Of a stretch of 64,000 bases of DNA, positions 1-64,000 are shown in pieces (positions within the stretch are counted from its first letter, which is position 1; each line of letters starts with the position of its first letter). The DNA comes from an uncultured bacterium (GTDB lineage Bacteria; Babelota; Babeliae; Babelales; Babelaceae). The notes beneath the pieces are model-generated. The model had not been told where the DNA came from, did no database searches, and saw nothing but the letters and a program-made list of their open reading frames with translations. Both the position numbers and the translations under genes were made by a program. The stretch lies in NCBI GenBank assembly GCA_963722385.1, contig CAVRKK010000002.1, forward strand, positions 224,001 to 288,000, given 5' to 3'.

Positions 1-733
1 GCCGGGTGACCCGATTACGCTCCTCTTTGCACCTGAGGTTGAAAGTCCCGAAAATGTTATGCTTGAGCAGCGCCAAACACATATAGGTGGCATATTTAAA
101 TCAGGTATCGAAGATATCGATGCAAACGTAATTTTTTTAAGTATCTCGCTGGCCAAAAGCTTATTTCCCGACAAGGGAATTACGCACATCGGTCTTAAGC
201 TGCGTAATCCTGATAAGGAAAAAGAAGTGATGGCATCACTCAAGAAAGCACTCGGCCTCGCCGTATTTTCATGGAAGGATCTTTATCCGGCGCTCTTAGC
301 TGCCTTAACACTTGAAAAATATGCCATGCTTTTTATTTTATCGCTCATAGCAATGGTAGCAAGCATTAACATAATGGCGCTCTTGTTCATGTATATTGCG
401 TATAAAAAGGCGGAGATTGCTGTCTTGCGAACCCTTGGCTTTACGAGCAGAGACGTAATGCTTCTTTTTTTATTAATGGGTACGGGTATAGGCCTTGTCG
501 GAGCAAGTATTGGCGTCACCCTCGCATCTATCGCTAGTTTCTTGCTCAATCGCTACCCCTTCATCCAGCTTCCTGACGCGTACTACGTTTCACACCTCCC
601 GGCGCACATGACCATGCCTATCGGCGCAACCGTAATTATCCTTGTACTCGCGATTAGCTTTATAGCAGCACTTATCCCAGCACGCTATATCAGTAGGCTT
701 GATACCGCAGCGCTTTTAAAAAGAACGGTTTGA
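1..733 (+). CDS. ABC transporter permease, LolC/E (FtsX/MacB) family, 5'-truncated by window edge
   Basis: C-terminal FtsX domain (KKAEIAVLRTLG, YYVSHLP, AALIPARYISRLD) with TM helices. Confidence 0.85.
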   Translation, partial: PGDPITLLFAPEVESPENVMLEQRQTHIGGIFKSGIEDIDANVIFLSISLAKSLFPDKGITHIGLKLRNPDKEKEVMASLKKALGLAVFSWKDLYPALLAALTLEKYAMLFILSLIAMVASINIMALLFMYIAYKKAEIAVLRTLGFTSRDVMLLFLLMGTGIGLVGASIGVTLASIASFLLNRYPFIQLPDAYYVSHLPAHMTMPIGATVIILVLAISFIAALIPARYISRLDTAALLKRTV

Positions 734-742
734 ATCGCGAAA

Positions 743-800
743 GTAAATGCCCCCGAGCACTTAGATAAGCAGGGGGAAAAGGCTCTTAGGGGCAATTTAC
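743..800. terminator. Imperfect hairpin after the permease gene, between convergent ORFs
   Basis: gtaaatgcccc...ggggcaatttac inverted repeat with inner gagc/gctc pairing. Confidence 0.45.
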
Positions 801-810
801 GTTTTGTATC

Positions 811-1002
811 CTATTTATAGCGATTAATGCGCGAAAGGTCTGGATAGCCAAACCAACGAGGCCCGTAAAATCCACCGACCACGAGCTTGTTCGCCTTCTT
901 CTTATAGCTGCTCAAGCCTTTGCTCCGGAGCCCACCGCATCGGTGGCAAATATGCGCTTTTTTCGAACGCGCCGCTTCTAGCTTACGATTAAAGTTTCTC
1001 AT
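811..1002 (-). CDS. Possible small basic protein with CxxC
   Basis: ATG preceded by aaggaaag; 63 aa, K/R rich, CHRC; no family recognised. Confidence 0.3.
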   Translation of the reverse strand: MRNFNRKLEAARSKKAHICHRCGGLRSKGLSSYKKKANKLVVGGFYGPRWFGYPDLSRINRYK

Positions 1003-1219
1003 GGCAGCTTTCCTTTCTTTCTTATATCTTTATTGTAAAATATTGAATATAAAAATTGCAATAATTTGTTTATAAGTAATTGCTTGATGAGCCAAATCAC
1101 CTTAAAGATAGCAGAATCCAGCTCATTTGCAAGGCTACCCCTCATCGCTTGACTTTGCACAAAACTGCTAATAGGCTGGTTACGAATATTAAACCAAAAA
1201 CTCAAAAGGAGAGTTTGCG

Positions 1220-1627
1220 ATGCAAAATTCTATGAAAAGCAAGTTTTTACTTGCTGCCAGCTTATTAGCGGTCTTGGGCACTTCCACCAGCGTAATGGCT
1301 GGCAAGCATAAGAAGGGAGATCGCCGTAAAAGCAGTAGCGAGAATTATTACACTAATACGAAAAGGAACGTATTCTGTACTCAAGTTAATATTGATGCTG
1401 ACTTCAATTTCTCTGTTGCGGTCGCCGTGATTCTTAAAACAGCTGGAACATTGGCAGCACGAGGCCTGCTAACACCGGAAGTTCAACAAGCGCTGGCTGA
1501 TTATGCTAAATCCGAAGCAGCCAATAATCCAGCGGCGAATGAAGAGCTTGTCAGCTTCATTGAAAAGCTGAGTGCGCTCCAGAATGTCCAGCCTGCTGAG
1601 GCAAACAACAAGCATACTGAACTATAG
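1220..1627 (+). CDS. Hypothetical secreted protein
   Basis: AGGAG RBS, signal-peptide-like N-terminus. Confidence 0.7.
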   Translation: MQNSMKSKFLLAASLLAVLGTSTSVMAGKHKKGDRRKSSSENYYTNTKRNVFCTQVNIDADFNFSVAVAVILKTAGTLAARGLLTPEVQQALADYAKSEAANNPAANEELVSFIEKLSALQNVQPAEANNKHTEL

Positions 1628-1648
1628 CAACGGCACTTGATTTGCAAA

Positions 1649-1694
1649 TAAAAACCCCTTGTTGTAAGATTATCGCTTACGCAAGGGGTTTTTA
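1649..1694. terminator. Intrinsic terminator-like hairpin
   Basis: taaaaaccccttg...caaggggttttta. Confidence 0.6.
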
Positions 1695-1714
1695 CCGCCA
1701 AAAAAGGGAGATCT

Positions 1715-2827
1715 ATGAGACACATCATACTATTGAGCCTGCTCGCAACTTCCCTGTGCCCTGCCGTCGTTCAACGTTACTCGATTCTGGCTAAAACCGA
1801 GCAACCACGAGCCAAAGCAATTGTATTCTATCATGATAAGCCCAAAAACGAGCAGCTTAATATCGACAAACAAGCAACTAAGGCCATTGCTGTTTTTAAT
1901 GAAGCACGTGCAAAGAGGATTTCCGCTCAGTTTCTTATCGAAGCTCCTCAAGCGGCTCCGTATGCTCTGCGATCAAGCCTACGCGAAATGATGAGCAGCA
2001 TTTATCAGAAATCGTCGAGCAATTACTGCTTTTTAGACCGGCTGCATGATAGCTTATCTCTGACTTCCTCGCCTTTATGCCTTGACACGCAATCTCTCAT
2101 AAAAGAGCTTATCAATACGAGCATCTTGGCGGTGGCAATGAACAATAAGCAACGGCCCGACACCGGCTTACAGCAAATTCATGAGCGGCTTTTTTCGTGG
2201 CCTTGTACGGTTGAGCAGGTGCTCAACGTCATGGAGCAGTCATTTGATGAAGTTTTGTCTGATGCACGTGAATTGCTTAATCTGGTCCAAAACTCAGAGA
2301 ATATCGCGTACGTTAGTGACGTTATAAGGGAGGCCGAGCTCTATAAAGAAGACTTCGAAGAAGCCGATGCGTATTTTGCCCTCGATAAAGATAAAAATTG
2401 GTTTCAAGCACTTAATGACAAAGCACAAGCGCTTTCTTGCCAACCAATTGAAGAACTCCTCCAGGAGACTATGGGGCCTCTTGGACCTCTTGTCCACTAT
2501 GTCCGCGCAGAGCTTGATTCAAAGCTCGATGACGAGTATCAGCTGATTCACGTCGGATTCTTAAAGCAGCTGTTGTTACCATCAGCACCGCGCTTGTCCT
2601 TTGTCGCCGCGCACGTCGGCCATATCGATTTTATGCAAGAATTTCTCAAACGTGAAAACTTCACGGTCATGCACGATTCGGGTTTCTCGATCGTAGTCCT
2701 GCCAACAAAAACTATTCAGATACCAACCTATAACGAACTCAGAGAGCGAGGGATCTTGCAAGAACCGCTTAGCGTCAAGCCAGTAACATTCGACATTATA
2801 AAAAAAATGCTCAAAAAGCTTGTATAA
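1715..2827 (+). CDS. Hypothetical secreted protein
   Basis: GGGAG RBS, signal peptide, 370 aa ORF. Confidence 0.7.
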   Translation: MRHIILLSLLATSLCPAVVQRYSILAKTEQPRAKAIVFYHDKPKNEQLNIDKQATKAIAVFNEARAKRISAQFLIEAPQAAPYALRSSLREMMSSIYQKSSSNYCFLDRLHDSLSLTSSPLCLDTQSLIKELINTSILAVAMNNKQRPDTGLQQIHERLFSWPCTVEQVLNVMEQSFDEVLSDARELLNLVQNSENIAYVSDVIREAELYKEDFEEADAYFALDKDKNWFQALNDKAQALSCQPIEELLQETMGPLGPLVHYVRAELDSKLDDEYQLIHVGFLKQLLLPSAPRLSFVAAHVGHIDFMQEFLKRENFTVMHDSGFSIVVLPTKTIQIPTYNELRERGILQEPLSVKPVTFDIIKKMLKKLV

Positions 2828-2920
2828 AACCGAGCAAAATTTCAAGACATCGAAATAATACAGCTACCTAAAGAATTCGTATATACTAAATAAGATCCTT
2901 TTAGTAAGAAAGTATGCTTC

Positions 2921-4243
2921 ATGGCGCTCCTCGCTTTTTTTCAATGGCTTAACAACTCCATCTTGGTGATCCCCTCGATCATCCTTTTTTGTGGCGCTGG
3001 TATCCTCTTAACCATAAAAACGGGATTTTTACAAATTCGTGGCATACCGCGATTCTTCCAATTAATTACCCGTGGCATTCGGCAAAAAAAGCAGGCCGGA
3101 CAGCTCCAAACGATTTCTTCGGCGCACGCGCTCTTTACCGCAATGGCGACGACCATTGGAATAGGCAATGTGGTCAGTCCCTCGGTAGCCATCATGGTTG
3201 GCGGGCCGGGAGCTCTCTTTTGGCTCATTCTTTATATCATCATTGGCTCATCGGTCAAGTTTACCGAGGTCGTTTTTGCCCTACGTACACGCGTTAAATC
3301 GCCTGATGGCCAGGTTGTTGGTGGCCCTATGCTCTATTTGGCTCTCGTGAGCCCTTGGTTGGCATGGTGGTATGGCAGTGCCATAGCCGTACTTATGGCT
3401 GGCTGGTCAGCTGTACAGGCAAACACCTTGGCATCCATTTTAGCACAGGAGTCTATTCCCCTTTGGGTAACAGGCTTGGCGCTTGCTAGCTTTGTTTGGG
3501 TGGTATTGCAAGGCGGCGCCCACCGCGTGGGTGACGTTGCGACCGCTCTGGTGCCTCTTATGTGCGCATGCTACGTGATTTTTGCGCTCAGCATTCTTTT
3601 AAGCGATGTACAAGCACTGGTAGCTGCTATTAAGCTCATCTACCGGGGTATCTGGTCACCCCAAGCAGCCGCGGGTGGCTTAGTAAGTATTACCTTTATT
3701 CAGGCACTTCGTACCGGAATTTATCGCGGTATCTTTATAACCGAATCGGGCCTTGGTACCTCATCGATTTCTCATTCTCTCGCTGACGTAGAGCGACCGA
3801 CCGATCAAGGGATCTTAGCCATGTTCTCAGCAGGCGCTGACGCTCTTCTCTCTTTGCTGTCAGGGCTCATTGTTCTTGTTACAGGCATATGGACGCAGGG
3901 AACATTTCGCAGTACCCTTGTTTACGAAGCTTTCAAGAATCACGTCCCCTATATTGGCCGTTGGCTTTTGGCGCTTACCATTGCGTTATTTGCCTTGACA
4001 ACCGTCGTGGGCAATAGTTTCAATGGCCGGCAAAGCTTTGCTTCCTTAACCAATTTTCGATGGGTTTCTCTCTATAGCGCGTTTACCGTTCTTACTATCT
4101 TTCTTGGATCGCTCTTGCATGTGCAATTGGTGTGGGAGATGATGGATACACTCTTAATGTTTGTTGCTTTGCCAAACCTCGTTGGCGTGCTTTACCTCGC
4201 CTATGCCAAACCACAACTCTTGGAAAATGACGTTCTAAAATGA
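2921..4243 (+). CDS. Alanine/glycine:cation symporter (AGCS family)
   Basis: TTIGIGN, GGPGALFW, GGPMLYL, ESGLGTS, PNL motifs; many TM helices. Confidence 0.92.
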   Translation: MALLAFFQWLNNSILVIPSIILFCGAGILLTIKTGFLQIRGIPRFFQLITRGIRQKKQAGQLQTISSAHALFTAMATTIGIGNVVSPSVAIMVGGPGALFWLILYIIIGSSVKFTEVVFALRTRVKSPDGQVVGGPMLYLALVSPWLAWWYGSAIAVLMAGWSAVQANTLASILAQESIPLWVTGLALASFVWVVLQGGAHRVGDVATALVPLMCACYVIFALSILLSDVQALVAAIKLIYRGIWSPQAAAGGLVSITFIQALRTGIYRGIFITESGLGTSSISHSLADVERPTDQGILAMFSAGADALLSLLSGLIVLVTGIWTQGTFRSTLVYEAFKNHVPYIGRWLLALTIALFALTTVVGNSFNGRQSFASLTNFRWVSLYSAFTVLTIFLGSLLHVQLVWEMMDTLLMFVALPNLVGVLYLAYAKPQLLENDVLK

Positions 4244-4693
4244 GGCGAAAATTTGGGTAAAGTACCAAAAGCCTTCTTTATTTTTATAAACGCCAATACC
4301 ACAGTATTTATAATCGCCGATTAGATTTTTTAGGTGGCCGGGTGATTTGACCCATGACACAACGGCAAGATGGGGAACATTGAGCATATGATCGGACATA
4401 TATACGTTTTCGGAGGCCGCTCGCGCTTTTAGAGGGAGTTTGTCGAGCCGCTTATTAAAGCCATGGTGACCAAACTCGACTTTATGAAGCGCCATATTAA
4501 TCGAGTGCTCTCGGGCAATGTTGGCTAAAGCTTGGCTCCATGCCACCTTGGGCAGCTTTTTTTTAGCACGAAATATATTAGTTTCATCAAAGGCTTGCTT
4601 AGCCATCTGCCAGCAGATAGTGTCTGAAGCTTTGGGTACACCAGATAGATTAAAAGATCCTATGATCAAGAAAAGTATCGCTATTTTTTTCAT
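4235..4693 (-). CDS. Secreted CAP/SCP-domain protein
   Basis: TNIFR..AREHS..M, SENV, WVKSPGHLKNL, GIGV..YFTQIF. Confidence 0.9.
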   Translation of the reverse strand: MKKIAILFLIIGSFNLSGVPKASDTICWQMAKQAFDETNIFRAKKKLPKVAWSQALANIAREHSINMALHKVEFGHHGFNKRLDKLPLKARAASENVYMSDHMLNVPHLAVVSWVKSPGHLKNLIGDYKYCGIGVYKNKEGFWYFTQIFASF

Positions 4694-4784
4694 ATTAATC
4701 CCCATTTTGTCATCATTTCTTATTTAGTATGCCCTTTTTTTGCAATCAATCAAGTATTGACGCATCAGCATACTCTAGATCCCA

Positions 4785-6033
4785 CAGGGCCGGCTCACTT
4801 AAAAAATTAAAAAACTAAGATATAATGGTTCTCAAAAAAAACCGGGAGAACCAAGATGGAAGACAGAAATATTAGTTTTTTGGATTATATAGGTGAACTA
4901 GAAGACCCAAGAATTGAAAGAGGAAAACTGCATTCAATGGCAGATATTCTTTTTTTAACTCTGGTAGGGGTTATAAGTGGGTGCGAGGGTTGGAAAGATA
5001 TCGAATACTACGGAAAAGCTCGATTAGACGTACTTAAAAAGTATCTACCATTTGAAAATGGGGTACCAAGCGATGATACGTTAAGGAGATTTTTTAGAGC
5101 ACTTGATCCTAATGAGTTTTCTAAAATATTTGTAAAATGGGTAAGCGATTTAGTAGCATCAGTAAGGGATAACAGAGACACTGATGATGCAAGAACAGTA
5201 GCCATAGATGGGAAAGTGACAAAAAGAAGCTTTGATCAGGGTGAAACAGAAGATAAAGAGCCTCTTTATCTAGTCAATGCATTTGCGACAGATGTTAGAA
5301 TGGTCCTTTGTCAAAAAAAGGTAGAAGGAAAATCGAATGAAATAACGGCTATCCCGCTGCTCTTGGACTTAATTGATATCTGCGGTGCGATAGTGACGAT
5401 TGATGCAATAGGGACCCAGAAAAAAATTGCTCAAAAGATTATTGACAAAAAAGGGGATTATTTGCTTAATGTAAAGGGCAATCAAGGCAATCTTCTTGAA
5501 GAAATAAAAACTTTCTTTGAAATAGAAAGCGAATCAAAATATATCAATATTAAGCATGATACATTTTCAGAAACAGAAAAAGGGCATGGTCGAATTGAGA
5601 TTAGGACTTGTACAACAACCGATCAAATAGGCTGGATTTCTAAAAAGAATGATTGGGTCTCACTAAAGAGCATTGCCTGTATACAATCAGAGCGATTGAT
5701 TGGTAAGAATAAGACTATAGAAAAACGTTACTACATAACAAGTATTCCTGCATCAGCAGAAAGAATATTGCGCGCCGCAAGAAGTCACTGGTTAATAGAG
5801 AATTCGATGCATTGGGTACTCGATGTTTGCTTTAATGATGATCAATCGAGAATTCGAAAAGGTAATGCTCCTCAAAATGTAGCGACCATCAAAAGTTTGG
5901 CGCTTAACTTGCTCAAACGAGCCCAGCCATTGGTTGATAAGTACATCAGTATCAAATGTCTTCGAAAGCTGTCTTGCTGGCAACCTAGCACTTTGGAATT
6001 AATTGTCAATCAAATTTAGATGAGCCGGCCCTG
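4785..6033 (+). mobile_element. ISAs1-family insertion sequence (1249 bp)
   Basis: Terminal inverted repeats cagggccggctca (4785-4797) and tgagccggccctg (6021-6033), 17/19 when extended, enclosing the transposase. Confidence 0.92.
4856..6019 (+). CDS. ISAs1-family DDE transposase
   Basis: EDPR..HSMADIL, PSDDT, AIDGK, KSNEITAIP, TIDAIGTQ, KGNQ, HGRIEIR, RSHWLIENSMHWVLDV. Confidence 0.95.
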   Translation: MEDRNISFLDYIGELEDPRIERGKLHSMADILFLTLVGVISGCEGWKDIEYYGKARLDVLKKYLPFENGVPSDDTLRRFFRALDPNEFSKIFVKWVSDLVASVRDNRDTDDARTVAIDGKVTKRSFDQGETEDKEPLYLVNAFATDVRMVLCQKKVEGKSNEITAIPLLLDLIDICGAIVTIDAIGTQKKIAQKIIDKKGDYLLNVKGNQGNLLEEIKTFFEIESESKYINIKHDTFSETEKGHGRIEIRTCTTTDQIGWISKKNDWVSLKSIACIQSERLIGKNKTIEKRYYITSIPASAERILRAARSHWLIENSMHWVLDVCFNDDQSRIRKGNAPQNVATIKSLALNLLKRAQPLVDKYISIKCLRKLSCWQPSTLELIVNQI

Positions 6034-6117
6034 AGAATCAAAGCGCAAATGTTGAATTTGAAATTAATAAATGATATTCTGTATAATAGATTACTATAAT
6101 TTTATTAGGAGATTTCA

Positions 6118-7575
6118 ATGAAGTATGTTTTATTATTATTTGGCTTAGCATGCTCCTTTCTTGGGGCACAAGAAACCTCGAGTACGCTATCGCGTATTAC
6201 TGGATTAATCAAGCAAGGGCAAACATTGCTTGACGCGCAGCAAGCCAAGAACATTACCATTGCAGCTGGACAAACACCAGCAAATCTCATTTATGATAAC
6301 CTTGATCTCGAGCTTACTGAGTACGAAAAAGAACCGAATCCTGACGCAGCACTTATTGGTCAAGCTGACCAGGTCTTGTTCAAGTTGTCAAATTACTTTG
6401 ACTTACGAACGCCCGCAAAAGAGCTAGCAGATCAGTTTAAAGACATTGTAAATACTCGTTCTGCTGAATGGGAAAGTAAAACAGGTGAGCATTTGACACC
6501 TGAAGATATTGCTGATCCAGCCAAAAAAGAAGAGGCTTTATCATATTTACAGTATATATTTTCAGGACTTGGCCATATTGATGTGAGTAAGATTTTTGTC
6601 ATGATGCCCTACGTTTTGAATGTGAGCTACGATAAAGCGCGTGAATATGCAAAGAAGGCTTTTTTGTCAGCTGGGTATGTAGAAGCGTCACTTCTCAATC
6701 AGCAGCGAGTTGCTCAGGCACTCAAGCAAACCGATTATAAGCATGATGTAATAGTTTTGGAAGATCCTAATCCAAATGTGCATTATGGTGCTATAACTTT
6801 GCAGACACCTCCATTTAAGTTCATTGTTTTGGCATCAAAATACTTTAACGACGTCAATTTTGATGAATTTGGGTTATACCACGAAATTGGACACCTTTAT
6901 TATAATCATCCTCTTTTAAAGATGATAGATTCTTATGCGGGAATTCTTACAGCTCTGTCTACAATTCCTTCTGTTGCTGGAAGTTTGCTCGGAGTAGTAT
7001 CGCTGAGCACCGTGGTTCATTTAGCACTGAGCTCTCTTATAATTACCGCTATTAAGGGCTTTTCAAAATCAGCTTATTCGCGCTCTTACGAGCGCGATGC
7101 GGATCTTTTTGCCTGTAACCAACTTATTAAGCAAGGACGCTTAGATTTAGTTTATAGTGAGCTTCACGGCATCCGTGGAAATCTCGAACATCATGAGTTA
7201 ACCTACCAAGTGAGGCCCTTCCTGACCGAAACTCACCCAAGTTACCCCGCAAGGCAGCTCTATCTGAGGGAATGCTTAAAAATGCATGGTTTAGCGCAGC
7301 CTAATTTACCATTACCTCAATTCTATTATGATTGGAAAGAGATGAAACAAGATGAATGGGAAGTGGCAGGCAAGACAAGTGCAGCGCAGCAAATTCGCGA
7401 TTTAATTTCTAATATTAAGAGATGGTATCAGCAACTTAAAAGTACCCCACACGATATACATTATAGATTACTCATGTTTAATGGTTATAATTTGTTGCGG
7501 GAGTTAATGCACCTTGAACCAGCCACTTCGCCGGCTAAAATTAATGAGCAATGGCTTGAAGAGATAATACAATAA
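6118..7575 (+). CDS. Secreted M48-like zinc metalloprotease with C-terminal YN-module
   Basis: Signal peptide; HEIGH, YERDAD, THPS..R. Confidence 0.75.
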   Translation: MKYVLLLFGLACSFLGAQETSSTLSRITGLIKQGQTLLDAQQAKNITIAAGQTPANLIYDNLDLELTEYEKEPNPDAALIGQADQVLFKLSNYFDLRTPAKELADQFKDIVNTRSAEWESKTGEHLTPEDIADPAKKEEALSYLQYIFSGLGHIDVSKIFVMMPYVLNVSYDKAREYAKKAFLSAGYVEASLLNQQRVAQALKQTDYKHDVIVLEDPNPNVHYGAITLQTPPFKFIVLASKYFNDVNFDEFGLYHEIGHLYYNHPLLKMIDSYAGILTALSTIPSVAGSLLGVVSLSTVVHLALSSLIITAIKGFSKSAYSRSYERDADLFACNQLIKQGRLDLVYSELHGIRGNLEHHELTYQVRPFLTETHPSYPARQLYLRECLKMHGLAQPNLPLPQFYYDWKEMKQDEWEVAGKTSAAQQIRDLISNIKRWYQQLKSTPHDIHYRLLMFNGYNLLRELMHLEPATSPAKINEQWLEEIIQ

Positions 7576-7840
7576 GGGTTACTACTGGGAGACATGCCAA
7601 TTATTCTTTGGTATTATTTCAGGAAATTTTTTATGGATATTTCTCCTACGGTTACTCCCAGGGCAGATTTTTCAGGCACTCATTCTATAGCGTAATGCAT
7701 TAGGCCACGCTCACTATGCCGAGCATTTTGATCTCAGCACAAAGCTATAATGCCATATTCGTGCATCACTTAAAGAATCTCGCTATAACATTCTTTGTGC
7801 TTAATGCGAGTGGCATCTTAAGCTGCTTTTACATAATCTT

Positions 7841-7884
7841 AATCCCGTAAAATAGTACGCTACGCGCACTTATTTTACGGGATT
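7841..7884. repeat. Long intergenic hairpin
   Basis: aatcccgtaaaata...tattttacgggatt perfect 14-bp arms. Confidence 0.7.
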
Positions 7885-8117
7885 TCCTAATAAACCTTTG
7901 TCAATTTTTGACTTATTTTGCAATTTGATTACAATAATTTTGTTATCCTTTGCAATATTATCTTACAAGATGCAAGCGTACACATCCGCGCGATGGGCAA
8001 GGTCATATGCTCTTACATCGAGCAAAGAGGCCCGATATTCATTTATTTAAATGAGAATACCTGTTAAACACTTATTTACTTAAGCAAGCAACTTATTTTA
8101 ACCGAAAGCTATACTCC

Positions 8118-8909
8118 ATGAAAATTAAAAGCTTGTTTGTTCTTTTAGCAGGCTTATCAATAAGCTGCAGCTTTATACAAAGCACCGAGGTCGATGACAC
8201 TCCTCAATTAAACAACTCTCGCAAATCAGACGCTGTTACACTTATTGCTGCATTTCTTGCCGGTTTAGGCAAAGTAGGAATCAACATGCCCTTGCAGGCC
8301 CTTGAAAATGCATACGAACAGCTTGCTGAGGTGCTGGGGGTAAGCAAAGATGGAGATTTTGGAGATTACGAAAAATTTACGGAATGGGCTGAAAAATTTA
8401 CGGAATGGGCTTTAGCAGATAAAAGAGAGAGAAAAGGTTTCAGTCAATATTCACCAAAAAGCACGCTTGCTTTTATGGTAGCCAACCTATTAAGCAATCT
8501 CTTGATGTGGGCCTATTTAGTAGATAGGTTGGAAAAAATAATGCCTGGTCATGCTCTCTTGCCTCTTGCAGTCGCATTTTTTTTAGGAGTAGTCTTAGTC
8601 AAAGGGTGTTATTATCTAGACTTGATGTGTAATCCAAGACCATATGCAATCAATGGCTCATTAATAAAAATGGCAATAGCTGGTTTTCTTAAAGGACTGA
8701 TTGAGCCTCTCAAGATTGGCTACTTAAGCGATCATATTGATAGCTTTTTGGGAACAAGCAAAGAGGACTGGTTGGGCCAAGAACAATTAGCGAGTCAATC
8801 TTTGAGTGTTACCACTGCTTTTGGAGCAGGTAAAGTTTTGGCTGTTGTTGGTTGGGCTCGCGTCATTAGTCGCGCCTTGCAACCTATGGTCGCTGCCAGA
8901 ATTCCTTAA
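8118..8909 (+). CDS. Hypothetical membrane protein
   Basis: Signal peptide plus hydrophobic segments; exact 21-bp tandem duplication at 8370-8411. Confidence 0.65.
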   Translation: MKIKSLFVLLAGLSISCSFIQSTEVDDTPQLNNSRKSDAVTLIAAFLAGLGKVGINMPLQALENAYEQLAEVLGVSKDGDFGDYEKFTEWAEKFTEWALADKRERKGFSQYSPKSTLAFMVANLLSNLLMWAYLVDRLEKIMPGHALLPLAVAFFLGVVLVKGCYYLDLMCNPRPYAINGSLIKMAIAGFLKGLIEPLKIGYLSDHIDSFLGTSKEDWLGQEQLASQSLSVTTAFGAGKVLAVVGWARVISRALQPMVAARIP

Positions 8910-9787
8910 GCATCAGTAATCACCGATTCGCGCCGCACATTTTTTATTTCAAGTTTCTGCCCATCAAAGGTCAGCCCTAAACATAGGTCGACTCGCAGTA
9001 GGTGTGTGAAGATTTCGGGCTTTTTGCTATATACGATAAGATGGCCGAAGTGGTCAGCCTGTTCTGCTGCAAACGCTCCTGTCATTATGCCACCAGACGG
9101 CTCAACAACAAATTTTTGGGAAGCTATTTCTGTAAAATCGGTGCTATTTATCACGTTGATAAAACCGCCAATCTCGTGCTCTGATCTGTTATCTAACGTT
9201 ATACAATATTGCTGATGGGGTTGCATGCCAGAATAGGCACTTTCAGAAATTCCAAGCGCCTCACTCAATCGCTTGAGCGTATTAAAAGCGTCTTCCTCAC
9301 CCTTCATGACAAAGGAATTTGTATCGATTTGTGATTTAAATAGTCGCAAAATGACCATTATCATCGTACCGGCTTGGAGCATTTTAAGAACGCGAGCAAC
9401 CGATTCAATGGTTGATGTCCCGTAACCACACTTCAGGAATAGAAGAGAAAAATGTGTTAACAGAAGCGATGCTAATCCGCTTGATATGTTGATACCTGAA
9501 TAAAAACCAACTACCGCCGCATGATCGCCTTCCTGAAAAGCTCTTTCATAATCAGGCTCTAAAGCAGTTGGCCAATTAATGCTGTTGAAAGAGCATAGAG
9601 CAACTCCTAAGTCAGCACCATGGCCCACACCACGCAAAAACAGAGGAATATCGTCAATATTGCTCAAGGTGACCATGACAAAACCTATAACCGGAGCCAC
9701 GAAAAGATCCAGCTTATTAGACCACGTGCTTTTTGAAATAGTTGATAAGCTTAGGCATAGTGCTAAAAATATTATCCGAAATCTCAT
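8906..9787 (-). CDS. Hypothetical membrane protein
   Basis: 293 aa ORF with signal peptide and TM segments. Confidence 0.65.
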   Translation of the reverse strand: MRFRIIFLALCLSLSTISKSTWSNKLDLFVAPVIGFVMVTLSNIDDIPLFLRGVGHGADLGVALCSFNSINWPTALEPDYERAFQEGDHAAVVGFYSGINISSGLASLLLTHFSLLFLKCGYGTSTIESVARVLKMLQAGTMIMVILRLFKSQIDTNSFVMKGEEDAFNTLKRLSEALGISESAYSGMQPHQQYCITLDNRSEHEIGGFINVINSTDFTEIASQKFVVEPSGGIMTGAFAAEQADHFGHLIVYSKKPEIFTHLLRVDLCLGLTFDGQKLEIKNVRRESVITDA

Positions 9788-9891
9788 TATAAACCTTTAC
9801 TATTCAATAATATTTTATATTATTAGCATATTCTAATAAGTAATAAAATCAATAAATTTTTACAATAGAAAGCCTGATAAAACCCCCACAC

Positions 9892-10056
9892 TTCTCCGTC
9901 AGGAGAATTGCGGTAGCGATAAGCATGCGTGGCGCATGCTTATCGCATTCAGACCTACCAAAAAATGAGTCAATAGAGTAAAAAGATAAATAGACAGGTG
10001 CAGGAGCACGCTCCTGCTGCTCGCCGCATAGGCGCGCCCGCTGCGTAGGCGATATT
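9892..10056 (+). repeat. Dispersed five-hairpin element, copy A (candidate ncRNA or REP-like element)
   Basis: ttctcc-gtca-ggagaa; gcgataagcatgcg-tgg-cgcatgcttatcgc; gcaggagc/gctcctgc; cgcc-gcata-ggcg; cgct-gcgta-ggcg; gatatt end; aligns with copies B-D. Confidence 0.85.
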
Positions 10057-10215
10057 CTATTCATGCTGTAGAGCTCGATCGCGAATACGTGGGAAAGCAA
10101 TGCAATTATGTACTGGCCTTTACCGATAAAATTCTGCTAATCTAGAACAAGACTTAGTGATTAGCATAAGGTGCAGCATCCTCACAAATTTGAGCCAACA
10201 GATTGCGGTAAAGCG

Positions 10216-12996
10216 CTACGCTTGATCCGTAATTAGATCAAGAGAATGGCATTTGGTATCAAACGTACCGGGTACTAAGGTGCACTGATCGGAGGGACCG
10301 ACGCGGCCGACAAGGACCGTACTCATTTTATCGATAGCAAAGACCTTTTTGACAGCTTGCTTGACATCATCCACAGAAATATTCTGAAAGGCCTGCATAC
10401 GCGTATTATAATAATCGAAGGGCAGCTTGTGATAAGCAAGAAACTCAAAAATCCTCACGATATTGTCCGTGGTAGCATAATATTGGTGCACTGCTTCAGC
10501 AATATTAGCGCGTGCCATTTCAAGGTCTTGTTCAGTTAATGTATCAATATCATGTACAATAAAGTCCCGTAACAATTGATAAGTCTCATCCAGGCGGTCA
10601 TTTGAGACAATAGTGGAGACATAGGAGTATCCAGGCTGTAGGCTAGACCATGCAAGCAGCGAGCCGCGCACTGTATAAAAAGCACCTGTCTGCTGACGCA
10701 ACTTAAAAAGCCGGTCATATAAAAGCTGTTCATAGAGCAAAAGAGCGCCATGATCAGGATGACTATAGGGAACTGAAAGACCCGCAATAGTAAGCGATAC
10801 CTGATCGCGATTCAGATAATGGGAGACCGTTTGTGGTCCCTCATATTGGACATCCGGGTAAGTCATGTCAGATGTGCAACCACCAGTCCATGTACCAAAG
10901 GTGCCTTCCAGAAGGCCTTTTAGATTTAAGTAGGAGCCAAGGTCGCCCACCAAAATAAGCGTAGCATCGCAGGGGGAAATGTTTGTGGTATAAATCTGCT
11001 TAATATCCTCGTTGGTGATAGCGTTGATTGCTGCTGGCTCAGCAACATGATCAACAGCATTGGGATGATTCCTAAAAACAAGCTGTTGACGTATCAGGCC
11101 CATAATTGCTCGGGGATCGTCCCACAGATTTTTGTAACTGGCAAGCATCCAGGCTTTTACTTTAGAAAGCATTGCTGGGTCAAAGGCTGGCTGAGCAATG
11201 AGTTCGCCAAGCAGAGCGAGCATTTGTGGTAGGTCTTTGCTTATACATGAAGCGGTCAAACCACTGGCATTTACGCTAAAAGTTATGCCTAATCGTTTAA
11301 GTTCTTGGAACAGCTCATACGCTGTATGCTTCTGGGTTCCTCCTTCTTGGAGCATATATCCCAAGCATTCAAAAAGTCCTGGCTTGTCTTTGGGTTCATA
11401 GTCAGGCAAGCCAGCTTTAATATTAAGGTTAAGCTTAACAAGCGGGACCTGGTCAGTAATGTGATACAATACCCGAATGCCATTGCCTAACCATATTTCC
11501 TGTGGCTGCGGATAGTTTTGCACCGTAATAGCTGGCTTATCAAGTGTCTTGACGTAGCGGCCTTCTTCTACAGCGAGCGTGCGTATTTTGCCGGCCAAGA
11601 TGCGTGCGTCTTCTTCGTCAGACCGTTCCTGAAGCATCTGCCAGGTGTCAAACTCTTCTGCGGGCAGGGGCAAAATAAAGCCCTTGTGCATTTGCGCTGA
11701 CCGAAAATGCGCAGACGTAAATGCTTTAACTTTTTCGCTCAACGCTTCGGGGGCTTCGTAGATAACCTCATGCATTATTTTATAGAAATAGTTTTCATCA
11801 CCAATCGCGATATAAAGGTCACCTATAGTGTTTGCTTGCTGTGAGTTGCTTTCTAGTATGGTAAAAAAGTTTGCTTTTAATTGAGCAATTGCGGCATCGA
11901 TTTCATCCGCTGAAGGCCCATGTTGTGCAAAGTCTCTGAGCTCTTCCTGCACCACGTTAATTATCTGATCAGCGGCGACAAGGTCTCGTGGTTCAACCAT
12001 TAAGGTATACATGTCCGTATCGTCAAGATCAAGATTGAAGCCTTCGAGAGAATCGACGAGCTGCAATTCATCAACAAGTTTTTTATAAAGGCGTGACGTT
12101 TTTCCGCGTGCTAGAATAATATCGATAAGCGTAAGTAAGTGAAGTTGCTTTTGTTTTTTTCCCGGAACTGCAAAAGCGAGTGCCATTTTTGGCTGTTGAA
12201 CATCGCGATAAATAGTTACTGCTTGTGCACGTAAATCAGCGTTTAGGTAAAACTCGCTTTTTTGATAGCTCGGATCAGCTGGCAGGTGGCCAAAATTTAA
12301 TTGAGCAAGCTCCACAACTTCCCGTGGGTCAACATTACCCACCACAACCAATATCGCATTATTGGGAACATAATGCTTTTTATAAAATTTTTTTAATGTA
12401 TCAGCGCTCACGTTATAGAGATCATGCTTATACCCAATAATAGGGTAGTGATAGGGGTGTTCTGGATTAATGGCGGTGAGCATATCGAGAACAAGAGTGT
12501 GCGCGTAATTATCACGGTATATCTTGAGCTCTTGAATAACTGCTTTAAGCTCTGAGTTAAGCATTTCCTGCCTAAACGTACAGTTGCTCATGCAATCGGC
12601 AAGGATAGGGAGAGCAATCTTCCAGGATTCGGTGGGAAAGTCAAATACCATAGCCGTATGGTCATAACTGGTAAAGGCATTCCAGTTTGCCGAGAATTTT
12701 TGGCCTATGAGGTCGATGTCGGTTTCGGAGAGTCGGTCTGTGCCCTTAAAAAGCATGTGCTCGATCAAATGAGCAATTCCTTTTTCTTGTAAGCCCTCAT
12801 GCTTGGAGCCAACGCCGTAGAAAAGGCGCAGTGATACCTTTTGAGTCGTATTAATTGGTCGTACAAGCACGGTTAGGCCGTTAGTAAGCACGTGTTTTGA
12901 TACTGCAACATTCTCAAATTCGATTTTGGTAGAATCTTGTGCGATTACAAGCGAGCAGAAAAGACCTAAAAGAAAAATAAGCGTATTTATAAGCAT
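10216..12996 (-). CDS. M16-family (insulinase/PqqL-like) zinc peptidase, secreted, two fused halves
   Basis: LTNGL, GIAHLIEHMLFKGT (HxxEH), NAFTSYD, HPY..PIIG, YVPNNAILVVVG. Confidence 0.93.
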   Translation of the reverse strand: MLINTLIFLLGLFCSLVIAQDSTKIEFENVAVSKHVLTNGLTVLVRPINTTQKVSLRLFYGVGSKHEGLQEKGIAHLIEHMLFKGTDRLSETDIDLIGQKFSANWNAFTSYDHTAMVFDFPTESWKIALPILADCMSNCTFRQEMLNSELKAVIQELKIYRDNYAHTLVLDMLTAINPEHPYHYPIIGYKHDLYNVSADTLKKFYKKHYVPNNAILVVVGNVDPREVVELAQLNFGHLPADPSYQKSEFYLNADLRAQAVTIYRDVQQPKMALAFAVPGKKQKQLHLLTLIDIILARGKTSRLYKKLVDELQLVDSLEGFNLDLDDTDMYTLMVEPRDLVAADQIINVVQEELRDFAQHGPSADEIDAAIAQLKANFFTILESNSQQANTIGDLYIAIGDENYFYKIMHEVIYEAPEALSEKVKAFTSAHFRSAQMHKGFILPLPAEEFDTWQMLQERSDEEDARILAGKIRTLAVEEGRYVKTLDKPAITVQNYPQPQEIWLGNGIRVLYHITDQVPLVKLNLNIKAGLPDYEPKDKPGLFECLGYMLQEGGTQKHTAYELFQELKRLGITFSVNASGLTASCISKDLPQMLALLGELIAQPAFDPAMLSKVKAWMLASYKNLWDDPRAIMGLIRQQLVFRNHPNAVDHVAEPAAINAITNEDIKQIYTTNISPCDATLILVGDLGSYLNLKGLLEGTFGTWTGGCTSDMTYPDVQYEGPQTVSHYLNRDQVSLTIAGLSVPYSHPDHGALLLYEQLLYDRLFKLRQQTGAFYTVRGSLLAWSSLQPGYSYVSTIVSNDRLDETYQLLRDFIVHDIDTLTEQDLEMARANIAEAVHQYYATTDNIVRIFEFLAYHKLPFDYYNTRMQAFQNISVDDVKQAVKKVFAIDKMSTVLVGRVGPSDQCTLVPGTFDTKCHSLDLITDQA

Positions 12997-13098
12997 GCGT
13001 ATCTTTCGAGCAATAATATTGTTAATGCCCTGTTAGTATATCAGTGTGTTTGTAAAGTACAATAATCAAATGAATTTTGAATCAAATCGCTTGTCAGA

Positions 13099-13478
13099 AA
13101 GAATGCGCCTCCGCGGCGCCAGCGGCAAGCGGGGTTCTCGCAAACCCCCTTGCAACCCGTGCGCCATGTTCCCTGGACCCTAATCCAAGCGGCCCCACTC
13201 ATGCATCTTGCATCCTGAAAGGATGCGCCGAGCTATTACGAGGGGCCTCATCAGATTTTCATTTATTAAAGATTTTGGTAAAAAGAATGATGCAAAACAA
13301 AAAATCCATTCTCCGTTAGGAGAATTGCGTTTGCCGTAATCATGCGCCCCGCATGGTTATGGCACTAGACGAGATAAAAGATATAGCAGGTAGAGTGCAA
13401 ACATCAGAATCCATGGGTGCAGGGCCGCCGCACTGCCGCTCGACGCGGAGTCGCCCCAGCCGGGCAGGCGATATTCTT
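13099..13478 (+). repeat. Dispersed five-hairpin element, copy B (core 13308-13475) with inverted half-module at left (13099-13180)
   Basis: attctcc-gtta-ggagaat; gccgtaatcatgcg-ccc-cgcatggttatggc; gggtgcagggccgccgcactgccgctcgacgcggagtcgccccagccgggcaggcgatatt. Confidence 0.85.
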
Positions 13479-13556
13479 CGTTATAAGCGATTAGACTGTT
13501 GAACTCCATAAAACAATATGGCATGCTAGAGCAGCTAACTAATCAAGGACACAAAA

Positions 13557-13961
13557 ATGGGCTTTGTAACACTTGCTCGCGATAGGGCAACAGGCAACTA
13601 CCTTATTGTTGATAACGATGATGAAAAATTATACGTTGTTGCAGAGCTATTACTAAATAGCGCAGCGCGCAAAGCCGTAAAAAGCCTCATTGACATTGAC
13701 GACCCTGACCAGGACAAGGCACAGTCTGGCAACTTTAAGTTTATTAAACAGCATGAGCAACATATCGATATCAAGCTTTACGATCCCCAAAGGCCCCGCG
13801 ACGCTGCTAACCCTCTTGAAATTATAATAGCTCTTTCCCTTCTTGATGACCTCATCGATGCATGGGAAATGTATATGCTTGAGCCGCCTGAAAAATTGGT
13901 CCTTTCACGAAGACGCGACTCTGATATAATTCAGCTTGGCCCTGAGCCTATTCTTACGTAA
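13557..13961 (+). CDS. Hypothetical acidic protein
   Basis: AAGGA RBS, 134 aa. Confidence 0.65.
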   Translation: MGFVTLARDRATGNYLIVDNDDEKLYVVAELLLNSAARKAVKSLIDIDDPDQDKAQSGNFKFIKQHEQHIDIKLYDPQRPRDAANPLEIIIALSLLDDLIDAWEMYMLEPPEKLVLSRRRDSDIIQLGPEPILT

Positions 13962-14008
13962 CAAAGCCGGTTAATATCGCATACGGACGATAAAAAAGTT
14001 GATATACT

Positions 14009-14995
14009 ATGATCGGCATTTTACTTTTTCATAACCGGAGTGTTCTTATGGAACTGGCAGGCATCGTGCGCTCAATAATTAAGCAAACATTGATTCTAGC
14101 AATCATAAGCATAACAGCGAGCAATATTAAGGGACATGCCATCTCAACATCGATTGGCCAATATGAGCCTGGTCTTGCTTTTGCTGCTGGCATGGTGGCG
14201 CGCGGCGTAACAACCGCTATAGGATTTCATCTCGCTGGCAAAGTGTTTGATCAACAGCGCGTACTTCGCGGCATAAACATGACCGAACCCTATAAAAAGT
14301 ATTTTGTCGAAGATCTTTTTGAGACACTTACCGGTCTTGACCTTGCTATTGTTGCCTGGACAACAGCACACCTTACCTTCAAGCCGGTAGCTAACGTGGC
14401 ATCACTAGCCAAAACAGTATCGCCATCTGACCTGGTACGAAGCAAAACTTTTGACCTTGGTTACTTAAACGGCATGGATACCTGGTATACCTACACAACA
14501 CTGCTGTCGCTCTATGCCATGCTTAAGAAATACTCTAGTAGACCGACTTTAGCAGATTATAAAGCTTTAATAGAACAAACAAAAGATACCGCCAACTCAT
14601 CCGCCTTAATAGCTTCTCTTCCCGATGAAGAATTATGGCAAGGCTTCCAGCAACGGGAAACTCTCGCTTCCTTTTCCACCGGACTTTTAACAAGCTACCT
14701 TAACTTCATGTTCGCTGAATACGTAGCCAGCAAGGCATGCGGTAAAGAATGGTATAATGAGGGCTTTAAAACAAAAGTATCCGCCGTATTGATAATTTTT
14801 AATATAGGAATCACCCTGAACGCGCTCACCAAAGCTATTTATTTTGGGCTACGTGACGAAACGCTCTCTGCCTGTCATGCATGCGATGAGTCATTCAAGG
14901 GTGGCGACGATTTGGCCTATGTGTTAAGCGGCGTTATCCCAGGATGGATGGCATTCTATAAAAATTTAATGTCACCCAAAGTCAAAACTGCGTAA
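14009..14995 (+). CDS. Hypothetical membrane protein (start may be 14048)
   Basis: 328 aa ORF with signal/TM segments, followed by terminator. Confidence 0.65.
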   Translation: MIGILLFHNRSVLMELAGIVRSIIKQTLILAIISITASNIKGHAISTSIGQYEPGLAFAAGMVARGVTTAIGFHLAGKVFDQQRVLRGINMTEPYKKYFVEDLFETLTGLDLAIVAWTTAHLTFKPVANVASLAKTVSPSDLVRSKTFDLGYLNGMDTWYTYTTLLSLYAMLKKYSSRPTLADYKALIEQTKDTANSSALIASLPDEELWQGFQQRETLASFSTGLLTSYLNFMFAEYVASKACGKEWYNEGFKTKVSAVLIIFNIGITLNALTKAIYFGLRDETLSACHACDESFKGGDDLAYVLSGVIPGWMAFYKNLMSPKVKTA

Positions 14996-15017
14996 TTATT
15001 TTTTTCATTCACGTTAT

Positions 15018-15049
15018 TATACGGCGCTTTCCAAAAAAAGCGCCGTATA
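15018..15049. terminator. Intrinsic terminator-like hairpin
   Basis: tatacggcgcttt...aaagcgccgtata. Confidence 0.7.
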
Positions 15050-15120
15050 TATTCATGATTGACAGTCTTTCGCGAAGATACTATAGTTTGGTGAAGTTAA
15101 TTTTACTACTGGGGGCTGTT

Positions 15121-16101
15121 ATGAAAAGATGGCTAATACTCTGCTATTTTATAGCATCGGCATCCATAAGCAATGCTATGGAAATAAAAGATGTGTTTCA
15201 AGAATCGCACTACTTGAGTAAGGGTTCTAACCAAGCAAGTCCCGAAATAACGCAACGTGTGCACAACATACTCAAGGAAGCTGGTTTTGAAATTGATGTT
15301 AACGTTGTTCACGACCCGAGCATACCATGTGGCCAGGCATACCTTGCCGGCTACCTGCCGCCTTATTCTTTAGTAATCGGCGGCAACACGCCTGAATGTC
15401 TTGAGGAGACAAGATTCCCTATCTATGTTCACGCGGAATACGCCCTCAATAACTATCCATTGGTCAAGCCCGCCGTACAATCAGGTTCTCTTGGTGTAGG
15501 ACTATCGATCCTTTTCTCAAAACTTTTTTCCCTCAAAAATCCTCTTTCTGTCCCTCGTGGCCCCTGGATTTTGGTACCCTTGCTTTCCGTAACTTCTTTG
15601 CTTATTGGTGAAAAAGTTGATGATAAAGTGCAAGAACGTGTCGAACTGAGCATCGCAAAAAAGCTTCTCGAGCAAAACAAGCTGCCAATTGTGCTTCGTG
15701 AAATTTTAAGAAGCCAAGAAGAGAAATCCTATCATAATGCTAAAACCAGGTACCTGCGCGACTATAATTTAAAAAATTTCCTCATCGAGGAAGGGATCAA
15801 TTTTGAGGAAGAGCTCTATTCTCTCTGGAAAGCACGAAAAAGAGCAGCATGGGAACAAAATAACGTAACGGCGCTGGAACAGGTAGCGATGCTCGTTGAT
15901 GAAATAAAAACGCTGAGCTACCCTTTTGAGACCGATTACGATGACCAAATGCGCGTCGATTACCAAGAGCGCTACGAACAGCAAATATTATTTGCTTATA
16001 ATTTTTTGTGCGAAATGACTGGCATGAAGCCTGCTGTTTCGTTTAAAGAAATCACCAAGCTGTTTGAACTTGGTTTTAAGATACCTGAACCAGCCGCGTA
16101 A
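15121..16101 (+). CDS. Secreted paralog of 6118..7575, apparently lacking HExxH; carries C-terminal YN-module
   Basis: Signal peptide; WKARKRAAWE..ALEQVAMLVDEIK aligns with WKEMKQDEWE..AAQQIRDLISNIK. Confidence 0.65.
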   Translation: MKRWLILCYFIASASISNAMEIKDVFQESHYLSKGSNQASPEITQRVHNILKEAGFEIDVNVVHDPSIPCGQAYLAGYLPPYSLVIGGNTPECLEETRFPIYVHAEYALNNYPLVKPAVQSGSLGVGLSILFSKLFSLKNPLSVPRGPWILVPLLSVTSLLIGEKVDDKVQERVELSIAKKLLEQNKLPIVLREILRSQEEKSYHNAKTRYLRDYNLKNFLIEEGINFEEELYSLWKARKRAAWEQNNVTALEQVAMLVDEIKTLSYPFETDYDDQMRVDYQERYEQQILFAYNFLCEMTGMKPAVSFKEITKLFELGFKIPEPAA

Positions 16102-16138
16102 GATCCTCATATTTATGTTTATGCAATAGTTGGCAGCA

Positions 16139-16725
16139 TTGACACTCCCCCATGGATAAAATAGTGCCGAGCACCATCCAGGGGACTCTTGCTTCATCGA
16201 GCAGCCAGCGCCGTCTCTCCACAAGCCTTAAGGACGGATCCTCCGTCGCTAAAGCTATGGCGGACAGGCTGTCCGAGCGTGGGTGACGAAGCCTTGGCGA
16301 AGTCTCCCCGCCCTGATATTTATACTCGCATTCAAATCTCTGTCCATTACCATGCCACATGATTGGCAAGTATAGGTTCGAATACTGAGCGGCATTTCTT
16401 GTCTACTTTTGCATGTAGAGCAAAGCTTACTTGTTGGCTCAAACCTATCTATTATGACAAGATGTTTGCCATACCAATCACATTTGTATTGAAGATAGAG
16501 CTTAAATGTATACCAGCCAACATCCACTATCGCTCGTGCCAGTTTTCTATTTCTTATCATGCCGCTTACTGACAGGTTTTCTATTGCAACAACATCGTGG
16601 TTTTTGATTATTGCTGTTGTCAGTTTATGTAAAAAGTCTTTTCTTTGGTTTCGTACATAAAGATATTTTAGCATCATTTTATTTGACGCATAGGCCATCT
16701 TGCTGGTTTTTTTGTCCAAAACCAC
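16139..16725 (-). pseudogene. tnpB: IS200/IS605-family tnpB 3' remnant with right end
   Basis: RNQRKDFLHKLTT, IENLSV, FEPTSKLCSTC..YTCQSCG..DRDLNASINI; N-terminal two-thirds absent; right-end hairpin tcccc..gggga then gtgTCAA ending at 16139. Confidence 0.88.
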
Positions 16726-16807
16726 GAATACATCCGCTCTCTTAAGGCTTAAGCATTTGATTTTATTATAAGATACTTTATGATAATATTATTATAAATA
16801 GCAATAA

Positions 16808-17932
16808 ATGAGGTTCTTGGTGAAATTAAAATTTTTTAAAGTAAACTTTATTCCCCTTGCTCTGATCTCTATCTTTTGTAGCTTAAGCCTTATTGCCAGC
16901 GATCAACAAGACAACGAATTGGAAAGCGTTATTGAAGGCTTAGAAACTCCTACTGCCGGCTTTGCGATGGCTTCTCAGCTTGCTCTGAGCGGACTTAATG
17001 GCTGGAACACGTTTGAATTAGACTCAACCGATGGATTAGATCTTTATAATACCATGCGTAAAAAACTTGGTATGCCCCGCGCTTCTACACTTGACAAGAT
17101 AGACAAAGATTGGCTGTATGAGTTTGCCAAAACCAAGTCAAAGGCGCAAGTGCTACATTCTCAAGATGTTTGTGGGCCGCGCCTGCAGGAACAACAAATA
17201 GCTTTGGAAGCTGCTCGCCTTGTGCATTTCAATCGCCCATTAGCCGCCTTAAGCTTTACCTCTCATGCCAGAAAAGGCGCGGCTTCCATCATGCATGACC
17301 CTGTACAAAACTACATAGTTTTTGCACAACAACCAGATTTAGACATTACCTCGTTTACGGTTTACCATGAGCTCAATCATCTCATACATAATGATACTCT
17401 CAAAGAGGCGTTATTAGAGGATAACCGCGAATACCTTGACTTTCTTACGCAAGAATGCACGTTTATAGCCAGCTTGCACCGGGCGCAACAGTATCTTGAG
17501 CAAGGAGTCCGCTTATTACCGGCGTTACAGAGTACAGCAATCGGCAAGCAACTTGCCAAGCTTTTCATGCAAGCACAACAAAAGGCAGATAACCACGCAT
17601 TGTTTTGGAACATGGCAAGCGATGATGAAGATTATCAGAAAATGCTCTATCTGCGCCAACAAGAAAAGATGGCAGACCTTTTTGCTTGTGATCAATTAAT
17701 GAAGCTCAAAAAATTATCACCCATTCTGGGCTTTTTACAGGTATGGACATTTTCTCATTATTATGCGAAGCCTTTTGTGATTGCTGAGCGTTATAATATT
17801 CATCCTTCGCATACTGAAAGAGCATTGTACATTATAGGTTTACTCGCCGACCATCTTCCTAACCTTGCGCAGGTCATCCAAATCTGGAAAAACACGGGCG
17901 AATGTTCACCTATAGATCCTTTTCGCACCTAG
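16808..17932 (+). CDS. Secreted M48-like zinc metalloprotease with N-terminal YN-module
   Basis: Signal peptide; YHELNH, QEKMADLFACDQL (cf. YERDADLFACNQL in 6118), IHPSHTER. Confidence 0.75.
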   Translation: MRFLVKLKFFKVNFIPLALISIFCSLSLIASDQQDNELESVIEGLETPTAGFAMASQLALSGLNGWNTFELDSTDGLDLYNTMRKKLGMPRASTLDKIDKDWLYEFAKTKSKAQVLHSQDVCGPRLQEQQIALEAARLVHFNRPLAALSFTSHARKGAASIMHDPVQNYIVFAQQPDLDITSFTVYHELNHLIHNDTLKEALLEDNREYLDFLTQECTFIASLHRAQQYLEQGVRLLPALQSTAIGKQLAKLFMQAQQKADNHALFWNMASDDEDYQKMLYLRQQEKMADLFACDQLMKLKKLSPILGFLQVWTFSHYYAKPFVIAERYNIHPSHTERALYIIGLLADHLPNLAQVIQIWKNTGECSPIDPFRT

Positions 17933-18013
17933 CAAAATGCCCTTTAAACCCTCCTTCGCTGAGCAAATAGAAGCCGCCAGCCCGCCGGAGGCAATTTTTG
18001 CTTTTCCGCCTTT

Positions 18014-18044
18014 GTCAATGACCCACGATTAAAATCCTGGGCTT
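18014..18044. mobile_element. Orphan IS200/IS605-type terminal hairpin
   Basis: gtcaatgacccacgattaaaatcctgggctt: ccca.gatt/aatc.tggg stem next to GTCAA, resembling IS605-family ends. Confidence 0.45.
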
Positions 18045-18170
18045 CCTTGCTCTTCTCGTGATAGAAATGCTATCAAATATTAACTTCAAATGTCGATATT
18101 TTATTTTGTTTGTTATATATTATAAATTATCCTTAGAATAGAATTTTCAAATAGAATCAGACACAACAAG

Positions 18171-18319
18171 AGCCTATCTGAACTAAATTTGTGTGAAGAT
18201 AATGATCTGGAAGGCATCTTGGATTCACGCTATCTTTCCAGCTTGGTAAAATAGCAATTCAGCAGCGACAGTTAACTATTGATGGCTTCATCAACTGAGA
18301 CATCTGGAAAAGCCTTCTT
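18171..18319. repeat. Degenerate direct repeat, copy 1 (includes hicB 3' end)
   Basis: Aligns over ~148 bp with 19146-19296. Confidence 0.85.
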
Positions 18320-18706
18320 CACGCGGGCTAGGGTTACAAGTGTTGGATTAGCACGTCTAGTTTCTAGCTTTTGATAGCTATACAGAGTATTAAAGCCCAT
18401 CTTTTTTGCAGCTTCTTGTTGAGTTAGCCCGTTCAAAATTCTGTTTCGCCTAACCATAAAAGAGAAGGCAATCTGCGGCGACACTGCTACCTCAACAATA
18501 TCTTTTTTCAGTTTAATCGATGCATCAGGCAATGCCGCAAGATCCTTAGACTTCTCGGGTTCTTCTATATAGAGATCGAGAGCTTCCTGCATATTTTTTT
18601 GAAGCTCTTCCATAGTATCACCTTCTGTTATACATCCTAGGAGCTCTATACATCGCGCTGAATAGCCCCCGACTTTTTCTTTCCTTATTTTGAAATGGTA
18701 TTTCAT
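18272..18706 (-). CDS. hicB: HicB-family antitoxin with C-terminal XRE HTH
   Basis: GGYSARCIELLGCITEGDT.EE...NMQEAL, then LTQQEAAKKMG..SYQKLE..NPTL. Confidence 0.9.
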   Translation of the reverse strand: MKYHFKIRKEKVGGYSARCIELLGCITEGDTMEELQKNMQEALDLYIEEPEKSKDLAALPDASIKLKKDIVEVAVSPQIAFSFMVRRNRILNGLTQQEAAKKMGFNTLYSYQKLETRRANPTLVTLARVKKAFPDVSVDEAINS

Positions 18707-18906
18707 TTTTTTGTCCCTTCTTTAATGCTTTCTAATAATTTTCTAAAGTCATGCTCTGTACCTGGCTTTAGTTCTTTATGATCAGGAATAATAACAGTAG
18801 GACAATTCTTTTTTTTAAGTTTCATATGACTTCCCTTCCCTCCACTGACAAGCACATAGCCACAATCCTCAAAAAGCTTGCGCATTTTTCTACCACTGAT
18901 AGGCAT
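18703..18906 (-). CDS. hicA: HicA-family mRNA interferase toxin
   Basis: GKGSHMKL, IIPDHKELKPGT; 4-bp overlap with hicB. Confidence 0.9.
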   Translation of the reverse strand: MPISGRKMRKLFEDCGYVLVSGGKGSHMKLKKKNCPTVIIPDHKELKPGTEHDFRKLLESIKEGTKK

Positions 18907-19083
18907 CGCTACTCTCCACTGTTGCTTCCTCAGTTGTTTATTTTATCTTAACAACTATAGGTGGTAAAATCAAGAACAAAATAACGACAAACTGTTATTT
19001 TCAAAATAATAAGGGTGGCATCTGATACTTGGCAGGAATGCGATCATTCCATATTTTGCACTTTTTGGGCGACACCGTTCCAA

Positions 19084-19140
19084 GGGTCCAGGGCTTGCTC
19101 GCCGCACAGGCGATAAATTACCTTTGCCGCCTACGCAGAA
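19084..19140 (+). repeat. Truncated half-copy (E) of the five-hairpin element
   Basis: gggtccaggg..tgctcgcc-gcaca-ggcgata followed by inverted cgcctacgcag. Confidence 0.6.
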
Positions 19141-19145
19141 GCAAC

Positions 19146-19296
19146 AGCCTACTGAACTAAATTTGTGTGAAAATAACGACCTGTAAGGATCTCGGAGTTT
19201 TCAGCACGCTATCTTTCCTGCTTGGTAAAGCAGCAATTGAGCATCGACAGTTTAACTTATTGATGGCTTCATCAAGATACCTGGCAAAGCCTTCTT
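19146..19296. repeat. Degenerate direct repeat, copy 2
   Basis: Aligns with 18171-18319. Confidence 0.85.
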
Positions 19297-19428
19297 GATA
19301 ATAAATTGTCTGTCTCTTTTCGTAAACGATCAGCACTTTTAAGATAAACTGTTGCAACCTTTAATTCAAACATGCTATTTTCAAATTATAAATAATTTTA
19401 GTTTTTTAATTAATAAAAGGAGGCCCCC

Positions 19429-20004
19429 ATGATAAAGATAAATCAATTTTTAATTTTGCCTATTCTTGCGGCTGGCTTATCGAACGAGCCCCTCCAGGCT
19501 TTTTCCACGCGAATATGCAACAATACCAAACAACAAATAACGGTCAAACTTCATCCAAGCTTTGGCAATTGTCCGGCAGGTATTGAAGGCCCCTTTACCA
19601 TAAAACCCTCAAGCTCCACAGATTTCCCGTGGAACGATCCCCATTGGCACCCAAAAACCGGAACCTGCCTGCTTCAAAAAGCTGACAATTCTATTGAGGT
19701 TAATGGAGCAGCTCTCTCACGAGGCGATATCACGGTAAATCGTTCATATAACGAACATAGGGGAAGCGAAACCATCACAATCCAGTCAAAACCACATGGC
19801 GGTTTTACCGCAAGCTTATTCGGCCATACCCAAGATTGTGCGTCTCATACTCTTGGTTATGCAACCTGCGCTGACGGCACGACCAACTACATTGGCGTGA
19901 GCAGGAGCCCCTGCTGGAACTGTCGTGTTGCTCGCAGAATTTGTGACGGAGCTCATGGCGGCCTTAAGCCCGGCAGCTGGCCGTCAAATTGCGATGCATG
20001 CTAA
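19429..20004 (+). CDS. Secreted cysteine-rich hypothetical protein
   Basis: AGGAGG RBS, signal peptide (LQA|F), 10 Cys. Confidence 0.75.
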   Translation: MIKINQFLILPILAAGLSNEPLQAFSTRICNNTKQQITVKLHPSFGNCPAGIEGPFTIKPSSSTDFPWNDPHWHPKTGTCLLQKADNSIEVNGAALSRGDITVNRSYNEHRGSETITIQSKPHGGFTASLFGHTQDCASHTLGYATCADGTTNYIGVSRSPCWNCRVARRICDGAHGGLKPGSWPSNCDAC

Positions 20005-20048
20005 CGAACAAAAGGTAGGACCAGATAGCAGCTGCGCTCAGCACCATA

Positions 20049-20741
20049 CTATCTGGCCGATAAGTCTTTCAAGTATAAAGGCAACAGCTGCGGCGCTGTT
20101 TCATGGAGCGTCCAGCGACGCCATGCCTGAGCATATAAAGCCTTCATCGAGCAGAGATTGGGCACATTCTCAGGTATAATAATGCGGCAGCCAAATTGAT
20201 TAAGAAGCGCTGAACGGTGTAAAAGTACGCCATTACCGACACACGTAGCTAATGGCATTTCCGAAGCAGCAGTCATCTCTAGAAGATTTTCAAGAAGCTT
20301 GATAAATTCAAAAATAGACAGACAGCCGATCTCTACCGCTTGGTTATTATTGTTATACGCAGCAAAATAAACATCATTGCAGAAAGCGTTAAGCAGCACA
20401 ACAAGGTAAGGCGTGTTAACTTTTTCGCGCTGCTCTTCTACAAAAGCAGTTAATCCATCAACACCCACCAATGGCAGCCCTGTTGCGTAGGCAAGGCCAT
20501 TGAGCGTCGATAACGAAACGCGCAACGTGGTAAAGGGCGCCGGGCCGACGTGGCCCGCCAAAAAAGAACAGCAACTCAGCGAAAGACTATTACGGCTTAA
20601 AAGAAGGTCCGTTGCGATAAGAAGGTCGCGACTCGCTTGATGCTTGGGCACGCTATACGTGTCGACAATATTCTGCTCGTAAGCAAGCGCGAGGTCTACG
20701 TGAGTGTAGCCGCTATGGTATGCTAACCCTATATGGCTCAT
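20049..20741 (-). CDS. tsaB: tRNA threonylcarbamoyladenosine biosynthesis protein TsaB
   Basis: VGPAPFTTLRV..LNGLAYATGLPLVGV, VGNG, PLYLK. Confidence 0.8.
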   Translation of the reverse strand: MSHIGLAYHSGYTHVDLALAYEQNIVDTYSVPKHQASRDLLIATDLLLSRNSLSLSCCSFLAGHVGPAPFTTLRVSLSTLNGLAYATGLPLVGVDGLTAFVEEQREKVNTPYLVVLLNAFCNDVYFAAYNNNNQAVEIGCLSIFEFIKLLENLLEMTAASEMPLATCVGNGVLLHRSALLNQFGCRIIIPENVPNLCSMKALYAQAWRRWTLHETAPQLLPLYLKDLSAR

Positions 20742-20761
20742 GCAAGCATTTTTCTCCCATG

Positions 20762-20944
20762 CTAATGGTTGCGATTCTTATATTTTTGCTGCTGGTAAAA
20801 AAGGCTAAAGGCATCATACTCGATAGTCTTTTCCTTCTTGGCTATAATTTTACCACAATTTAAGCATTTCCACCCTTCAAAGTTAAGAAAGTGATCAAAA
20901 AAAGACTGTAGTACCATAAGCCCAGAGCACTTCGAGCATCGCAT
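20762..20944 (-). CDS. Small zinc-ribbon protein
   Basis: MRCSKCSGLM...WKCLNCG; GGGAG-like RBS. Confidence 0.8.
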   Translation of the reverse strand: MRCSKCSGLMVLQSFFDHFLNFEGWKCLNCGKIIAKKEKTIEYDAFSLFYQQQKYKNRNH

Positions 20945-21154
20945 ACATTCCCTCTCCCTTATCCATCCACCTCAGATCTCATAAGCCCATATTAAAAAGA
21001 AAATCTAAAAAACGCATTACCGGGTTGTCAACAAGAAAGTAGAGATAAGTATTGGCCAGAGGTATTAAAAGGCCAAGCAAGCAGTCCGCCTTGTTATTCA
21101 CCTGAGCAGGACGGCTACTTGCGCACAAAAAAACCGAGAAACCTTTTGTCATCG

Positions 21155-21583
21155 CTAAGAATGGTCGTTTTCTTGCGATTGCTGGTGCGATAAAAAGGTT
21201 AAATAAGAATCGAGAATAAAGGCAGCAGCGATCGAATGAGATTTTCGCTTTTCTTCGGGTGTCCGTATGCGACGAAGCGTCTCAGTTCTTTTACTACTTA
21301 AACGCTCATCCCACAAAAGGAACATAACGTGCGGAAAGCGGTGCTTTAGTGCTTCATATTCATTAAGCACATGCTGCGTCTGCTCGCTCACCGTCCCCCG
21401 CAGCGTTTTGGGATAGCCTATAACAATAGCTTCGATGCGCTCTTGCTCGATTATGCGCTCAAGAAAGATCTCAAGCTGTGGGCGCTCAACAGTAATATGC
21501 GGTTGGGCGATTATTTTGAGGCTATCAGAGAGCGCCGTACCCACCCAGCGCGCGCCCAGATCAAGCGCAAGAATCTTGCCCAT
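21155..21583 (-). CDS. ruvX: Holliday-junction-resolvase-like protein RuvX/YqgF (pre-16S rRNA nuclease)
   Basis: ILALDLG..VGTALSD, VIGYP, WDERLSS, AAAFILDSYL. Confidence 0.92.
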   Translation of the reverse strand: MGKILALDLGARWVGTALSDSLKIIAQPHITVERPQLEIFLERIIEQERIEAIVIGYPKTLRGTVSEQTQHVLNEYEALKHRFPHVMFLLWDERLSSKRTETLRRIRTPEEKRKSHSIAAAFILDSYLTFLSHQQSQENDHS

Positions 21584-21675
21584 GCAATCCTTTCCAAAAT
21601 CAACATAAATCTTTATACTGGAAAACAGTCTAACAACAATTCGGTTCTGTCGCCAGACAGCTTAAGGGAGCACTC

Positions 21676-23040
21676 ATGCCTTCATTCGACCTCAATCTGA
21701 TAGTGCAGCGCATTGATGAGTGGATGTGGGGATGGCCACTCCTTGGCTTTGTTATTGTCGTTGGGGTAGTTTTAACAGGAGCATTGCGGTTTGTACAGTT
21801 TCGCTATTTTTTTTCCTCATGGCGGTACGTTATCCGGCCTGAATCAGGTGGTAAACGAAGTGAAAATTACATCACGCCTTTCCAAGCATTTTTAAACACG
21901 CTCAGCTCAAGCATCGGTAATGGCAGCGCAGCAGGTATGTCAACCGCCGTTGTCGGTGGTGGCCCTGGCGCAGCCTTTTGGATATTTGTGCTTGGTTTCT
22001 TGTACATGGCTATTCGTTATGCGGAAGTTTACGCAAGCATGGAATTCCAAGAAACGACGCCAGCAGGCGTAACCCGCGGCGGTCCCATGGTCTATCTCAA
22101 ACGGGTGCCCGGCGGCGCTATTCTTGCGTATTTATATGCATTTTTTTGCTTGTCATTAGCCTTTGTCACGGGAAACGCAATCCAATGCAATTCGATTACC
22201 TTGGGCATCCAGCGATTGACCGGTATCAATCCAATTTTTATAGCAATTACTCTCTTTGGATTACTGCTCTATATCATGTTTGGCGGCGCAACACGGATCA
22301 TTAAAGTCTCTGAAAGAATCGTACCGATCAAGGTTGGCTTGTTTTTTGTAGCTACGCTTATTGTTCTTGTCTACCATTATCAAGCTCTCTTGCCTACGCT
22401 CAAGCTCATGCTTGCCTACGCATTAACGCCCAAGGCAATGGCGGGCGGCCTGATCGGCTTTTCGGTCCAACAAGCAATTCGCTTCGGTATGTCACGGTCG
22501 CTGAATGCAACAGAAGCAGGCCTTGGCACTGCCGCTATCTTGTATGGCGCAACTCGTGGGACACACCCGGTGGAAAACAGCCTTATGTCCATGGTATCGG
22601 CATTCATCACGAGCTATCTTGTTTGCTTCACGCTCATGGTTGTGCTGGTAGCCTCTGGCGTCTGGAACAGTGGGCTGGTAAGTACGCAGCTTACAATGGC
22701 TGCTTATGAAACAGTTTTTGGCACCTTTGGCGGCGTCGTGGTTGCCTTCTTGACCATCAGTTTCGGCCTCGGCGTATTGGTCGCCTATGCTTACATCGGT
22801 CGTGAATGCTGGCTTTACCTAACAAAAGGCCGCTTTCTTTTAGCCTATACGCTCATTTATTGCTTAATGGCGTTCTGGGGCTCTCTATCAAAGGTTGATC
22901 TTGTGTGGAACGCTACAGCGATCATCAATGCAGGACTCGTAGCGGTTAACCTGTTTGGCCTGCTCTGTTTGACGCCGAGCATACGAAAAGGCCTGTTTGC
23001 CTGGGAAAAAAGTCGTGCTCACGGCAAAAGCGACGCTTAA
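21676..23040 (+). CDS. Alanine/glycine:cation symporter (AGCS family)
   Basis: TPFQA..SSSIGNG, GGPGAAFW, GGPMVYL, EAGLGTA. Confidence 0.92.
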   Translation: MPSFDLNLIVQRIDEWMWGWPLLGFVIVVGVVLTGALRFVQFRYFFSSWRYVIRPESGGKRSENYITPFQAFLNTLSSSIGNGSAAGMSTAVVGGGPGAAFWIFVLGFLYMAIRYAEVYASMEFQETTPAGVTRGGPMVYLKRVPGGAILAYLYAFFCLSLAFVTGNAIQCNSITLGIQRLTGINPIFIAITLFGLLLYIMFGGATRIIKVSERIVPIKVGLFFVATLIVLVYHYQALLPTLKLMLAYALTPKAMAGGLIGFSVQQAIRFGMSRSLNATEAGLGTAAILYGATRGTHPVENSLMSMVSAFITSYLVCFTLMVVLVASGVWNSGLVSTQLTMAAYETVFGTFGGVVVAFLTISFGLGVLVAYAYIGRECWLYLTKGRFLLAYTLIYCLMAFWGSLSKVDLVWNATAIINAGLVAVNLFGLLCLTPSIRKGLFAWEKSRAHGKSDA

Positions 23041-25181
23041 TTGCCACCAAGCGCCTGCACAATGTGGTCAACGGCAATAATGCCTCCTGCTGGTTCCTGC
23101 GCATACAGCGCCGGCAAATGGGGCAGGGACAAGCGCCGGCTTTTGTTCTGAATGAGCCCCTTAGCAAGGTCAGGCGGTGGCGGATTTTGATTATCCCATA
23201 CCATGGTGTACGTTGCATGATCATGTGTCAGCCGCACCCCATTAACAAGCTGAGCTGGCGTTGGCACACCATTAAACAGAATTACATCGGTAAACGTGTC
23301 AGACTTTACCGACGGCTTAAGATCGTTGGCACAGGTAAGTTTTTTAATAATAACAAGCTTTGAGACACCCAATCCAACACAGGGAAAGAAGCAGTCGATA
23401 ATCTCCGAAAGCGTATGCTGAGGCGCTTGTAGCTCAGCAATTACATGGGCTGCCTTGCCAGGAATATATGAAACGACTAAGGGGAAAGGCGCCATGTGCT
23501 CAACAATCAGAGCAGGTATTTCGTGTGAACTCAAGAGAAGAATCTCTTTTTCAGGTTCCAAGGTTATTGGCTTGTTGGCTGATGTGCTTTCCAGGCGAAG
23601 AAAAGCATCAGTACCATCGATAACATCAAATGATAGCGCACGCGGCAAGCGTATTGAACTCAGATTATTGACTTCACTCGCTAGAAATGGCCTTTTTGCG
23701 CCAGGAGCATGGTTTCGATGCGCTGGGTTAACGCTCTGCAAGAGCTCATGAATTAAAGAAGCACTTGGCTTCTTAATCCGTGCTTTGGCGAAAAAAAGAG
23801 GAAAATCATAGAGCGTATCAAGCCTCAATGTGCGCTTTTCCCAATCAATTAATTGATCAAGCGATGCTCTTTTGACCGAACGGCAATCTAACCGAAGCAC
23901 AGGCGTGGCATTGAACGCTGGTGCTTCGACAAGCGTATCGGCCAAAACCGTGTACGAAAGGTCAAGGTGCTCAAAAGCCTTGATAAATTGCATGCCACCA
24001 GCCGAGCAGCTTGAGTAATGCACGAGACCCGTATTGAGAGACTCATCGAGGTAAAGAAGAAATCGTCTAAATTGATCAAGACTTAAGCCAACAATACGGT
24101 TTGCCTTCTCAAGCTCTTCTTCGTGTTTGAGGCAGGACCTGAGTGACCTTTTGGAGGCCTCATAAGCAGCTTGTTTCTTTTCACGTTTGAGTTGCTCAAC
24201 TCTTTTAGTGAGCGTCTTCACTTTTCGCCGCACGGGCCCAAGCAACGCATAAGCCTCATCGGAATAAGTCCCATGCCCCATAACATAAAAAGCCCAACGA
24301 TTTCTTAAGTTTTCGGGTATTTCTTTATTATCAATGAAAAGCAGCGGCAATGTCTTAAGAAGTGCCTCTTGATACCTACTCGCAACATCTGGCATGAGGT
24401 GCCTGATGCGAAGAGGCTCCGTTAAATCGTTAAAATGGTCTACTTTAAGTCCTAATGCAATTTCACGCGATGACAAGCCAGGTATATGCGGCGTATTATG
24501 AGCATGCTGTAGGGAGCTCTTAGGTAGAAAGAGGTAAAATGGAAGCTGAGAATCAACTGCTACTTCTTTAATCTGGTACTTATCAAGAGGTACATATGAA
24601 CTTAAAAGATAAAGCGACAGCTCAAACCATGGCCGAGAAGGCGCTCGCCTGATACTGGTCGGTGCATGAGCAGGGTCAAAGATAGGGTTTTCCGTCAGCA
24701 GTTGCTTTATTTTGTCGTGCGAGGCACCATCTGCCAGGGACTCAGTTATGGCAAGGTATCGCTCTTTTATAAGGCGGCATTGCTCCTGGAATATTTTAAG
24801 GTCACGCTTAGTCCTAAAGCGGTTATGGGCACCATACTTCTGGTAAAGGTATGAGATATCGCCGGCCTGCGTTACGTCGTCAAACAGGTTTTTATGCTCA
24901 AGAATGACGTTCCATAAATGGGCGGGAACCAGAACAGGAACCTCCTGATATAGTGCGGTGAGCAAGAGATTTGACACGGCGCCAAGGCCTATGGGCTTCA
25001 TAAGGTCATGTGCCTCCTGGTCCAACGTCAAGGCAATGTTTTCGTTGTCACCATATTCTGAGAGAATCAAGAGCTCTTGGGTACTTCCCACAAAAGCGCC
25101 TACCGGTATATTTTGTGCCAAAAATATACCAAGCAGCAAGATAGCACGTGTTTTTGTAAGCATATTTCGGTAATCTATCAT
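23037..25181 (-). CDS. Large secreted hypothetical protein
   Basis: 714 aa, signal peptide; YVMGHG and YSSCSAGG motifs. Confidence 0.7.
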   Translation of the reverse strand: MIDYRNMLTKTRAILLLGIFLAQNIPVGAFVGSTQELLILSEYGDNENIALTLDQEAHDLMKPIGLGAVSNLLLTALYQEVPVLVPAHLWNVILEHKNLFDDVTQAGDISYLYQKYGAHNRFRTKRDLKIFQEQCRLIKERYLAITESLADGASHDKIKQLLTENPIFDPAHAPTSIRRAPSRPWFELSLYLLSSYVPLDKYQIKEVAVDSQLPFYLFLPKSSLQHAHNTPHIPGLSSREIALGLKVDHFNDLTEPLRIRHLMPDVASRYQEALLKTLPLLFIDNKEIPENLRNRWAFYVMGHGTYSDEAYALLGPVRRKVKTLTKRVEQLKREKKQAAYEASKRSLRSCLKHEEELEKANRIVGLSLDQFRRFLLYLDESLNTGLVHYSSCSAGGMQFIKAFEHLDLSYTVLADTLVEAPAFNATPVLRLDCRSVKRASLDQLIDWEKRTLRLDTLYDFPLFFAKARIKKPSASLIHELLQSVNPAHRNHAPGAKRPFLASEVNNLSSIRLPRALSFDVIDGTDAFLRLESTSANKPITLEPEKEILLLSSHEIPALIVEHMAPFPLVVSYIPGKAAHVIAELQAPQHTLSEIIDCFFPCVGLGVSKLVIIKKLTCANDLKPSVKSDTFTDVILFNGVPTPAQLVNGVRLTHDHATYTMVWDNQNPPPPDLAKGLIQNKSRRLSLPHLPALYAQEPAGGIIAVDHIVQALGGN

Positions 25182-25304
25182 GTGAGTATTTTCTCGCCTG
25201 AGTGTTTTAAATGGCTAACTAGAAATAATTTAAAATTAATTACATATTGATTATTATACCTGAAATATAATTTTTGAAAAGTTTTTTGCCGAAACGGTTA
25301 CCCG

Positions 25305-26735
25305 ATGAACAACAAAATTGAGCTGCCCCGTATTTTCCCGGTCGCCTGCCATACGGATAACATTGGACCAGGTAGCATTTTTGTGGCGGTCAAAGGCATG
25401 AAGGAAAATGGGGTAGCGTACTTGCCTAAAGCGCTGGAGCGAGGCGCGCGTACATTTGTTGTCCCGCAGGACGCGCAGATTGATCAACATATTCTTGGGC
25501 AGATTTATGCACAAGGAGGCCGCATTTTATCGGTCGCCGACACACGTCATGCGCTGGCCGAGCTCAGTGCATTAATGCTCGGCAAACCTGCTTCCAAGCT
25601 AAAAATAATAGCCATAACGGGTACCAAGGGAAAAACGACGACGGCATTTTTGCTGGAGCATCTCCTCAAGAATACTGGGTATAAGGTAGCGCTCTTAAGC
25701 AGCGTCGAAAACCGTATTTTTCTCAAGAACTTCCCGGCCCATTTAACAACGCATCACCCCGACTATCTTCATGCTTTTTTCGATCTTTGCGTGCGCGCAG
25801 GTGTTGAATGGGTGGTGATGGAGGTTGCCGCGCAGGCGGTTAGCTTAAAGCGGGTCGCTGGCCTCGCATTTGATGCAGTTATTTTTACTAATTTCAGCAA
25901 AGAGCATGGTGAATTTTATACGAGTATTGATGATTATTTTGCCGCAAAAAAGTCTTTACTCGGGCAGGTTAACCCTGACGGGCTTGTCCTGCTTAACCGT
26001 GACGACGCGGATGTAGCGTCGCTTTCCCAGAGCTTTTGCCGGACCAAGCTTTTTACCCTCGAGTCACCTTCAGCCGATCTTACCGCATCATTAATCAAAA
26101 GCGATATTATGGGTCTTCAAGGAAACCTAACACTCAATGATGAAGAAGCATACCTGCAGGTGCCCAACCTCATGGGGAAATATAATCTGTATAACATTGC
26201 GGCTGCAACTTTGTGCGCATCGGCACTTGGTATCGATATGTGCTCAATCAAGCAGGCATTAGCCTATTTTCCTGGGGTGCCAGGGCGCTTAAATAGATAT
26301 AACTTGCCCAATGGCGCGTACGCCTTTATTGATCAAGCGCCCAATCCCGTCTCATTTGAGGCAACGTTGAGCACCCTAAGTAATTTGACCTCGCACTTAA
26401 TAGTTGTTTTCGGTGCAGGTGGTGACCGTGACCCATCCCGACGGCCGCTCATGGGCGCTGTTGCCGCGAAATATGGGGATGTGCTCGTGCTAACTACCGA
26501 TAACCCTCGCTCAGAAGATCCAGCGACTATCATCGAGCAGATTTGCCAAGGAATACCAGCCAGTTGTGAGTATACCATTGAGCTTGATCGCGAAAAGGCA
26601 ATTCGCTTTGCCTATCAACAATCAAGCGCGCAGAGTATTATTGCGCTCCTGGGTAAAGGCCCGGAGCGATATCAGATTGTTAAAGGGGTCAAAATTCCGT
26701 TCAGTGAGCCGACAATACTTGAAAGTCTGAAGTAA
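25305..26735 (+). CDS. murE: UDP-N-acetylmuramoyl-tripeptide ligase MurE
   Basis: ITGTKGKTTT, VPGR, FGAGGDRD..RRPLMG, DNPRSEDP, GKG. Confidence 0.9.
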   Translation: MNNKIELPRIFPVACHTDNIGPGSIFVAVKGMKENGVAYLPKALERGARTFVVPQDAQIDQHILGQIYAQGGRILSVADTRHALAELSALMLGKPASKLKIIAITGTKGKTTTAFLLEHLLKNTGYKVALLSSVENRIFLKNFPAHLTTHHPDYLHAFFDLCVRAGVEWVVMEVAAQAVSLKRVAGLAFDAVIFTNFSKEHGEFYTSIDDYFAAKKSLLGQVNPDGLVLLNRDDADVASLSQSFCRTKLFTLESPSADLTASLIKSDIMGLQGNLTLNDEEAYLQVPNLMGKYNLYNIAAATLCASALGIDMCSIKQALAYFPGVPGRLNRYNLPNGAYAFIDQAPNPVSFEATLSTLSNLTSHLIVVFGAGGDRDPSRRPLMGAVAAKYGDVLVLTTDNPRSEDPATIIEQICQGIPASCEYTIELDREKAIRFAYQQSSAQSIIALLGKGPERYQIVKGVKIPFSEPTILESLK

Positions 26736-26873
26736 ACTTGCAAAAGAATTTGCTTGATTAAGAATAACGCAGATGCCATCATAAAGGGGCAAAATACATT
26801 TATTGGTTGCAAAATCACGCATTTTAATGATATACTTAATTCTGTCAAGAAAATCTAAAACAATAGGAAGTAC

Positions 26874-27101
26874 ATGGCATCATCAATTAAGTTATCAGAA
26901 AGTATCATGTCGGACGCAAAAATTATGGCCAAGGTTTACAACCGCTCAGTAGCCGGCCAAATAGAATATTGGGCCAAAATAGGCAAAATTGTTGAAGACA
27001 ATCCCGAGTTAACATACGAATTTATTAAAGATATACTCATCGCACAAAATGAGGCACTCATGGGGAAGCGTGAACCATATATCTTTAACCAGAGAAAATA
27101 A
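26874..27101 (+). CDS. ParD-like antitoxin
   Basis: SIKLS..AK..NRSVAGQIEYWAKIGKIVEDNPEL. Confidence 0.85.
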   Translation: MASSIKLSESIMSDAKIMAKVYNRSVAGQIEYWAKIGKIVEDNPELTYEFIKDILIAQNEALMGKREPYIFNQRK

Positions 27102-27376
27102 TGCACATTTTGCAAACGCCAACCTTCGCTAAGAAAGCAAAAAAGTTACATGAGAACCAAAAATTAGCACTTGATCAAGCAGTTTCAGAAATTTTGAGCG
27201 ATCCTGAGATCGGAGATGCGAAAAAAGGCGATTTGGGCAATATTCGAGTATATAAATTTACGATGCTTCATCAGCTCATTCTTTTGGCGTATGAATTTGA
27301 TGACGATGAGCAGATGGTAACGCTCTTAAGCTTCGGCCCTCATGAAAATTTTTATCGTGATTTAAAAAGTAAATAA
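27101..27376 (+). CDS. RelE/ParE-family toxin
   Basis: QTPTFAKKAKKL, IGDAKKGDL..IRVYKF, FGPHENFYRDLK; TAATG coupling to the antitoxin. Confidence 0.88.
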   Translation: MHILQTPTFAKKAKKLHENQKLALDQAVSEILSDPEIGDAKKGDLGNIRVYKFTMLHQLILLAYEFDDDEQMVTLLSFGPHENFYRDLKSK

Positions 27377-27410
27377 GGCCCGGCGTTATAAGAAAATGAG
27401 CAGCTCTTTT

Positions 27411-28067
27411 TTACGCTGCTAAGCGATTGAGCTCTTGCAAAGCTTTGGCAGGATTGGGCGCATCAAAAATTGCTGAGGCAACCGTGAGGTCATTGGCGCC
27501 TTTTTTTACGAGTTCCTTAATAGTAGCATCATTAACGCCACCATCTATGCCAATAGAAAACTTTAACGAATGTTCTTCACGCAGAACGTAAAGCGTATCT
27601 AAGCGCTCATAAGTACTTGGTAAAAGCACTTGACCCCACATGCCTGGCTCAACCCCCATAAGCACAACCTGGTCGATATAATGCATAAAGTGCTTGACCA
27701 CTTCGAGGGGCGTTTTAGGATTGAGCGATAAACTAGCCTTTAATTTTCTTTCTTGTAAAGCATGGAATATACGCGTCAAATGATTATTTGACATATTTTC
27801 ATAATGTATCGTGACAATATCGTGTTCATGAAGAGCGAGATGGTCTAAGTATTTCTCAGGCTCTTCAACCAGTAAATGCACCCAAAGTGGCTTATGAGCA
27901 ACTTTCCTGATTGCGTCAATAAACCCTGGGCCCCAGGTCAAGTGCGGGGCGAAGCGAAAATCCATGACCTCGAGGTGAAAACCTGCGCAATGCGGTTCAA
28001 GCACTTCAATAGCGTGCGCTAAATTGACTAAGTCGGCAGAAATAAGTGATGGGAAGATTTTAGCCAT
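27411..28067 (-). CDS. rpe: Ribulose-phosphate 3-epimerase (divergent)
   Basis: PSLISAD, HLEVMD, VHLLV, LNPKTP, VEPG..GQ, IDGGV. Confidence 0.85.
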   Translation of the reverse strand: MAKIFPSLISADLVNLAHAIEVLEPHCAGFHLEVMDFRFAPHLTWGPGFIDAIRKVAHKPLWVHLLVEEPEKYLDHLALHEHDIVTIHYENMSNNHLTRIFHALQERKLKASLSLNPKTPLEVVKHFMHYIDQVVLMGVEPGMWGQVLLPSTYERLDTLYVLREEHSLKFSIGIDGGVNDATIKELVKKGANDLTVASAIFDAPNPAKALQELNRLAA

Positions 28068-28269
28068 GATGCGGGCCCTCATTTTTTACGGATTTATACC
28101 TAATCTACCTGAATTACGGGTGTTGAGTGAAGAATCGAAAAAAAGTTGAGTCTTGCTCTATAAAAAATTGCACTTTTTAGGCATTCAAGTATATTAAAGG
28201 TGATGCGCCAATTAGCGCACTTCTTTTTTAGGTAAAACAACAATAATTTTTCTATTTGTGGGAGGACTT

Positions 28270-28560
28270 ATGTTTGAAAAATTCCGTCCACTCTACGACA
28301 GGGTACTGATTGAGCGTATCGAGACAGAAAATGAAAAAAGCGCTGGAGGGATTATCATCCCCGATGCTGCTAAAGAAAAAGCTCAAACAGGTAGGGTAAA
28401 AGCTGTCGGCTCAGGGCGGGTAACACCTGAAGGCAAGACAATACCTTGCCAGGTTCAGGTCGGTGATATGGTATTTTTTGGCAAATATGCAGGTACCGAA
28501 GCCGGTCACGACCTTTTGATTATTCGCGAAGATGAAATTCTTGGTGTTTTTGGCAAGTAA
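28270..28560 (+). CDS. groES: Co-chaperonin GroES
   Basis: PLYDRVL, GGIIIPDAAKEK, GKYAGTE; GGAGG RBS. Confidence 0.97.
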   Translation: MFEKFRPLYDRVLIERIETENEKSAGGIIIPDAAKEKAQTGRVKAVGSGRVTPEGKTIPCQVQVGDMVFFGKYAGTEAGHDLLIIREDEILGVFGK

Positions 28561-28583
28561 ATTCTATATAAGGATAAAAACAC

Positions 28584-30221
28584 ATGGCTAGTAAAAAGAT
28601 ATTATTCGGGCTTGAAGCTCGTCAAAAGCTGGGTGTTGGTGTTGACACGCTCGCAAACGCGGTAAAGGCAACGCTTGGACCGCGGGGACGTAATGTTGCT
28701 TTTGAAAGCAAGTTTGGCTCACCAAAAGTAACGAAGGATGGCGTGACGGTTGCCAAAGAGATTGAGCTTGCTGATCCTATTGAGAACATGGGGTCTCAGA
28801 TGGTACGTGAAGTTGCCAGTAAAACTGCCGACGTTGCGGGGGATGGAACAACGACCGCTACGGTATTTGCGCAAGCTATTTTCCGTGAGGGAAACAAGTA
28901 TGTGACCTCAGGCGCCAATCCTATGGACCTAAAACGCGGCATCGAAAAAGCAGTGAATGCTGCGGTCAATGATATTAAAGGGCGTGCCAAGAAGATTAGT
29001 GATAAAAAAGAGATTGAGCAAATCGCCACAATTTCGGCTAATTGGGACACTTTTATTGGCGAGCAAATTGCTCAAGCAATGGAGCGTGTTGGTCGTGACG
29101 GCGTTATCACGGTAGAAGAGGCAAAAGGGACGGAAAGTGAGCTCGACGTTGTTGAGGGAATGCAGTTCGATCGCGGCTATCTTTCACCATACTTTGTTAC
29201 CGACTCGGAAAAGATGGAAGCTGTCTTGAGCGAGCCGTACATTCTTATTTACGAAAAGAAAATCTCCAGCATGAAGAGCTTATTGCCTATTCTGGAGCAG
29301 GTTGCCAAAGCGGGGCGGCCTCTTTTAATTATTGCTGAAGATGTTGAAGGCGAGGCACTTGCTACGCTCGTTGTCAACAAATTACGTGGCATACTCAATG
29401 TGATTGCTGTCAAGGCGCCGGGGTTTGGCGATCGTCGCAAAGCTATGCTTGAGGACATTGCTATCCTGACCGGTGGCAAGATGATTTCCGAAGAGCTCGG
29501 CATTAAGCTTGATAATATCGGCGTTCAAGACCTTGGTCGTGCCAAGAAGGTACTTGTTACCAAGGACAATTGTACGGTTATCGACGGTTATGGTACCGAG
29601 TCTGCTATCAAGGGCCGTGTTCTGCAAATAAAGGCACAGATCGAAAATACGACATCTGATTACGATAAAGAAAAGCTCCAGGAGCGTTTAGCAAAGATTG
29701 CTGGCGGTATTGCGGTGATTAAGGTTGGCGCAACCACCGAGACAGAGATGAAAGAAAAGAAGGACCGCATAGACGACGCGTTGAGTGCTACGCGTGCCGC
29801 GATTGAAGAGGGCATCATTCCAGGTGGTGGCGTTGCTCCATTGCGCGCACAGGCCGCTGTTCAGGCGCTTAATTTAACCAAGGATGAAAAGCTTGGTGCT
29901 GATATCGTATATCGAGCACTTGAGGAGCCGATTCGTATTATTTCCTCAAATGCCGGTTTTGAAGCATCTGTAATCGTTGATGCTGTGCGTAAAGGTTCTG
30001 GCAATTACGGCTTTGACGCGAAGACAGGCGAGTACGTTGACATGGTCGCAGCAGGCATTATAGATCCTGCGAAAGTAGTGCGCAGCGCATTGCAAAATGC
30101 TGCCTCGATAGCCGGGCTTATGCTCACCACCGAGGTTGCGATTGCCGAGATACCAGAAGAGAAGAAGGCCGAAGCTGGCCATGGCCATGGGCCACGTGGC
30201 GGCATGCCGGACATGTACTAA
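28584..30221 (+). CDS. groEL: Chaperonin GroEL
   Basis: [39 protein letters not shown]. Confidence 0.99.
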
Positions 30222-30254
30222 GCAGTACATAGAATAAATAGACTAGAATAGAAT

Positions 30255-30586
30255 AAAATCGCCTGCGCGGCTGGCGCCAAAGGGGGTTACCCCCTTTGGG
30301 ATCCCAAAGCGCTATGCTTATAGGCTTGGTGTGAGTAGTTATCGTACGCAAAAGCGTACGATAACTTACGCCATTATCATGTACCGCTACGCTCCATGAT
30401 AAGGATCAATATCGCTTTCTATCTTCCGTTAGGAAGATTGCAGGAGCTATAATCATGCGCCACGCATGTTATAGCATTCACGAGCAAAAAATAAAGACAA
30501 AGCATAGAGAGAAATAGAGATTAGGCAATGGGTGCAGGGCCGCCGCCCTGCCGCTCGACGCGGAGTCGCGCCCGCTGCGTAAGCGT
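30255..30586 (+). repeat. Dispersed five-hairpin element, copy C (core 30421-30586) with inverted end and three extra hairpins at left
   Basis: atcttcc-gtta-ggaagat; gctataatcatgcg-cca-cgcatgttatagc; gcagggc/gccctgc; cgac-gcgga-gtcg; cgct-gcgta-agcg. Confidence 0.85.
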
Positions 30587-30593
30587 CCCCTTA

Positions 30594-31121
30594 TTAAGAA
30601 GGCTTAGGTACCCTCGCTATAACCTTCTTAAGCTGCTCCCATACTGCTTTAGAAGCACGGGCTAGTTGGCCCTCAGACTCCTCAGGATCAGTCGTGCAAA
30701 TATTATAGAACGAGGCCGGCGCCAACTTACGCACCAGCTTATCAGCCGGGCCCAGCACCCCCGTCATCGGCTCGGCAGCAGCACAACCCTCAAACATGAT
30801 CGACTTGATCTCTTTAACACCAAACATCTTCTCTGCCCGCGCCTTAAGAACCTCAAACTCCTCTTGACACGCCTTCCTAATACCATCACGCCAATCAGCA
30901 CAGTAATAAGGATGACAGCCAAACCGATAACAACTCGTAACCGCCTTGTTTTCAGGGTAAAAAGTCATATCCCTCACGGTACCATCCTGGTACGTAATCA
31001 TCGCGGTACATCCCGTCAACCGCCATGGATACCAACGACACAGAGAAAGCTGCGCCTGCGCACAAGTAAACACGCCCATCATCACCATGCCAACAATAAA
31101 TCGTATAACAGCCTGCTTCAT
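30594..31121 (-). CDS. Secreted cysteine-rich hypothetical protein
   Basis: gaggg upstream of MKQAV start; signal peptide AQA; 8 Cys in mature part. Confidence 0.65.
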   Translation of the reverse strand: MKQAVIRFIVGMVMMGVFTCAQAQLSLCRWYPWRLTGCTAMITYQDGTVRDMTFYPENKAVTSCYRFGCHPYYCADWRDGIRKACQEEFEVLKARAEKMFGVKEIKSIMFEGCAAAEPMTGVLGPADKLVRKLAPASFYNICTTDPEESEGQLARASKAVWEQLKKVIARVPKPS

Positions 31122-31219
31122 ATCATCCCTCATAAGTAAAAGCTTCATGTACAGAATAAATAAAATAAGAGACAAATAGCAATGATATTTCTTGCGCTGG
31201 CACAATAACAGTTCTGTTA

Positions 31220-32863
31220 TTATATAATTTTGTCGTGAATAAGCATCTTATGCGCTACTTTCTCAAACAAGAGTGAGGCCGTTGAGGCCGCGGTAGCATC
31301 TTTTTTATCCGTCTCTTTAATAAAAGTGACGATAATCCGCTTATAGGCACCCTTCTCAATAAGCCCTACGAAGGTAAAAATATTGTGACTCGGTTGATAA
31401 ACGCCATTGATCAACAGGTTAGCCGTTCCTGTTTTGCCAAACACGTTATAGCCATTGATTCTTGCCCGATGGGCTGTTCCGTGAGTAACGGTTTTTCTCA
31501 GCATGTCACGTATTGTTTCGATGGTATCAGCTTTATAGAGCCTTGGCGACAGCTGGCAAGGAGCTGAGAGCAACAGACGCGGTGTTACCAAAGACCCGTC
31601 ATTGGCGACAATCGAAAAAGCTCGAGCAAGCTGGAGCAGCGTAGCGCGAATCTCATAGCCAAAAGACAGCGAAAACTTGCTCAGTTTGGACCACTTGGTC
31701 GGATGATTTACAAAACCACGCTGCTCGCCCGCAAAATTAAGCCCCGTCTTACTGCCAAAGCCACAACGCTTATAATGTTGGTATATACGCGCGCCCAACC
31801 GCGGCGCAATTTTGGACGTACCAATATTATTGGAAAGCTCGATAACCCGAGAAAATGTAAGAAGCCCGTGGGGCTTCAACGTATTTACCTTAAACCCGTC
31901 AATATACGTGGACATGGTATTTTCACAATCAATCATCTCTTCGGGGCACACAACAGCTTCCTCAATCGCCGCAAGGGCAAGGAAAACTTTGATTACCGAG
32001 CCAAGCTCATAGGCGTCCGTTACAAGTTTGTTTTTGGTCTTCTCAAGGTCGGTTATTACACGACTATTGGGATCAAAATTAGGGTACTGTGCCATGGCAA
32101 GAATATCGCCATTGGTCGGGTCAAGAATAAGCACCGCGCCTTCATGCGCGTTTAATAGGTTGACCGCATCTCGCGTCTCTTCATAGGCCAAAAATTGTAA
32201 CGTAGCATCAAGCGTAAGCCCAATAGGCGTGCCCTGGCTACCATCAGCTTGAGCCGTTTTATTAAAATAGTAGTGCCCCGAGCGCCCCTCTTGCTCAAGC
32301 GCATACACCGCAGGATCACCAGCCAATACGTGATCATATGCCTTTTCTATTCCCATCAGCCCTTTATTATCAATATCAGTCATGCCCAAAATAGGCCCGG
32401 TTGATGCTATAGGATAAAAGCGATGGGGCTCTTTCAGGACATGAATATCACACAAGTTGCTTTCTTTGATAAGCCGTACTTCATCGTCGCTTAAGTGCCG
32501 CTGTATATAAAAAAATGATGGTTGTGTGTCTTTTTGAGACCCTAATGCTTTCTTATCAAATCGCTTGAGCGCGGCGGGAAAATGCTGCCCCAGAAAAGCA
32601 CGTACCTTGTCGGGTTGACTCAGCCTGCTTGGTATAATAAAAGCACTAAAACGTGATATATTCAGGGCAATCGGCCTCCCATTCCTATCAACTACCTCAG
32701 CCCGTGGCAAAAGTGTCGTAATGAGCGTGGTATATTGGTTTTGCGCACGCAACTTGAAAAAGCTGCCTTGCCTTATTTGCAACACGTACAAGTTGACCAA
32801 CAAAGCAATATACAAACAAAAAAATGAGATAAACGTCAGGTTAAGGCGTAATGTCGGACGCAT
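31220..32863 (-). CDS. ftsI: Class B penicillin-binding protein (FtsI-like)
   Basis: RAEVVDRNG, RFYP, GLMGIE, SVIK (SxxK), SNN, KTGTA. Confidence 0.9.
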   Translation of the reverse strand: MRPTLRLNLTFISFFCLYIALLVNLYVLQIRQGSFFKLRAQNQYTTLITTLLPRAEVVDRNGRPIALNISRFSAFIIPSRLSQPDKVRAFLGQHFPAALKRFDKKALGSQKDTQPSFFYIQRHLSDDEVRLIKESNLCDIHVLKEPHRFYPIASTGPILGMTDIDNKGLMGIEKAYDHVLAGDPAVYALEQEGRSGHYYFNKTAQADGSQGTPIGLTLDATLQFLAYEETRDAVNLLNAHEGAVLILDPTNGDILAMAQYPNFDPNSRVITDLEKTKNKLVTDAYELGSVIKVFLALAAIEEAVVCPEEMIDCENTMSTYIDGFKVNTLKPHGLLTFSRVIELSNNIGTSKIAPRLGARIYQHYKRCGFGSKTGLNFAGEQRGFVNHPTKWSKLSKFSLSFGYEIRATLLQLARAFSIVANDGSLVTPRLLLSAPCQLSPRLYKADTIETIRDMLRKTVTHGTAHRARINGYNVFGKTGTANLLINGVYQPSHNIFTFVGLIEKGAYKRIIVTFIKETDKKDATAASTASLLFEKVAHKMLIHDKII

Positions 32864-33137
32864 GCGTATCCAGGTGGCTAAGTCGCTTGACCATTTTAAG
32901 CCGAATGGGCACCATGCCATCACGTGCTGCAATTGCTTTGACCGATGAAGGACTCTTGAGCTCGGCAAGCATACGTGTTAGTTCATTCTTTTGCTCAATC
33001 AGCTGCTGATAGGCTCGCTCATTTTTCTGCTTACTATAAGAATATTGGGTAAAAAGGCTTGATGCATAAATATGACAAAAAATAAGGGAAAGCTGCGTTA
33101 TAAGAAACAGGAGGCCATATACTTTTTTTCTGCTCAT
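32841..33137 (-). CDS. FtsL-like cell division protein
   Basis: TM helix, coiled coil, LKSP..VKAIAARDGM; immediately upstream of ftsI. Confidence 0.65.
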   Translation of the reverse strand: MSRKKVYGLLFLITQLSLIFCHIYASSLFTQYSYSKQKNERAYQQLIEQKNELTRMLAELKSPSSVKAIAARDGMVPIRLKMVKRLSHLDTHASDITP

Positions 33138-34111
33138 TGTCTCCACTTCACTTTCTGCCTTATTTTTTGAGCTGTCGGTTGCGGACGAACGGCGCAGCCT
33201 CCAACCATTTTCATGCGCGCATCAATATTCAAGCAATAGCAATCATGCTTATCTCGAGGCAACGCTTTTCGTGCATCAGCGTCTTCCAAAATGTCAATAA
33301 TTTGAGGCAGATAATTGGCAACCCGTTGCCCAATAAAGCCGAGGTGGCCGGTGCGTGAGCGATTATTTATCTTGACTTCTGCTTGAATCAAGCATGTTGA
33401 CGAATCAAATCGCCTTTTGGAAAAGAACGTACACCCACCTGGTGTGTCGCGTTCCAAGTACAATCCTTGAAAATCAGAGACCTGGAACGGGTCGCTTTTC
33501 GAGTACAAAGCAATCACGTTTTTGAACATGGGCGATGGAATATAGTGCTCGGTCGGCACAACAACGGGGCAGGCCATAATGATGAAGCGGTCTATCAAGG
33601 TTCGCCTGTCATCATTGTCCCATGCTGCCATAGCCGCTGCTAGAGCAACATTTCCACCATGGCTATAACCAATAAGCGTTATAGGGACATTTTTGCAACA
33701 TTCATAAGAACGAATTTTTGCAATAAACTCATAGAGCTCTCTCCCCGCCTTCTCACGAGCAATAGCGCTCAAAAGCCCTGACCAGCCAAAAACGTAAAAA
33801 GAGTTGAGCGGAAAACGCTCGGAATCAGCTTGGTTAAGCATGAGAGACATCCTTCTACCAAGACAGGTGCTTTCAGGTATCTGGCTTGATAAAAAAAATC
33901 CGCGGGGGCAAACATCGTATAGGCCTGGCAAGCGTAAGATAGCAGAAAATGGCTTGGCACCACCATGAACAAAAATGGTTATCGGCTTACCCCGTGCAGG
34001 CAGCGTAAAAGATTCATTCTGAGCTTTTTTTTGGCCATGATCCCTCATGGATCTTTTTTGGCAGCCTGTCACTCCTACAAGCAGGAGTGACAGGACTATG
34101 AGCTTTTTCAT
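33134..34111 (-). CDS. Lipoprotein alpha/beta hydrolase
   Basis: Lipobox VTGC; IFVHG, FGWSG, GYSHGG nucleophile elbow, SKSD, GH. Confidence 0.8.
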   Translation of the reverse strand: MKKLIVLSLLLVGVTGCQKRSMRDHGQKKAQNESFTLPARGKPITIFVHGGAKPFSAILRLPGLYDVCPRGFFLSSQIPESTCLGRRMSLMLNQADSERFPLNSFYVFGWSGLLSAIAREKAGRELYEFIAKIRSYECCKNVPITLIGYSHGGNVALAAAMAAWDNDDRRTLIDRFIIMACPVVVPTEHYIPSPMFKNVIALYSKSDPFQVSDFQGLYLERDTPGGCTFFSKRRFDSSTCLIQAEVKINNRSRTGHLGFIGQRVANYLPQIIDILEDADARKALPRDKHDCYCLNIDARMKMVGGCAVRPQPTAQKIRQKVKWRQ

Positions 34112-34274
34112 GCTGCGTCATTCCCCCGTATGTGCAGCTTAGTATATCTGCGGGGATTATTGTTTTGTCAATAATTAGGTCGCCTAGCCAAATGTTAGCA
34201 TGCTCTCAAAAGACAAATTTTTTCGACGTCTCACTCGCCCACATGACAATTTCTACGAGCACCGCTCAAAATCT

Positions 34275-35387
34275 CTAAACGTTAAACCTAATATTAACGA
34301 TATCTCCGTCCTGGACGACGTAATCTTGGCCTTCAGTACGAATTTTGCCTAAGTCTTTCAATTTCGCTTCAGAGCCAGCCACCTTTAGATCAAAGTAATT
34401 GAACACTTCAGCACAAATAAAGCCACGTTCAAGATCTGAATGAATTTTGCCCGCGGCGGTTCGTATGCTGAGCCCTTTTAATAACGGCCATGCGTGTATT
34501 TCTTTCGGCCCGCAGGTAAAAAAGGTGATCAGGCCGAGGTGCTCATACGTACGTTCAATCACTACTTCAGTGCCGCGCTTAGTTAAGCCCATAAATGCGG
34601 CCATTTCATCGGCTTGATCGCTCGCGAGCTGTGATAACTCACTTTCGAGGCGTGCCGCAATGGGAATAACACGCTCACGGCCAAATTTCTTGCATAATAT
34701 CTGAAAATAGACGTTATTTTTATAAGCCTCATCAGCCATCTCATGCTCGGCCACGTTAGCGATGATAAGAAACTTTTTTGCTGACAGCAACGGGATAGTT
34801 ACCACCGGCGCTTGAGCATACAAAGCTTGTACCGCGGGCAGATCACTCTTATTAAGCGCTTGATTAAGCTGCACAATCAGCGCCTCTTCTGCTTGTAGCT
34901 CTTTGAGCTGTAGCGGATTATTTTTCGCTTGCTTGACCAATGATGCAACTTTAGCTGCTCTTTTTTGAACCGAATCAAGATCCTTAAGCATAAGCTCGGT
35001 CGTGATGATGTCAAAATCGACAAGCGGATCGAGCCCTTCGCGCGCATGGGTGATCAATGGATCCTCAAAACAACGCAAAACATGCAAAATAAGATCAACC
35101 TCACGTATATGACTTAAAAACTGATTGCCAAGCCCCTCACCCGAAGCCGCGCCCTTGACCAGTCCCGCAATATCAACGAACTGTGCACTTGCCGGTATCA
35201 CTTTTGTTGATTTATAGAGCGTCTGTAAGATGTTTAAGCGCTCATCCGGTACCTTGGTGATCGCCACATGCGGCTCAATCGTACAAAAAGGATAATTTTC
35301 TGCAGGTATCGAAGAATTGGTCAGCGCGTTAAAAAGGGTCGATTTGCCCACATTGGGAAGCCCCACCAAACCAGCTGCAATACTCAT
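34275..35387 (-). CDS. ychF: Ribosome-binding ATPase YchF
   Basis: GLVGLPNVGKSTLFNAL, NYPFCTIEP, DIAGLVKGA, TGS domain. Confidence 0.97.
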   Translation of the reverse strand: MSIAAGLVGLPNVGKSTLFNALTNSSIPAENYPFCTIEPHVAITKVPDERLNILQTLYKSTKVIPASAQFVDIAGLVKGAASGEGLGNQFLSHIREVDLILHVLRCFEDPLITHAREGLDPLVDFDIITTELMLKDLDSVQKRAAKVASLVKQAKNNPLQLKELQAEEALIVQLNQALNKSDLPAVQALYAQAPVVTIPLLSAKKFLIIANVAEHEMADEAYKNNVYFQILCKKFGRERVIPIAARLESELSQLASDQADEMAAFMGLTKRGTEVVIERTYEHLGLITFFTCGPKEIHAWPLLKGLSIRTAAGKIHSDLERGFICAEVFNYFDLKVAGSEAKLKDLGKIRTEGQDYVVQDGDIVNIRFNV

Positions 35388-35598
35388 AGTGCCTCTTTCT
35401 TACTATAAAAAATTGATTCTCGTGTATTCTCTCAGTGTGCTCGAAAATGAGCATTGTCGCAAAACTTTTTAAACTCGAGCACTTTTCCGGATTTTGCTAT
35501 ACATAAAATTACTATCATTAATAAAAAATAGCAAGCTTGACCGTTCTGCGTAAAGCAGCTGGCATTTGATTGAAAGCTCGGCGAACAGGCAAACCGGA

Positions 35599-36225
35599 TT
35601 ACATACCCTTCAGGGCTGCGTGAAAATAGCGTGCTTCTTCGGCAGGATTGTCCGACTGAGTAATGACGCTGCTCAATATGATGCCCGTTGGATTGATAGC
35701 AAGAACTTCACTAACGCTCTCGCGCGTAAGAGGCGCGGCAATAAAAACCGGCAACTGGGTATTACCTTTTACCATATCCCAGCTTTCGGTCAGCGTGACT
35801 TGCCCACCTTCAGTATAAGGGCGATGAAATAAAAGCGCATCAGCACCAAGACTTTTTGCTTCGAGCGCAGATTGACCAAGCGAGCTTGCATCAAGAAGGT
35901 CGAGCATTACGCGCTTACCGAGCTCATGAGCGGCTTGGGTAACAGCATGAATAATGTTTCTTGATGTCCCTGCCATGACCGTAATCCAATCAGCACCAGC
36001 GTGGGCAAAAAGTTGCGTGGCTTCTTTGCCTCGATCAACAATCTTGGTATCGGCCAGAATGATTTTTTGCGGAAATTTTTCTTTAAATAACCGCACCGCA
36101 AGTTCGCCGTGCCTAAAAATAAGCAGCGTTCCCACTTCCAAAACATCAGCATATTCTTGCACCTCGCTCGCAAGATCGAGGGCCTTATTGAGGTCGAGAA
36201 GATCGAAGGCGATTTGTAGTTTCAT
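35599..36225 (-). CDS. 3-hexulose-6-phosphate synthase/KGPDC-like protein (OMPDC superfamily)
   Basis: KLQIAFD, LEVGTLL, LADTKIVD.G, AGADWITV. Confidence 0.8.
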   Translation of the reverse strand: MKLQIAFDLLDLNKALDLASEVQEYADVLEVGTLLIFRHGELAVRLFKEKFPQKIILADTKIVDRGKEATQLFAHAGADWITVMAGTSRNIIHAVTQAAHELGKRVMLDLLDASSLGQSALEAKSLGADALLFHRPYTEGGQVTLTESWDMVKGNTQLPVFIAAPLTRESVSEVLAINPTGIILSSVITQSDNPAEEARYFHAALKGM

Positions 36226-36300
36226 TAGGTTTCCTAACATCCTATGATATTCAAGCCTTATGCATAATTTGAGTATACCATCATTTTTGCTCTAATAAAA

Positions 36301-37053
36301 TTATGGTGTAATTATTACCCCATAACGCGCCGTACCATAGCGCCAATTATACTGAACAGGGGCGAAGTAACGATTAACTTTTAAAAAATGTAAAGCATTG
36401 ACACCGGCAATCAAATTAGGTCGAGCATAAAGCGTTGGCAATATAAGGTTCAAGCTTTTAACCGTTGAAAACGTGCCCTCATGAATCAACATTTGGTTCG
36501 GTTTGGCAATTATAACAATCGCGTCAGCGGGTATTACTCGGTCAGACGGCGTCTCTTGTTTATAAACATTCCAGGATGGTTCTTCTTGTTCAGTCGACAG
36601 CTGAAACTGATAATATTCTGCCGGCTCATCGAAGCTCGCTCGAAAATGGTGGATAAGCCTTTCATGCGTTAAGACCGGCTGGAGCGACCGGGTAACAACC
36701 AGCGTTATGCTGCTTGCAGGAGTACTGCGGGGGAACAATATCTGGCCATTGATATCTGAATGTGTCGCCCATCCCATGTAAACAGCATAAATTCCCTGGA
36801 CATTTTTCCTTCTCAGTTGGCCGTCAATATAGAGCCTGCCAGGCGCACCCGCTCTCGTTACTTTTCCTAAAATATGCTCAGGGGAAGGCGGTAAGCCTAT
36901 GTCTGCCGTGCGCTCTATAAACAACGTGATAATATGAGGAGTGACTGAACGCTTTTCTTGCTGAGCTTTTGCAATCGGCTGCCCAAGACCAGAAAAGCTC
37001 AAGAAGCTTAACATTATAAAAAAAACGTTTAATAGCATACCTGTTTCCTTCAT
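36301..37053 (-). CDS. Hypothetical secreted protein
   Basis: Long ORF with N-terminal hydrophobic segment; start uncertain. Confidence 0.65.
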   Translation of the reverse strand: MKETGMLLNVFFIMLSFLSFSGLGQPIAKAQQEKRSVTPHIITLFIERTADIGLPPSPEHILGKVTRAGAPGRLYIDGQLRRKNVQGIYAVYMGWATHSDINGQILFPRSTPASSITLVVTRSLQPVLTHERLIHHFRASFDEPAEYYQFQLSTEQEEPSWNVYKQETPSDRVIPADAIVIIAKPNQMLIHEGTFSTVKSLNLILPTLYARPNLIAGVNALHFLKVNRYFAPVQYNWRYGTARYGVIITP

Positions 37054-37203
37054 ACCTGTACCATACCATAGCAAGCAAAGGCGAAGCAAGATTTGGCAGC
37101 GTGAGCCCATTAAAAATGGTTAAGATATCTCCACAACTTGAATTAATTAAGAACAGGAATTACGCATAACTGACCTCGAAGCGATGTAAAATATGATCAG
37201 GTC

Positions 37204-37254
37204 GAGAAAGCGAGTTGAATGGGGCCGTAAAAGCTTCAGTCTGCTCGCTTTCTC
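37204..37254. terminator. Hairpin downstream of the propeller pseudogene
   Basis: gagaaagcgag...ctcgctttctc. Confidence 0.5.
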
Positions 37255-37306
37255 ATGTTGCCAAAGTTTAGGGTTTTACCTCTTTTTCGATGAAGCCTGA
37301 GTGATT

Positions 37307-38671
37307 TTAGAGATCTTCTACCACTGATGGCTTACCATCAAAATTAACACTTGTAGCGCGACGATACTGGCGGAACTTATAGAATAACAAAAGCGCACCT
37401 ACCGTAGCTGCTGTTAAAGCAGTAAGGCCAAGGGGAATGCCTACCGTCGCGCCTATGATTACCCCGAGAGGTAGACTACTACCTGTTGATTCATCACCGC
37501 CGCCCTGTGAGCCTCCAAGCAATACCGGTATGAGTGATACATCATTTGAATAGAGATTAGCCGTGAGTGCATAGGTGCCACTTGGTGAAAAAGTGATACT
37601 GACACAAAGCAATGGAAGAGGGATTCAATGAGCCTGAAGGTAGTTTATAGGATACTCCTGACACAGAAGAAGTACCGTTCATGGTAAATAAGGTCACATC
37701 GCTTGAATTATAGTTTGCTGTAGCAAAATGCTTATTATCAGATGCAAATGCTATTGAGTCAGGCTGTGTAGAGCCGGGTGGTAAACGATACGAAGTTCCG
37801 ATCTGTTCTACTTGGAATATCATTACATCATTTGATGCTTCATTAGCAGTAGCAAGATATAAGCCGTTAGGTGAAAATGCTACTGATACAGGATAGCCAG
37901 AACCACTTGGCAAAGCATACGATGTTGCTGCTGATAATACTCCTCCTGCTCCTACTTCGAACATTGTTACATTTGGTGGTGTGCCGCCTTGATTAGCAGT
38001 AGCCAGATAGAGACCATTTTGAAATATTGTTACATCTCCCGGAACGTAATAGTTAGCAGTAGCAAGGTGTGAGCCATTAGGAGGAAATGCTACTGAATGA
38101 GGAGTTCCTGATCCCGATGGGAGCATATAAGAGGTTGCTGCTGAAAGGGTCCCTCCCGCGCCGACCTGAAATATCGTCACATCATTTGAAGAGCTAAAAT
38201 AATTAGCAGTAGCAAGGTATAAGCCATTGGGTGAAAAAGCTACTGAGTAAGGCTCACTAGAACCGCTTGGTAATGCATACGATATTCCGCCCGATAGCAC
38301 TCCTCCTGTTCCTACTTGATATATCGTTACATCACTTGAGCCCGCATTAGCGCTAGTAAGATATGAACCGTTAGGTGAAAATGCTACTGATTCAGGCGCG
38401 CTAGAACCGCTTGGCAATGCATATGATGTTCCTCCCGATAGCACACCTCCTGTTCCAACCTGAAATATTGTTACATCACTTGAACTCGAATTAGCAGTAG
38501 CAAGATATGAGCCATTTGGTGAAAAGGCTACTGAAACAGGCGCAGTAAACCGCTTGGCAATGCATAAGATGTTTCTCCTGATAGAGTTGCCGCATCGACA
38601 TGGATGCTTGTTAAAATAATCAGAGATGCGCTGAGCAGAAGAGTGTAAAAATGGCCTATATGTAATGACAT
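37307..38671 (-). pseudogene. Frameshifted paralog of the beta-propeller surface protein
   Basis: ATG at 38671 with AGAGG RBS and signal peptide (MSLHIGHFYTLLLSASLII..); frameshifts near 38548 and 37608; same repeats and SSLPLGVIIG anchor as 39013..41292. Confidence 0.85.
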
Positions 38672-39012
38672 GTTGTCAGACCTCTTATTTTTTGAATTTT
38701 TAGGTTAACAAAGGGTGTAAACAAAAGTGTTAGTAAAAGTAAAAGCTGGAAGATTGCTAACCCCAACAACTGTGTTAAGTACTGTTAGCTCAAGAGTACT
38801 CAGAAAGCATAGCCTACGCGTTGTTTTCAAGCCCCTAAATACCTGAGAAGGTCGAAACCTGTTCTGATGCTCCATTGGCAGCCCAACTAAGAGATTTAAT
38901 TACACCCTTAATAAGGAGCATAAAGGACATTTAAGATATTTGCAATCTTAATGCCTGAGGAAAAATATGAGATCTTCTAAAAAAGCATGCTGTCTTAATG
39001 TGCGCTTCTATT

Positions 39013-41292
39013 TTACAGGAACTCTTCTACGGCTTGTTTAGCCTCAAGATTTCTAGCGTCTGTCCCACGCTTATGCTGTATATACTTATAGGTTAAGCAA
39101 CTAAGTATGCCTATTCCAGCTGCTAAAAAAACAAGGCCTGCCGGAATACCTATAGTTGTTCCTATAATGACTCCTAGAGGAAGACTGCTTTCATCTCCTG
39201 TTCCTCCTATAACATCAGATAGAGAAAAAGCTGATACATCATTTGAAGCGCTATTGGCTGTAACAACTGTCATTTGTTGTTGATTTATAGGGAAAAAGGA
39301 AAGTGCAACACAATTGCTTGAGTTATTTGGCAGGCTATATGAAATAGTACTTTGGATTTCATTTCCGGCAAGCGTCAAGATGGTAATACCATTGGAACCG
39401 CTATTGGCAGTTACGAGGTAAGTCCCATCTGGTGAGACTGCTATTCCCTGGGGATTACTTGTTCCCTCAGGCAAGGAATAAGAGAGGGAACTTGTTATGG
39501 CTCCAGATTGTAGGCCGAAAATAGTTACATCGTTTGAGCCACTATTACTTGTAGCTAGAAATAATTCGCCAGATGGACTGAGCAAGAATACAAGTGATTG
39601 AGGTCTTTGGGATCCAGCTGGTAAGGATTGAGATATGCCATTCGTCAATGTGTTACCGGAAACTGTAAAGAGGGTTATATCATTTGAATTTGCGTTAGCG
39701 GTAGCAAGGAATAAACCATCAGGTGTGAACGCTACTTTTAAAGGGTTTAAGGAACCAGTGGGTAATGCATATGAGGCAGCTTCTTCCAACAACCCTTCAT
39801 TAACAGTAAAGATTACTAAATCATTTGAATCTCCACTAGCTACAGCAAGATACATATTATTTGGCGAGAACTCTACTGACGTTGGGTTAGTTGATCCTGC
39901 AGGTAAAGCATATGATTGGGCATTTTTCAACTGTCCTTCTGAAAAAGTAAAGAGGGTTACGTCATTCGAACGGCTATTTGCTGTGGCCGCATATGCAGTA
40001 TCAGAAGAAAATGCTATTGAAGCTGGATTGGTTGAATTTAAAGGTAGCTTATATGAGGTTGCCAATCCAAGGTTGACAAAATAACTTGTTGTACTTGTTC
40101 TAAAAATAGCTACATCATTTGAGGCATAGTTAGCTGTTGCAAGAAAGAGGCCATCGGGTGAAAAAGTTATTGACTCAGGTCTTACAGAATAAGGCGGCAA
40201 AGGATATGAGATTCCTGTACTCTCAGCCTGATCGGAGCAAACAACAGTAAAGAGCGTAACATCGTTGGAAGCATAATTAGCCGTCGCAAAATATTGACCA
40301 GATGATGAAAATGACCCTACTTCAGGCTGCATTGACCCAGCAGGTAAAGGGTATGAGGTGATATTACTGAGTATTCCTCCTTCTGCTACAGTAAATAAGG
40401 TAACATTTTGAGATCCAGCATTAGCTGTTGCAACATACAAACCATTTGGTGAGAATGTTGCTGAAGATGGTGCTGTTGAACCAGAAGGTAGAGAATAAGA
40501 CGTAGCATTGTTTAATATGCCACTTGCCCCTACATTAAAAATTGTTACGTTATTCGAAGTTTTATTAGCAGTAGCAAGATATAAGCCATTTGGCGAAAAT
40601 GCTACTGAAACAGGAGCACTCGAGTTGCTTGGCAATACATATGATGTTGCTCCACTCAAAGTTCCTCCAGGCTCTACTTGAAATAGTGTTACATCATTTG
40701 ATGTCTGATTAGCGGTAGCTAAGTAGTTACCATCAGGTGAAAATGCTATAAACTGAGGTCCAGCTGAGTTACCTGGCAAAGCATATGAAGTCCCGCTACT
40801 TAAAACTCCTTCTTCTCCTACAGTAAAAATTGTTACATCATTTGAATTATAGTTAGCGGTAGCTAAGTAGTTACCATCAGGAGAAAATGCTATTCCAGCA
40901 GGAGATGGAGAGCCAGCTGAGCCGTACGGAGTCCCATTACTCAATACTCCTCCTGCTCCTACCGTAAAAAGAGTTATAGTATTTCCATCGCTACCGCCAT
41001 TGCAAGTTGCAAGATAAGATCCTGAAGGAGAAAATACAACTATGCTTGCGGTAGAACCGCTCGACAAAGGATAAGAAGTACCTTGACTCAATGTGCCTCC
41101 TGCTCCTACTGAAAAAATCACTACATTGCAATAATTAGCGGTAGCAAGATATAAACCGTCGGGCGAGAATGCAGAGTACGTTCCTTCAGATTTACTGGGC
41201 AAAGGTTGCGATATCGCAGACTGAAATGAGCAAGCAGGTTCTAATTTTATAGCAGAAAATAACATGGTGCACAGTAAAATGACAATTTTCAT
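39013..41292 (-). CDS. Surface protein with ~14 lactonase/WD-like repeats (probably two 7-bladed propellers) and C-terminal TM anchor
   Basis: Repeated SYxLPxxSxxPxSxAFSPxGxYLATANxxSNDVTxF; signal peptide; TM helix then basic tail. Confidence 0.85.
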   Translation of the reverse strand: MKIVILLCTMLFSAIKLEPACSFQSAISQPLPSKSEGTYSAFSPDGLYLATANYCNVVIFSVGAGGTLSQGTSYPLSSGSTASIVVFSPSGSYLATCNGGSDGNTITLFTVGAGGVLSNGTPYGSAGSPSPAGIAFSPDGNYLATANYNSNDVTIFTVGEEGVLSSGTSYALPGNSAGPQFIAFSPDGNYLATANQTSNDVTLFQVEPGGTLSGATSYVLPSNSSAPVSVAFSPNGLYLATANKTSNNVTIFNVGASGILNNATSYSLPSGSTAPSSATFSPNGLYVATANAGSQNVTLFTVAEGGILSNITSYPLPAGSMQPEVGSFSSSGQYFATANYASNDVTLFTVVCSDQAESTGISYPLPPYSVRPESITFSPDGLFLATANYASNDVAIFRTSTTSYFVNLGLATSYKLPLNSTNPASIAFSSDTAYAATANSRSNDVTLFTFSEGQLKNAQSYALPAGSTNPTSVEFSPNNMYLAVASGDSNDLVIFTVNEGLLEEAASYALPTGSLNPLKVAFTPDGLFLATANANSNDITLFTVSGNTLTNGISQSLPAGSQRPQSLVFLLSPSGELFLATSNSGSNDVTIFGLQSGAITSSLSYSLPEGTSNPQGIAVSPDGTYLVTANSGSNGITILTLAGNEIQSTISYSLPNNSSNCVALSFFPINQQQMTVVTANSASNDVSAFSLSDVIGGTGDESSLPLGVIIGTTIGIPAGLVFLAAGIGILSCLTYKYIQHKRGTDARNLEAKQAVEEFL

Positions 41293-41486
41293 GGCAGGAC
41301 AATCCTTTTTTCTAATAAGCTCTTAATAGCCAAAACTCAGCTTATATAAACAAAAGAAAAACGCAAGACATGAACTATTCCTGAGATCTTTTTACTGCGT
41401 AGAATGTGTGTCACCAACCTTTGCCGAGTATTTCTTCCAAAGAATTTACGGCCAAGCATGTTTGCTCAGCCGTATCAACATCTTTA

Positions 41487-41828
41487 TTAAATAGCTTCGA
41501 TTCTGACGACCGTATAAGGTTGCCGATGGCCAGCTTTACGCTTATACTTTTTGCGTCGTTTAAAATGAAAGACCGTTATTTTTGGTGCACGAGCATGCTT
41601 TATGATTGAAGCAGATATCGGAGATTTTAAGAAAGGGCGACCTATCTCAACGATTGCTTGTCCCCCGGCATTAAATGTTTTGCGAAGCAAAACATTTTCA
41701 AAACTTACTTTTTGGCCTGCTGATTCAGCAAGCTTTTCTATCGCAACCGTTTTGCCAACGACCGCTTGATATTGTTTGCCCCCCGTCTCAAAAATAGCAT
41801 AGGGTTGGGCACCTGTCTCTTGTTCCAT
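41487..41828 (-). CDS. rplU: 50S ribosomal protein L21
   Basis: YAIFETGGKQY, FKRRKKYKRKAGHRQPYT. Confidence 0.96.
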   Translation of the reverse strand: MEQETGAQPYAIFETGGKQYQAVVGKTVAIEKLAESAGQKVSFENVLLRKTFNAGGQAIVEIGRPFLKSPISASIIKHARAPKITVFHFKRRKKYKRKAGHRQPYTVVRIEAI

Positions 41829-42050
41829 GAAGCGAATCCTTTATCACTGCTGACAAAACTTTAAAAAAAGAGATAAAAAAACGAAAGCCCTTAACAACTT
41901 TCTCTCTTATTGTTAGAGTTTAGCAGATCTAAAGCTTCTGTCTAGGGCTTTTGGAGAATTTATCATAGTATATTTGCCCAAATATGTTCTTTTTGGCAAA
42001 CTTATTAACAAGGGAACGAAAATATCAGGACGCCCAAACCAGGAGAAAAC

Positions 42051-42647
42051 GTGGCTAAGATAGATTTGAGCTTAGTCCAGCAGCTTCGTGAGCGCACGGG
42101 TGCTGGTATGTTAGATTGCAAAAAGGCTCTCGAAGAAGCAAATGGCGATATGGAGAAAGCAGTCGATATTTTGCGCCGCAAGGGTGCAGCGCTGGCCGAT
42201 AAGCGTGCCGGCTATGCCACTGCCGAGGGTATCGTGCATGCCTATATTCATCCGGGAGCGCATGTTGGTGTACTCATAGAAGTCGACTGTGAGACCGATT
42301 TTGTAGCAAGGACGGATGAGTTCAAGCAGTTTGCTCAAGACCTATGTTTACAGATCGCTGCTTTTAATCCAAAATATATAGCACCTGAAGATGTCGATAA
42401 AGCATTAGTTGAGCGCGAGCGTGATATATATATGCAAGAAGTAGCGGGAAGCAATAAGCCAGCAGCTATTATTAACCAAATTGTTGAGGGGAAGCTTAAC
42501 AAATTCTATACAGCAATTTGCCTCATTAAGCAGCCGTATATAAAGAATGACCAGCTTACGGTCGAAGATATTCTTAAGCAGTTGGTTGGCAAGCTTGGTG
42601 AAAACATCAAAATTAAACGATTTGCACGCTTTGAAGTCGGCAGTTAA
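42051..42647 (+). CDS. tsf: Elongation factor Ts (short form)
   Basis: LRERTGAGMLDCKKAL, CETDFVA, GENIKIKRFARF. Confidence 0.97.
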   Translation: MAKIDLSLVQQLRERTGAGMLDCKKALEEANGDMEKAVDILRRKGAALADKRAGYATAEGIVHAYIHPGAHVGVLIEVDCETDFVARTDEFKQFAQDLCLQIAAFNPKYIAPEDVDKALVERERDIYMQEVAGSNKPAAIINQIVEGKLNKFYTAICLIKQPYIKNDQLTVEDILKQLVGKLGENIKIKRFARFEVGS

Positions 42648-42649
42648 TT

Positions 42650-43360
42650 ATGTGTAAACAAAATGTGGTACTTTTAAAGCTTACCGGTGAATTTCTGCGC
42701 AATGGCGCGCAAGCCTCGATAGATAGTACCTATATACGCGAGCTTGCTCGTCAAATTCGCTCGTTGCAATCCTCGCATTACTTTGGCATTGTCATAGGTG
42801 GTGGTAATTTCTTTAGAGGAGCCCAAGAAGGATTAGCAATTGGCATGACCGCGAGCGTTAGTGATCAGGTAGGAATGCTGGCCACTATTATGAATGGACT
42901 CATTCTTCAAGATCTTTTCGGCCAAGAAGGTGTTGAGGCAGAGCTTTTTTCAGCCGTCGATTGCTCGACAGCTGCCACACCTATCTCACCACAAAATTTG
43001 CAAATGGCCTTGCGCGCGAAAGATTGTCTTATTTTTGCGGGTGGCCTTGGCAACCCCTTTTTTACCACCGATACGACGGCGATCGTTCGGGCGATGCAGA
43101 TACAAGCGCGCGAAGTGTGGAAGGTCACTAAAGTTGACGGCATTTATACCCAAGACCCATGCCTTGATCCCGCAGCCCAACGACTGACGACACTGAGTTA
43201 TACCCAAGCACTTGAGCGTCAATTGGCTATCATGGACGAGACAGCCTTATCGTTGGCAAGAGAACATGGGTTAGTTATTCGCGTATTTTCTTTGTATGCG
43301 CCACAAGCGCTCGTACGCGCTGCGCACGAATCATCATTTGGAAGTAGACTTTTACCCTGA
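42650..43360 (+). CDS. pyrH: UMP kinase
   Basis: LLKLTGE, GGGNFFRG, DQVGMLAT, GNPFFTTDT, VDGIY. Confidence 0.93.
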   Translation: MCKQNVVLLKLTGEFLRNGAQASIDSTYIRELARQIRSLQSSHYFGIVIGGGNFFRGAQEGLAIGMTASVSDQVGMLATIMNGLILQDLFGQEGVEAELFSAVDCSTAATPISPQNLQMALRAKDCLIFAGGLGNPFFTTDTTAIVRAMQIQAREVWKVTKVDGIYTQDPCLDPAAQRLTTLSYTQALERQLAIMDETALSLAREHGLVIRVFSLYAPQALVRAAHESSFGSRLLP

Positions 43361-43375
43361 CCATAGGATGGTGCT

Positions 43376-43963
43376 ATGATTACGTTTAATTTTGTTGAAG
43401 GTGCTCCCGTCAAGCAGTTTGAAAAGGCCATCGAGGCCGAGATGGATAAGCCCTTAAAGTTTTTAGAAAAAGAGCTGCTCAAGATACGCACAGGACGAGC
43501 CCATACGGCTATGATAGAAGATACCAAAGTTATGGTCTACGGAAGCCCAATGCCGCTCAAGGCGGTTGCTGCACTTTCAGCTCCTGACGTCAGCATGCTG
43601 GTCATTCAACCATGGGACAAAGCGATCATAACCGATATCGAAAAAGCTCTTGCCACCTCAGATCTTGGCGTTACGCCCGTTAATGATGGCAACGTGATCC
43701 GTATTCAGCTACCACGGATGAGCACCGAGCGCCGCGAAGATCTCATAAAAACCGTCGGCAAAAAGATCGAAGAATGTAAGGTTGCCATGAGAACGATCAG
43801 AAAAGATTATCACGGTCTGATTCGAGATGCTGAAAAGGGCAAAAAAATCTCTGAAGATTACAGCAAGCGCCTTCAGGATGCCCTGCAAAAAACAACCGAT
43901 AAGACAATCGAGGCTTCTGACGCTCTCGGCACCAAAAAAGAACAGGAAATTCGCTCAATTTAG
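43376..43963 (+). CDS. frr: Ribosome recycling factor
   Basis: IRTGRA, IQPWD, DLGVTPVNDG, TERR; tsf-pyrH-frr order. Confidence 0.95.
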   Translation: MITFNFVEGAPVKQFEKAIEAEMDKPLKFLEKELLKIRTGRAHTAMIEDTKVMVYGSPMPLKAVAALSAPDVSMLVIQPWDKAIITDIEKALATSDLGVTPVNDGNVIRIQLPRMSTERREDLIKTVGKKIEECKVAMRTIRKDYHGLIRDAEKGKKISEDYSKRLQDALQKTTDKTIEASDALGTKKEQEIRSI

Positions 43964-44036
43964 CCCAAGATGCTCTTTTATTTTATCGCTTCTTGTGATA
44001 CAGTGAATATTAAGCGTTTCTCGAAATTACCTTGAT

Positions 44037-44112
44037 GGGCTGCTAGCTCAATTGGCAGAGCAACAGACTCTTAATCTGTGGGTTCGCGGTTCGATTCCGC
44101 GGCAGCCCACCA
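44037..44112 (+). tRNA. tRNA-Lys(CTT)
   Basis: Cloverleaf; acaga-ctCTTaa-tctgt; ggttcga; CCA end. Confidence 0.96.
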
Positions 44113-44121
44113 GCAAGCCGA

Positions 44122-44206
44122 GCAAGAGTGGCGGAATTGGTAGACGCGCTGGACTTAGGATCCAGTCCTTCACCGGGTGGGGGTTCGAGTCCCTCCTCTT
44201 GCACCA
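44122..44206 (+). tRNA. tRNA-Leu(TAG)
   Basis: ctgga-ctTAGga-tccag; long variable arm; CCA end. Confidence 0.96.
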
Positions 44207-44236
44207 GAAATTACCAACGCCTAAAAGGAGATCTGT

Positions 44237-45538
44237 ATGGAGTACGATTCATGCCTTCATTTCGCGACCGAGCGACTCACCGCAGATCGCTGCAAGGCAA
44301 TCGTTTCTATCTGTCAGCCTTATGTGCAGTCCCTTTACACCTATATTTTAAAAACTCGGCAAAACGAGAGCATTACGCAGGGCTTTATTAAGGGGGCTAC
44401 TCCCCTTGCTTATTTCGAATCTAATTTTAAGAATAATATTGTTGAGCACTTAAAAGAGCTTTTCTTTACCCATTGCGTTATTAATTTTTTGTACCAAAAA
44501 ATTAGTGAGCACAAAATTGAGCTTGCCGGTGAGCCAACTATCAAAGAGATCATGCTTGATCCAGCAACGGGAGCTACGTACATATTTGAGCTTAATCAGG
44601 TACAACCACCTATCAAGACCGACTGGAAACGCATGTCACTCAAGCAACCTACGCGCAAAAACTATAAAGATCTTGACCGGCAGGTTGAGTATTTTTTGCA
44701 GGACGAGCAAGAAAAAGCGACAAAGCTACACCGCCAAGAGATAGCCCCGGGCGATTGGATTTTATTTGGCATGACGCTGATCGATGCCGATGGCACTCCT
44801 GTGCTTACCAAGCATACCGACCACGTCTGGCTCCGCCTGGGTGATGAGGTTATTGACCGGGAAGCTTATGAGCTTTTCTATGATAAAAAAGTGGGAGATT
44901 GCTTTACGAGCTCAAGTGATTTTTTACAAGAATATATCAATAACAATTTTGACGTGAGATACCTTTTTGTCATCGAAATTAAAGACCGGGTACCTTTTAC
45001 CTTTTTTTCTCTTGAGCAATTTAAAAAGCAGTTCAAACTTAAAACAACCAAAGAAACACATGCCAAGTTAATCGAAGTATTTTCTTATCGTAATGACATG
45101 TCGCAAAGGCGAGAAACGGTCGAAGCTCTCTTTAAAATGCTTTTAAATCATTATTCATTTGCAGCGCCTGATAGCCTTGCTCAACAGCAGGAAGAGCTGG
45201 TATTGCGGTCGATTCAGACAAACCCTGATTATCATGTGTACAAAGCGCAGGCAGACTTTAAGCATAAGATCCGTATGCTTGCTGAAAAGCAAGTTAAAGA
45301 GCATATTTTGATCGATCATATTGCCTATGATGAGCAGATACAGGCAAGCGATGAAGATATTGTTACGTATTTAAATTTGACAAAGCGCCCACGTACCAAA
45401 GAATTTATCTATTTTGATATACCTTCATTTAAGGCGCGTGGCCACGAGACGCCTATTCCCCGAGAACTGATCCGCCATTGTTGCCTTTATGAAAAAACGT
45501 TGAACTATCTTATTGGTTATCTTACAAAGCGGGCATAA
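44237..45538 (+). CDS. Divergent trigger factor-like protein
   Basis: GFIKG(ATP) resembling the GFRxG motif, 433 aa, IAPGD in FKBP-like region, located after tRNA-Leu. Confidence 0.6.
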   Translation: MEYDSCLHFATERLTADRCKAIVSICQPYVQSLYTYILKTRQNESITQGFIKGATPLAYFESNFKNNIVEHLKELFFTHCVINFLYQKISEHKIELAGEPTIKEIMLDPATGATYIFELNQVQPPIKTDWKRMSLKQPTRKNYKDLDRQVEYFLQDEQEKATKLHRQEIAPGDWILFGMTLIDADGTPVLTKHTDHVWLRLGDEVIDREAYELFYDKKVGDCFTSSSDFLQEYINNNFDVRYLFVIEIKDRVPFTFFSLEQFKKQFKLKTTKETHAKLIEVFSYRNDMSQRRETVEALFKMLLNHYSFAAPDSLAQQQEELVLRSIQTNPDYHVYKAQADFKHKIRMLAEKQVKEHILIDHIAYDEQIQASDEDIVTYLNLTKRPRTKEFIYFDIPSFKARGHETPIPRELIRHCCLYEKTLNYLIGYLTKRA

Positions 45539-45541
45539 TAT

Positions 45542-46468
45542 ATGGCTATTGAAACGCTCATTATTGTTGGTGGTGGCCCGGCGGCCTTGACTGCTGCTAT
45601 TTATGCAAGTCGGTCAAACATTTCGCCCCTTATTATCGAAGGCAATAACCCTGGTGGCCAGCTTATGAGTACTTCCTACGTTGAAAACTGGCCGGGAGTT
45701 AGGCGGATTTTAGGTCCCCAGCTCATGATGAATATGCGCGCACATGCCCATGATCTTGGTGGTCGGTTTATGTCGGCTGAGATTGTTAAGACTGATTTTT
45801 CGACGACCCCTTTTCGCTTGTGGACTGCCAAAGATGAAGAGCTTAAGGCACAGGCAGTCATTATAGCAACGGGTTCTAATGCCAAACGCCTCGGCTGCCC
45901 TGGCGAGGAGACATACTGGGGTAAGGGCGTTACCACCTGCGCTGTATGCGATGGAGCATTCTATAGAGATGGCAAGGTTATCGTGGTCGGTGGTGGTGAT
46001 ACAGCTATGGAAGATGCCTCATTTATGGCAAATTTTACCAAAGATATCACGCTGGTTCATATTCTCGATAAGTTGACAGCGGCTCCTGCATTACAACAAC
46101 GGGTACTCAATCATCCTCATATTAATATCATATACGAGAGCACCGTCACGGCTTTTGAAGGAGACGGCACTCACGTTACCCAGGCAGTCATCACCAATCA
46201 AAAAACCGGTGCAACAAGCAGGCTGGCCTGTGATGTCACCTTTGTCGCTATAGGCCTCGTACCCAATACTGCCCCTTTTAATGGCCAGATCGAATTAGAG
46301 ACAAATGGCTATATTCGAGTCAGAGAACATACCAAAACATCGGTGACGGGCGTATTTGCTGCTGGCGATGTTGCCGATTACGTCTACCGCCAGGCAATTA
46401 CCTCAGCTGGCACGGGGTGCATGGCTGCCTTAGATGCGGAGCGGTACCTCAAAAATCACAAAAATTGA
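45542..46468 (+). CDS. trxB: Thioredoxin-disulfide reductase
   Basis: GGGPAA, PGGQL, CAVCDG, GGGDTAME, FAAGDV..YRQAITSAG. Confidence 0.97.
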   Translation: MAIETLIIVGGGPAALTAAIYASRSNISPLIIEGNNPGGQLMSTSYVENWPGVRRILGPQLMMNMRAHAHDLGGRFMSAEIVKTDFSTTPFRLWTAKDEELKAQAVIIATGSNAKRLGCPGEETYWGKGVTTCAVCDGAFYRDGKVIVVGGGDTAMEDASFMANFTKDITLVHILDKLTAAPALQQRVLNHPHINIIYESTVTAFEGDGTHVTQAVITNQKTGATSRLACDVTFVAIGLVPNTAPFNGQIELETNGYIRVREHTKTSVTGVFAAGDVADYVYRQAITSAGTGCMAALDAERYLKNHKN

Positions 46469-46550
46469 AAAATTCGCGGTTTGCTTTAGAATAATAAATA
46501 ATTATCTTACACTAATGATAGTCTAAACTAAGAGCTTAAAGGCCCAAAAT

Positions 46551-46691
46551 ATGGTAAAACTTGCAAAAAAGAGCCGCAAAAAAAGAAATCGCAAACACGG
46601 GTTCCTTTTGAGAATGTCCAATACGAGTGGGCGAAACATCATAAGGCGCCGCCGTGCGCGTAACCGCAAACGCTTGGCGGTACACAATTAG
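46551..46691 (+). CDS. rpmH: 50S ribosomal protein L34 (not in ORF track)
   Basis: Manual translation MVKLAKKSRKKRNRKHGFLLRMSNTSGRNIIRRRRARNRKRLAVHN; upstream of rnpA. Confidence 0.92.
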   Translation: MVKLAKKSRKKRNRKHGFLLRMSNTSGRNIIRRRRARNRKRLAVHN

Positions 46692-47021
46692 ATGGTGAGT
46701 ATTGCGCGCCAGATTACAAGCTGGCGCCGCCCAGAAATAGAGCTACTCTTTAAAAAGTCATATCGGGCCTTTACAAGTCCGGCATTTGACGTCCGTCTTG
46801 CGCGCACGAGTGATATAATTGGTAAGATACTTGTTATTACACCACGAAAGACAGGCTCAGCGCCTGAACGAAACCGTTTTAGAAGGCGCGTTAAAGCCAT
46901 TTTTTACCAAGAAAAGCTCTATCAGCGGGGGTATCATTGGGTAATTTTTGCAAAAAAAGGGGGCTTGGCTGCAAGCTTTCAAAGCATAAAAGCTCTCATG
47001 CTTGGTATCGTACCCGCTTGA
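46692..47021 (+). CDS. rnpA: Ribonuclease P protein component
   Basis: RKTGSAPERNRFRRRVK (RNR motif). Confidence 0.9.
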   Translation: MVSIARQITSWRRPEIELLFKKSYRAFTSPAFDVRLARTSDIIGKILVITPRKTGSAPERNRFRRRVKAIFYQEKLYQRGYHWVIFAKKGGLAASFQSIKALMLGIVPA

Positions 47022-47209
47022 CAATCGATATTTTGGCTGATGCTGTGCTTTTTTGTCGCCACCTGATAGGACCGCGAAGCTCATGTCGGTTTTACCCTTC
47101 ATGTACGTCATTCGCTCTTGCTCAAATTGAGCGTGAGCCTCTTCTTAAAGCGCTCATTGCTATCACTAAGCGGCTCTTGTTATGCCATCCTCTCGGATCA
47201 AACCACTGA
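47018..47209 (+). CDS. yidD: Membrane protein insertion efficiency factor YidD
   Basis: CRFYPSCT...RLLLCHP; probable TTG start overlapping rnpA stop. Confidence 0.85.
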   Translation: MTIDILADAVLFCRHLIGPRSSCRFYPSCTSFALAQIEREPLLKALIAITKRLLLCHPLGSNH

Positions 47210-47851
47210 CTTACTCAGTAATGTTTGAGTGTACTGGTAAGCGGCTTGATCGACGAGAGCCAGCTTGGATAAAAAATTCGACAATAAATTCGTATCAGCA
47301 AGCTCGCGGTAGGTATCGAGGCTAAGGGCTAAAAATTGCTGGAGCTCTGCTTCATCATAATTGGCCTTGTGCAAGGCATTCTGGATCGCAAGCTCGGCAA
47401 TATGCGCTTTTTGGCCATGAGATAAAGCAGCTTTCTGAAGAAAATCAACAATACCGCGAAGCCCTTGCTTGATGGTGAGCATATCAAGTATGCGGGTTAT
47501 ACAGGAAGCTAACTTATCGGGGTGATTTAGTTGATCATAGAGATTAATCAGGCGTGCGAATATCACGGCATCGGGCTTGAGCGTTACGCAATGCTCACCC
47601 ACCGCTATAGCGTGAACAAGCTTGCCACCACGTTCATAAAGCTCGAGAGCTCTCACGTAGCATGTTAACGCTCGCTCATCATTAAAGGCAAGCAAAAGAT
47701 CACCTTCCAGTTGGACAGCCAGAGCTTCATCACGTATCCCGTGCGTCAATAAGCGATAAATGCCGAGTGCCCGTTCCTTTTCTTTGCGTGCTACAAATTC
47801 TGCAAGCTTAAACCAGGCGATATTAAATTTACCAGATTGAAGGTGGGTCAT
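47198..47851 (-). CDS. Hypothetical helical (TPR-like) protein
   Basis: GGGGAG RBS before ATG 47851; the longer ORF call would overlap the tRNA. Confidence 0.7.
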   Translation of the reverse strand: MTHLQSGKFNIAWFKLAEFVARKEKERALGIYRLLTHGIRDEALAVQLEGDLLLAFNDERALTCYVRALELYERGGKLVHAIAVGEHCVTLKPDAVIFARLINLYDQLNHPDKLASCITRILDMLTIKQGLRGIVDFLQKAALSHGQKAHIAELAIQNALHKANYDEAELQQFLALSLDTYRELADTNLLSNFLSKLALVDQAAYQYTQTLLSKSVV

Positions 47852-47972
47852 TGTCTCCCCTTTACGCAAGATAAGCTTTTGACGTAAAGTATCATAAGAT
47901 TGAGGAGGTACACAAGTAAAATTCGCGAAGTAGTGAGGCATATAAGAAAACGCTGATATACCCACGTAATTT

Positions 47973-48047
47973 TGGTGCCGGGAGGCGGAATTGAACCACC
48001 GACACAAAGCTCTTCAGGCTTCTGCTCTACCACTGAGCTACCCCGGC
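47973..48047 (-). tRNA. tRNA-Phe(GAA)
   Basis: gccgggg...gaagc-ctGAAga-gcttt...ggttcaa...cccggcaCCA. Confidence 0.93.
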
Positions 48048-48070
48048 AAATCTTTCAGAAAAGTACTATA

Positions 48071-48099
48071 ATTTTACCAATAGGCGCTCTTTCTGTCAA
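48071..48099 (-). promoter_or_regulatory. Sigma70 promoter for tRNA-Phe
   Basis: TTGACA-17 nt-TAAAAT with TGn extension. Confidence 0.7.
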
Positions 48100-48204
48100 A
48101 TCCTGTGAAGCCCTATCAAAGAGCGCCTTGACATACACTAATATAATAATTACCTTAATTTAGCAATTTTCCCGTTATTTCTATGATAATCTGAAAGAAA
48201 TTTT

Positions 48205-49170
48205 ATGCTGAGATTTCGCTTCGCGCTATTATTAGGTGCTCTTCCTGCCTTAGGGGTAACAGAACGTGTCCCTCTCCATACAACCAATCCGATCGTTTAT
48301 AACATGGTTTATCGCCGTGCTGCCTTGCCGCTACCCTATGATATCGTGCAAGATCATATACTTTTTTTGAATAACAACCCGCTTTTACTCGCGCATGCCG
48401 GCCGACTAAATCAGACGCAGGCAACAAAGCTTTTACTTAGCAACATATTTACCGCGCGAGCAACATTCTTTCCTTTTTGGCTTGAGGCGAAGACTGCGCT
48501 AACATGGCAACCACATTGGGATACAGAGCTCGAGACTCCTAAAATGCACCTCGACAATACACTGCTCTATGTTGGCTATGATTTTATCGCGCAACCGCTC
48601 AGCCAACTCAGCGTCTACGGTTTTGCAGGGTTTCCTGGTAGCAAAGATGACCCTCAGATCAGCCGCCAAGCGACAGGCCATTGGTCGGTAGCTGTTGGTT
48701 GTGATGCCGCCTATGGCTCTTTAGCCGCTGATAATCCCGATATAAGCTACGCTCTGATAGCAAACGCCCGACTCATGCGCCTATTTTCGCGCATTGTTAA
48801 TTTTGAAAACAAAAACAGCCTGCTCATCCAAAACTCTTTAAAACATCACCCCGGTAACTTTGCCGACTTACTCATAGGAGCCCAGTGCTCTCTTTGCAAC
48901 CATCATCTGGAAATTGGCTACGACCTTACCATAAATTTTAATGGCAAAGTTCAGTATCTTCACGCCACCAGTGACCTGGAGAAGCCCTTTTATGACGAGG
49001 GGGTAGGCCACGGTACCAAAATTCTAAATAATTTTTATATAAATTATTCTTATACGTCACTCTGGTATGAACTTCCCGTAAGCCTGGGCGGAGGAACCTC
49101 TTATGAGTTCGCTTGCGATCATGGTTCAAAGACATGGGCTATCTGGACACGCACAAGTATCAGTTGGTAA
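48205..49170 (+). CDS. Hypothetical exported protein, possible outer-membrane beta-barrel
   Basis: Signal peptide, alternating beta-like segments, terminal W. Confidence 0.6.
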   Translation: MLRFRFALLLGALPALGVTERVPLHTTNPIVYNMVYRRAALPLPYDIVQDHILFLNNNPLLLAHAGRLNQTQATKLLLSNIFTARATFFPFWLEAKTALTWQPHWDTELETPKMHLDNTLLYVGYDFIAQPLSQLSVYGFAGFPGSKDDPQISRQATGHWSVAVGCDAAYGSLAADNPDISYALIANARLMRLFSRIVNFENKNSLLIQNSLKHHPGNFADLLIGAQCSLCNHHLEIGYDLTINFNGKVQYLHATSDLEKPFYDEGVGHGTKILNNFYINYSYTSLWYELPVSLGGGTSYEFACDHGSKTWAIWTRTSISW

Positions 49171-49243
49171 CATAATAGTGCGAACAAAATCATATGACGT
49201 TGTTTATTTTGATTTTTCATAATACTTATAGTAAACTATCATT

Positions 49244-49561
49244 ATGAAGACCCGAATCTATCATAGGTAGACGGTTCTTCAGGCCAGTTGGCAACAAGCT
49301 CGGCGAGGGAATTTCCTCGAGCGCTGCATTGTGTTTTTCTTAATAACATGATTTTATCCGCAGTTGATCATTTGAGCGACAGGTATCCTCCATATTTTGC
49401 CTGACAAGTAAAAGTAACGGGATTTTTTCTCTGATGTGTCTGCGGGATAGCCTTAATAAGGCAGCGCAACAGATTACTCCGTCAGAGAAAAAGGCTCAAC
49501 GGAAGCTTTGTGAAAGCTTTTTGGGCACTCGTTATAATTTTATTTGTAAAGGAAAACAAAC
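49244..49561 (+). promoter_or_regulatory. Long structured 5' leader of the DEAD-box helicase
   Basis: ~320 nt non-coding with several stems (tgaaga/tcttca, cgagg/cctcg, tttttctctga/tcagagaaaaa, gcctta/taaggc, aagcttt/aaagctt). Confidence 0.55.
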
Positions 49562-50836
49562 ATGTCATTTAATGAATTACAACTTGATCAATCAATTCTA
49601 AAGGCTATAGCCGAAGCCGGCTATACGAAGCCGACCCCTATCCAAGCACAGGCAATACCGACCATCTTGAGCGGGCAAGACCTTATGGCCTCGGCCCAAA
49701 CGGGAACGGGCAAGACAGCCGCGTTTATTCTACCTGCGCTTCACAAGCTCAGCAAGCCGTCATCAAAGCCGGGACGTGGCCCGCGCCTTCTTGTGCTAAC
49801 ACCGACGCGTGAGCTGGCAACCCAAATTGCACAAGCCGCTTCGCTCTACAGCAAATATTCTACGCGCATTAAAACGGTTTGCATATTAGGTGGCATGCCC
49901 TATATGGCGCAAGTACGTCACTTATCGCAACCATTCGAAATTTTGGTAGCCACGCCAGGCCGCCTTATCGATTACCTCGAGCGAGGCCGTATCGATTTTT
50001 CACGCATAGAGATGCTTGTACTTGACGAAGCAGATCGTATGCTCGATATGGGCTTTATCAATGATGTTGAGCACATTGTTAGGGCAACACCCGAAAATCG
50101 CCAAACGCTTTTATTCTCTGCTACACTCAAGGGAAGTGTCGCCAGCCTTGCTAAAAACATGCTCAAGAACCCACTACAAATTCACGTTGCTGCTACCAAA
50201 GCAAACCACGACAACATTGAACAGCGACTCTATCACGTCGATGATATTCACCACAAAACACGGTTGCTCCTGCACCTTCTCAATGACTCGACCATTAACC
50301 AGGCCATTATTTTTACCGCTACCAAGCGGCATGTTGACCAGCTGGTTGACACCGTACGTGAACAAGGACATACTGCAGCAGGATTACACGGCGATATGGG
50401 CCAGCGGGAACGAAATCGCACATTGGCCAATTTGCGCCAGGGTGCTATTCGTATGCTTGTTGCCACTGATGTAGCAGCTCGCGGTATTGATGTGCCAGGT
50501 ATCACGCATGTTATTAACTTTGATTTGCCTCAATCAAGCGAGGATTACGTACACCGCATCGGAAGAACAGGAAGAGCTGGTGCGACTGGTATTGCTCTCT
50601 CATTTGCCTCAGGTAAAGATACGTTGATTCTTGAAAGAATCGAGCGCTATATGGGAAAAGCCATTACCCCCCATACAGTCTCTGGATTAGAACCTAGGTT
50701 TAAGCCAGCATTCAGAAACGATAAAAACAGCTTTAGGAGGCCAACAAGGCCGCAGAGGCGCATGGATGCTTACGATCCGCGCAATCGCCGCCCCGGTCGC
50801 TATGTGGCAAGTTATAGCCCTGAAGCTCGAGATTAA
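49562..50836 (+). CDS. DEAD-box RNA helicase (RhlE-like)
   Basis: PTPIQ, AQTGTGKT, PTRELA, TPGRL, DEAD, SAT, ARGID, HRIGRTGR. Confidence 0.96.
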   Translation: MSFNELQLDQSILKAIAEAGYTKPTPIQAQAIPTILSGQDLMASAQTGTGKTAAFILPALHKLSKPSSKPGRGPRLLVLTPTRELATQIAQAASLYSKYSTRIKTVCILGGMPYMAQVRHLSQPFEILVATPGRLIDYLERGRIDFSRIEMLVLDEADRMLDMGFINDVEHIVRATPENRQTLLFSATLKGSVASLAKNMLKNPLQIHVAATKANHDNIEQRLYHVDDIHHKTRLLLHLLNDSTINQAIIFTATKRHVDQLVDTVREQGHTAAGLHGDMGQRERNRTLANLRQGAIRMLVATDVAARGIDVPGITHVINFDLPQSSEDYVHRIGRTGRAGATGIALSFASGKDTLILERIERYMGKAITPHTVSGLEPRFKPAFRNDKNSFRRPTRPQRRMDAYDPRNRRPGRYVASYSPEARD

Positions 50837-50863
50837 CGCTTTTTCAGTCTTGTGAGATAGTGT

Positions 50864-52699
50864 ATGATACAGTTATATGATCTGGTGCTTCGCTATGGCG
50901 AAGCACCAATATTCGACCATATTTCGATAGTGCTTCCCGAGCAGCGCATCGGCGTCGTTGGCCGTAATGGCGCCGGCAAGTCAACATTGCTTAAAATGAT
51001 AGATCATCGTGGCGCCGGATTGGATGATGGCGCCATTACGGTTGCCGGTAACCGTTCAATCGCTTATATGCCCCAAGAGATCGTGCTTACATCTGACAAA
51101 ACGATTTTTGATGAGACATTTAGCGCTTTTGATCAGTTAGCAGCACTGCAAAAAGAACAGGAACTGTTTGAGCAACTGCCTGATAAAGAGATTACCGTGG
51201 ACATGCTTGAACGCTATGCACAGGCGCAGGAACAAATAAAAGAGCTTAATCCTGCTGATAGTGCTGCTCGCACAGAAAAAATGTTACAAGGGCTCGGCTT
51301 TGCGCGTGATACGTTTAACAAGCCAGTTGCACAGTTGAGCGTTGGCTGGAAAATGCGCATTGTGCTCGCTAAGTTGCTCTTAAAGCGTGCTGACTTTTAC
51401 CTCTTTGATGAGCCAACAAACCACTTAGATATGGTAAGCAAAGAGTGGTTCTCAAGCTTCCTCAAATCAGCTGATTTTAGCTTTTTGCTTGTTACCCATG
51501 ATCGCTATTTTCTTGAGCACACGTGCAACCATATCTTTGAACTGGAGCGAGGCAAGGGCACCTTATATAACGGTAACTTTAGTTCATATCTCGCGCAAAA
51601 AGAGCATGCCGCTGCTATTAAACAGGCTGCTTTTGATCGTCAGCAAAAAGAGATCGGCCGCAAGCAGGCAGTTATTGATAAATTTAGGTCCGGGACTCGG
51701 GCAAAAATGGCACAAAGCATGCTCAAACAGCTCGATAAAATTGAACGGATCGAACCTGATCCTGTCATGCCTACGGTGAAATTCAATTTTACGAGTCCTG
51801 CACGTGCGGGGCACCAAGTGCTCTCATTTGACAACCTGGAACAATCTTTTAATGGGGTTTCTATTTTTAAGAATATTTCGGGCAGCATCATAAGGGGTGA
51901 AAAAGTAGCCGTTGTAGGCGCTAATGGAAGCGGGAAAACAACCCTTTTCAATATTATTAACGGCAGCTACCCACGGCAAATGGGCTTTGTAGAGTTTGGG
52001 CACAATGTAACGTTTGCCGTTTTCGAGCAGGATCAGCTCAAAGCGCTTTCGTTGACCAATACCGTTTATCAAGAAGTGCTCGATGCCTGCCCAGGCGTTC
52101 CCGAAGTCACGGTTCGCAAATTCTTGGGCGCCTTTCTATTTACCGGCGATGACGTTTATAAAAAAATCAACGTATTGAGCGGTGGTGAACGCGGTAGAGT
52201 AGCACTGGTAAAAGTCCTTTTACAGAATGCTAACTTTTTGTTACTTGATGAACCCACCAACCACCTCGATTTGTATGCTAAAGAAGTTCTTCTCCAAGCT
52301 TTGCAACAATACGAGGGGACCATCTTACTGGTTTGCCACGATCACGATTTTTTGGAACGCTTAGCAACGCGCGTTCTAGAACTCACGCCAACGGCGCTCC
52401 ATAGCTATCCTGGCACGTACGAATCGTATTTGGCTCAGGCGCGCCAGAAAGAGGTTAGTACCATTGCTCAGCGAAATGCCAAGCAAGCACCAGCACGCCC
52501 GCAACACGAAAAAAAGCACGATGGCTTGGATACGTTAGAGGCAAAAATTGCGCGTCTCGAAAAACAATTAAAAGATATCGATGGGCTTTTTGCTCAATGT
52601 CCTTATGATTCTCCCGCCTATAAGAACGCGGTAGCTGAACGGGAAAGAGCGGTTAAGGCGCTTGAAGAAGCTATGCAACTCTGGCAAAAACGCGTATAA
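50864..52699 (+). CDS. ABC-F family ATPase
   Basis: Two NBDs (GRNGAGKS, DEPTNHLD; GANGSGKT, LSGGE), no TM helices, coiled-coil tail. Confidence 0.93.
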   Translation: MIQLYDLVLRYGEAPIFDHISIVLPEQRIGVVGRNGAGKSTLLKMIDHRGAGLDDGAITVAGNRSIAYMPQEIVLTSDKTIFDETFSAFDQLAALQKEQELFEQLPDKEITVDMLERYAQAQEQIKELNPADSAARTEKMLQGLGFARDTFNKPVAQLSVGWKMRIVLAKLLLKRADFYLFDEPTNHLDMVSKEWFSSFLKSADFSFLLVTHDRYFLEHTCNHIFELERGKGTLYNGNFSSYLAQKEHAAAIKQAAFDRQQKEIGRKQAVIDKFRSGTRAKMAQSMLKQLDKIERIEPDPVMPTVKFNFTSPARAGHQVLSFDNLEQSFNGVSIFKNISGSIIRGEKVAVVGANGSGKTTLFNIINGSYPRQMGFVEFGHNVTFAVFEQDQLKALSLTNTVYQEVLDACPGVPEVTVRKFLGAFLFTGDDVYKKINVLSGGERGRVALVKVLLQNANFLLLDEPTNHLDLYAKEVLLQALQQYEGTILLVCHDHDFLERLATRVLELTPTALHSYPGTYESYLAQARQKEVSTIAQRNAKQAPARPQHEKKHDGLDTLEAKIARLEKQLKDIDGLFAQCPYDSPAYKNAVAERERAVKALEEAMQLWQKRV

Positions 52700-52768
52700 A
52701 GAAAGCACGGGAGCCTATGCTTTTTTTAGCGGTTGTTTGGTTAACAGCGCACGCCAAACGGGTATGAT
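52695..52768 (+). repeat. Degenerate direct repeat, copy 1 (AAA ATPase 5' relic)
   Basis: Aligns with 56191-56267. Confidence 0.7.
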
Positions 52769-53013
52769 AGGTATTGTCCAGCAATAGCCTATTTTACCTG
52801 ATAGTTTAACAACGCTTGCGTCAGCCAAAAATGGCCCTCTGAACCCAAAATAATACAAGAAATGATCCACAACCACTGCTAAAGAAGTATGCAAATCAAA
52901 GGCATTCGCTTCTTGCTATACAGTTGATTGCTTGCTATTATTCATACCGGTTATTTTTCTTGATATTTTGTGTTAGCAAAAATTTCCCTCATCGGGGGGG
53001 AGTCGAGGTGAGT

Positions 53014-56000
53014 ATGCAGTATAAAATAATTAAATTTTTACGCACTTTCTTAAGAAATAAGTTTTCGATCGCCACATGCTTAATCGCTTTTTGTTTTATA
53101 GCAGCAATCCCTTCAATAAGAGCCATGGATTACAAAATTGCGGTTACTGAAATAAACAAACTCTTCAAAGCAATCAAAGAAAAGGATGTCAATAAGGCAA
53201 AAAGCGCTATATATGGTATCGTAGAGAGTGGCAGGAATATTAACATAACAGATGATGAAGGGTTCTCGCCGCTGCATAGAGCCGCAGAAGCCGGCCATCA
53301 GGATCTTGTAATACTTCTTTTAGAAAATGGAGCTGATAAGACAGCGGCAAACAAGCAAGGAAAGCTCCCTCAAGATCTAACCACCGACTCCGTCATTAAA
53401 ATATTGTTAATACCTGATATGGCAATTCCCGACGGTGATGATTTTGTTCTTGGAAAAGTCGAAGAATCTGACAACAGCACTTATCAAATACCACGGATCG
53501 ATACAGGTGAAATGGCAACAAAACCCATTGATCGAAAACATCGCTATTCTAAAGCAATACATAAACCAAAGAAGCTCACTCAAGACTTAACCAGGGCTTC
53601 AAGCAGTAAAACATTCTTAACCTATGATGTAATAGTTCCTCAGCAAGCGCGCTTATTGTTGAAGAAGTCGCGGATGCTGATAATAACACATTCCATCACC
53701 GGTCTACCGATGAAACAAAAACAATATCGGTTGATCAATGGTCTAACGCTTTAAAAGAAGATACAAACATCCTAGAGCAAGACATAAAACTCTATAAAAA
53801 AATGAGCGACCTCCATGCCTCTATCGAAAGTAGTCAAATCTTTGAGCCCGTTACTGTCGATGACGAAGATTCCTGGATCGTGTGGGTCAACATTCATGGC
53901 ACCGAAATATCAGTGAACTCTATTAAACTAGATGCTGTTAATACTGCTGATTTTGAGCAACTCAAGGATATAGCTGCCTCTTATGCAAAAATAAAGAAGA
54001 AAAAGCTAAAATTTCTTACTTTTCGTTGGTCGGGGAAAAATAATTGTCCCGACCGCACCTATAGCGCAGGATGCCTTTACTTCTACTTAAAAAAAATGGG
54101 GTACTGTAACTCTAAGCATGAAATTGTACTGGCAGCACATAGTCATGGTTGCAATCTCTGCGAACCTTGTTATGCAATACATAGATGAAAAAAATCCCAT
54201 TGCACTTCTCCTCTATTTTGCCTACCCGGATAAGCAAAAATCACACTATCAAGCATGGCATTACAAACAGCGTATATCATTTTGGTCTAAGGACGACTTG
54301 GTATCGCCGTTTGCCAGAGGACGAAACTGGCTGGTTGGCGTACCTGAGATAGTAATTCCTGCCTTGCGAGATAATTCGGTACCTTTTGGCCGTGAGGTGG
54401 GTAAAATCGATGTAAGCGTTCAAGTAACCATTAATGGCCAAGGACCAGGGCATAGCGAGATTAGGGAGGTCTTCCCTTTTCTGGCGCAGATCATAGCAGA
54501 TCTTCACTATTTATACCGCCGGCACTATAGTTTAAGCGGCAATTTAAAGTTGAAGTAGATGACAATAAAGCTTTGGTAACCATACTGAATCAAGGGCAAA
54601 AAAGATACCTGTTCCCTTTGAGTGCCTTGATTTCAAAAGATGAGCATCGTTCTTCAAAAGGGTCTAATACCTATAAGTTTTTCGCCAGCATTGAAGAGCT
54701 TGTTAGAATGCCACCGATAAAGACAATGATAGTGGCGGTGATAATAAAATAATGATGAAGTCCTTGTCCCGTGAGTTAGATTTAAGCAATTGTTTAATAT
54801 CAAAGGGCTCTCTTTTTTATCGCGCCGCATGGAGGGGTTATAGAGAGTATAATCGAATACCTTGTTTATCGTGAACCAAAATATATTAATAAGAGGGATA
54901 AAGAAGGGCTCTCCCCTTTTCACTATGCCTTGCAAAAAAATCACCATTCGCTTGCGCTATTATTTATTAAGCTTAGTGCTGACACATCGGCTCTCGAAGA
55001 TAAAATAGATCTATCGAAGAAAGACGAGCATGGCAATGGCATCTTGCATCGCGCTGTTTTATCTGGCCTACCAGATTTAGTCACCTTGATTCTTTACCAA
55101 AAAAACGTTAATCTTATGAGACAAATAACAATGGAGAAAGGCTATCCATTGTGCCGCTCGAGAGGGTCATCTTGATATAGTAAAACTTCTTTAGCACGTG
55201 GTGCAAAATCAATGCACGCGATAAAAACGGGCGCTCGCCCCTCAATAGAGCCAAGCGAAATGGTTATTTTTTACTCGCTTTATTTCTTATCGAAAATGGT
55301 GCCGACACCTCGCCTATTGAAGATGAAATAGATCTCGCCAAGAAAGACAAAGATGGTAATAATCCTTTTCATATCGCAGCTGGCACTGGTCGATTAACTT
55401 TGGTTAGTTTAATTATACAGCACCACAGCAAGCTCAACATTCATGAAGTAAATAGTGATGGAGAACAAGCTATTCATAGGGCTGCTCGTAACGGCCACCT
55501 TGATATAGTAAAAATTCTTGTCTATCATGCAGCTGATATACATGCTCAAAATGCTCAAGGCCAAGAGCCTATTCATTGTGCTGCTCAAGGCGGCCAGCTT
55601 GACGTTATTGAGCGGCTTGTAACAAATGGAGTAAGTATTAACGCAAAAGATAGCCAGTTACAGTCACCGCTTCATTATCTCATAAGATCCAAACAACCCA
55701 GCTTGTCGAGGTTCAGCGTATTTCCCATGCCCCGTTTCTCATCATCACCTAATACTTTTTTAAGGGATATTACTCGCATAGTTGATCTAGGAGCCGATAA
55801 CAGAAGCTGCCGAGCAAGAAGGAAATCGAGAAATCCATTTGGCGGTACTTGAAGAAAATGAAGAGTTATTGAAACTTCTTATTGGATTTGGCGTGGATAC
55901 TGATGCAACTAATAGTGCGGGCAAAAGCCCGCTTGATCTCGCCAGGAGCATCAAGGATCCTGATAAACAATTACGCTTTACGTCTATTATTAGCAACAAC

Positions 56001-56063
56001 GTAAGCATACCTCGGGTGACTAACGCGTTTGGCCAGCGTAGCGGTTACTGTGTTCTGATATAG
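53014..56063 (+). pseudogene. Fragmented secreted ankyrin-repeat plus alpha/beta-hydrolase gene
   Basis: Consecutive ORF pieces in shifting frames: signal + GFSPLHRAA ankyrin; IHG/FRWSG/AHSHG/SKDD/GH hydrolase; further ankyrins (GEQAIHRAA, GQEPIHCAA, GKSPLDLA). Confidence 0.85.
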
Positions 56064-56190
56064 GAATCACCCATGGACCTCTCTGGCTAAAAAACTATAA
56101 AGCATCAAATCTTGTTATTTTCCGTCAAGTGTTCTAATTTTGAACAGTGAACGGTCAAATTTCGTACATTGGTTGGTCAATTTTATGACA

Positions 56191-56267
56191 TATAAAGAAC
56201 ACCCTGGAGCACATGCTTTCTTTTAGCCCCGTTGTTTTGTTAACCGGAGCGCGCCAAACGGTATCAT
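56191..56267 (+). repeat. Degenerate direct repeat, copy 2 (AAA ATPase 5' relic)
   Basis: Reads FSPVVLLTGARQT; aligns with 52695-52768. Confidence 0.7.
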
Positions 56268-56339
56268 CAAAAATTACAAAACTATCTCGCAGCCCGCTTT
56301 CAGGCAGCTTTTAAGGATCTCGAAAATTTAGAAGAGGGC

Positions 56340-56642
56340 ATGTATGGATGGATCGCCAAAACTAAGGCTTTATATTATTACAATTTTTTACGTGAACTGT
56401 TAGGTCAACCAACCGTAAATTCTACCGATAAAATTGACCCAGACCTTGTTAAAGTATCACCTGATCCCGAATTATTTTCTCAGATTGATCAATTTCTTAG
56501 GCAACAAGGTGAAGATATAAGCTTGAAACCTTCAAAAACGAGGAGCTCCAGCTCATTCTCGCCAGAAGATGAAGCAGAGATAGAGCGACTCGAGAAAGCT
56601 TTAGCAGCATTGCGACTTAAAAAAGAAATTCAAATTTCATAA
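56340..56642 (+). pseudogene. 3' gene fragment or small ORF carrying the YN-module
   Basis: YYNFLRELLGQPTVNSTDKID; frame stays open ~95 nt upstream of the ATG; followed by terminator. Confidence 0.55.
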
Positions 56643-56665
56643 AAAATATAACGATAAAACCAATT

Positions 56666-56698
56666 AAAAGGCGGCTTCACCAGAGAAAGCCGCCTTTT
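56666..56698. terminator. Intrinsic terminator
   Basis: aaaaggcggctt...aagccgcctttt. Confidence 0.8.
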
Positions 56699-56884
56699 GT
56701 ATTTAAATAACCAGGCCCGCTGGTATCTGTACTTTGATCTAGGAACAACATAACGACCTGAGCAAAACATGCTCGCCTTCCAGAACTCACCTAGCCCTAA
56801 ATCTGGCCTGGGGCAGCTTTACAAAAAGGCATTTTTGCTCGATACTGATATAGATTGAACATCGACTTTTGAGAAGGACATTTT

Positions 56885-57085
56885 ATGAAACAAGACATCC
56901 ATCCTCAGGCATTTGAGGTCAACGCGCATTGTGCTTGTGGTAACGACTTCAAGACGTTATCAACAAAGCGGGATGTACGCGTTACCATCTGCTCAAAATG
57001 CCATCCCTTTTTTACCGGCGCACAGAAATTCGTCGATACCGAGGGACGTATTGAGAAATTTAAAAAGAAATATAAGGGCGCATGA
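56885..57085 (+). CDS. rpmE: 50S ribosomal protein L31 (zinc-binding type)
   Basis: [21 protein letters not shown]. Confidence 0.97.
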
Positions 57086-58173
57086 GCTTTCAAACCGTCG
57101 ACTGGTCTGCACTTGAACAGCGATCGAGCGTACTGGCACAACAATTATCGTCTCAAAACCTGGAAAGTTCCAAGCGCGTAGCGCTGCAAAGGGAGTTTTC
57201 CCAGATTACTAATCTTTTGCACAAACACCATGAATTTCAGGTTCTTGAGCAAGAACTTGCTGATCTCGAACGACAGCAGCAAGCCAACAAGGAACCAGAG
57301 CTTGCCGTTCTTTTTGACGAGGAGCTTGAATCAGTCAAGCAGCGGTATCTTGCGTGCCAAAGCGAGCTTGAGGACCTTCTTTTCCCCGGCGATGAGCGCG
57401 ATAATTTATCCGTGTTTCTTGAGATTCGCGCAGGTGCCGGCGGCCAGGAGGCAGCGCTCTTTGCGGCAGACCTCTTGCGGATGTATTCTATGTATGCTTT
57501 GCGCAAGGGGTGGCGTGCGTCACTTGCCAGTGAAAGCTTTACCGATCTTGGCGGGTATCGCGAAGCCGTGCTGCATATCCAAGGCAAGGGCGTCTTCGGC
57601 CACCTCAAGTTTGAAGCGGGGGTGCACCGGGTTCAACGGGTACCAACAACCGAGACATCGGGGCGGATTCACACATCAACCGCCACCGTCGCTGTGCTAC
57701 CAGAGCCTGAAGAGGTTGAAAGTGTTGAAATAAATCCCGCCGATCTACGCATTGATGTATATCGCGCGGGCGGTGCTGGCGGACAGCACGTCAACAAAAC
57801 AGACTCAGCGGTGCGCATAACACACCTTCCCACCGGGCTCGTTGTAGCTTGCCAAGAGGACCGATCACAGCACAAAAATAAAGCGAAAGCTATGAAAGTT
57901 TTAGGTGCACGGCTTCTTGCATTGCAACGAGAAAAGCAAGAGGCTGAGATCAGCCAAAGCCGGCGCGAGCAAGTAGGTGCCGGTGCACGTGCAGAAAAGG
58001 TGCGGACGTATAATTTCCCCCAAAACCGCGTAACTGATCATCAGATTGGTTTAACGCTCAACAAGCTGGATATGGTTATGGAAGGCGACCTTGATGATAT
58101 CGTTTTGGCCTTACGGCAACATGAGTACCACGAACGGCGCAAGCATGCGCTCTATCCCACTGCAGCCCAATAA
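57082..58173 (+). CDS. prfA: Peptide chain release factor 1
   Basis: [10 protein letters not shown] (PxT), [26 protein letters not shown]. Confidence 0.97.
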
Positions 58174-58211
58174 GAATATTCTCACATTCTCGACTATCAG
58201 GGAGTAATCAC

Positions 58212-59477
58212 ATGGTTGAATATTTCTTAGAGCACAGCAGGTACTTAAATATCGCTGGCATTATTCTGGTTCTGCTCTGCGCATGGTTTTTTTCACGCAA
58301 TAAAGGGCGCATAAGCCTCTGGGTGGTCGTTAATGGCCTGGTACTTCAGGTATTATTAGCTTTCATAACCCTTAAGACTTCGCTCGGCCAGACATGCGTC
58401 ACGGCCCTTGCTCAAGGTATAACCAAGCTTTATCTTTATGCCGAAGACGGCTCCCGGTTTCTTTTTGGGGCATTAGCGAATGTGCAAGAGCCATGGGGCT
58501 TTGTTTTCGCCTTTCGGGTATTGCCCGTCGTGATTTTTTTTGGCGCCTTCATAGCGATCCTTATGCACTACCGCATTATACAATTTCTATCGCTTCCCAT
58601 AAATTTTGTTTTGTATCGCTTTTTGGGCACTTCGGCTGCCGAAACGCTGTGCTCGGTAGCTAACTGCTTTCTCAGCCAGACTGAAGCACCCCTTCTTATA
58701 CGCCACTACTTGCCCACCATGACGCAATCTGAGATATTAACCGTGATGATTAGCGGCATGGGAACCATTAGTGGGCCATTATTTGCAGTTTATGCCGCCA
58801 TGGGCGTTCCGCTTATTTACTTGCTCAGCGCGAGTGTCATGGCAGTGCCCGCAACAATTATGATAGCTAAGATATTGCTTCCTGAAACAAGCAAACCAGA
58901 CACCGCTCGTGGCCTGTATACCCCAACTCAAGACGAGGACCATACGATTTTTGACGCCATTGCCATTGGCACTCAGGATGGTTTACGACTTGCCCTTGCC
59001 GTCGGCGCCATGTTGATAGCGTCTGTCGCCCTGATCTCCTGCGCCAACGGAATCTTAGGGTGGGTTTCCTTTGCTCTGCAGTCGGTGACTGATTTTGCGG
59101 GATTGGGATGGAAGATTCCATCGCTCAGCCTCCAATCAATTTTTGGCTTTGCTTTTGCCCCTATTGGTTGGTTGCTTGGGCTGGAGGGTGATGAAGTATT
59201 TCGCGCCGGAGAATTACTGGGTATAAAAGTAGCGATTAACGAAATGATGGCATATATCGCCATGGTTGGCACAAAGCTGTCAGGCAGGGCAGTTGCATTA
59301 CTTACTTTCGCCTTGTGCGGCTTTGCCAATTTTTCATCGATCGGGTTACAAATCGCCGGTATTGGCGCCCTGGCACCAGAACAGCGCAAGACAATCGCGC
59401 GACTCGGCCTGAGAGCGGTTCTGGGCAGCACACTCGCTAATTTGCTGTCAGCTTTTATCGCTGGGCTCATGATTTAG
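58212..59477 (+). CDS. Concentrative nucleoside transporter (NupC/CNT family)
   Basis: FAFRVLPVVIFF, QTEAPLLI, KVAINE, FALCGFANFSSIG. Confidence 0.93.
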   Translation: MVEYFLEHSRYLNIAGIILVLLCAWFFSRNKGRISLWVVVNGLVLQVLLAFITLKTSLGQTCVTALAQGITKLYLYAEDGSRFLFGALANVQEPWGFVFAFRVLPVVIFFGAFIAILMHYRIIQFLSLPINFVLYRFLGTSAAETLCSVANCFLSQTEAPLLIRHYLPTMTQSEILTVMISGMGTISGPLFAVYAAMGVPLIYLLSASVMAVPATIMIAKILLPETSKPDTARGLYTPTQDEDHTIFDAIAIGTQDGLRLALAVGAMLIASVALISCANGILGWVSFALQSVTDFAGLGWKIPSLSLQSIFGFAFAPIGWLLGLEGDEVFRAGELLGIKVAINEMMAYIAMVGTKLSGRAVALLTFALCGFANFSSIGLQIAGIGALAPEQRKTIARLGLRAVLGSTLANLLSAFIAGLMI

Positions 59478-59491
59478 AGCTGCGCGCGAAG

Positions 59492-59666
59492 AATATCGCC
59501 TATGCGGCTGGCACGACTACGCGTCGAGCGGCATGGCAGCGGCCCTGCACCCACACCTTAAGCCTAATGAGCGTGTATGTAGCAGCCTCTACATCTTGCT
59601 TTCTTTTAGTTTCATAACCATGCGCAACGCATGGTTATGATCACCGCAATCCTCCTGGCGGAGGAT
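59492..59666 (-). repeat. Dispersed five-hairpin element, copy D
   Basis: Minus strand: atcctcc-gcca-ggaggat; tcataaccatgcg-ttg-cgcatggttatga; gggtgcagggccgctgccatgccgctcgacgcgtagtcgtgccagccgcataggcgatatt. Confidence 0.85.
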
Positions 59667-59768
59667 AAACGAAAAGCTGGCAAAAAATTGTTATCTGTAT
59701 TAAATCATTGATATTTTAATCTTCCAGGCACTATACTATAAATAAATTAATAGTGCAAGGAGAAAACA

Positions 59769-59993
59769 ATGAAGCATAGCGTATTCCTTTTTTTACTCGT
59801 TATGAGTGCCCATGTATGCGCTCAAAATGATTATCCGCGGTTTGTAAGAAGCGCATGCGCGAGACCCTTCGATACATGTTCTATCTCACTTGATTGTGGC
59901 CCCGAAGGCTGTCCCCAAAACTTAACGCAGGGTCAAACATGGGATGGTAAATGTAACAGCGATCTCCAATGTATTGATCTTGAATTAACCTGA
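59769..59993 (+). CDS. Small secreted cysteine-rich peptide
   Basis: AAGGAG RBS, signal peptide, 6 Cys in ~56-aa mature part. Confidence 0.7.
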   Translation: MKHSVFLFLLVMSAHVCAQNDYPRFVRSACARPFDTCSISLDCGPEGCPQNLTQGQTWDGKCNSDLQCIDLELT

Positions 59994-60004
59994 GGAGAAC
60001 ATTT

Positions 60005-60382
60005 ATGTCTCGTATACGGTGCTTAATAATTTTATTAACCGCTTTTTTTGGCACGGTAGATGCCTTTCAATATAAATTCTGCAATCGAGGACCAACGCCA
60101 ATAGCAGTTCAAGCCGTTTATACCTGCCCACTCTCCCGCGTTAAGGTAATACAAAAGGAGTACAAAATTGCGCGTGGTGGTGCGGCAATCTCTGGCGAGC
60201 TCGAAGCAGACTGCTCCCTCGATATACCGAGCCTTAAAATAAACAATAAACAAATAAATAACTATTGCCAAGAATCAGGTAGTTTTGGTCACCCAACAAA
60301 AGCCACAACAATCATGTTAAAAGTAGTAGGGGGCAAATGGACTGCACAAGAAAAAGGTGGCCTCCTGATGTGCACTGGCTAA
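60005..60382 (+). CDS. Small secreted cysteine-containing protein
   Basis: GAGGAG RBS, signal peptide (VDA|F). Confidence 0.7.
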   Translation: MSRIRCLIILLTAFFGTVDAFQYKFCNRGPTPIAVQAVYTCPLSRVKVIQKEYKIARGGAAISGELEADCSLDIPSLKINNKQINNYCQESGSFGHPTKATTIMLKVVGGKWTAQEKGGLLMCTG

Positions 60383-60415
60383 ATAGCCCAACAATGAACC
60401 AAAAGGAGAACAACA

Positions 60416-60604
60416 ATGGCACGTTATGGCGAAAAAGCAAAAGAATCAGTCAAGGAAGCGATGAAAAAATATAAAGAAGGTGAGTTAAAGAGTGGCAAAT
60501 CAGGCAAAACGGTGACAAACCCACGGCAGGCGATAGCCATTGGTTTATCTGAAGCCCGCGCAAAAGGCGCCAAAGTGCCGCCACCACCATCAAGGAAAAA
60601 ATAA
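60416..60604 (+). CDS. Small basic conserved hypothetical protein (DUF6496-like)
   Basis: M..YKEGELKSGKSGKTVTNPRQAIAIGLSEAR; AGGAG RBS. Confidence 0.8.
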   Translation: MARYGEKAKESVKEAMKKYKEGELKSGKSGKTVTNPRQAIAIGLSEARAKGAKVPPPPSRKK

Positions 60605-60617
60605 CGGGAGTCGATCC

Positions 60618-61157
60618 ATGCCATCAAATCAAGAAGATTTCGTCGCACTATTCGTTAAAATTCTTCAACAGCAGAAAGCGCTGAAAGAATCTGAAGCACA
60701 AGCTCTAGCCTCGAAGTTTAAAGGCTATTCAGCACTTAATTTTGAAGAATTTTTAATCGATGAAGGAATTATTACCCACGAAAGCCTGTTACAAGCATTA
60801 AGCGAGTATTATCATATGCCTGCTTTTGATGTCCGCGGAGAATTTTTTGACCACCACCTGGTCACCATGTTTCCCCAGGACCTTCTTCTACGCCACCATT
60901 TTATTCCCTACATTCGCGATGAAAATATTCTAACGTTAGTGGCAGCTGAGCCCGATGATCCAGAACTTACCGTGCTTATTGGTAGTTACGTATCATACGA
61001 CATTGACTTCCTGGTAGGCTACTTCCGCGATATAGAAGATGAGATAGAAGACTTTTATGCCCAGCCGCTCACTCAAGATGTGGTAACCAAAGATCAAGAT
61101 CTTCGGCAAGAACATGAAGAACAAAAAGATGAAGAGCACTTAGAAGAACTCGAATAA
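60618..61157 (+). CDS. Stand-alone GspE/PilB N-terminal (MshEN/T2SSE_N-like) domain protein
   Basis: FLIDEGIITHESLLQALSEYYHMP, FP..LLLRHHFIP, LVAAEPDD; no ATPase domain. Confidence 0.65.
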   Translation: MPSNQEDFVALFVKILQQQKALKESEAQALASKFKGYSALNFEEFLIDEGIITHESLLQALSEYYHMPAFDVRGEFFDHHLVTMFPQDLLLRHHFIPYIRDENILTLVAAEPDDPELTVLIGSYVSYDIDFLVGYFRDIEDEIEDFYAQPLTQDVVTKDQDLRQEHEEQKDEEHLEELE

Positions 61158-61194
61158 CATCAGTAACCATAAAAATGAGAAGTAAGGAGAAGTC

Positions 61195-61683
61195 ATGCGG
61201 TACATTATGCTTATAATAAAGCGCTTAGCTCTTATAATCCCGTGTTTCTGCACGATCGCACTCAATGCCTTAACACTCGAGCTACCTTTTACCGCGACGA
61301 TCCCAAAAGAAAACGTCTATACAGGCTGTGGTGGCGATAATCAAGCGCCAGCGATCAAATGGCGCGATCTACCCCCTGACACCAAAAGCCTTGCCCTTAT
61401 AGCGCATGACCCGGACGCTCCACGAGGCGATTTTATTCATTGGGTCATGTTTAATATAGCCCCACAAAAGTCGCCAACAAGCCCGAGTCATGGAACCAAT
61501 GACTTTGGCAACCGCCGCTATGATGGGCCGTGCCCACCATCAGGCACACACCGCTATATCTTTGATTTGTACGCGCTTGATACTATACTAGAGCTACCCG
61601 AAGGAATAAAAACATCAGATCTCAAGCAAGCAATGAAGGGACATACTTTAGCAACCGCATCGCAGCAAGCACTTTATCCATAA
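61195..61683 (+). CDS. YbhB/YbcL (PEBP/RKIP) family protein, secreted
   Basis: HDPDAP..FIHWV, YDGPCPP..HRYIF.LYALD. Confidence 0.92.
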   Translation: MRYIMLIIKRLALIIPCFCTIALNALTLELPFTATIPKENVYTGCGGDNQAPAIKWRDLPPDTKSLALIAHDPDAPRGDFIHWVMFNIAPQKSPTSPSHGTNDFGNRRYDGPCPPSGTHRYIFDLYALDTILELPEGIKTSDLKQAMKGHTLATASQQALYP

Positions 61684-61702
61684 GTTAACATGGGGAAAAG
61701 AT

Positions 61703-62221
61703 ATGGCACAAACATTCACACTCGCAAGCCCAGCCTTTGAGCATGGGGCAACCATTCCCGTCATCCACGCCCATCAAGGGTTTTCTCCCCGATCACATAA
61801 TGAATCGCCACCGCTTACGTGGCAGGGAGAGCCACCCCAAACGAAAAGTTTCGCGCTTATCCTCAATGACCCAGATGCGGTCAGCGGTACCTTTACGCAC
61901 TGGGTAATCTATAACATTCCTGCCTCAGTACACGAATTACCTGCCAATTTACCTTCTCTTACCTATTTGACCGGCTCACTCAATGGCACCATGCAAGGGA
62001 AAAATGATTACGGTACTCTAGGTTATGGCGGTCCCAAACCACCAGTTGGCACCGGCATCCATCGATACATATTTACCCTCTATGCCCTTGATAGAACACT
62101 TGATATTGATCCTAAGCAGACAACGGGGCCTATTCTTGAACAAGCATTACAGAGCTATACGATTGGCAAAGCAACGCTTATTGGCCTCGTAGGTGCAACC
62201 AGTCAAAAGAGCTCGCGATAA
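61703..62221 (+). CDS. YbhB/YbcL (PEBP/RKIP) family protein, cytoplasmic
   Basis: SPPLTW, DPDA..FTHWV, YGGPKPP..HRYIF.LYALD. Confidence 0.92.
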   Translation: MAQTFTLASPAFEHGATIPVIHAHQGFSPRSHNESPPLTWQGEPPQTKSFALILNDPDAVSGTFTHWVIYNIPASVHELPANLPSLTYLTGSLNGTMQGKNDYGTLGYGGPKPPVGTGIHRYIFTLYALDRTLDIDPKQTTGPILEQALQSYTIGKATLIGLVGATSQKSSR

Positions 62222-62456
62222 CTTAAATGCCTTCTAATAAAATACATAACTAATTTTATGCCAATCTTTACCCTTTTTATATTATTTATGTTATTCGTCA
62301 TAAAACAGCGCTTTTTTCTCTAGTTCTCCAGATTTTTTTCTGATAACCTTGTGTTTAACTTTCTCGTTGCTTAGTAATTACTCCCCTATTGGGATGGCGA
62401 CAGAAAATAGTTATATAAAATGCAGTGAGCATAGAGCAAGACGAATAATCAAATAT

Positions 62457-63398
62457 ATGATTCCTATAAAAAGTGAGTTTAGTCGCCTTTCTTCATTTAT
62501 CTGCGCCTGCTTTTTTGTGAGCATGGGGTGCATCACGCTTTGCTTGATGGCGGAGTACCAGTTTTTTAGGCAACAAGTCCAAGAGCTCATGCAGCTACGA
62601 CACTATTACCAAAATTGTATTGAGGCACTCAAACAACAAATCCCTTTAAGCGATAGCAAAATGCCGTCCCCTGGGCAACAAAAAAAAATCTCGCATATAC
62701 CTGAGCCACGTTTTCTGGTGGTCAATCGTGAGCCCGAGTACTTAAAAAGAGAAGCCCTCGGTTTCGCTCGCTCACATAATCTTGAACAACCATTAAGCTC
62801 AATTTATGATAAACAACCAGAAAAAAGCACCGCCAAAAAAAGAAGGGTCATTCCCCAGCGGACAAAAATCGCACGGACAAACCCCAGCAAACACAGCAAA
62901 AAGGGTTCACCAACACACAAAAATAAGCGCCGAATCACCAAGCCTTCAATAATAAGCATACAGCTTAAAAAAGAAAATTTTTTTTCCTGGCCCCTTGACC
63001 CAGCCCATTTTTGGGTAAGCTCTCCTTTTGGTCCCCGTAAAAATCCCAATGGTTTGATTGGCTTTCACGCTGGCACCGATTTAGCAGCAGTACGTGGAAC
63101 GCCTGTCAAGGCAGCAGCCCCAGGTACGGTCACTCAGGCGACATTTCACAAAGGTTATGGTAATATGATTTTAACGGTATATCCCAACAAGGCGATGGTT
63201 CGCTATGCCCATCTAGACAGCATTCGGGTACGTGTTGGGCAACGTGTCAAGCAAGGCGATATTATTGGCACCGTCGGGAATACGGGCCATGTGCATCGTA
63301 AACGGGGAAGAGACGGCTCACATTTGCACCTTGAGATTTACGTCCCCGATGATGATAAGTCCTTTAAGCGCATTGATCCGCTCTATTTTTTACATTAA
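62457..63398 (+). CDS. M23-family peptidase with N-terminal TM helix (start uncertain)
   Basis: SSPFGPR, HAGTD (HxxxD), YGN, RYAHL, HLHLE. Confidence 0.9.
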   Translation: MIPIKSEFSRLSSFICACFFVSMGCITLCLMAEYQFFRQQVQELMQLRHYYQNCIEALKQQIPLSDSKMPSPGQQKKISHIPEPRFLVVNREPEYLKREALGFARSHNLEQPLSSIYDKQPEKSTAKKRRVIPQRTKIARTNPSKHSKKGSPTHKNKRRITKPSIISIQLKKENFFSWPLDPAHFWVSSPFGPRKNPNGLIGFHAGTDLAAVRGTPVKAAAPGTVTQATFHKGYGNMILTVYPNKAMVRYAHLDSIRVRVGQRVKQGDIIGTVGNTGHVHRKRGRDGSHLHLEIYVPDDDKSFKRIDPLYFLH

Positions 63399-63419
63399 TT
63401 TACTTAAGAAAGGTTGCTT

Positions 63420-64000
63420 ATGTTTAATAAACAGTCGAGCGGAGCAGAAAACAAATCGCGTCTACAGCACTATATCCATAGTGCTTATCAGCTGTTTATT
63501 TTACTATTAATTGCTTTTTTCATAAGGACATTTTTTTACGGGCTTTATCAAGTGCCCACGGGTTCGATGGAAACCACGATGCTTGTTGGCGAAAGGTTTC
63601 TCGCCGAGAAGCTTTCGGTATGGTTTTCTTCCCCCCAGCATGGCAATATTATAACGTTTAATGACCCGACCTATCGTTATTCAGACAATTTCTTTAAAAA
63701 CTGGTTCCAGCGGTACGTTTGGGGCCCTTCAAACTGGACCAAGCGTGTTATCGGCATACCTGGCGACCATCTCCAAGGCAGCGTAGAAAATGGCAAACCT
63801 GTCGTGTATCGCAACGGCGCTAAGCTTGATGAGCCCTACTTAAATAAATACCCTATTATTGCGCTGTGGCGAGGAACCAAGCCAACTGAGCTCATGATTA
63901 GGCAGGGCGACGTCAACTATAATTACTGGTCATATGACCCAAAACAGCCGCTTAATCAGCAACCCTTTTACCGCATCAATCCGGACTTATTGGTAAAAAT
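63420..64000 (+). CDS. lepB: Signal peptidase I, 3'-truncated by window edge (not in ORF track)
   Basis: Manual translation gives YQVPTGSMETTMLVGE (catalytic Ser) and WTKRVIGIPGD (catalytic Lys). Confidence 0.93.
   Translation, partial: MFNKQSSGAENKSRLQHYIHSAYQLFILLLIAFFIRTFFYGLYQVPTGSMETTMLVGERFLAEKLSVWFSSPQHGNIITFNDPTYRYSDNFFKNWFQRYVWGPSNWTKRVIGIPGDHLQGSVENGKPVVYRNGAKLDEPYLNKYPIIALWRGTKPTELMIRQGDVNYNYWSYDPKQPLNQQPFYRINPDLLVK

Follow-up and report, generated by a model that had tools for sequence, protein, structure and literature searches.

Copies of a multi-hairpin, very probably mobile non-coding repeat in a Babelaceae genome close with an end module found in other phyla

Four intergenic stretches, A to D, in a window of 64,000 nucleotides (the whole stretch of DNA analysed, from an uncultured bacterium of the Babelaceae, contig CAVRKK010000002.1) share the same succession of hairpins, H1 to H5, and raise the question of whether they are genes for a structured RNA or copies of something that moves. 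The initial annotation had proposed a new family of structured RNA or single-stranded DNA. When the sequence of all four copies was checked, each was located where it had been placed, with the arms described for H1–H4 (Table 1); the H3 arms are as described as well, but their pairing is imperfect in B and D, with one G-A mismatch each. Copy A folds with a z-score of −5.08 against 200 shuffles. In the left arm of copy C the terminal hairpin directly follows the groEL stop codon, and 19 nt separate the end of copy D from the stop codon of a convergent nupC-like gene. The end module of copy A is the portion that is common to other phyla.

Table 1. Repeat copies and their parts in the window.
Feature	Position	Strand	Description
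Copy A	9892..10056	+	Right arm only, without left arm upstream; model R1, 156 bits
Copy A, H1	9892..9907	+	Stem of 6-7 bp, GTCA loop
Copy A, H2	9916..9946	+	Stem of 14 bp, 3-nt loop
Copy A, spacer	9947..9996	+	Variable, A-rich; column identity 58% vs 88% in paired columns
Copy A, end module	9997..10056	+	GGTGCAGG hairpin H3, two GCRNA pentaloop hairpins, AT-rich tail
Copy B, left arm	13100..13300	-	Type L2, head-to-head with right arm; own terminal GCRNA hairpin 13119-13105
Copy B, right arm	13308..13475	+	R1, 162 bits
Solo end module	19084..19114	+	Degenerate; overlooked by the initial annotation
Copy C, left arm	30251..30420	-	Type L1; terminal GCRNA hairpin 30271-30260
Copy C, right arm	30421..30586	+	R1, 154 bits
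Copy D	59492..59666	-	Right arm only; R1, 141 bits

Further copies had been predicted elsewhere in the genome, and a hidden Markov model built from the four copies did find them: 48 matches at E<1e-7, corresponding to 46 loci, all intergenic, in the genome of the window (G000). The five-hairpin unit is real but incomplete, as B and C each have a second, minus-strand arm upstream and, genome-wide, the unit is one arm of an element of 294-510 nt (28 measurable doublets). Arms are 150-250 nt long with several hairpins each, and 37 of the 46 copies carry a second one, head-to-head and ending in the same module (type L1 in 25/46, type L2 in 10/46), which provides imperfect terminal inverted repeats that solo arms do not have; arms without an end module also occur. 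H4 and H5 prove to be a single hairpin unit repeated in tandem, and 45/46 right arms have it one to four times. The sequence distances between copies over H1-H2 and over the end module are weakly correlated (rho 0.25), thus the copies are mosaic. The elements are nested with other hairpin repeats, since 11 of the 12 genome matches of a second hairpin motif sit inside them. They lie in convergent gene gaps in 16/46 cases (94/546 of background gaps) and the flanking genes, housekeeping ones, share no common function. The right arm is on the leading-sequence strand in 16/46 (p 0.054), and no lagging-strand-template bias like that of IS200/IS605 was detected among the 46 elements. In the G000 copies no target duplication is visible, the ends are ragged and there is no empty site to compare; in contigs from four DNA runs, compared with positions 11000-30900 of the window, the only junctions linked one copy to another, and none spanned B or C. 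The missing target duplication and strand bias, together with the ragged ends, count against the explanation that we favour below.

The claim that sequence changes while pairing is kept holds in the larger set. In 43 copies (three were left out, one degenerate and two with long spacer insertions) 18 of 36 pairs are changed on both sides and 95.7% of the cells pair; none of 500 shuffles reached this, and slid controls pair at 35-46%, a comparison inflated by the fact that the structure was drawn from the same sequences. A tree-aware count gave 59 double changes on the same branch, against 6.8 ± 3.4 expected when all partners were permuted and 17.2 ± 6.1 when they were permuted within a helix, a value reached in 0/5000 permutations of each scheme. 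Even the H2 core catgcg/cgcatg, described as invariant from four copies, varies with compensation elsewhere (TA for CG in 4/43, AT for GC in 1/43). The pairing is also strand-specific: 65 cells are G-T, many of them common to several copies, versus 8 A-C cells, each in a single copy, and one T-G wobble is conserved in 27/43. Gene conversion between palindrome arms, which had been suggested as a possible mimic of covariation, would not alone yield such an imbalance.

On which molecule this folding takes place is suggested by the loops. The GCRNA loop, found in 41/43 copies, matches the RNA GNR(N)A pentaloop type (boxB, U6 ISL), and as such it points to RNA and counts against folding at the DNA level. 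The H1 loops are G-N(1-2)-A in 43/46 copies, alternating between GNNA tetraloops and GNA triloops, which are the loop types of extra-stable DNA mini-hairpins and are less stable as RNA (accessible part of PMC13037366), and only 4/46 are RNA-type GNRA. Overall, the loop sequences make it probable that the arms fold as single-stranded DNA. With RNA parameters the module strand gives the better fold in 33/43 right arms; for L1 arms this is so in only 5-6/21, which too is a point against our explanation.

Since the insertion sites are not those of a sister genome, and orthologous sites are empty in a relative, the four stretches are very probably copies of a non-autonomous mobile non-coding repeat of the REP/BOX/MITE kind, not a single-locus RNA. 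In the sister genome (G001), which has the same architecture with different H1 and H2 sequences and in which model R1 gave 22 matches among 23 candidates scored, on both arms, none of seven element loci has a G000 element beside the orthologous genes. Within the phylum the family occurs in 3/261 genomes by pattern and in 4/121 by model. The empty-site evidence comes, to its disadvantage, from a single site in a distant relative with nothing but the end module in common, a Binatus-type genus: of 19 aligned orthologues 2 have the insertion and 17 lack it. The filled site is a clean insertion of ~200 nt inside another hairpin repeat, with 2-3 nt (CT or CTA) repeated at both ends. In a second comparison (L431) the place was a hot spot of several repeats in which no boundary could be read.

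The end module, 45-55 nt long and made of a GGTGCAGG hairpin, a GCRNA pentaloop hairpin and an ATT tail, is multi-copy in Clostridia, where it forms tandem arrays, in Planctomycetota, where it forms inverted pairs, and in Binatus-type and Chloroflexota genomes, and it occurs as 21 near-identical monomers in a single-chromosome genome (G266). Five pattern matches within coding sequence (L046, L068, L070, L073 and L092) were dropped as chance; a short motif of 17 nt was not above the control in G043 (30 vs 27), whose assignment rests on longer patterns. Four strict patterns found the module in none of the viral contigs, and a looser one gave seven matches, two of them real; a tandem duplication of an arm distinguishes two prophage contigs. 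A BLAST search of plasmids returned chance matches only, a single phage match turned out to be a bacterial chromosome fragment, and a metagenome scan with an over-loose pattern yielded no true copy among the loci examined.

Putting these observations together, we somewhat favour a non-autonomous interspersed repeat of one-directional arms, folded as single-stranded DNA and moved in trans. Each arm is a run of hairpins closed by the GGTGCAGG hairpin, one to four GCRNA-loop hairpins and an AT-rich tail, and arms stand alone or head-to-head around an AT-rich centre, giving a doublet with inverted ends. A protein acting in trans may recognise the end module of the folded strand and cut beside it, and the strand would be inserted close to the ends of genes or within another hairpin repeat. 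A copy that no longer folds would cease to spread, leaving compensatory changes in those that remain, and recombination between copies might then shuffle the modules. Our guess for the mobiliser, which we regard as possible at best, is an HUH-type strand-transfer nuclease whose gene does not lie next to the copies.

A look for copies beside an HUH/RAYT transposase, reverse transcriptase or nuclease gene had been suggested, and none of the families searched emerged as a common driver. Eight were tested (Y1_Tnp, REP_Tyr_transpos, Y2_Tnp, RVT_1, GIY-YIG, DUF559, Phage_integrase and IS110) and none of them tracks the end module. Y1_Tnp/RAYT (REP_Tyr_transpos) was absent from G001, G041 and G266, though the latter has so many near-identical copies; no Y1/RAYT locus examined carries the module, several genomes being incomplete, or has a Y1 gene between inverted module copies. 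The IS200 of G000 has unrelated ends, Y2_Tnp occurs in one of ten repeat-bearing genomes, GIY-YIG matches were ordinary repair-type genes and one broken copy, DUF559 was not found in three related genomes, and Phage_integrase did not qualify as a shared driver either. When neighbouring ORFs were clustered all against all and 97 neighbours in Clostridia were scanned with Pfam, the outcome was housekeeping genes, one GIY-YIG-NUDIX and one resolvase; 13 outward-facing module pairs, 0.45-2.9 kb apart, enclose no recurring gene. That no mobiliser was found is a point against the explanation we favour.

An unlikely alternative is that the repeat is a MITE whose inverted ends are recognised by a DDE- or IS110-type transposase that moves it in double-stranded form, the internal hairpins being kept by RNA-level effects or template switching. 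The doublets with inverted ends, the clean Binatus-type site with its short terminal repeat inside another hairpin repeat, and the TCTA that precedes H1 in 29/46 copies would fit, and IS110-type elements are described as inserting within REPs (accessible part of PMC3184786). IS110 genes are indeed present in 9/10 repeat-bearing genomes; however, they also match in 6/14 control genomes, there is no match in G001 and only a broken one in G000, and a full module was found at 0/28 IS110 loci, two of which have only an H3 hairpin nearby. The ISAs1 of G000 has unrelated ends. Moreover, solo arms and one-directional monomers have no second end and spread all the same, and within an element the ends resemble each other no better than those of different elements do (0.63 vs 0.62, p 0.52, n=29). 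With the described MITEs (Correia, RUP, ERIC, Nezha, Chunjie; accessible part of PMC3184786) the repeat shares a non-coding length of a few hundred bases, inverted doublet ends and filled and empty sites, but it differs in its many local hairpins in place of one long stem, in the ragged ends and the lack of a visible target duplication in G000, and in having no cognate IS among the families searched (IS200, ISAs1, IS110), whose loci have other ends.

Quite unlikely, too, is a structured RNA family selected for a host function, as two divergent small RNAs or as a 3' element. The strong covariation with its G-U bias, the better folding of most right arms on the module strand, the pentaloop, the AT-rich centre, the likeness of H3 to the first hairpin of Rfam Clostridiales-2 and an L2 end that passes a terminator scan would be in keeping with it; against it are the scarcity of GNRA loops, the patchy distribution at non-orthologous sites, the lack of common function of flanking genes and the lack of promoter excess (0 and 1 sites vs 0.9 and 0.6 expected). 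The reading as a five-hairpin RNA gene is not supported for what is half of a larger interspersed mobile repeat. No Rfam family reaches its gathering score in the window, and no noteworthy match appears at E<=10. The consensus of Clostridiales-2 (RF02937) opens with the same GGGggUGcaGgGG...CCcCugCCG hairpin as H3, but has a distinct 3' part and no H1/H2, and it scores at most 17 bits in G000 and 27 in a clostridial genome, where the gathering threshold is 58.6 bits. In L2 a hammerhead-like CTGATGAG has no GAAA half, and Rfam gave no support to likenesses with relaxase nick sites, group II intron domains 5-6 and TwoAYGGAY. If copying of the repeat needs folded ends, selection on structure is expected and no host function is implied. 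The repeat is also a clear case of strong covariation that does not mean a functional RNA.

Very unlikely is that no dedicated enzyme is involved, host replication and repair copying the repeat by hairpin-driven template switching and by recombination into small seed hairpins, with quasi-palindrome correction restoring the pairing. The failure of any enzyme to track the repeat, the ragged ends, the nesting and the arm duplication between prophage contigs agree with such a process, but it leaves unexplained the bias of G-T over A-C, the conserved T-G wobble, the fixed loops and the same end sequence in several phyla. The least probable alternative is a SINE-like retroposon whose RNA 3' stem-loop is copied in trans by a reverse transcriptase, for although the 3' module is conserved while 5' parts are lineage-specific, solo modules exist, L1 ends run into short (AATTC)n-like tails and pentaloop-plus-tail ends are those of stringent LINEs, RVT_1 has no match in G001, G057, G267, G268 and G269 and only a fragment in G000, a partial module lies near 1/18 reverse transcriptase loci, duplications of variable length are absent and some arms lack an end module.

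Known repeat systems offer partial likenesses. In the accessible parts of PMC3733652 and PMC6006769, REP/BIME/REPIN-RAYT repeats are GC-rich extragenic palindromes that occur singly, in inverted doublets and in tandem clusters, are enriched where genes converge and are patchy within a phylum, as here; the differences are the absence, in G000 copies, of a GTAG/GTGG or CGTC foot at H1, H2 and the end module, the lack of a repeat-flanked RAYT gene, the long multi-hairpin arms and the uncoupled doublet ends, and the accessible REP table of PMC6006769 has one unrelated row and not our motif. The BOX elements of Streptococcus (accessible part of PMC3049150), compared by modular build only, likewise have exchangeable modules, variable numbers of tandem sub-units and nested repeats, but here the variable units are terminal and not between two fixed ends, arms spread alone, and no IS with similar ends was found. 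In TIRtron/TIRYT elements (PMC3733652, PMC6006769) the inverted repeats are likewise rich in GGG and in part self-complementary, and they form dimers and clusters in the genomes of several phyla; the module sequence, GGGTGCAG, departs from GGGG[AT][CG]A[CG], and there is no Y1 gene between inverted copies at the loci examined. The repeat shares no ends with a TnpA element of the IS200/IS605 type. No adjacent reverse transcriptase or single locus, as in a retron msr-msd, was seen. Sites of the attC type end in RYYYAAC...GTTRRRY and flank gene cassettes; the H2 arms do not fit this, the neighbours are housekeeping genes, and the sole tyrosine recombinase scored 46.8 against an integron integrase cut-off of 265, with matches in 38/40 family genomes. 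Literature searches found neither the module motif described as a repeat or palindrome, nor, among the papers listed, the shorter motif or a mention of Dependentiae, nor 'Clostridiales-2' together with 'RNA motif'; the description of Clostridiales-2 expected with PMC5737381 may bear on novelty.

A repeat family within one uncultured lineage is of an ordinary, familiar kind. What is added is the cross-phylum end module and the eight enzyme families that do not track it. Where otherwise unrelated repeats of several phyla are closed by the same structure, a common binding protein is implied, and PMC3733652 raises, for CGTC repeats, the question of how REP-like repeats spread without a RAYT. As a speculative possibility, rather doubtful at present, the end module might mark an undescribed superfamily of single-stranded DNA mobile repeats in at least five phyla, moved by an enzyme outside the REP, MITE and IS200/IS605 movers (a strand-transfer nuclease not yet recognised, or an enzyme co-opted from the host, e.g., a primase) and able to bracket and carry short genes, toxin-antitoxin pairs for instance. 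With a substrate that is short and defined, and with a genome that has 21 near-identical copies, the question of the mobiliser is testable.

The four copies flagged in the window (A–D in the table) are present as originally described, and the expectation of many more across the genome was borne out: an HMM built from them gave 48 matches at E<1e-7 in the 1.60 Mb, two-contig genome that contains the window (G000; contigs C1 and C2), corresponding to 46 intergenic loci, frequently within housekeeping clusters. The five-hairpin unit, on the other hand, has to be redefined. Its hairpins are there, but they make up only the right arm of the element (H1, H2, an A-rich spacer and an end module, composed of the H3 hairpin, hairpins with a GCRNA loop and an AT-rich tail), and in 37 of the 46 copies a left arm, of type L1 (25), L2 (10) or L3 (2), lies upstream on the opposite strand. 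Since left and right arms terminate in the same type of terminal hairpin, the doublets, which span 294–510 nt in the 28 measurable cases, have inverted ends. Left arms were also found alone, e.g., at C1:58116 and C2:439099, and secondary insertions sit in their loops. One unit, a 3–4 bp stem with a GCRNA loop, accounts for both H4 and H5 and occurs 0, 1, 2, 3 and 4 times in 1, 10, 24, 10 and 1 right arms, respectively. A second hairpin motif, which may be linked to GIY-YIG genes, had 11 of its 12 G000 matches inside these elements; the hairpins preceding a broken GIY-YIG gene (C1:296479-297091) resemble this motif as nested in the element tails.

Features located in the window
Feature	Position	Strand	Remarks
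Copy A	9892-10056	+	no left arm
Copy B	13308-13475	+	left arm L2
Copy C	30421-30586	+	left arm L1
Copy D	59492-59666	-	no left arm
Solo end module	19084-19114
Intact ISAs1	4787-6031		ORF 4856-6019, 390 bits vs cut-off 70
Small gene pairs, presumably resembling HicAB and ParD/RelE toxin-antitoxin modules	18272-18903 and 26867-27376	- and +	only a weak HTH match
Repeat-built genes	37307-41292 and 52924-56642		periods ~144 nt (propeller-like) and ~99 nt (ankyrin-like, by resemblance)
Three tRNA genes	44037-44203 and 47976-48047		Rfam
25-nt deletion and 142-nt skip	11577 and 12384-12527		in contigs of both DNA sequencing runs X1 and X2

Of the two small gene pairs, the first has the solo end module upstream of it. 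The deletion and the skip fall within a 926-aa peptidase-like gene and reflect either strain variation or an assembly difference. Propeller-like and ankyrin-like repeats dominate the most frequent words of G000. The cumulative GC skew of this genome bottoms out near C2:597 kb, and a DnaA-like gene, recognised by eye, is near C2:22 kb (22–23 kb).

The proposal that sequence varies while pairing is kept was confirmed in an alignment of 43 G000 copies (3 of the 46 were left out): 95.7% of the cells pair, and 18 of the 36 pairs show two-sided changes, a number reached by none of 500 shuffles. Parsimony on a tree counted 59 same-branch double changes, whereas two permutation nulls gave 6.8 and 17.2. 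As pointed out in the initial annotation, gene conversion between palindrome arms could mimic such a pattern. G-T cells, however, were 65 vs only 8 A-C cells, every one of the latter a singleton, indicating that one strand is favoured and that wobble variants spread, while mismatches did not; this argues against palindrome correction by itself. The family is real and structure-constrained. Strand-specific pairing is no argument for a host function: any repeat that has to fold in order to be copied faces the same selection.

According to PMC5737381, motifs of ssDNA and of RNA are not reliably separated by comparative methods. The H1 loops fit G-N(1-2)-A in 43 of 46 cases (GTCA 20, GTTA 13, GTGA 4, GCCA 2, and also GGCA, GCA, GAA and GGA) and GNRA in only four, and GNA/GNNA loops are extra-stable DNA mini-hairpin loops with less stable RNA counterparts, according to PMC13037366. 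Folding energy favoured the module strand in 33/43 right arms as RNA and 27/43 as DNA, and in 7/8 and 8/8 L2 arms, respectively, but not in L1 arms (5/21 and 6/21). Scans of copies B and C gave no promoter excess. The GCRNA loop, found in 41 of 43 copies, is of the RNA GNR(N)A pentaloop type, which counts against folding as DNA. On balance, we consider it fairly probable that the arms fold at the DNA level.

As anticipated, the element has no Rfam match, only the three tRNAs of the window reaching the gathering score, and it fails attC membership; searches by E-value, run on 30 loci and on copy C, revealed nothing noteworthy within the elements. Retron membership failed too, and so did that of Rfam Clostridiales-2, despite a similar first hairpin. 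In contrast to classical MITEs, no cognate IS was found among the IS200, ISAs1 and IS110 loci, and no target duplication was seen at the ragged ends of the G000 elements. It differs from REP-RAYT systems in lacking a GTAG foot and a RAYT gene flanked by the repeat, and its motif is absent from the REP table of PMC6006769. REP/BIME and BOX repeats are likewise modular and extragenic, and occur single, paired or in tandem. No description of the family or motif was found in the literature searched, most subscription papers being outside its scope; as far as searched, the family is undescribed, while its kind, a REP/BIME- or BOX-like repeat, is known.

As a check, the initial annotation proposed looking for copies next to an HUH/RAYT transposase, reverse transcriptase (RT) or nuclease gene. 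Clustering of neighbouring ORFs revealed no recurring mobile gene, and 97 neighbours scanned against Pfam gave the same outcome. No mobiliser was found among eight enzyme families tested, several carrier assemblies being incomplete. The two near-identical IS200 copies of G000 have ends that differ from those of the element, and ISAs1 likewise has its own, different ends (seven paired sets and four lone in the genome). A tyrosine recombinase adjoins an element, yet it was matched in 38/40 family genomes. G000 also holds fragments of RT, IS110 and GIY-YIG genes. Y1 and RAYT were not found in the sister genome G001 or in the carriers G041 and G266, nor RT in five carriers; Y2 occurred in 1 of 10 repeat-bearing genomes. 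Neither an IS200/IS605-type replication bias (16/46) nor a REPIN-type coupling of doublet ends was seen.

In G000, elements occupy convergent gaps in 16/46 cases vs 94/546 background gaps, and divergent ones in 7/46 vs 155/546; the background included only gaps of 150–1200 nt, so that short convergent gaps are under-counted. Both gltX-like genes of G000 (C2:727014-729100 and C1:314193-316062) adjoin elements, as do gltX-like genes in G057, of the same phylum, and in Planctomycetota (loci L280, L056 and L344); this adjacency was noticed post hoc and may be due to chance. At L433:400-1750, a HigBA-like pair is bracketed, cassette-like, by two direct element copies and an inverted partial copy. 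The doublet also occupies one and the same site in two prophage contigs that are related to each other and contain Mu-like genes (L515:1800-2050 and L519:3100-3500); in one of them the left arm is tandemly duplicated. In G057 (C3:858-890 kb, L276-L277), duplicated gene blocks separated by four modules suggest a repeat-mediated duplication.

Within the phylum, the module pattern matched 3 of 261 genomes (G000 21, G001 6, G057 9; controls 0), and R1, a model of the right arm, had matches in 4 of the 121 relatives, G056 being the additional one; just 23 candidates were scored in each genome. In G001 the H1-H2-spacer-module architecture is retained, H1 and H2 themselves differing in sequence, and at none of the seven G001 loci compared was a G000 element next to the orthologous genes. 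In the genus of G266, a Binatus-type genome, one site holds the element in 2 of 19 aligned rows and lacks it in the other 17 (29 loci fetched, 11 dropped because their flanks did not align on both sides). The insertion is of ~200 nt, with 2–3 nt repeated at either end, and 13 of the 17 empty rows keep its target, a different hairpin repeat. We read the family as a mosaic mobile repeat. None of the conclusions depends on the unpublished genomes G287 and G288.

Two strict patterns of the end module gave 92 and 101 stretches in the genome collection (80 examined each): tandem arrays in Clostridia (motif matches 350 and 222 vs 24 and 7 in controls), inverted pairs ~100 nt apart in Planctomycetota, mostly monomers in Binatus-type genomes (G266 21, control 0), further occurrences in Chloroflexota and single matches in three other phyla. 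R1 aligned with these modules over positions ~100-162 only (14–32 bits), so any homology across phyla would concern the module region, and the likeness may also stem from convergence. Confinement to one lineage applies to H1-H2, but not to the end module. An end shared across phyla, with no known mobiliser, sets this family above a routine repeat.
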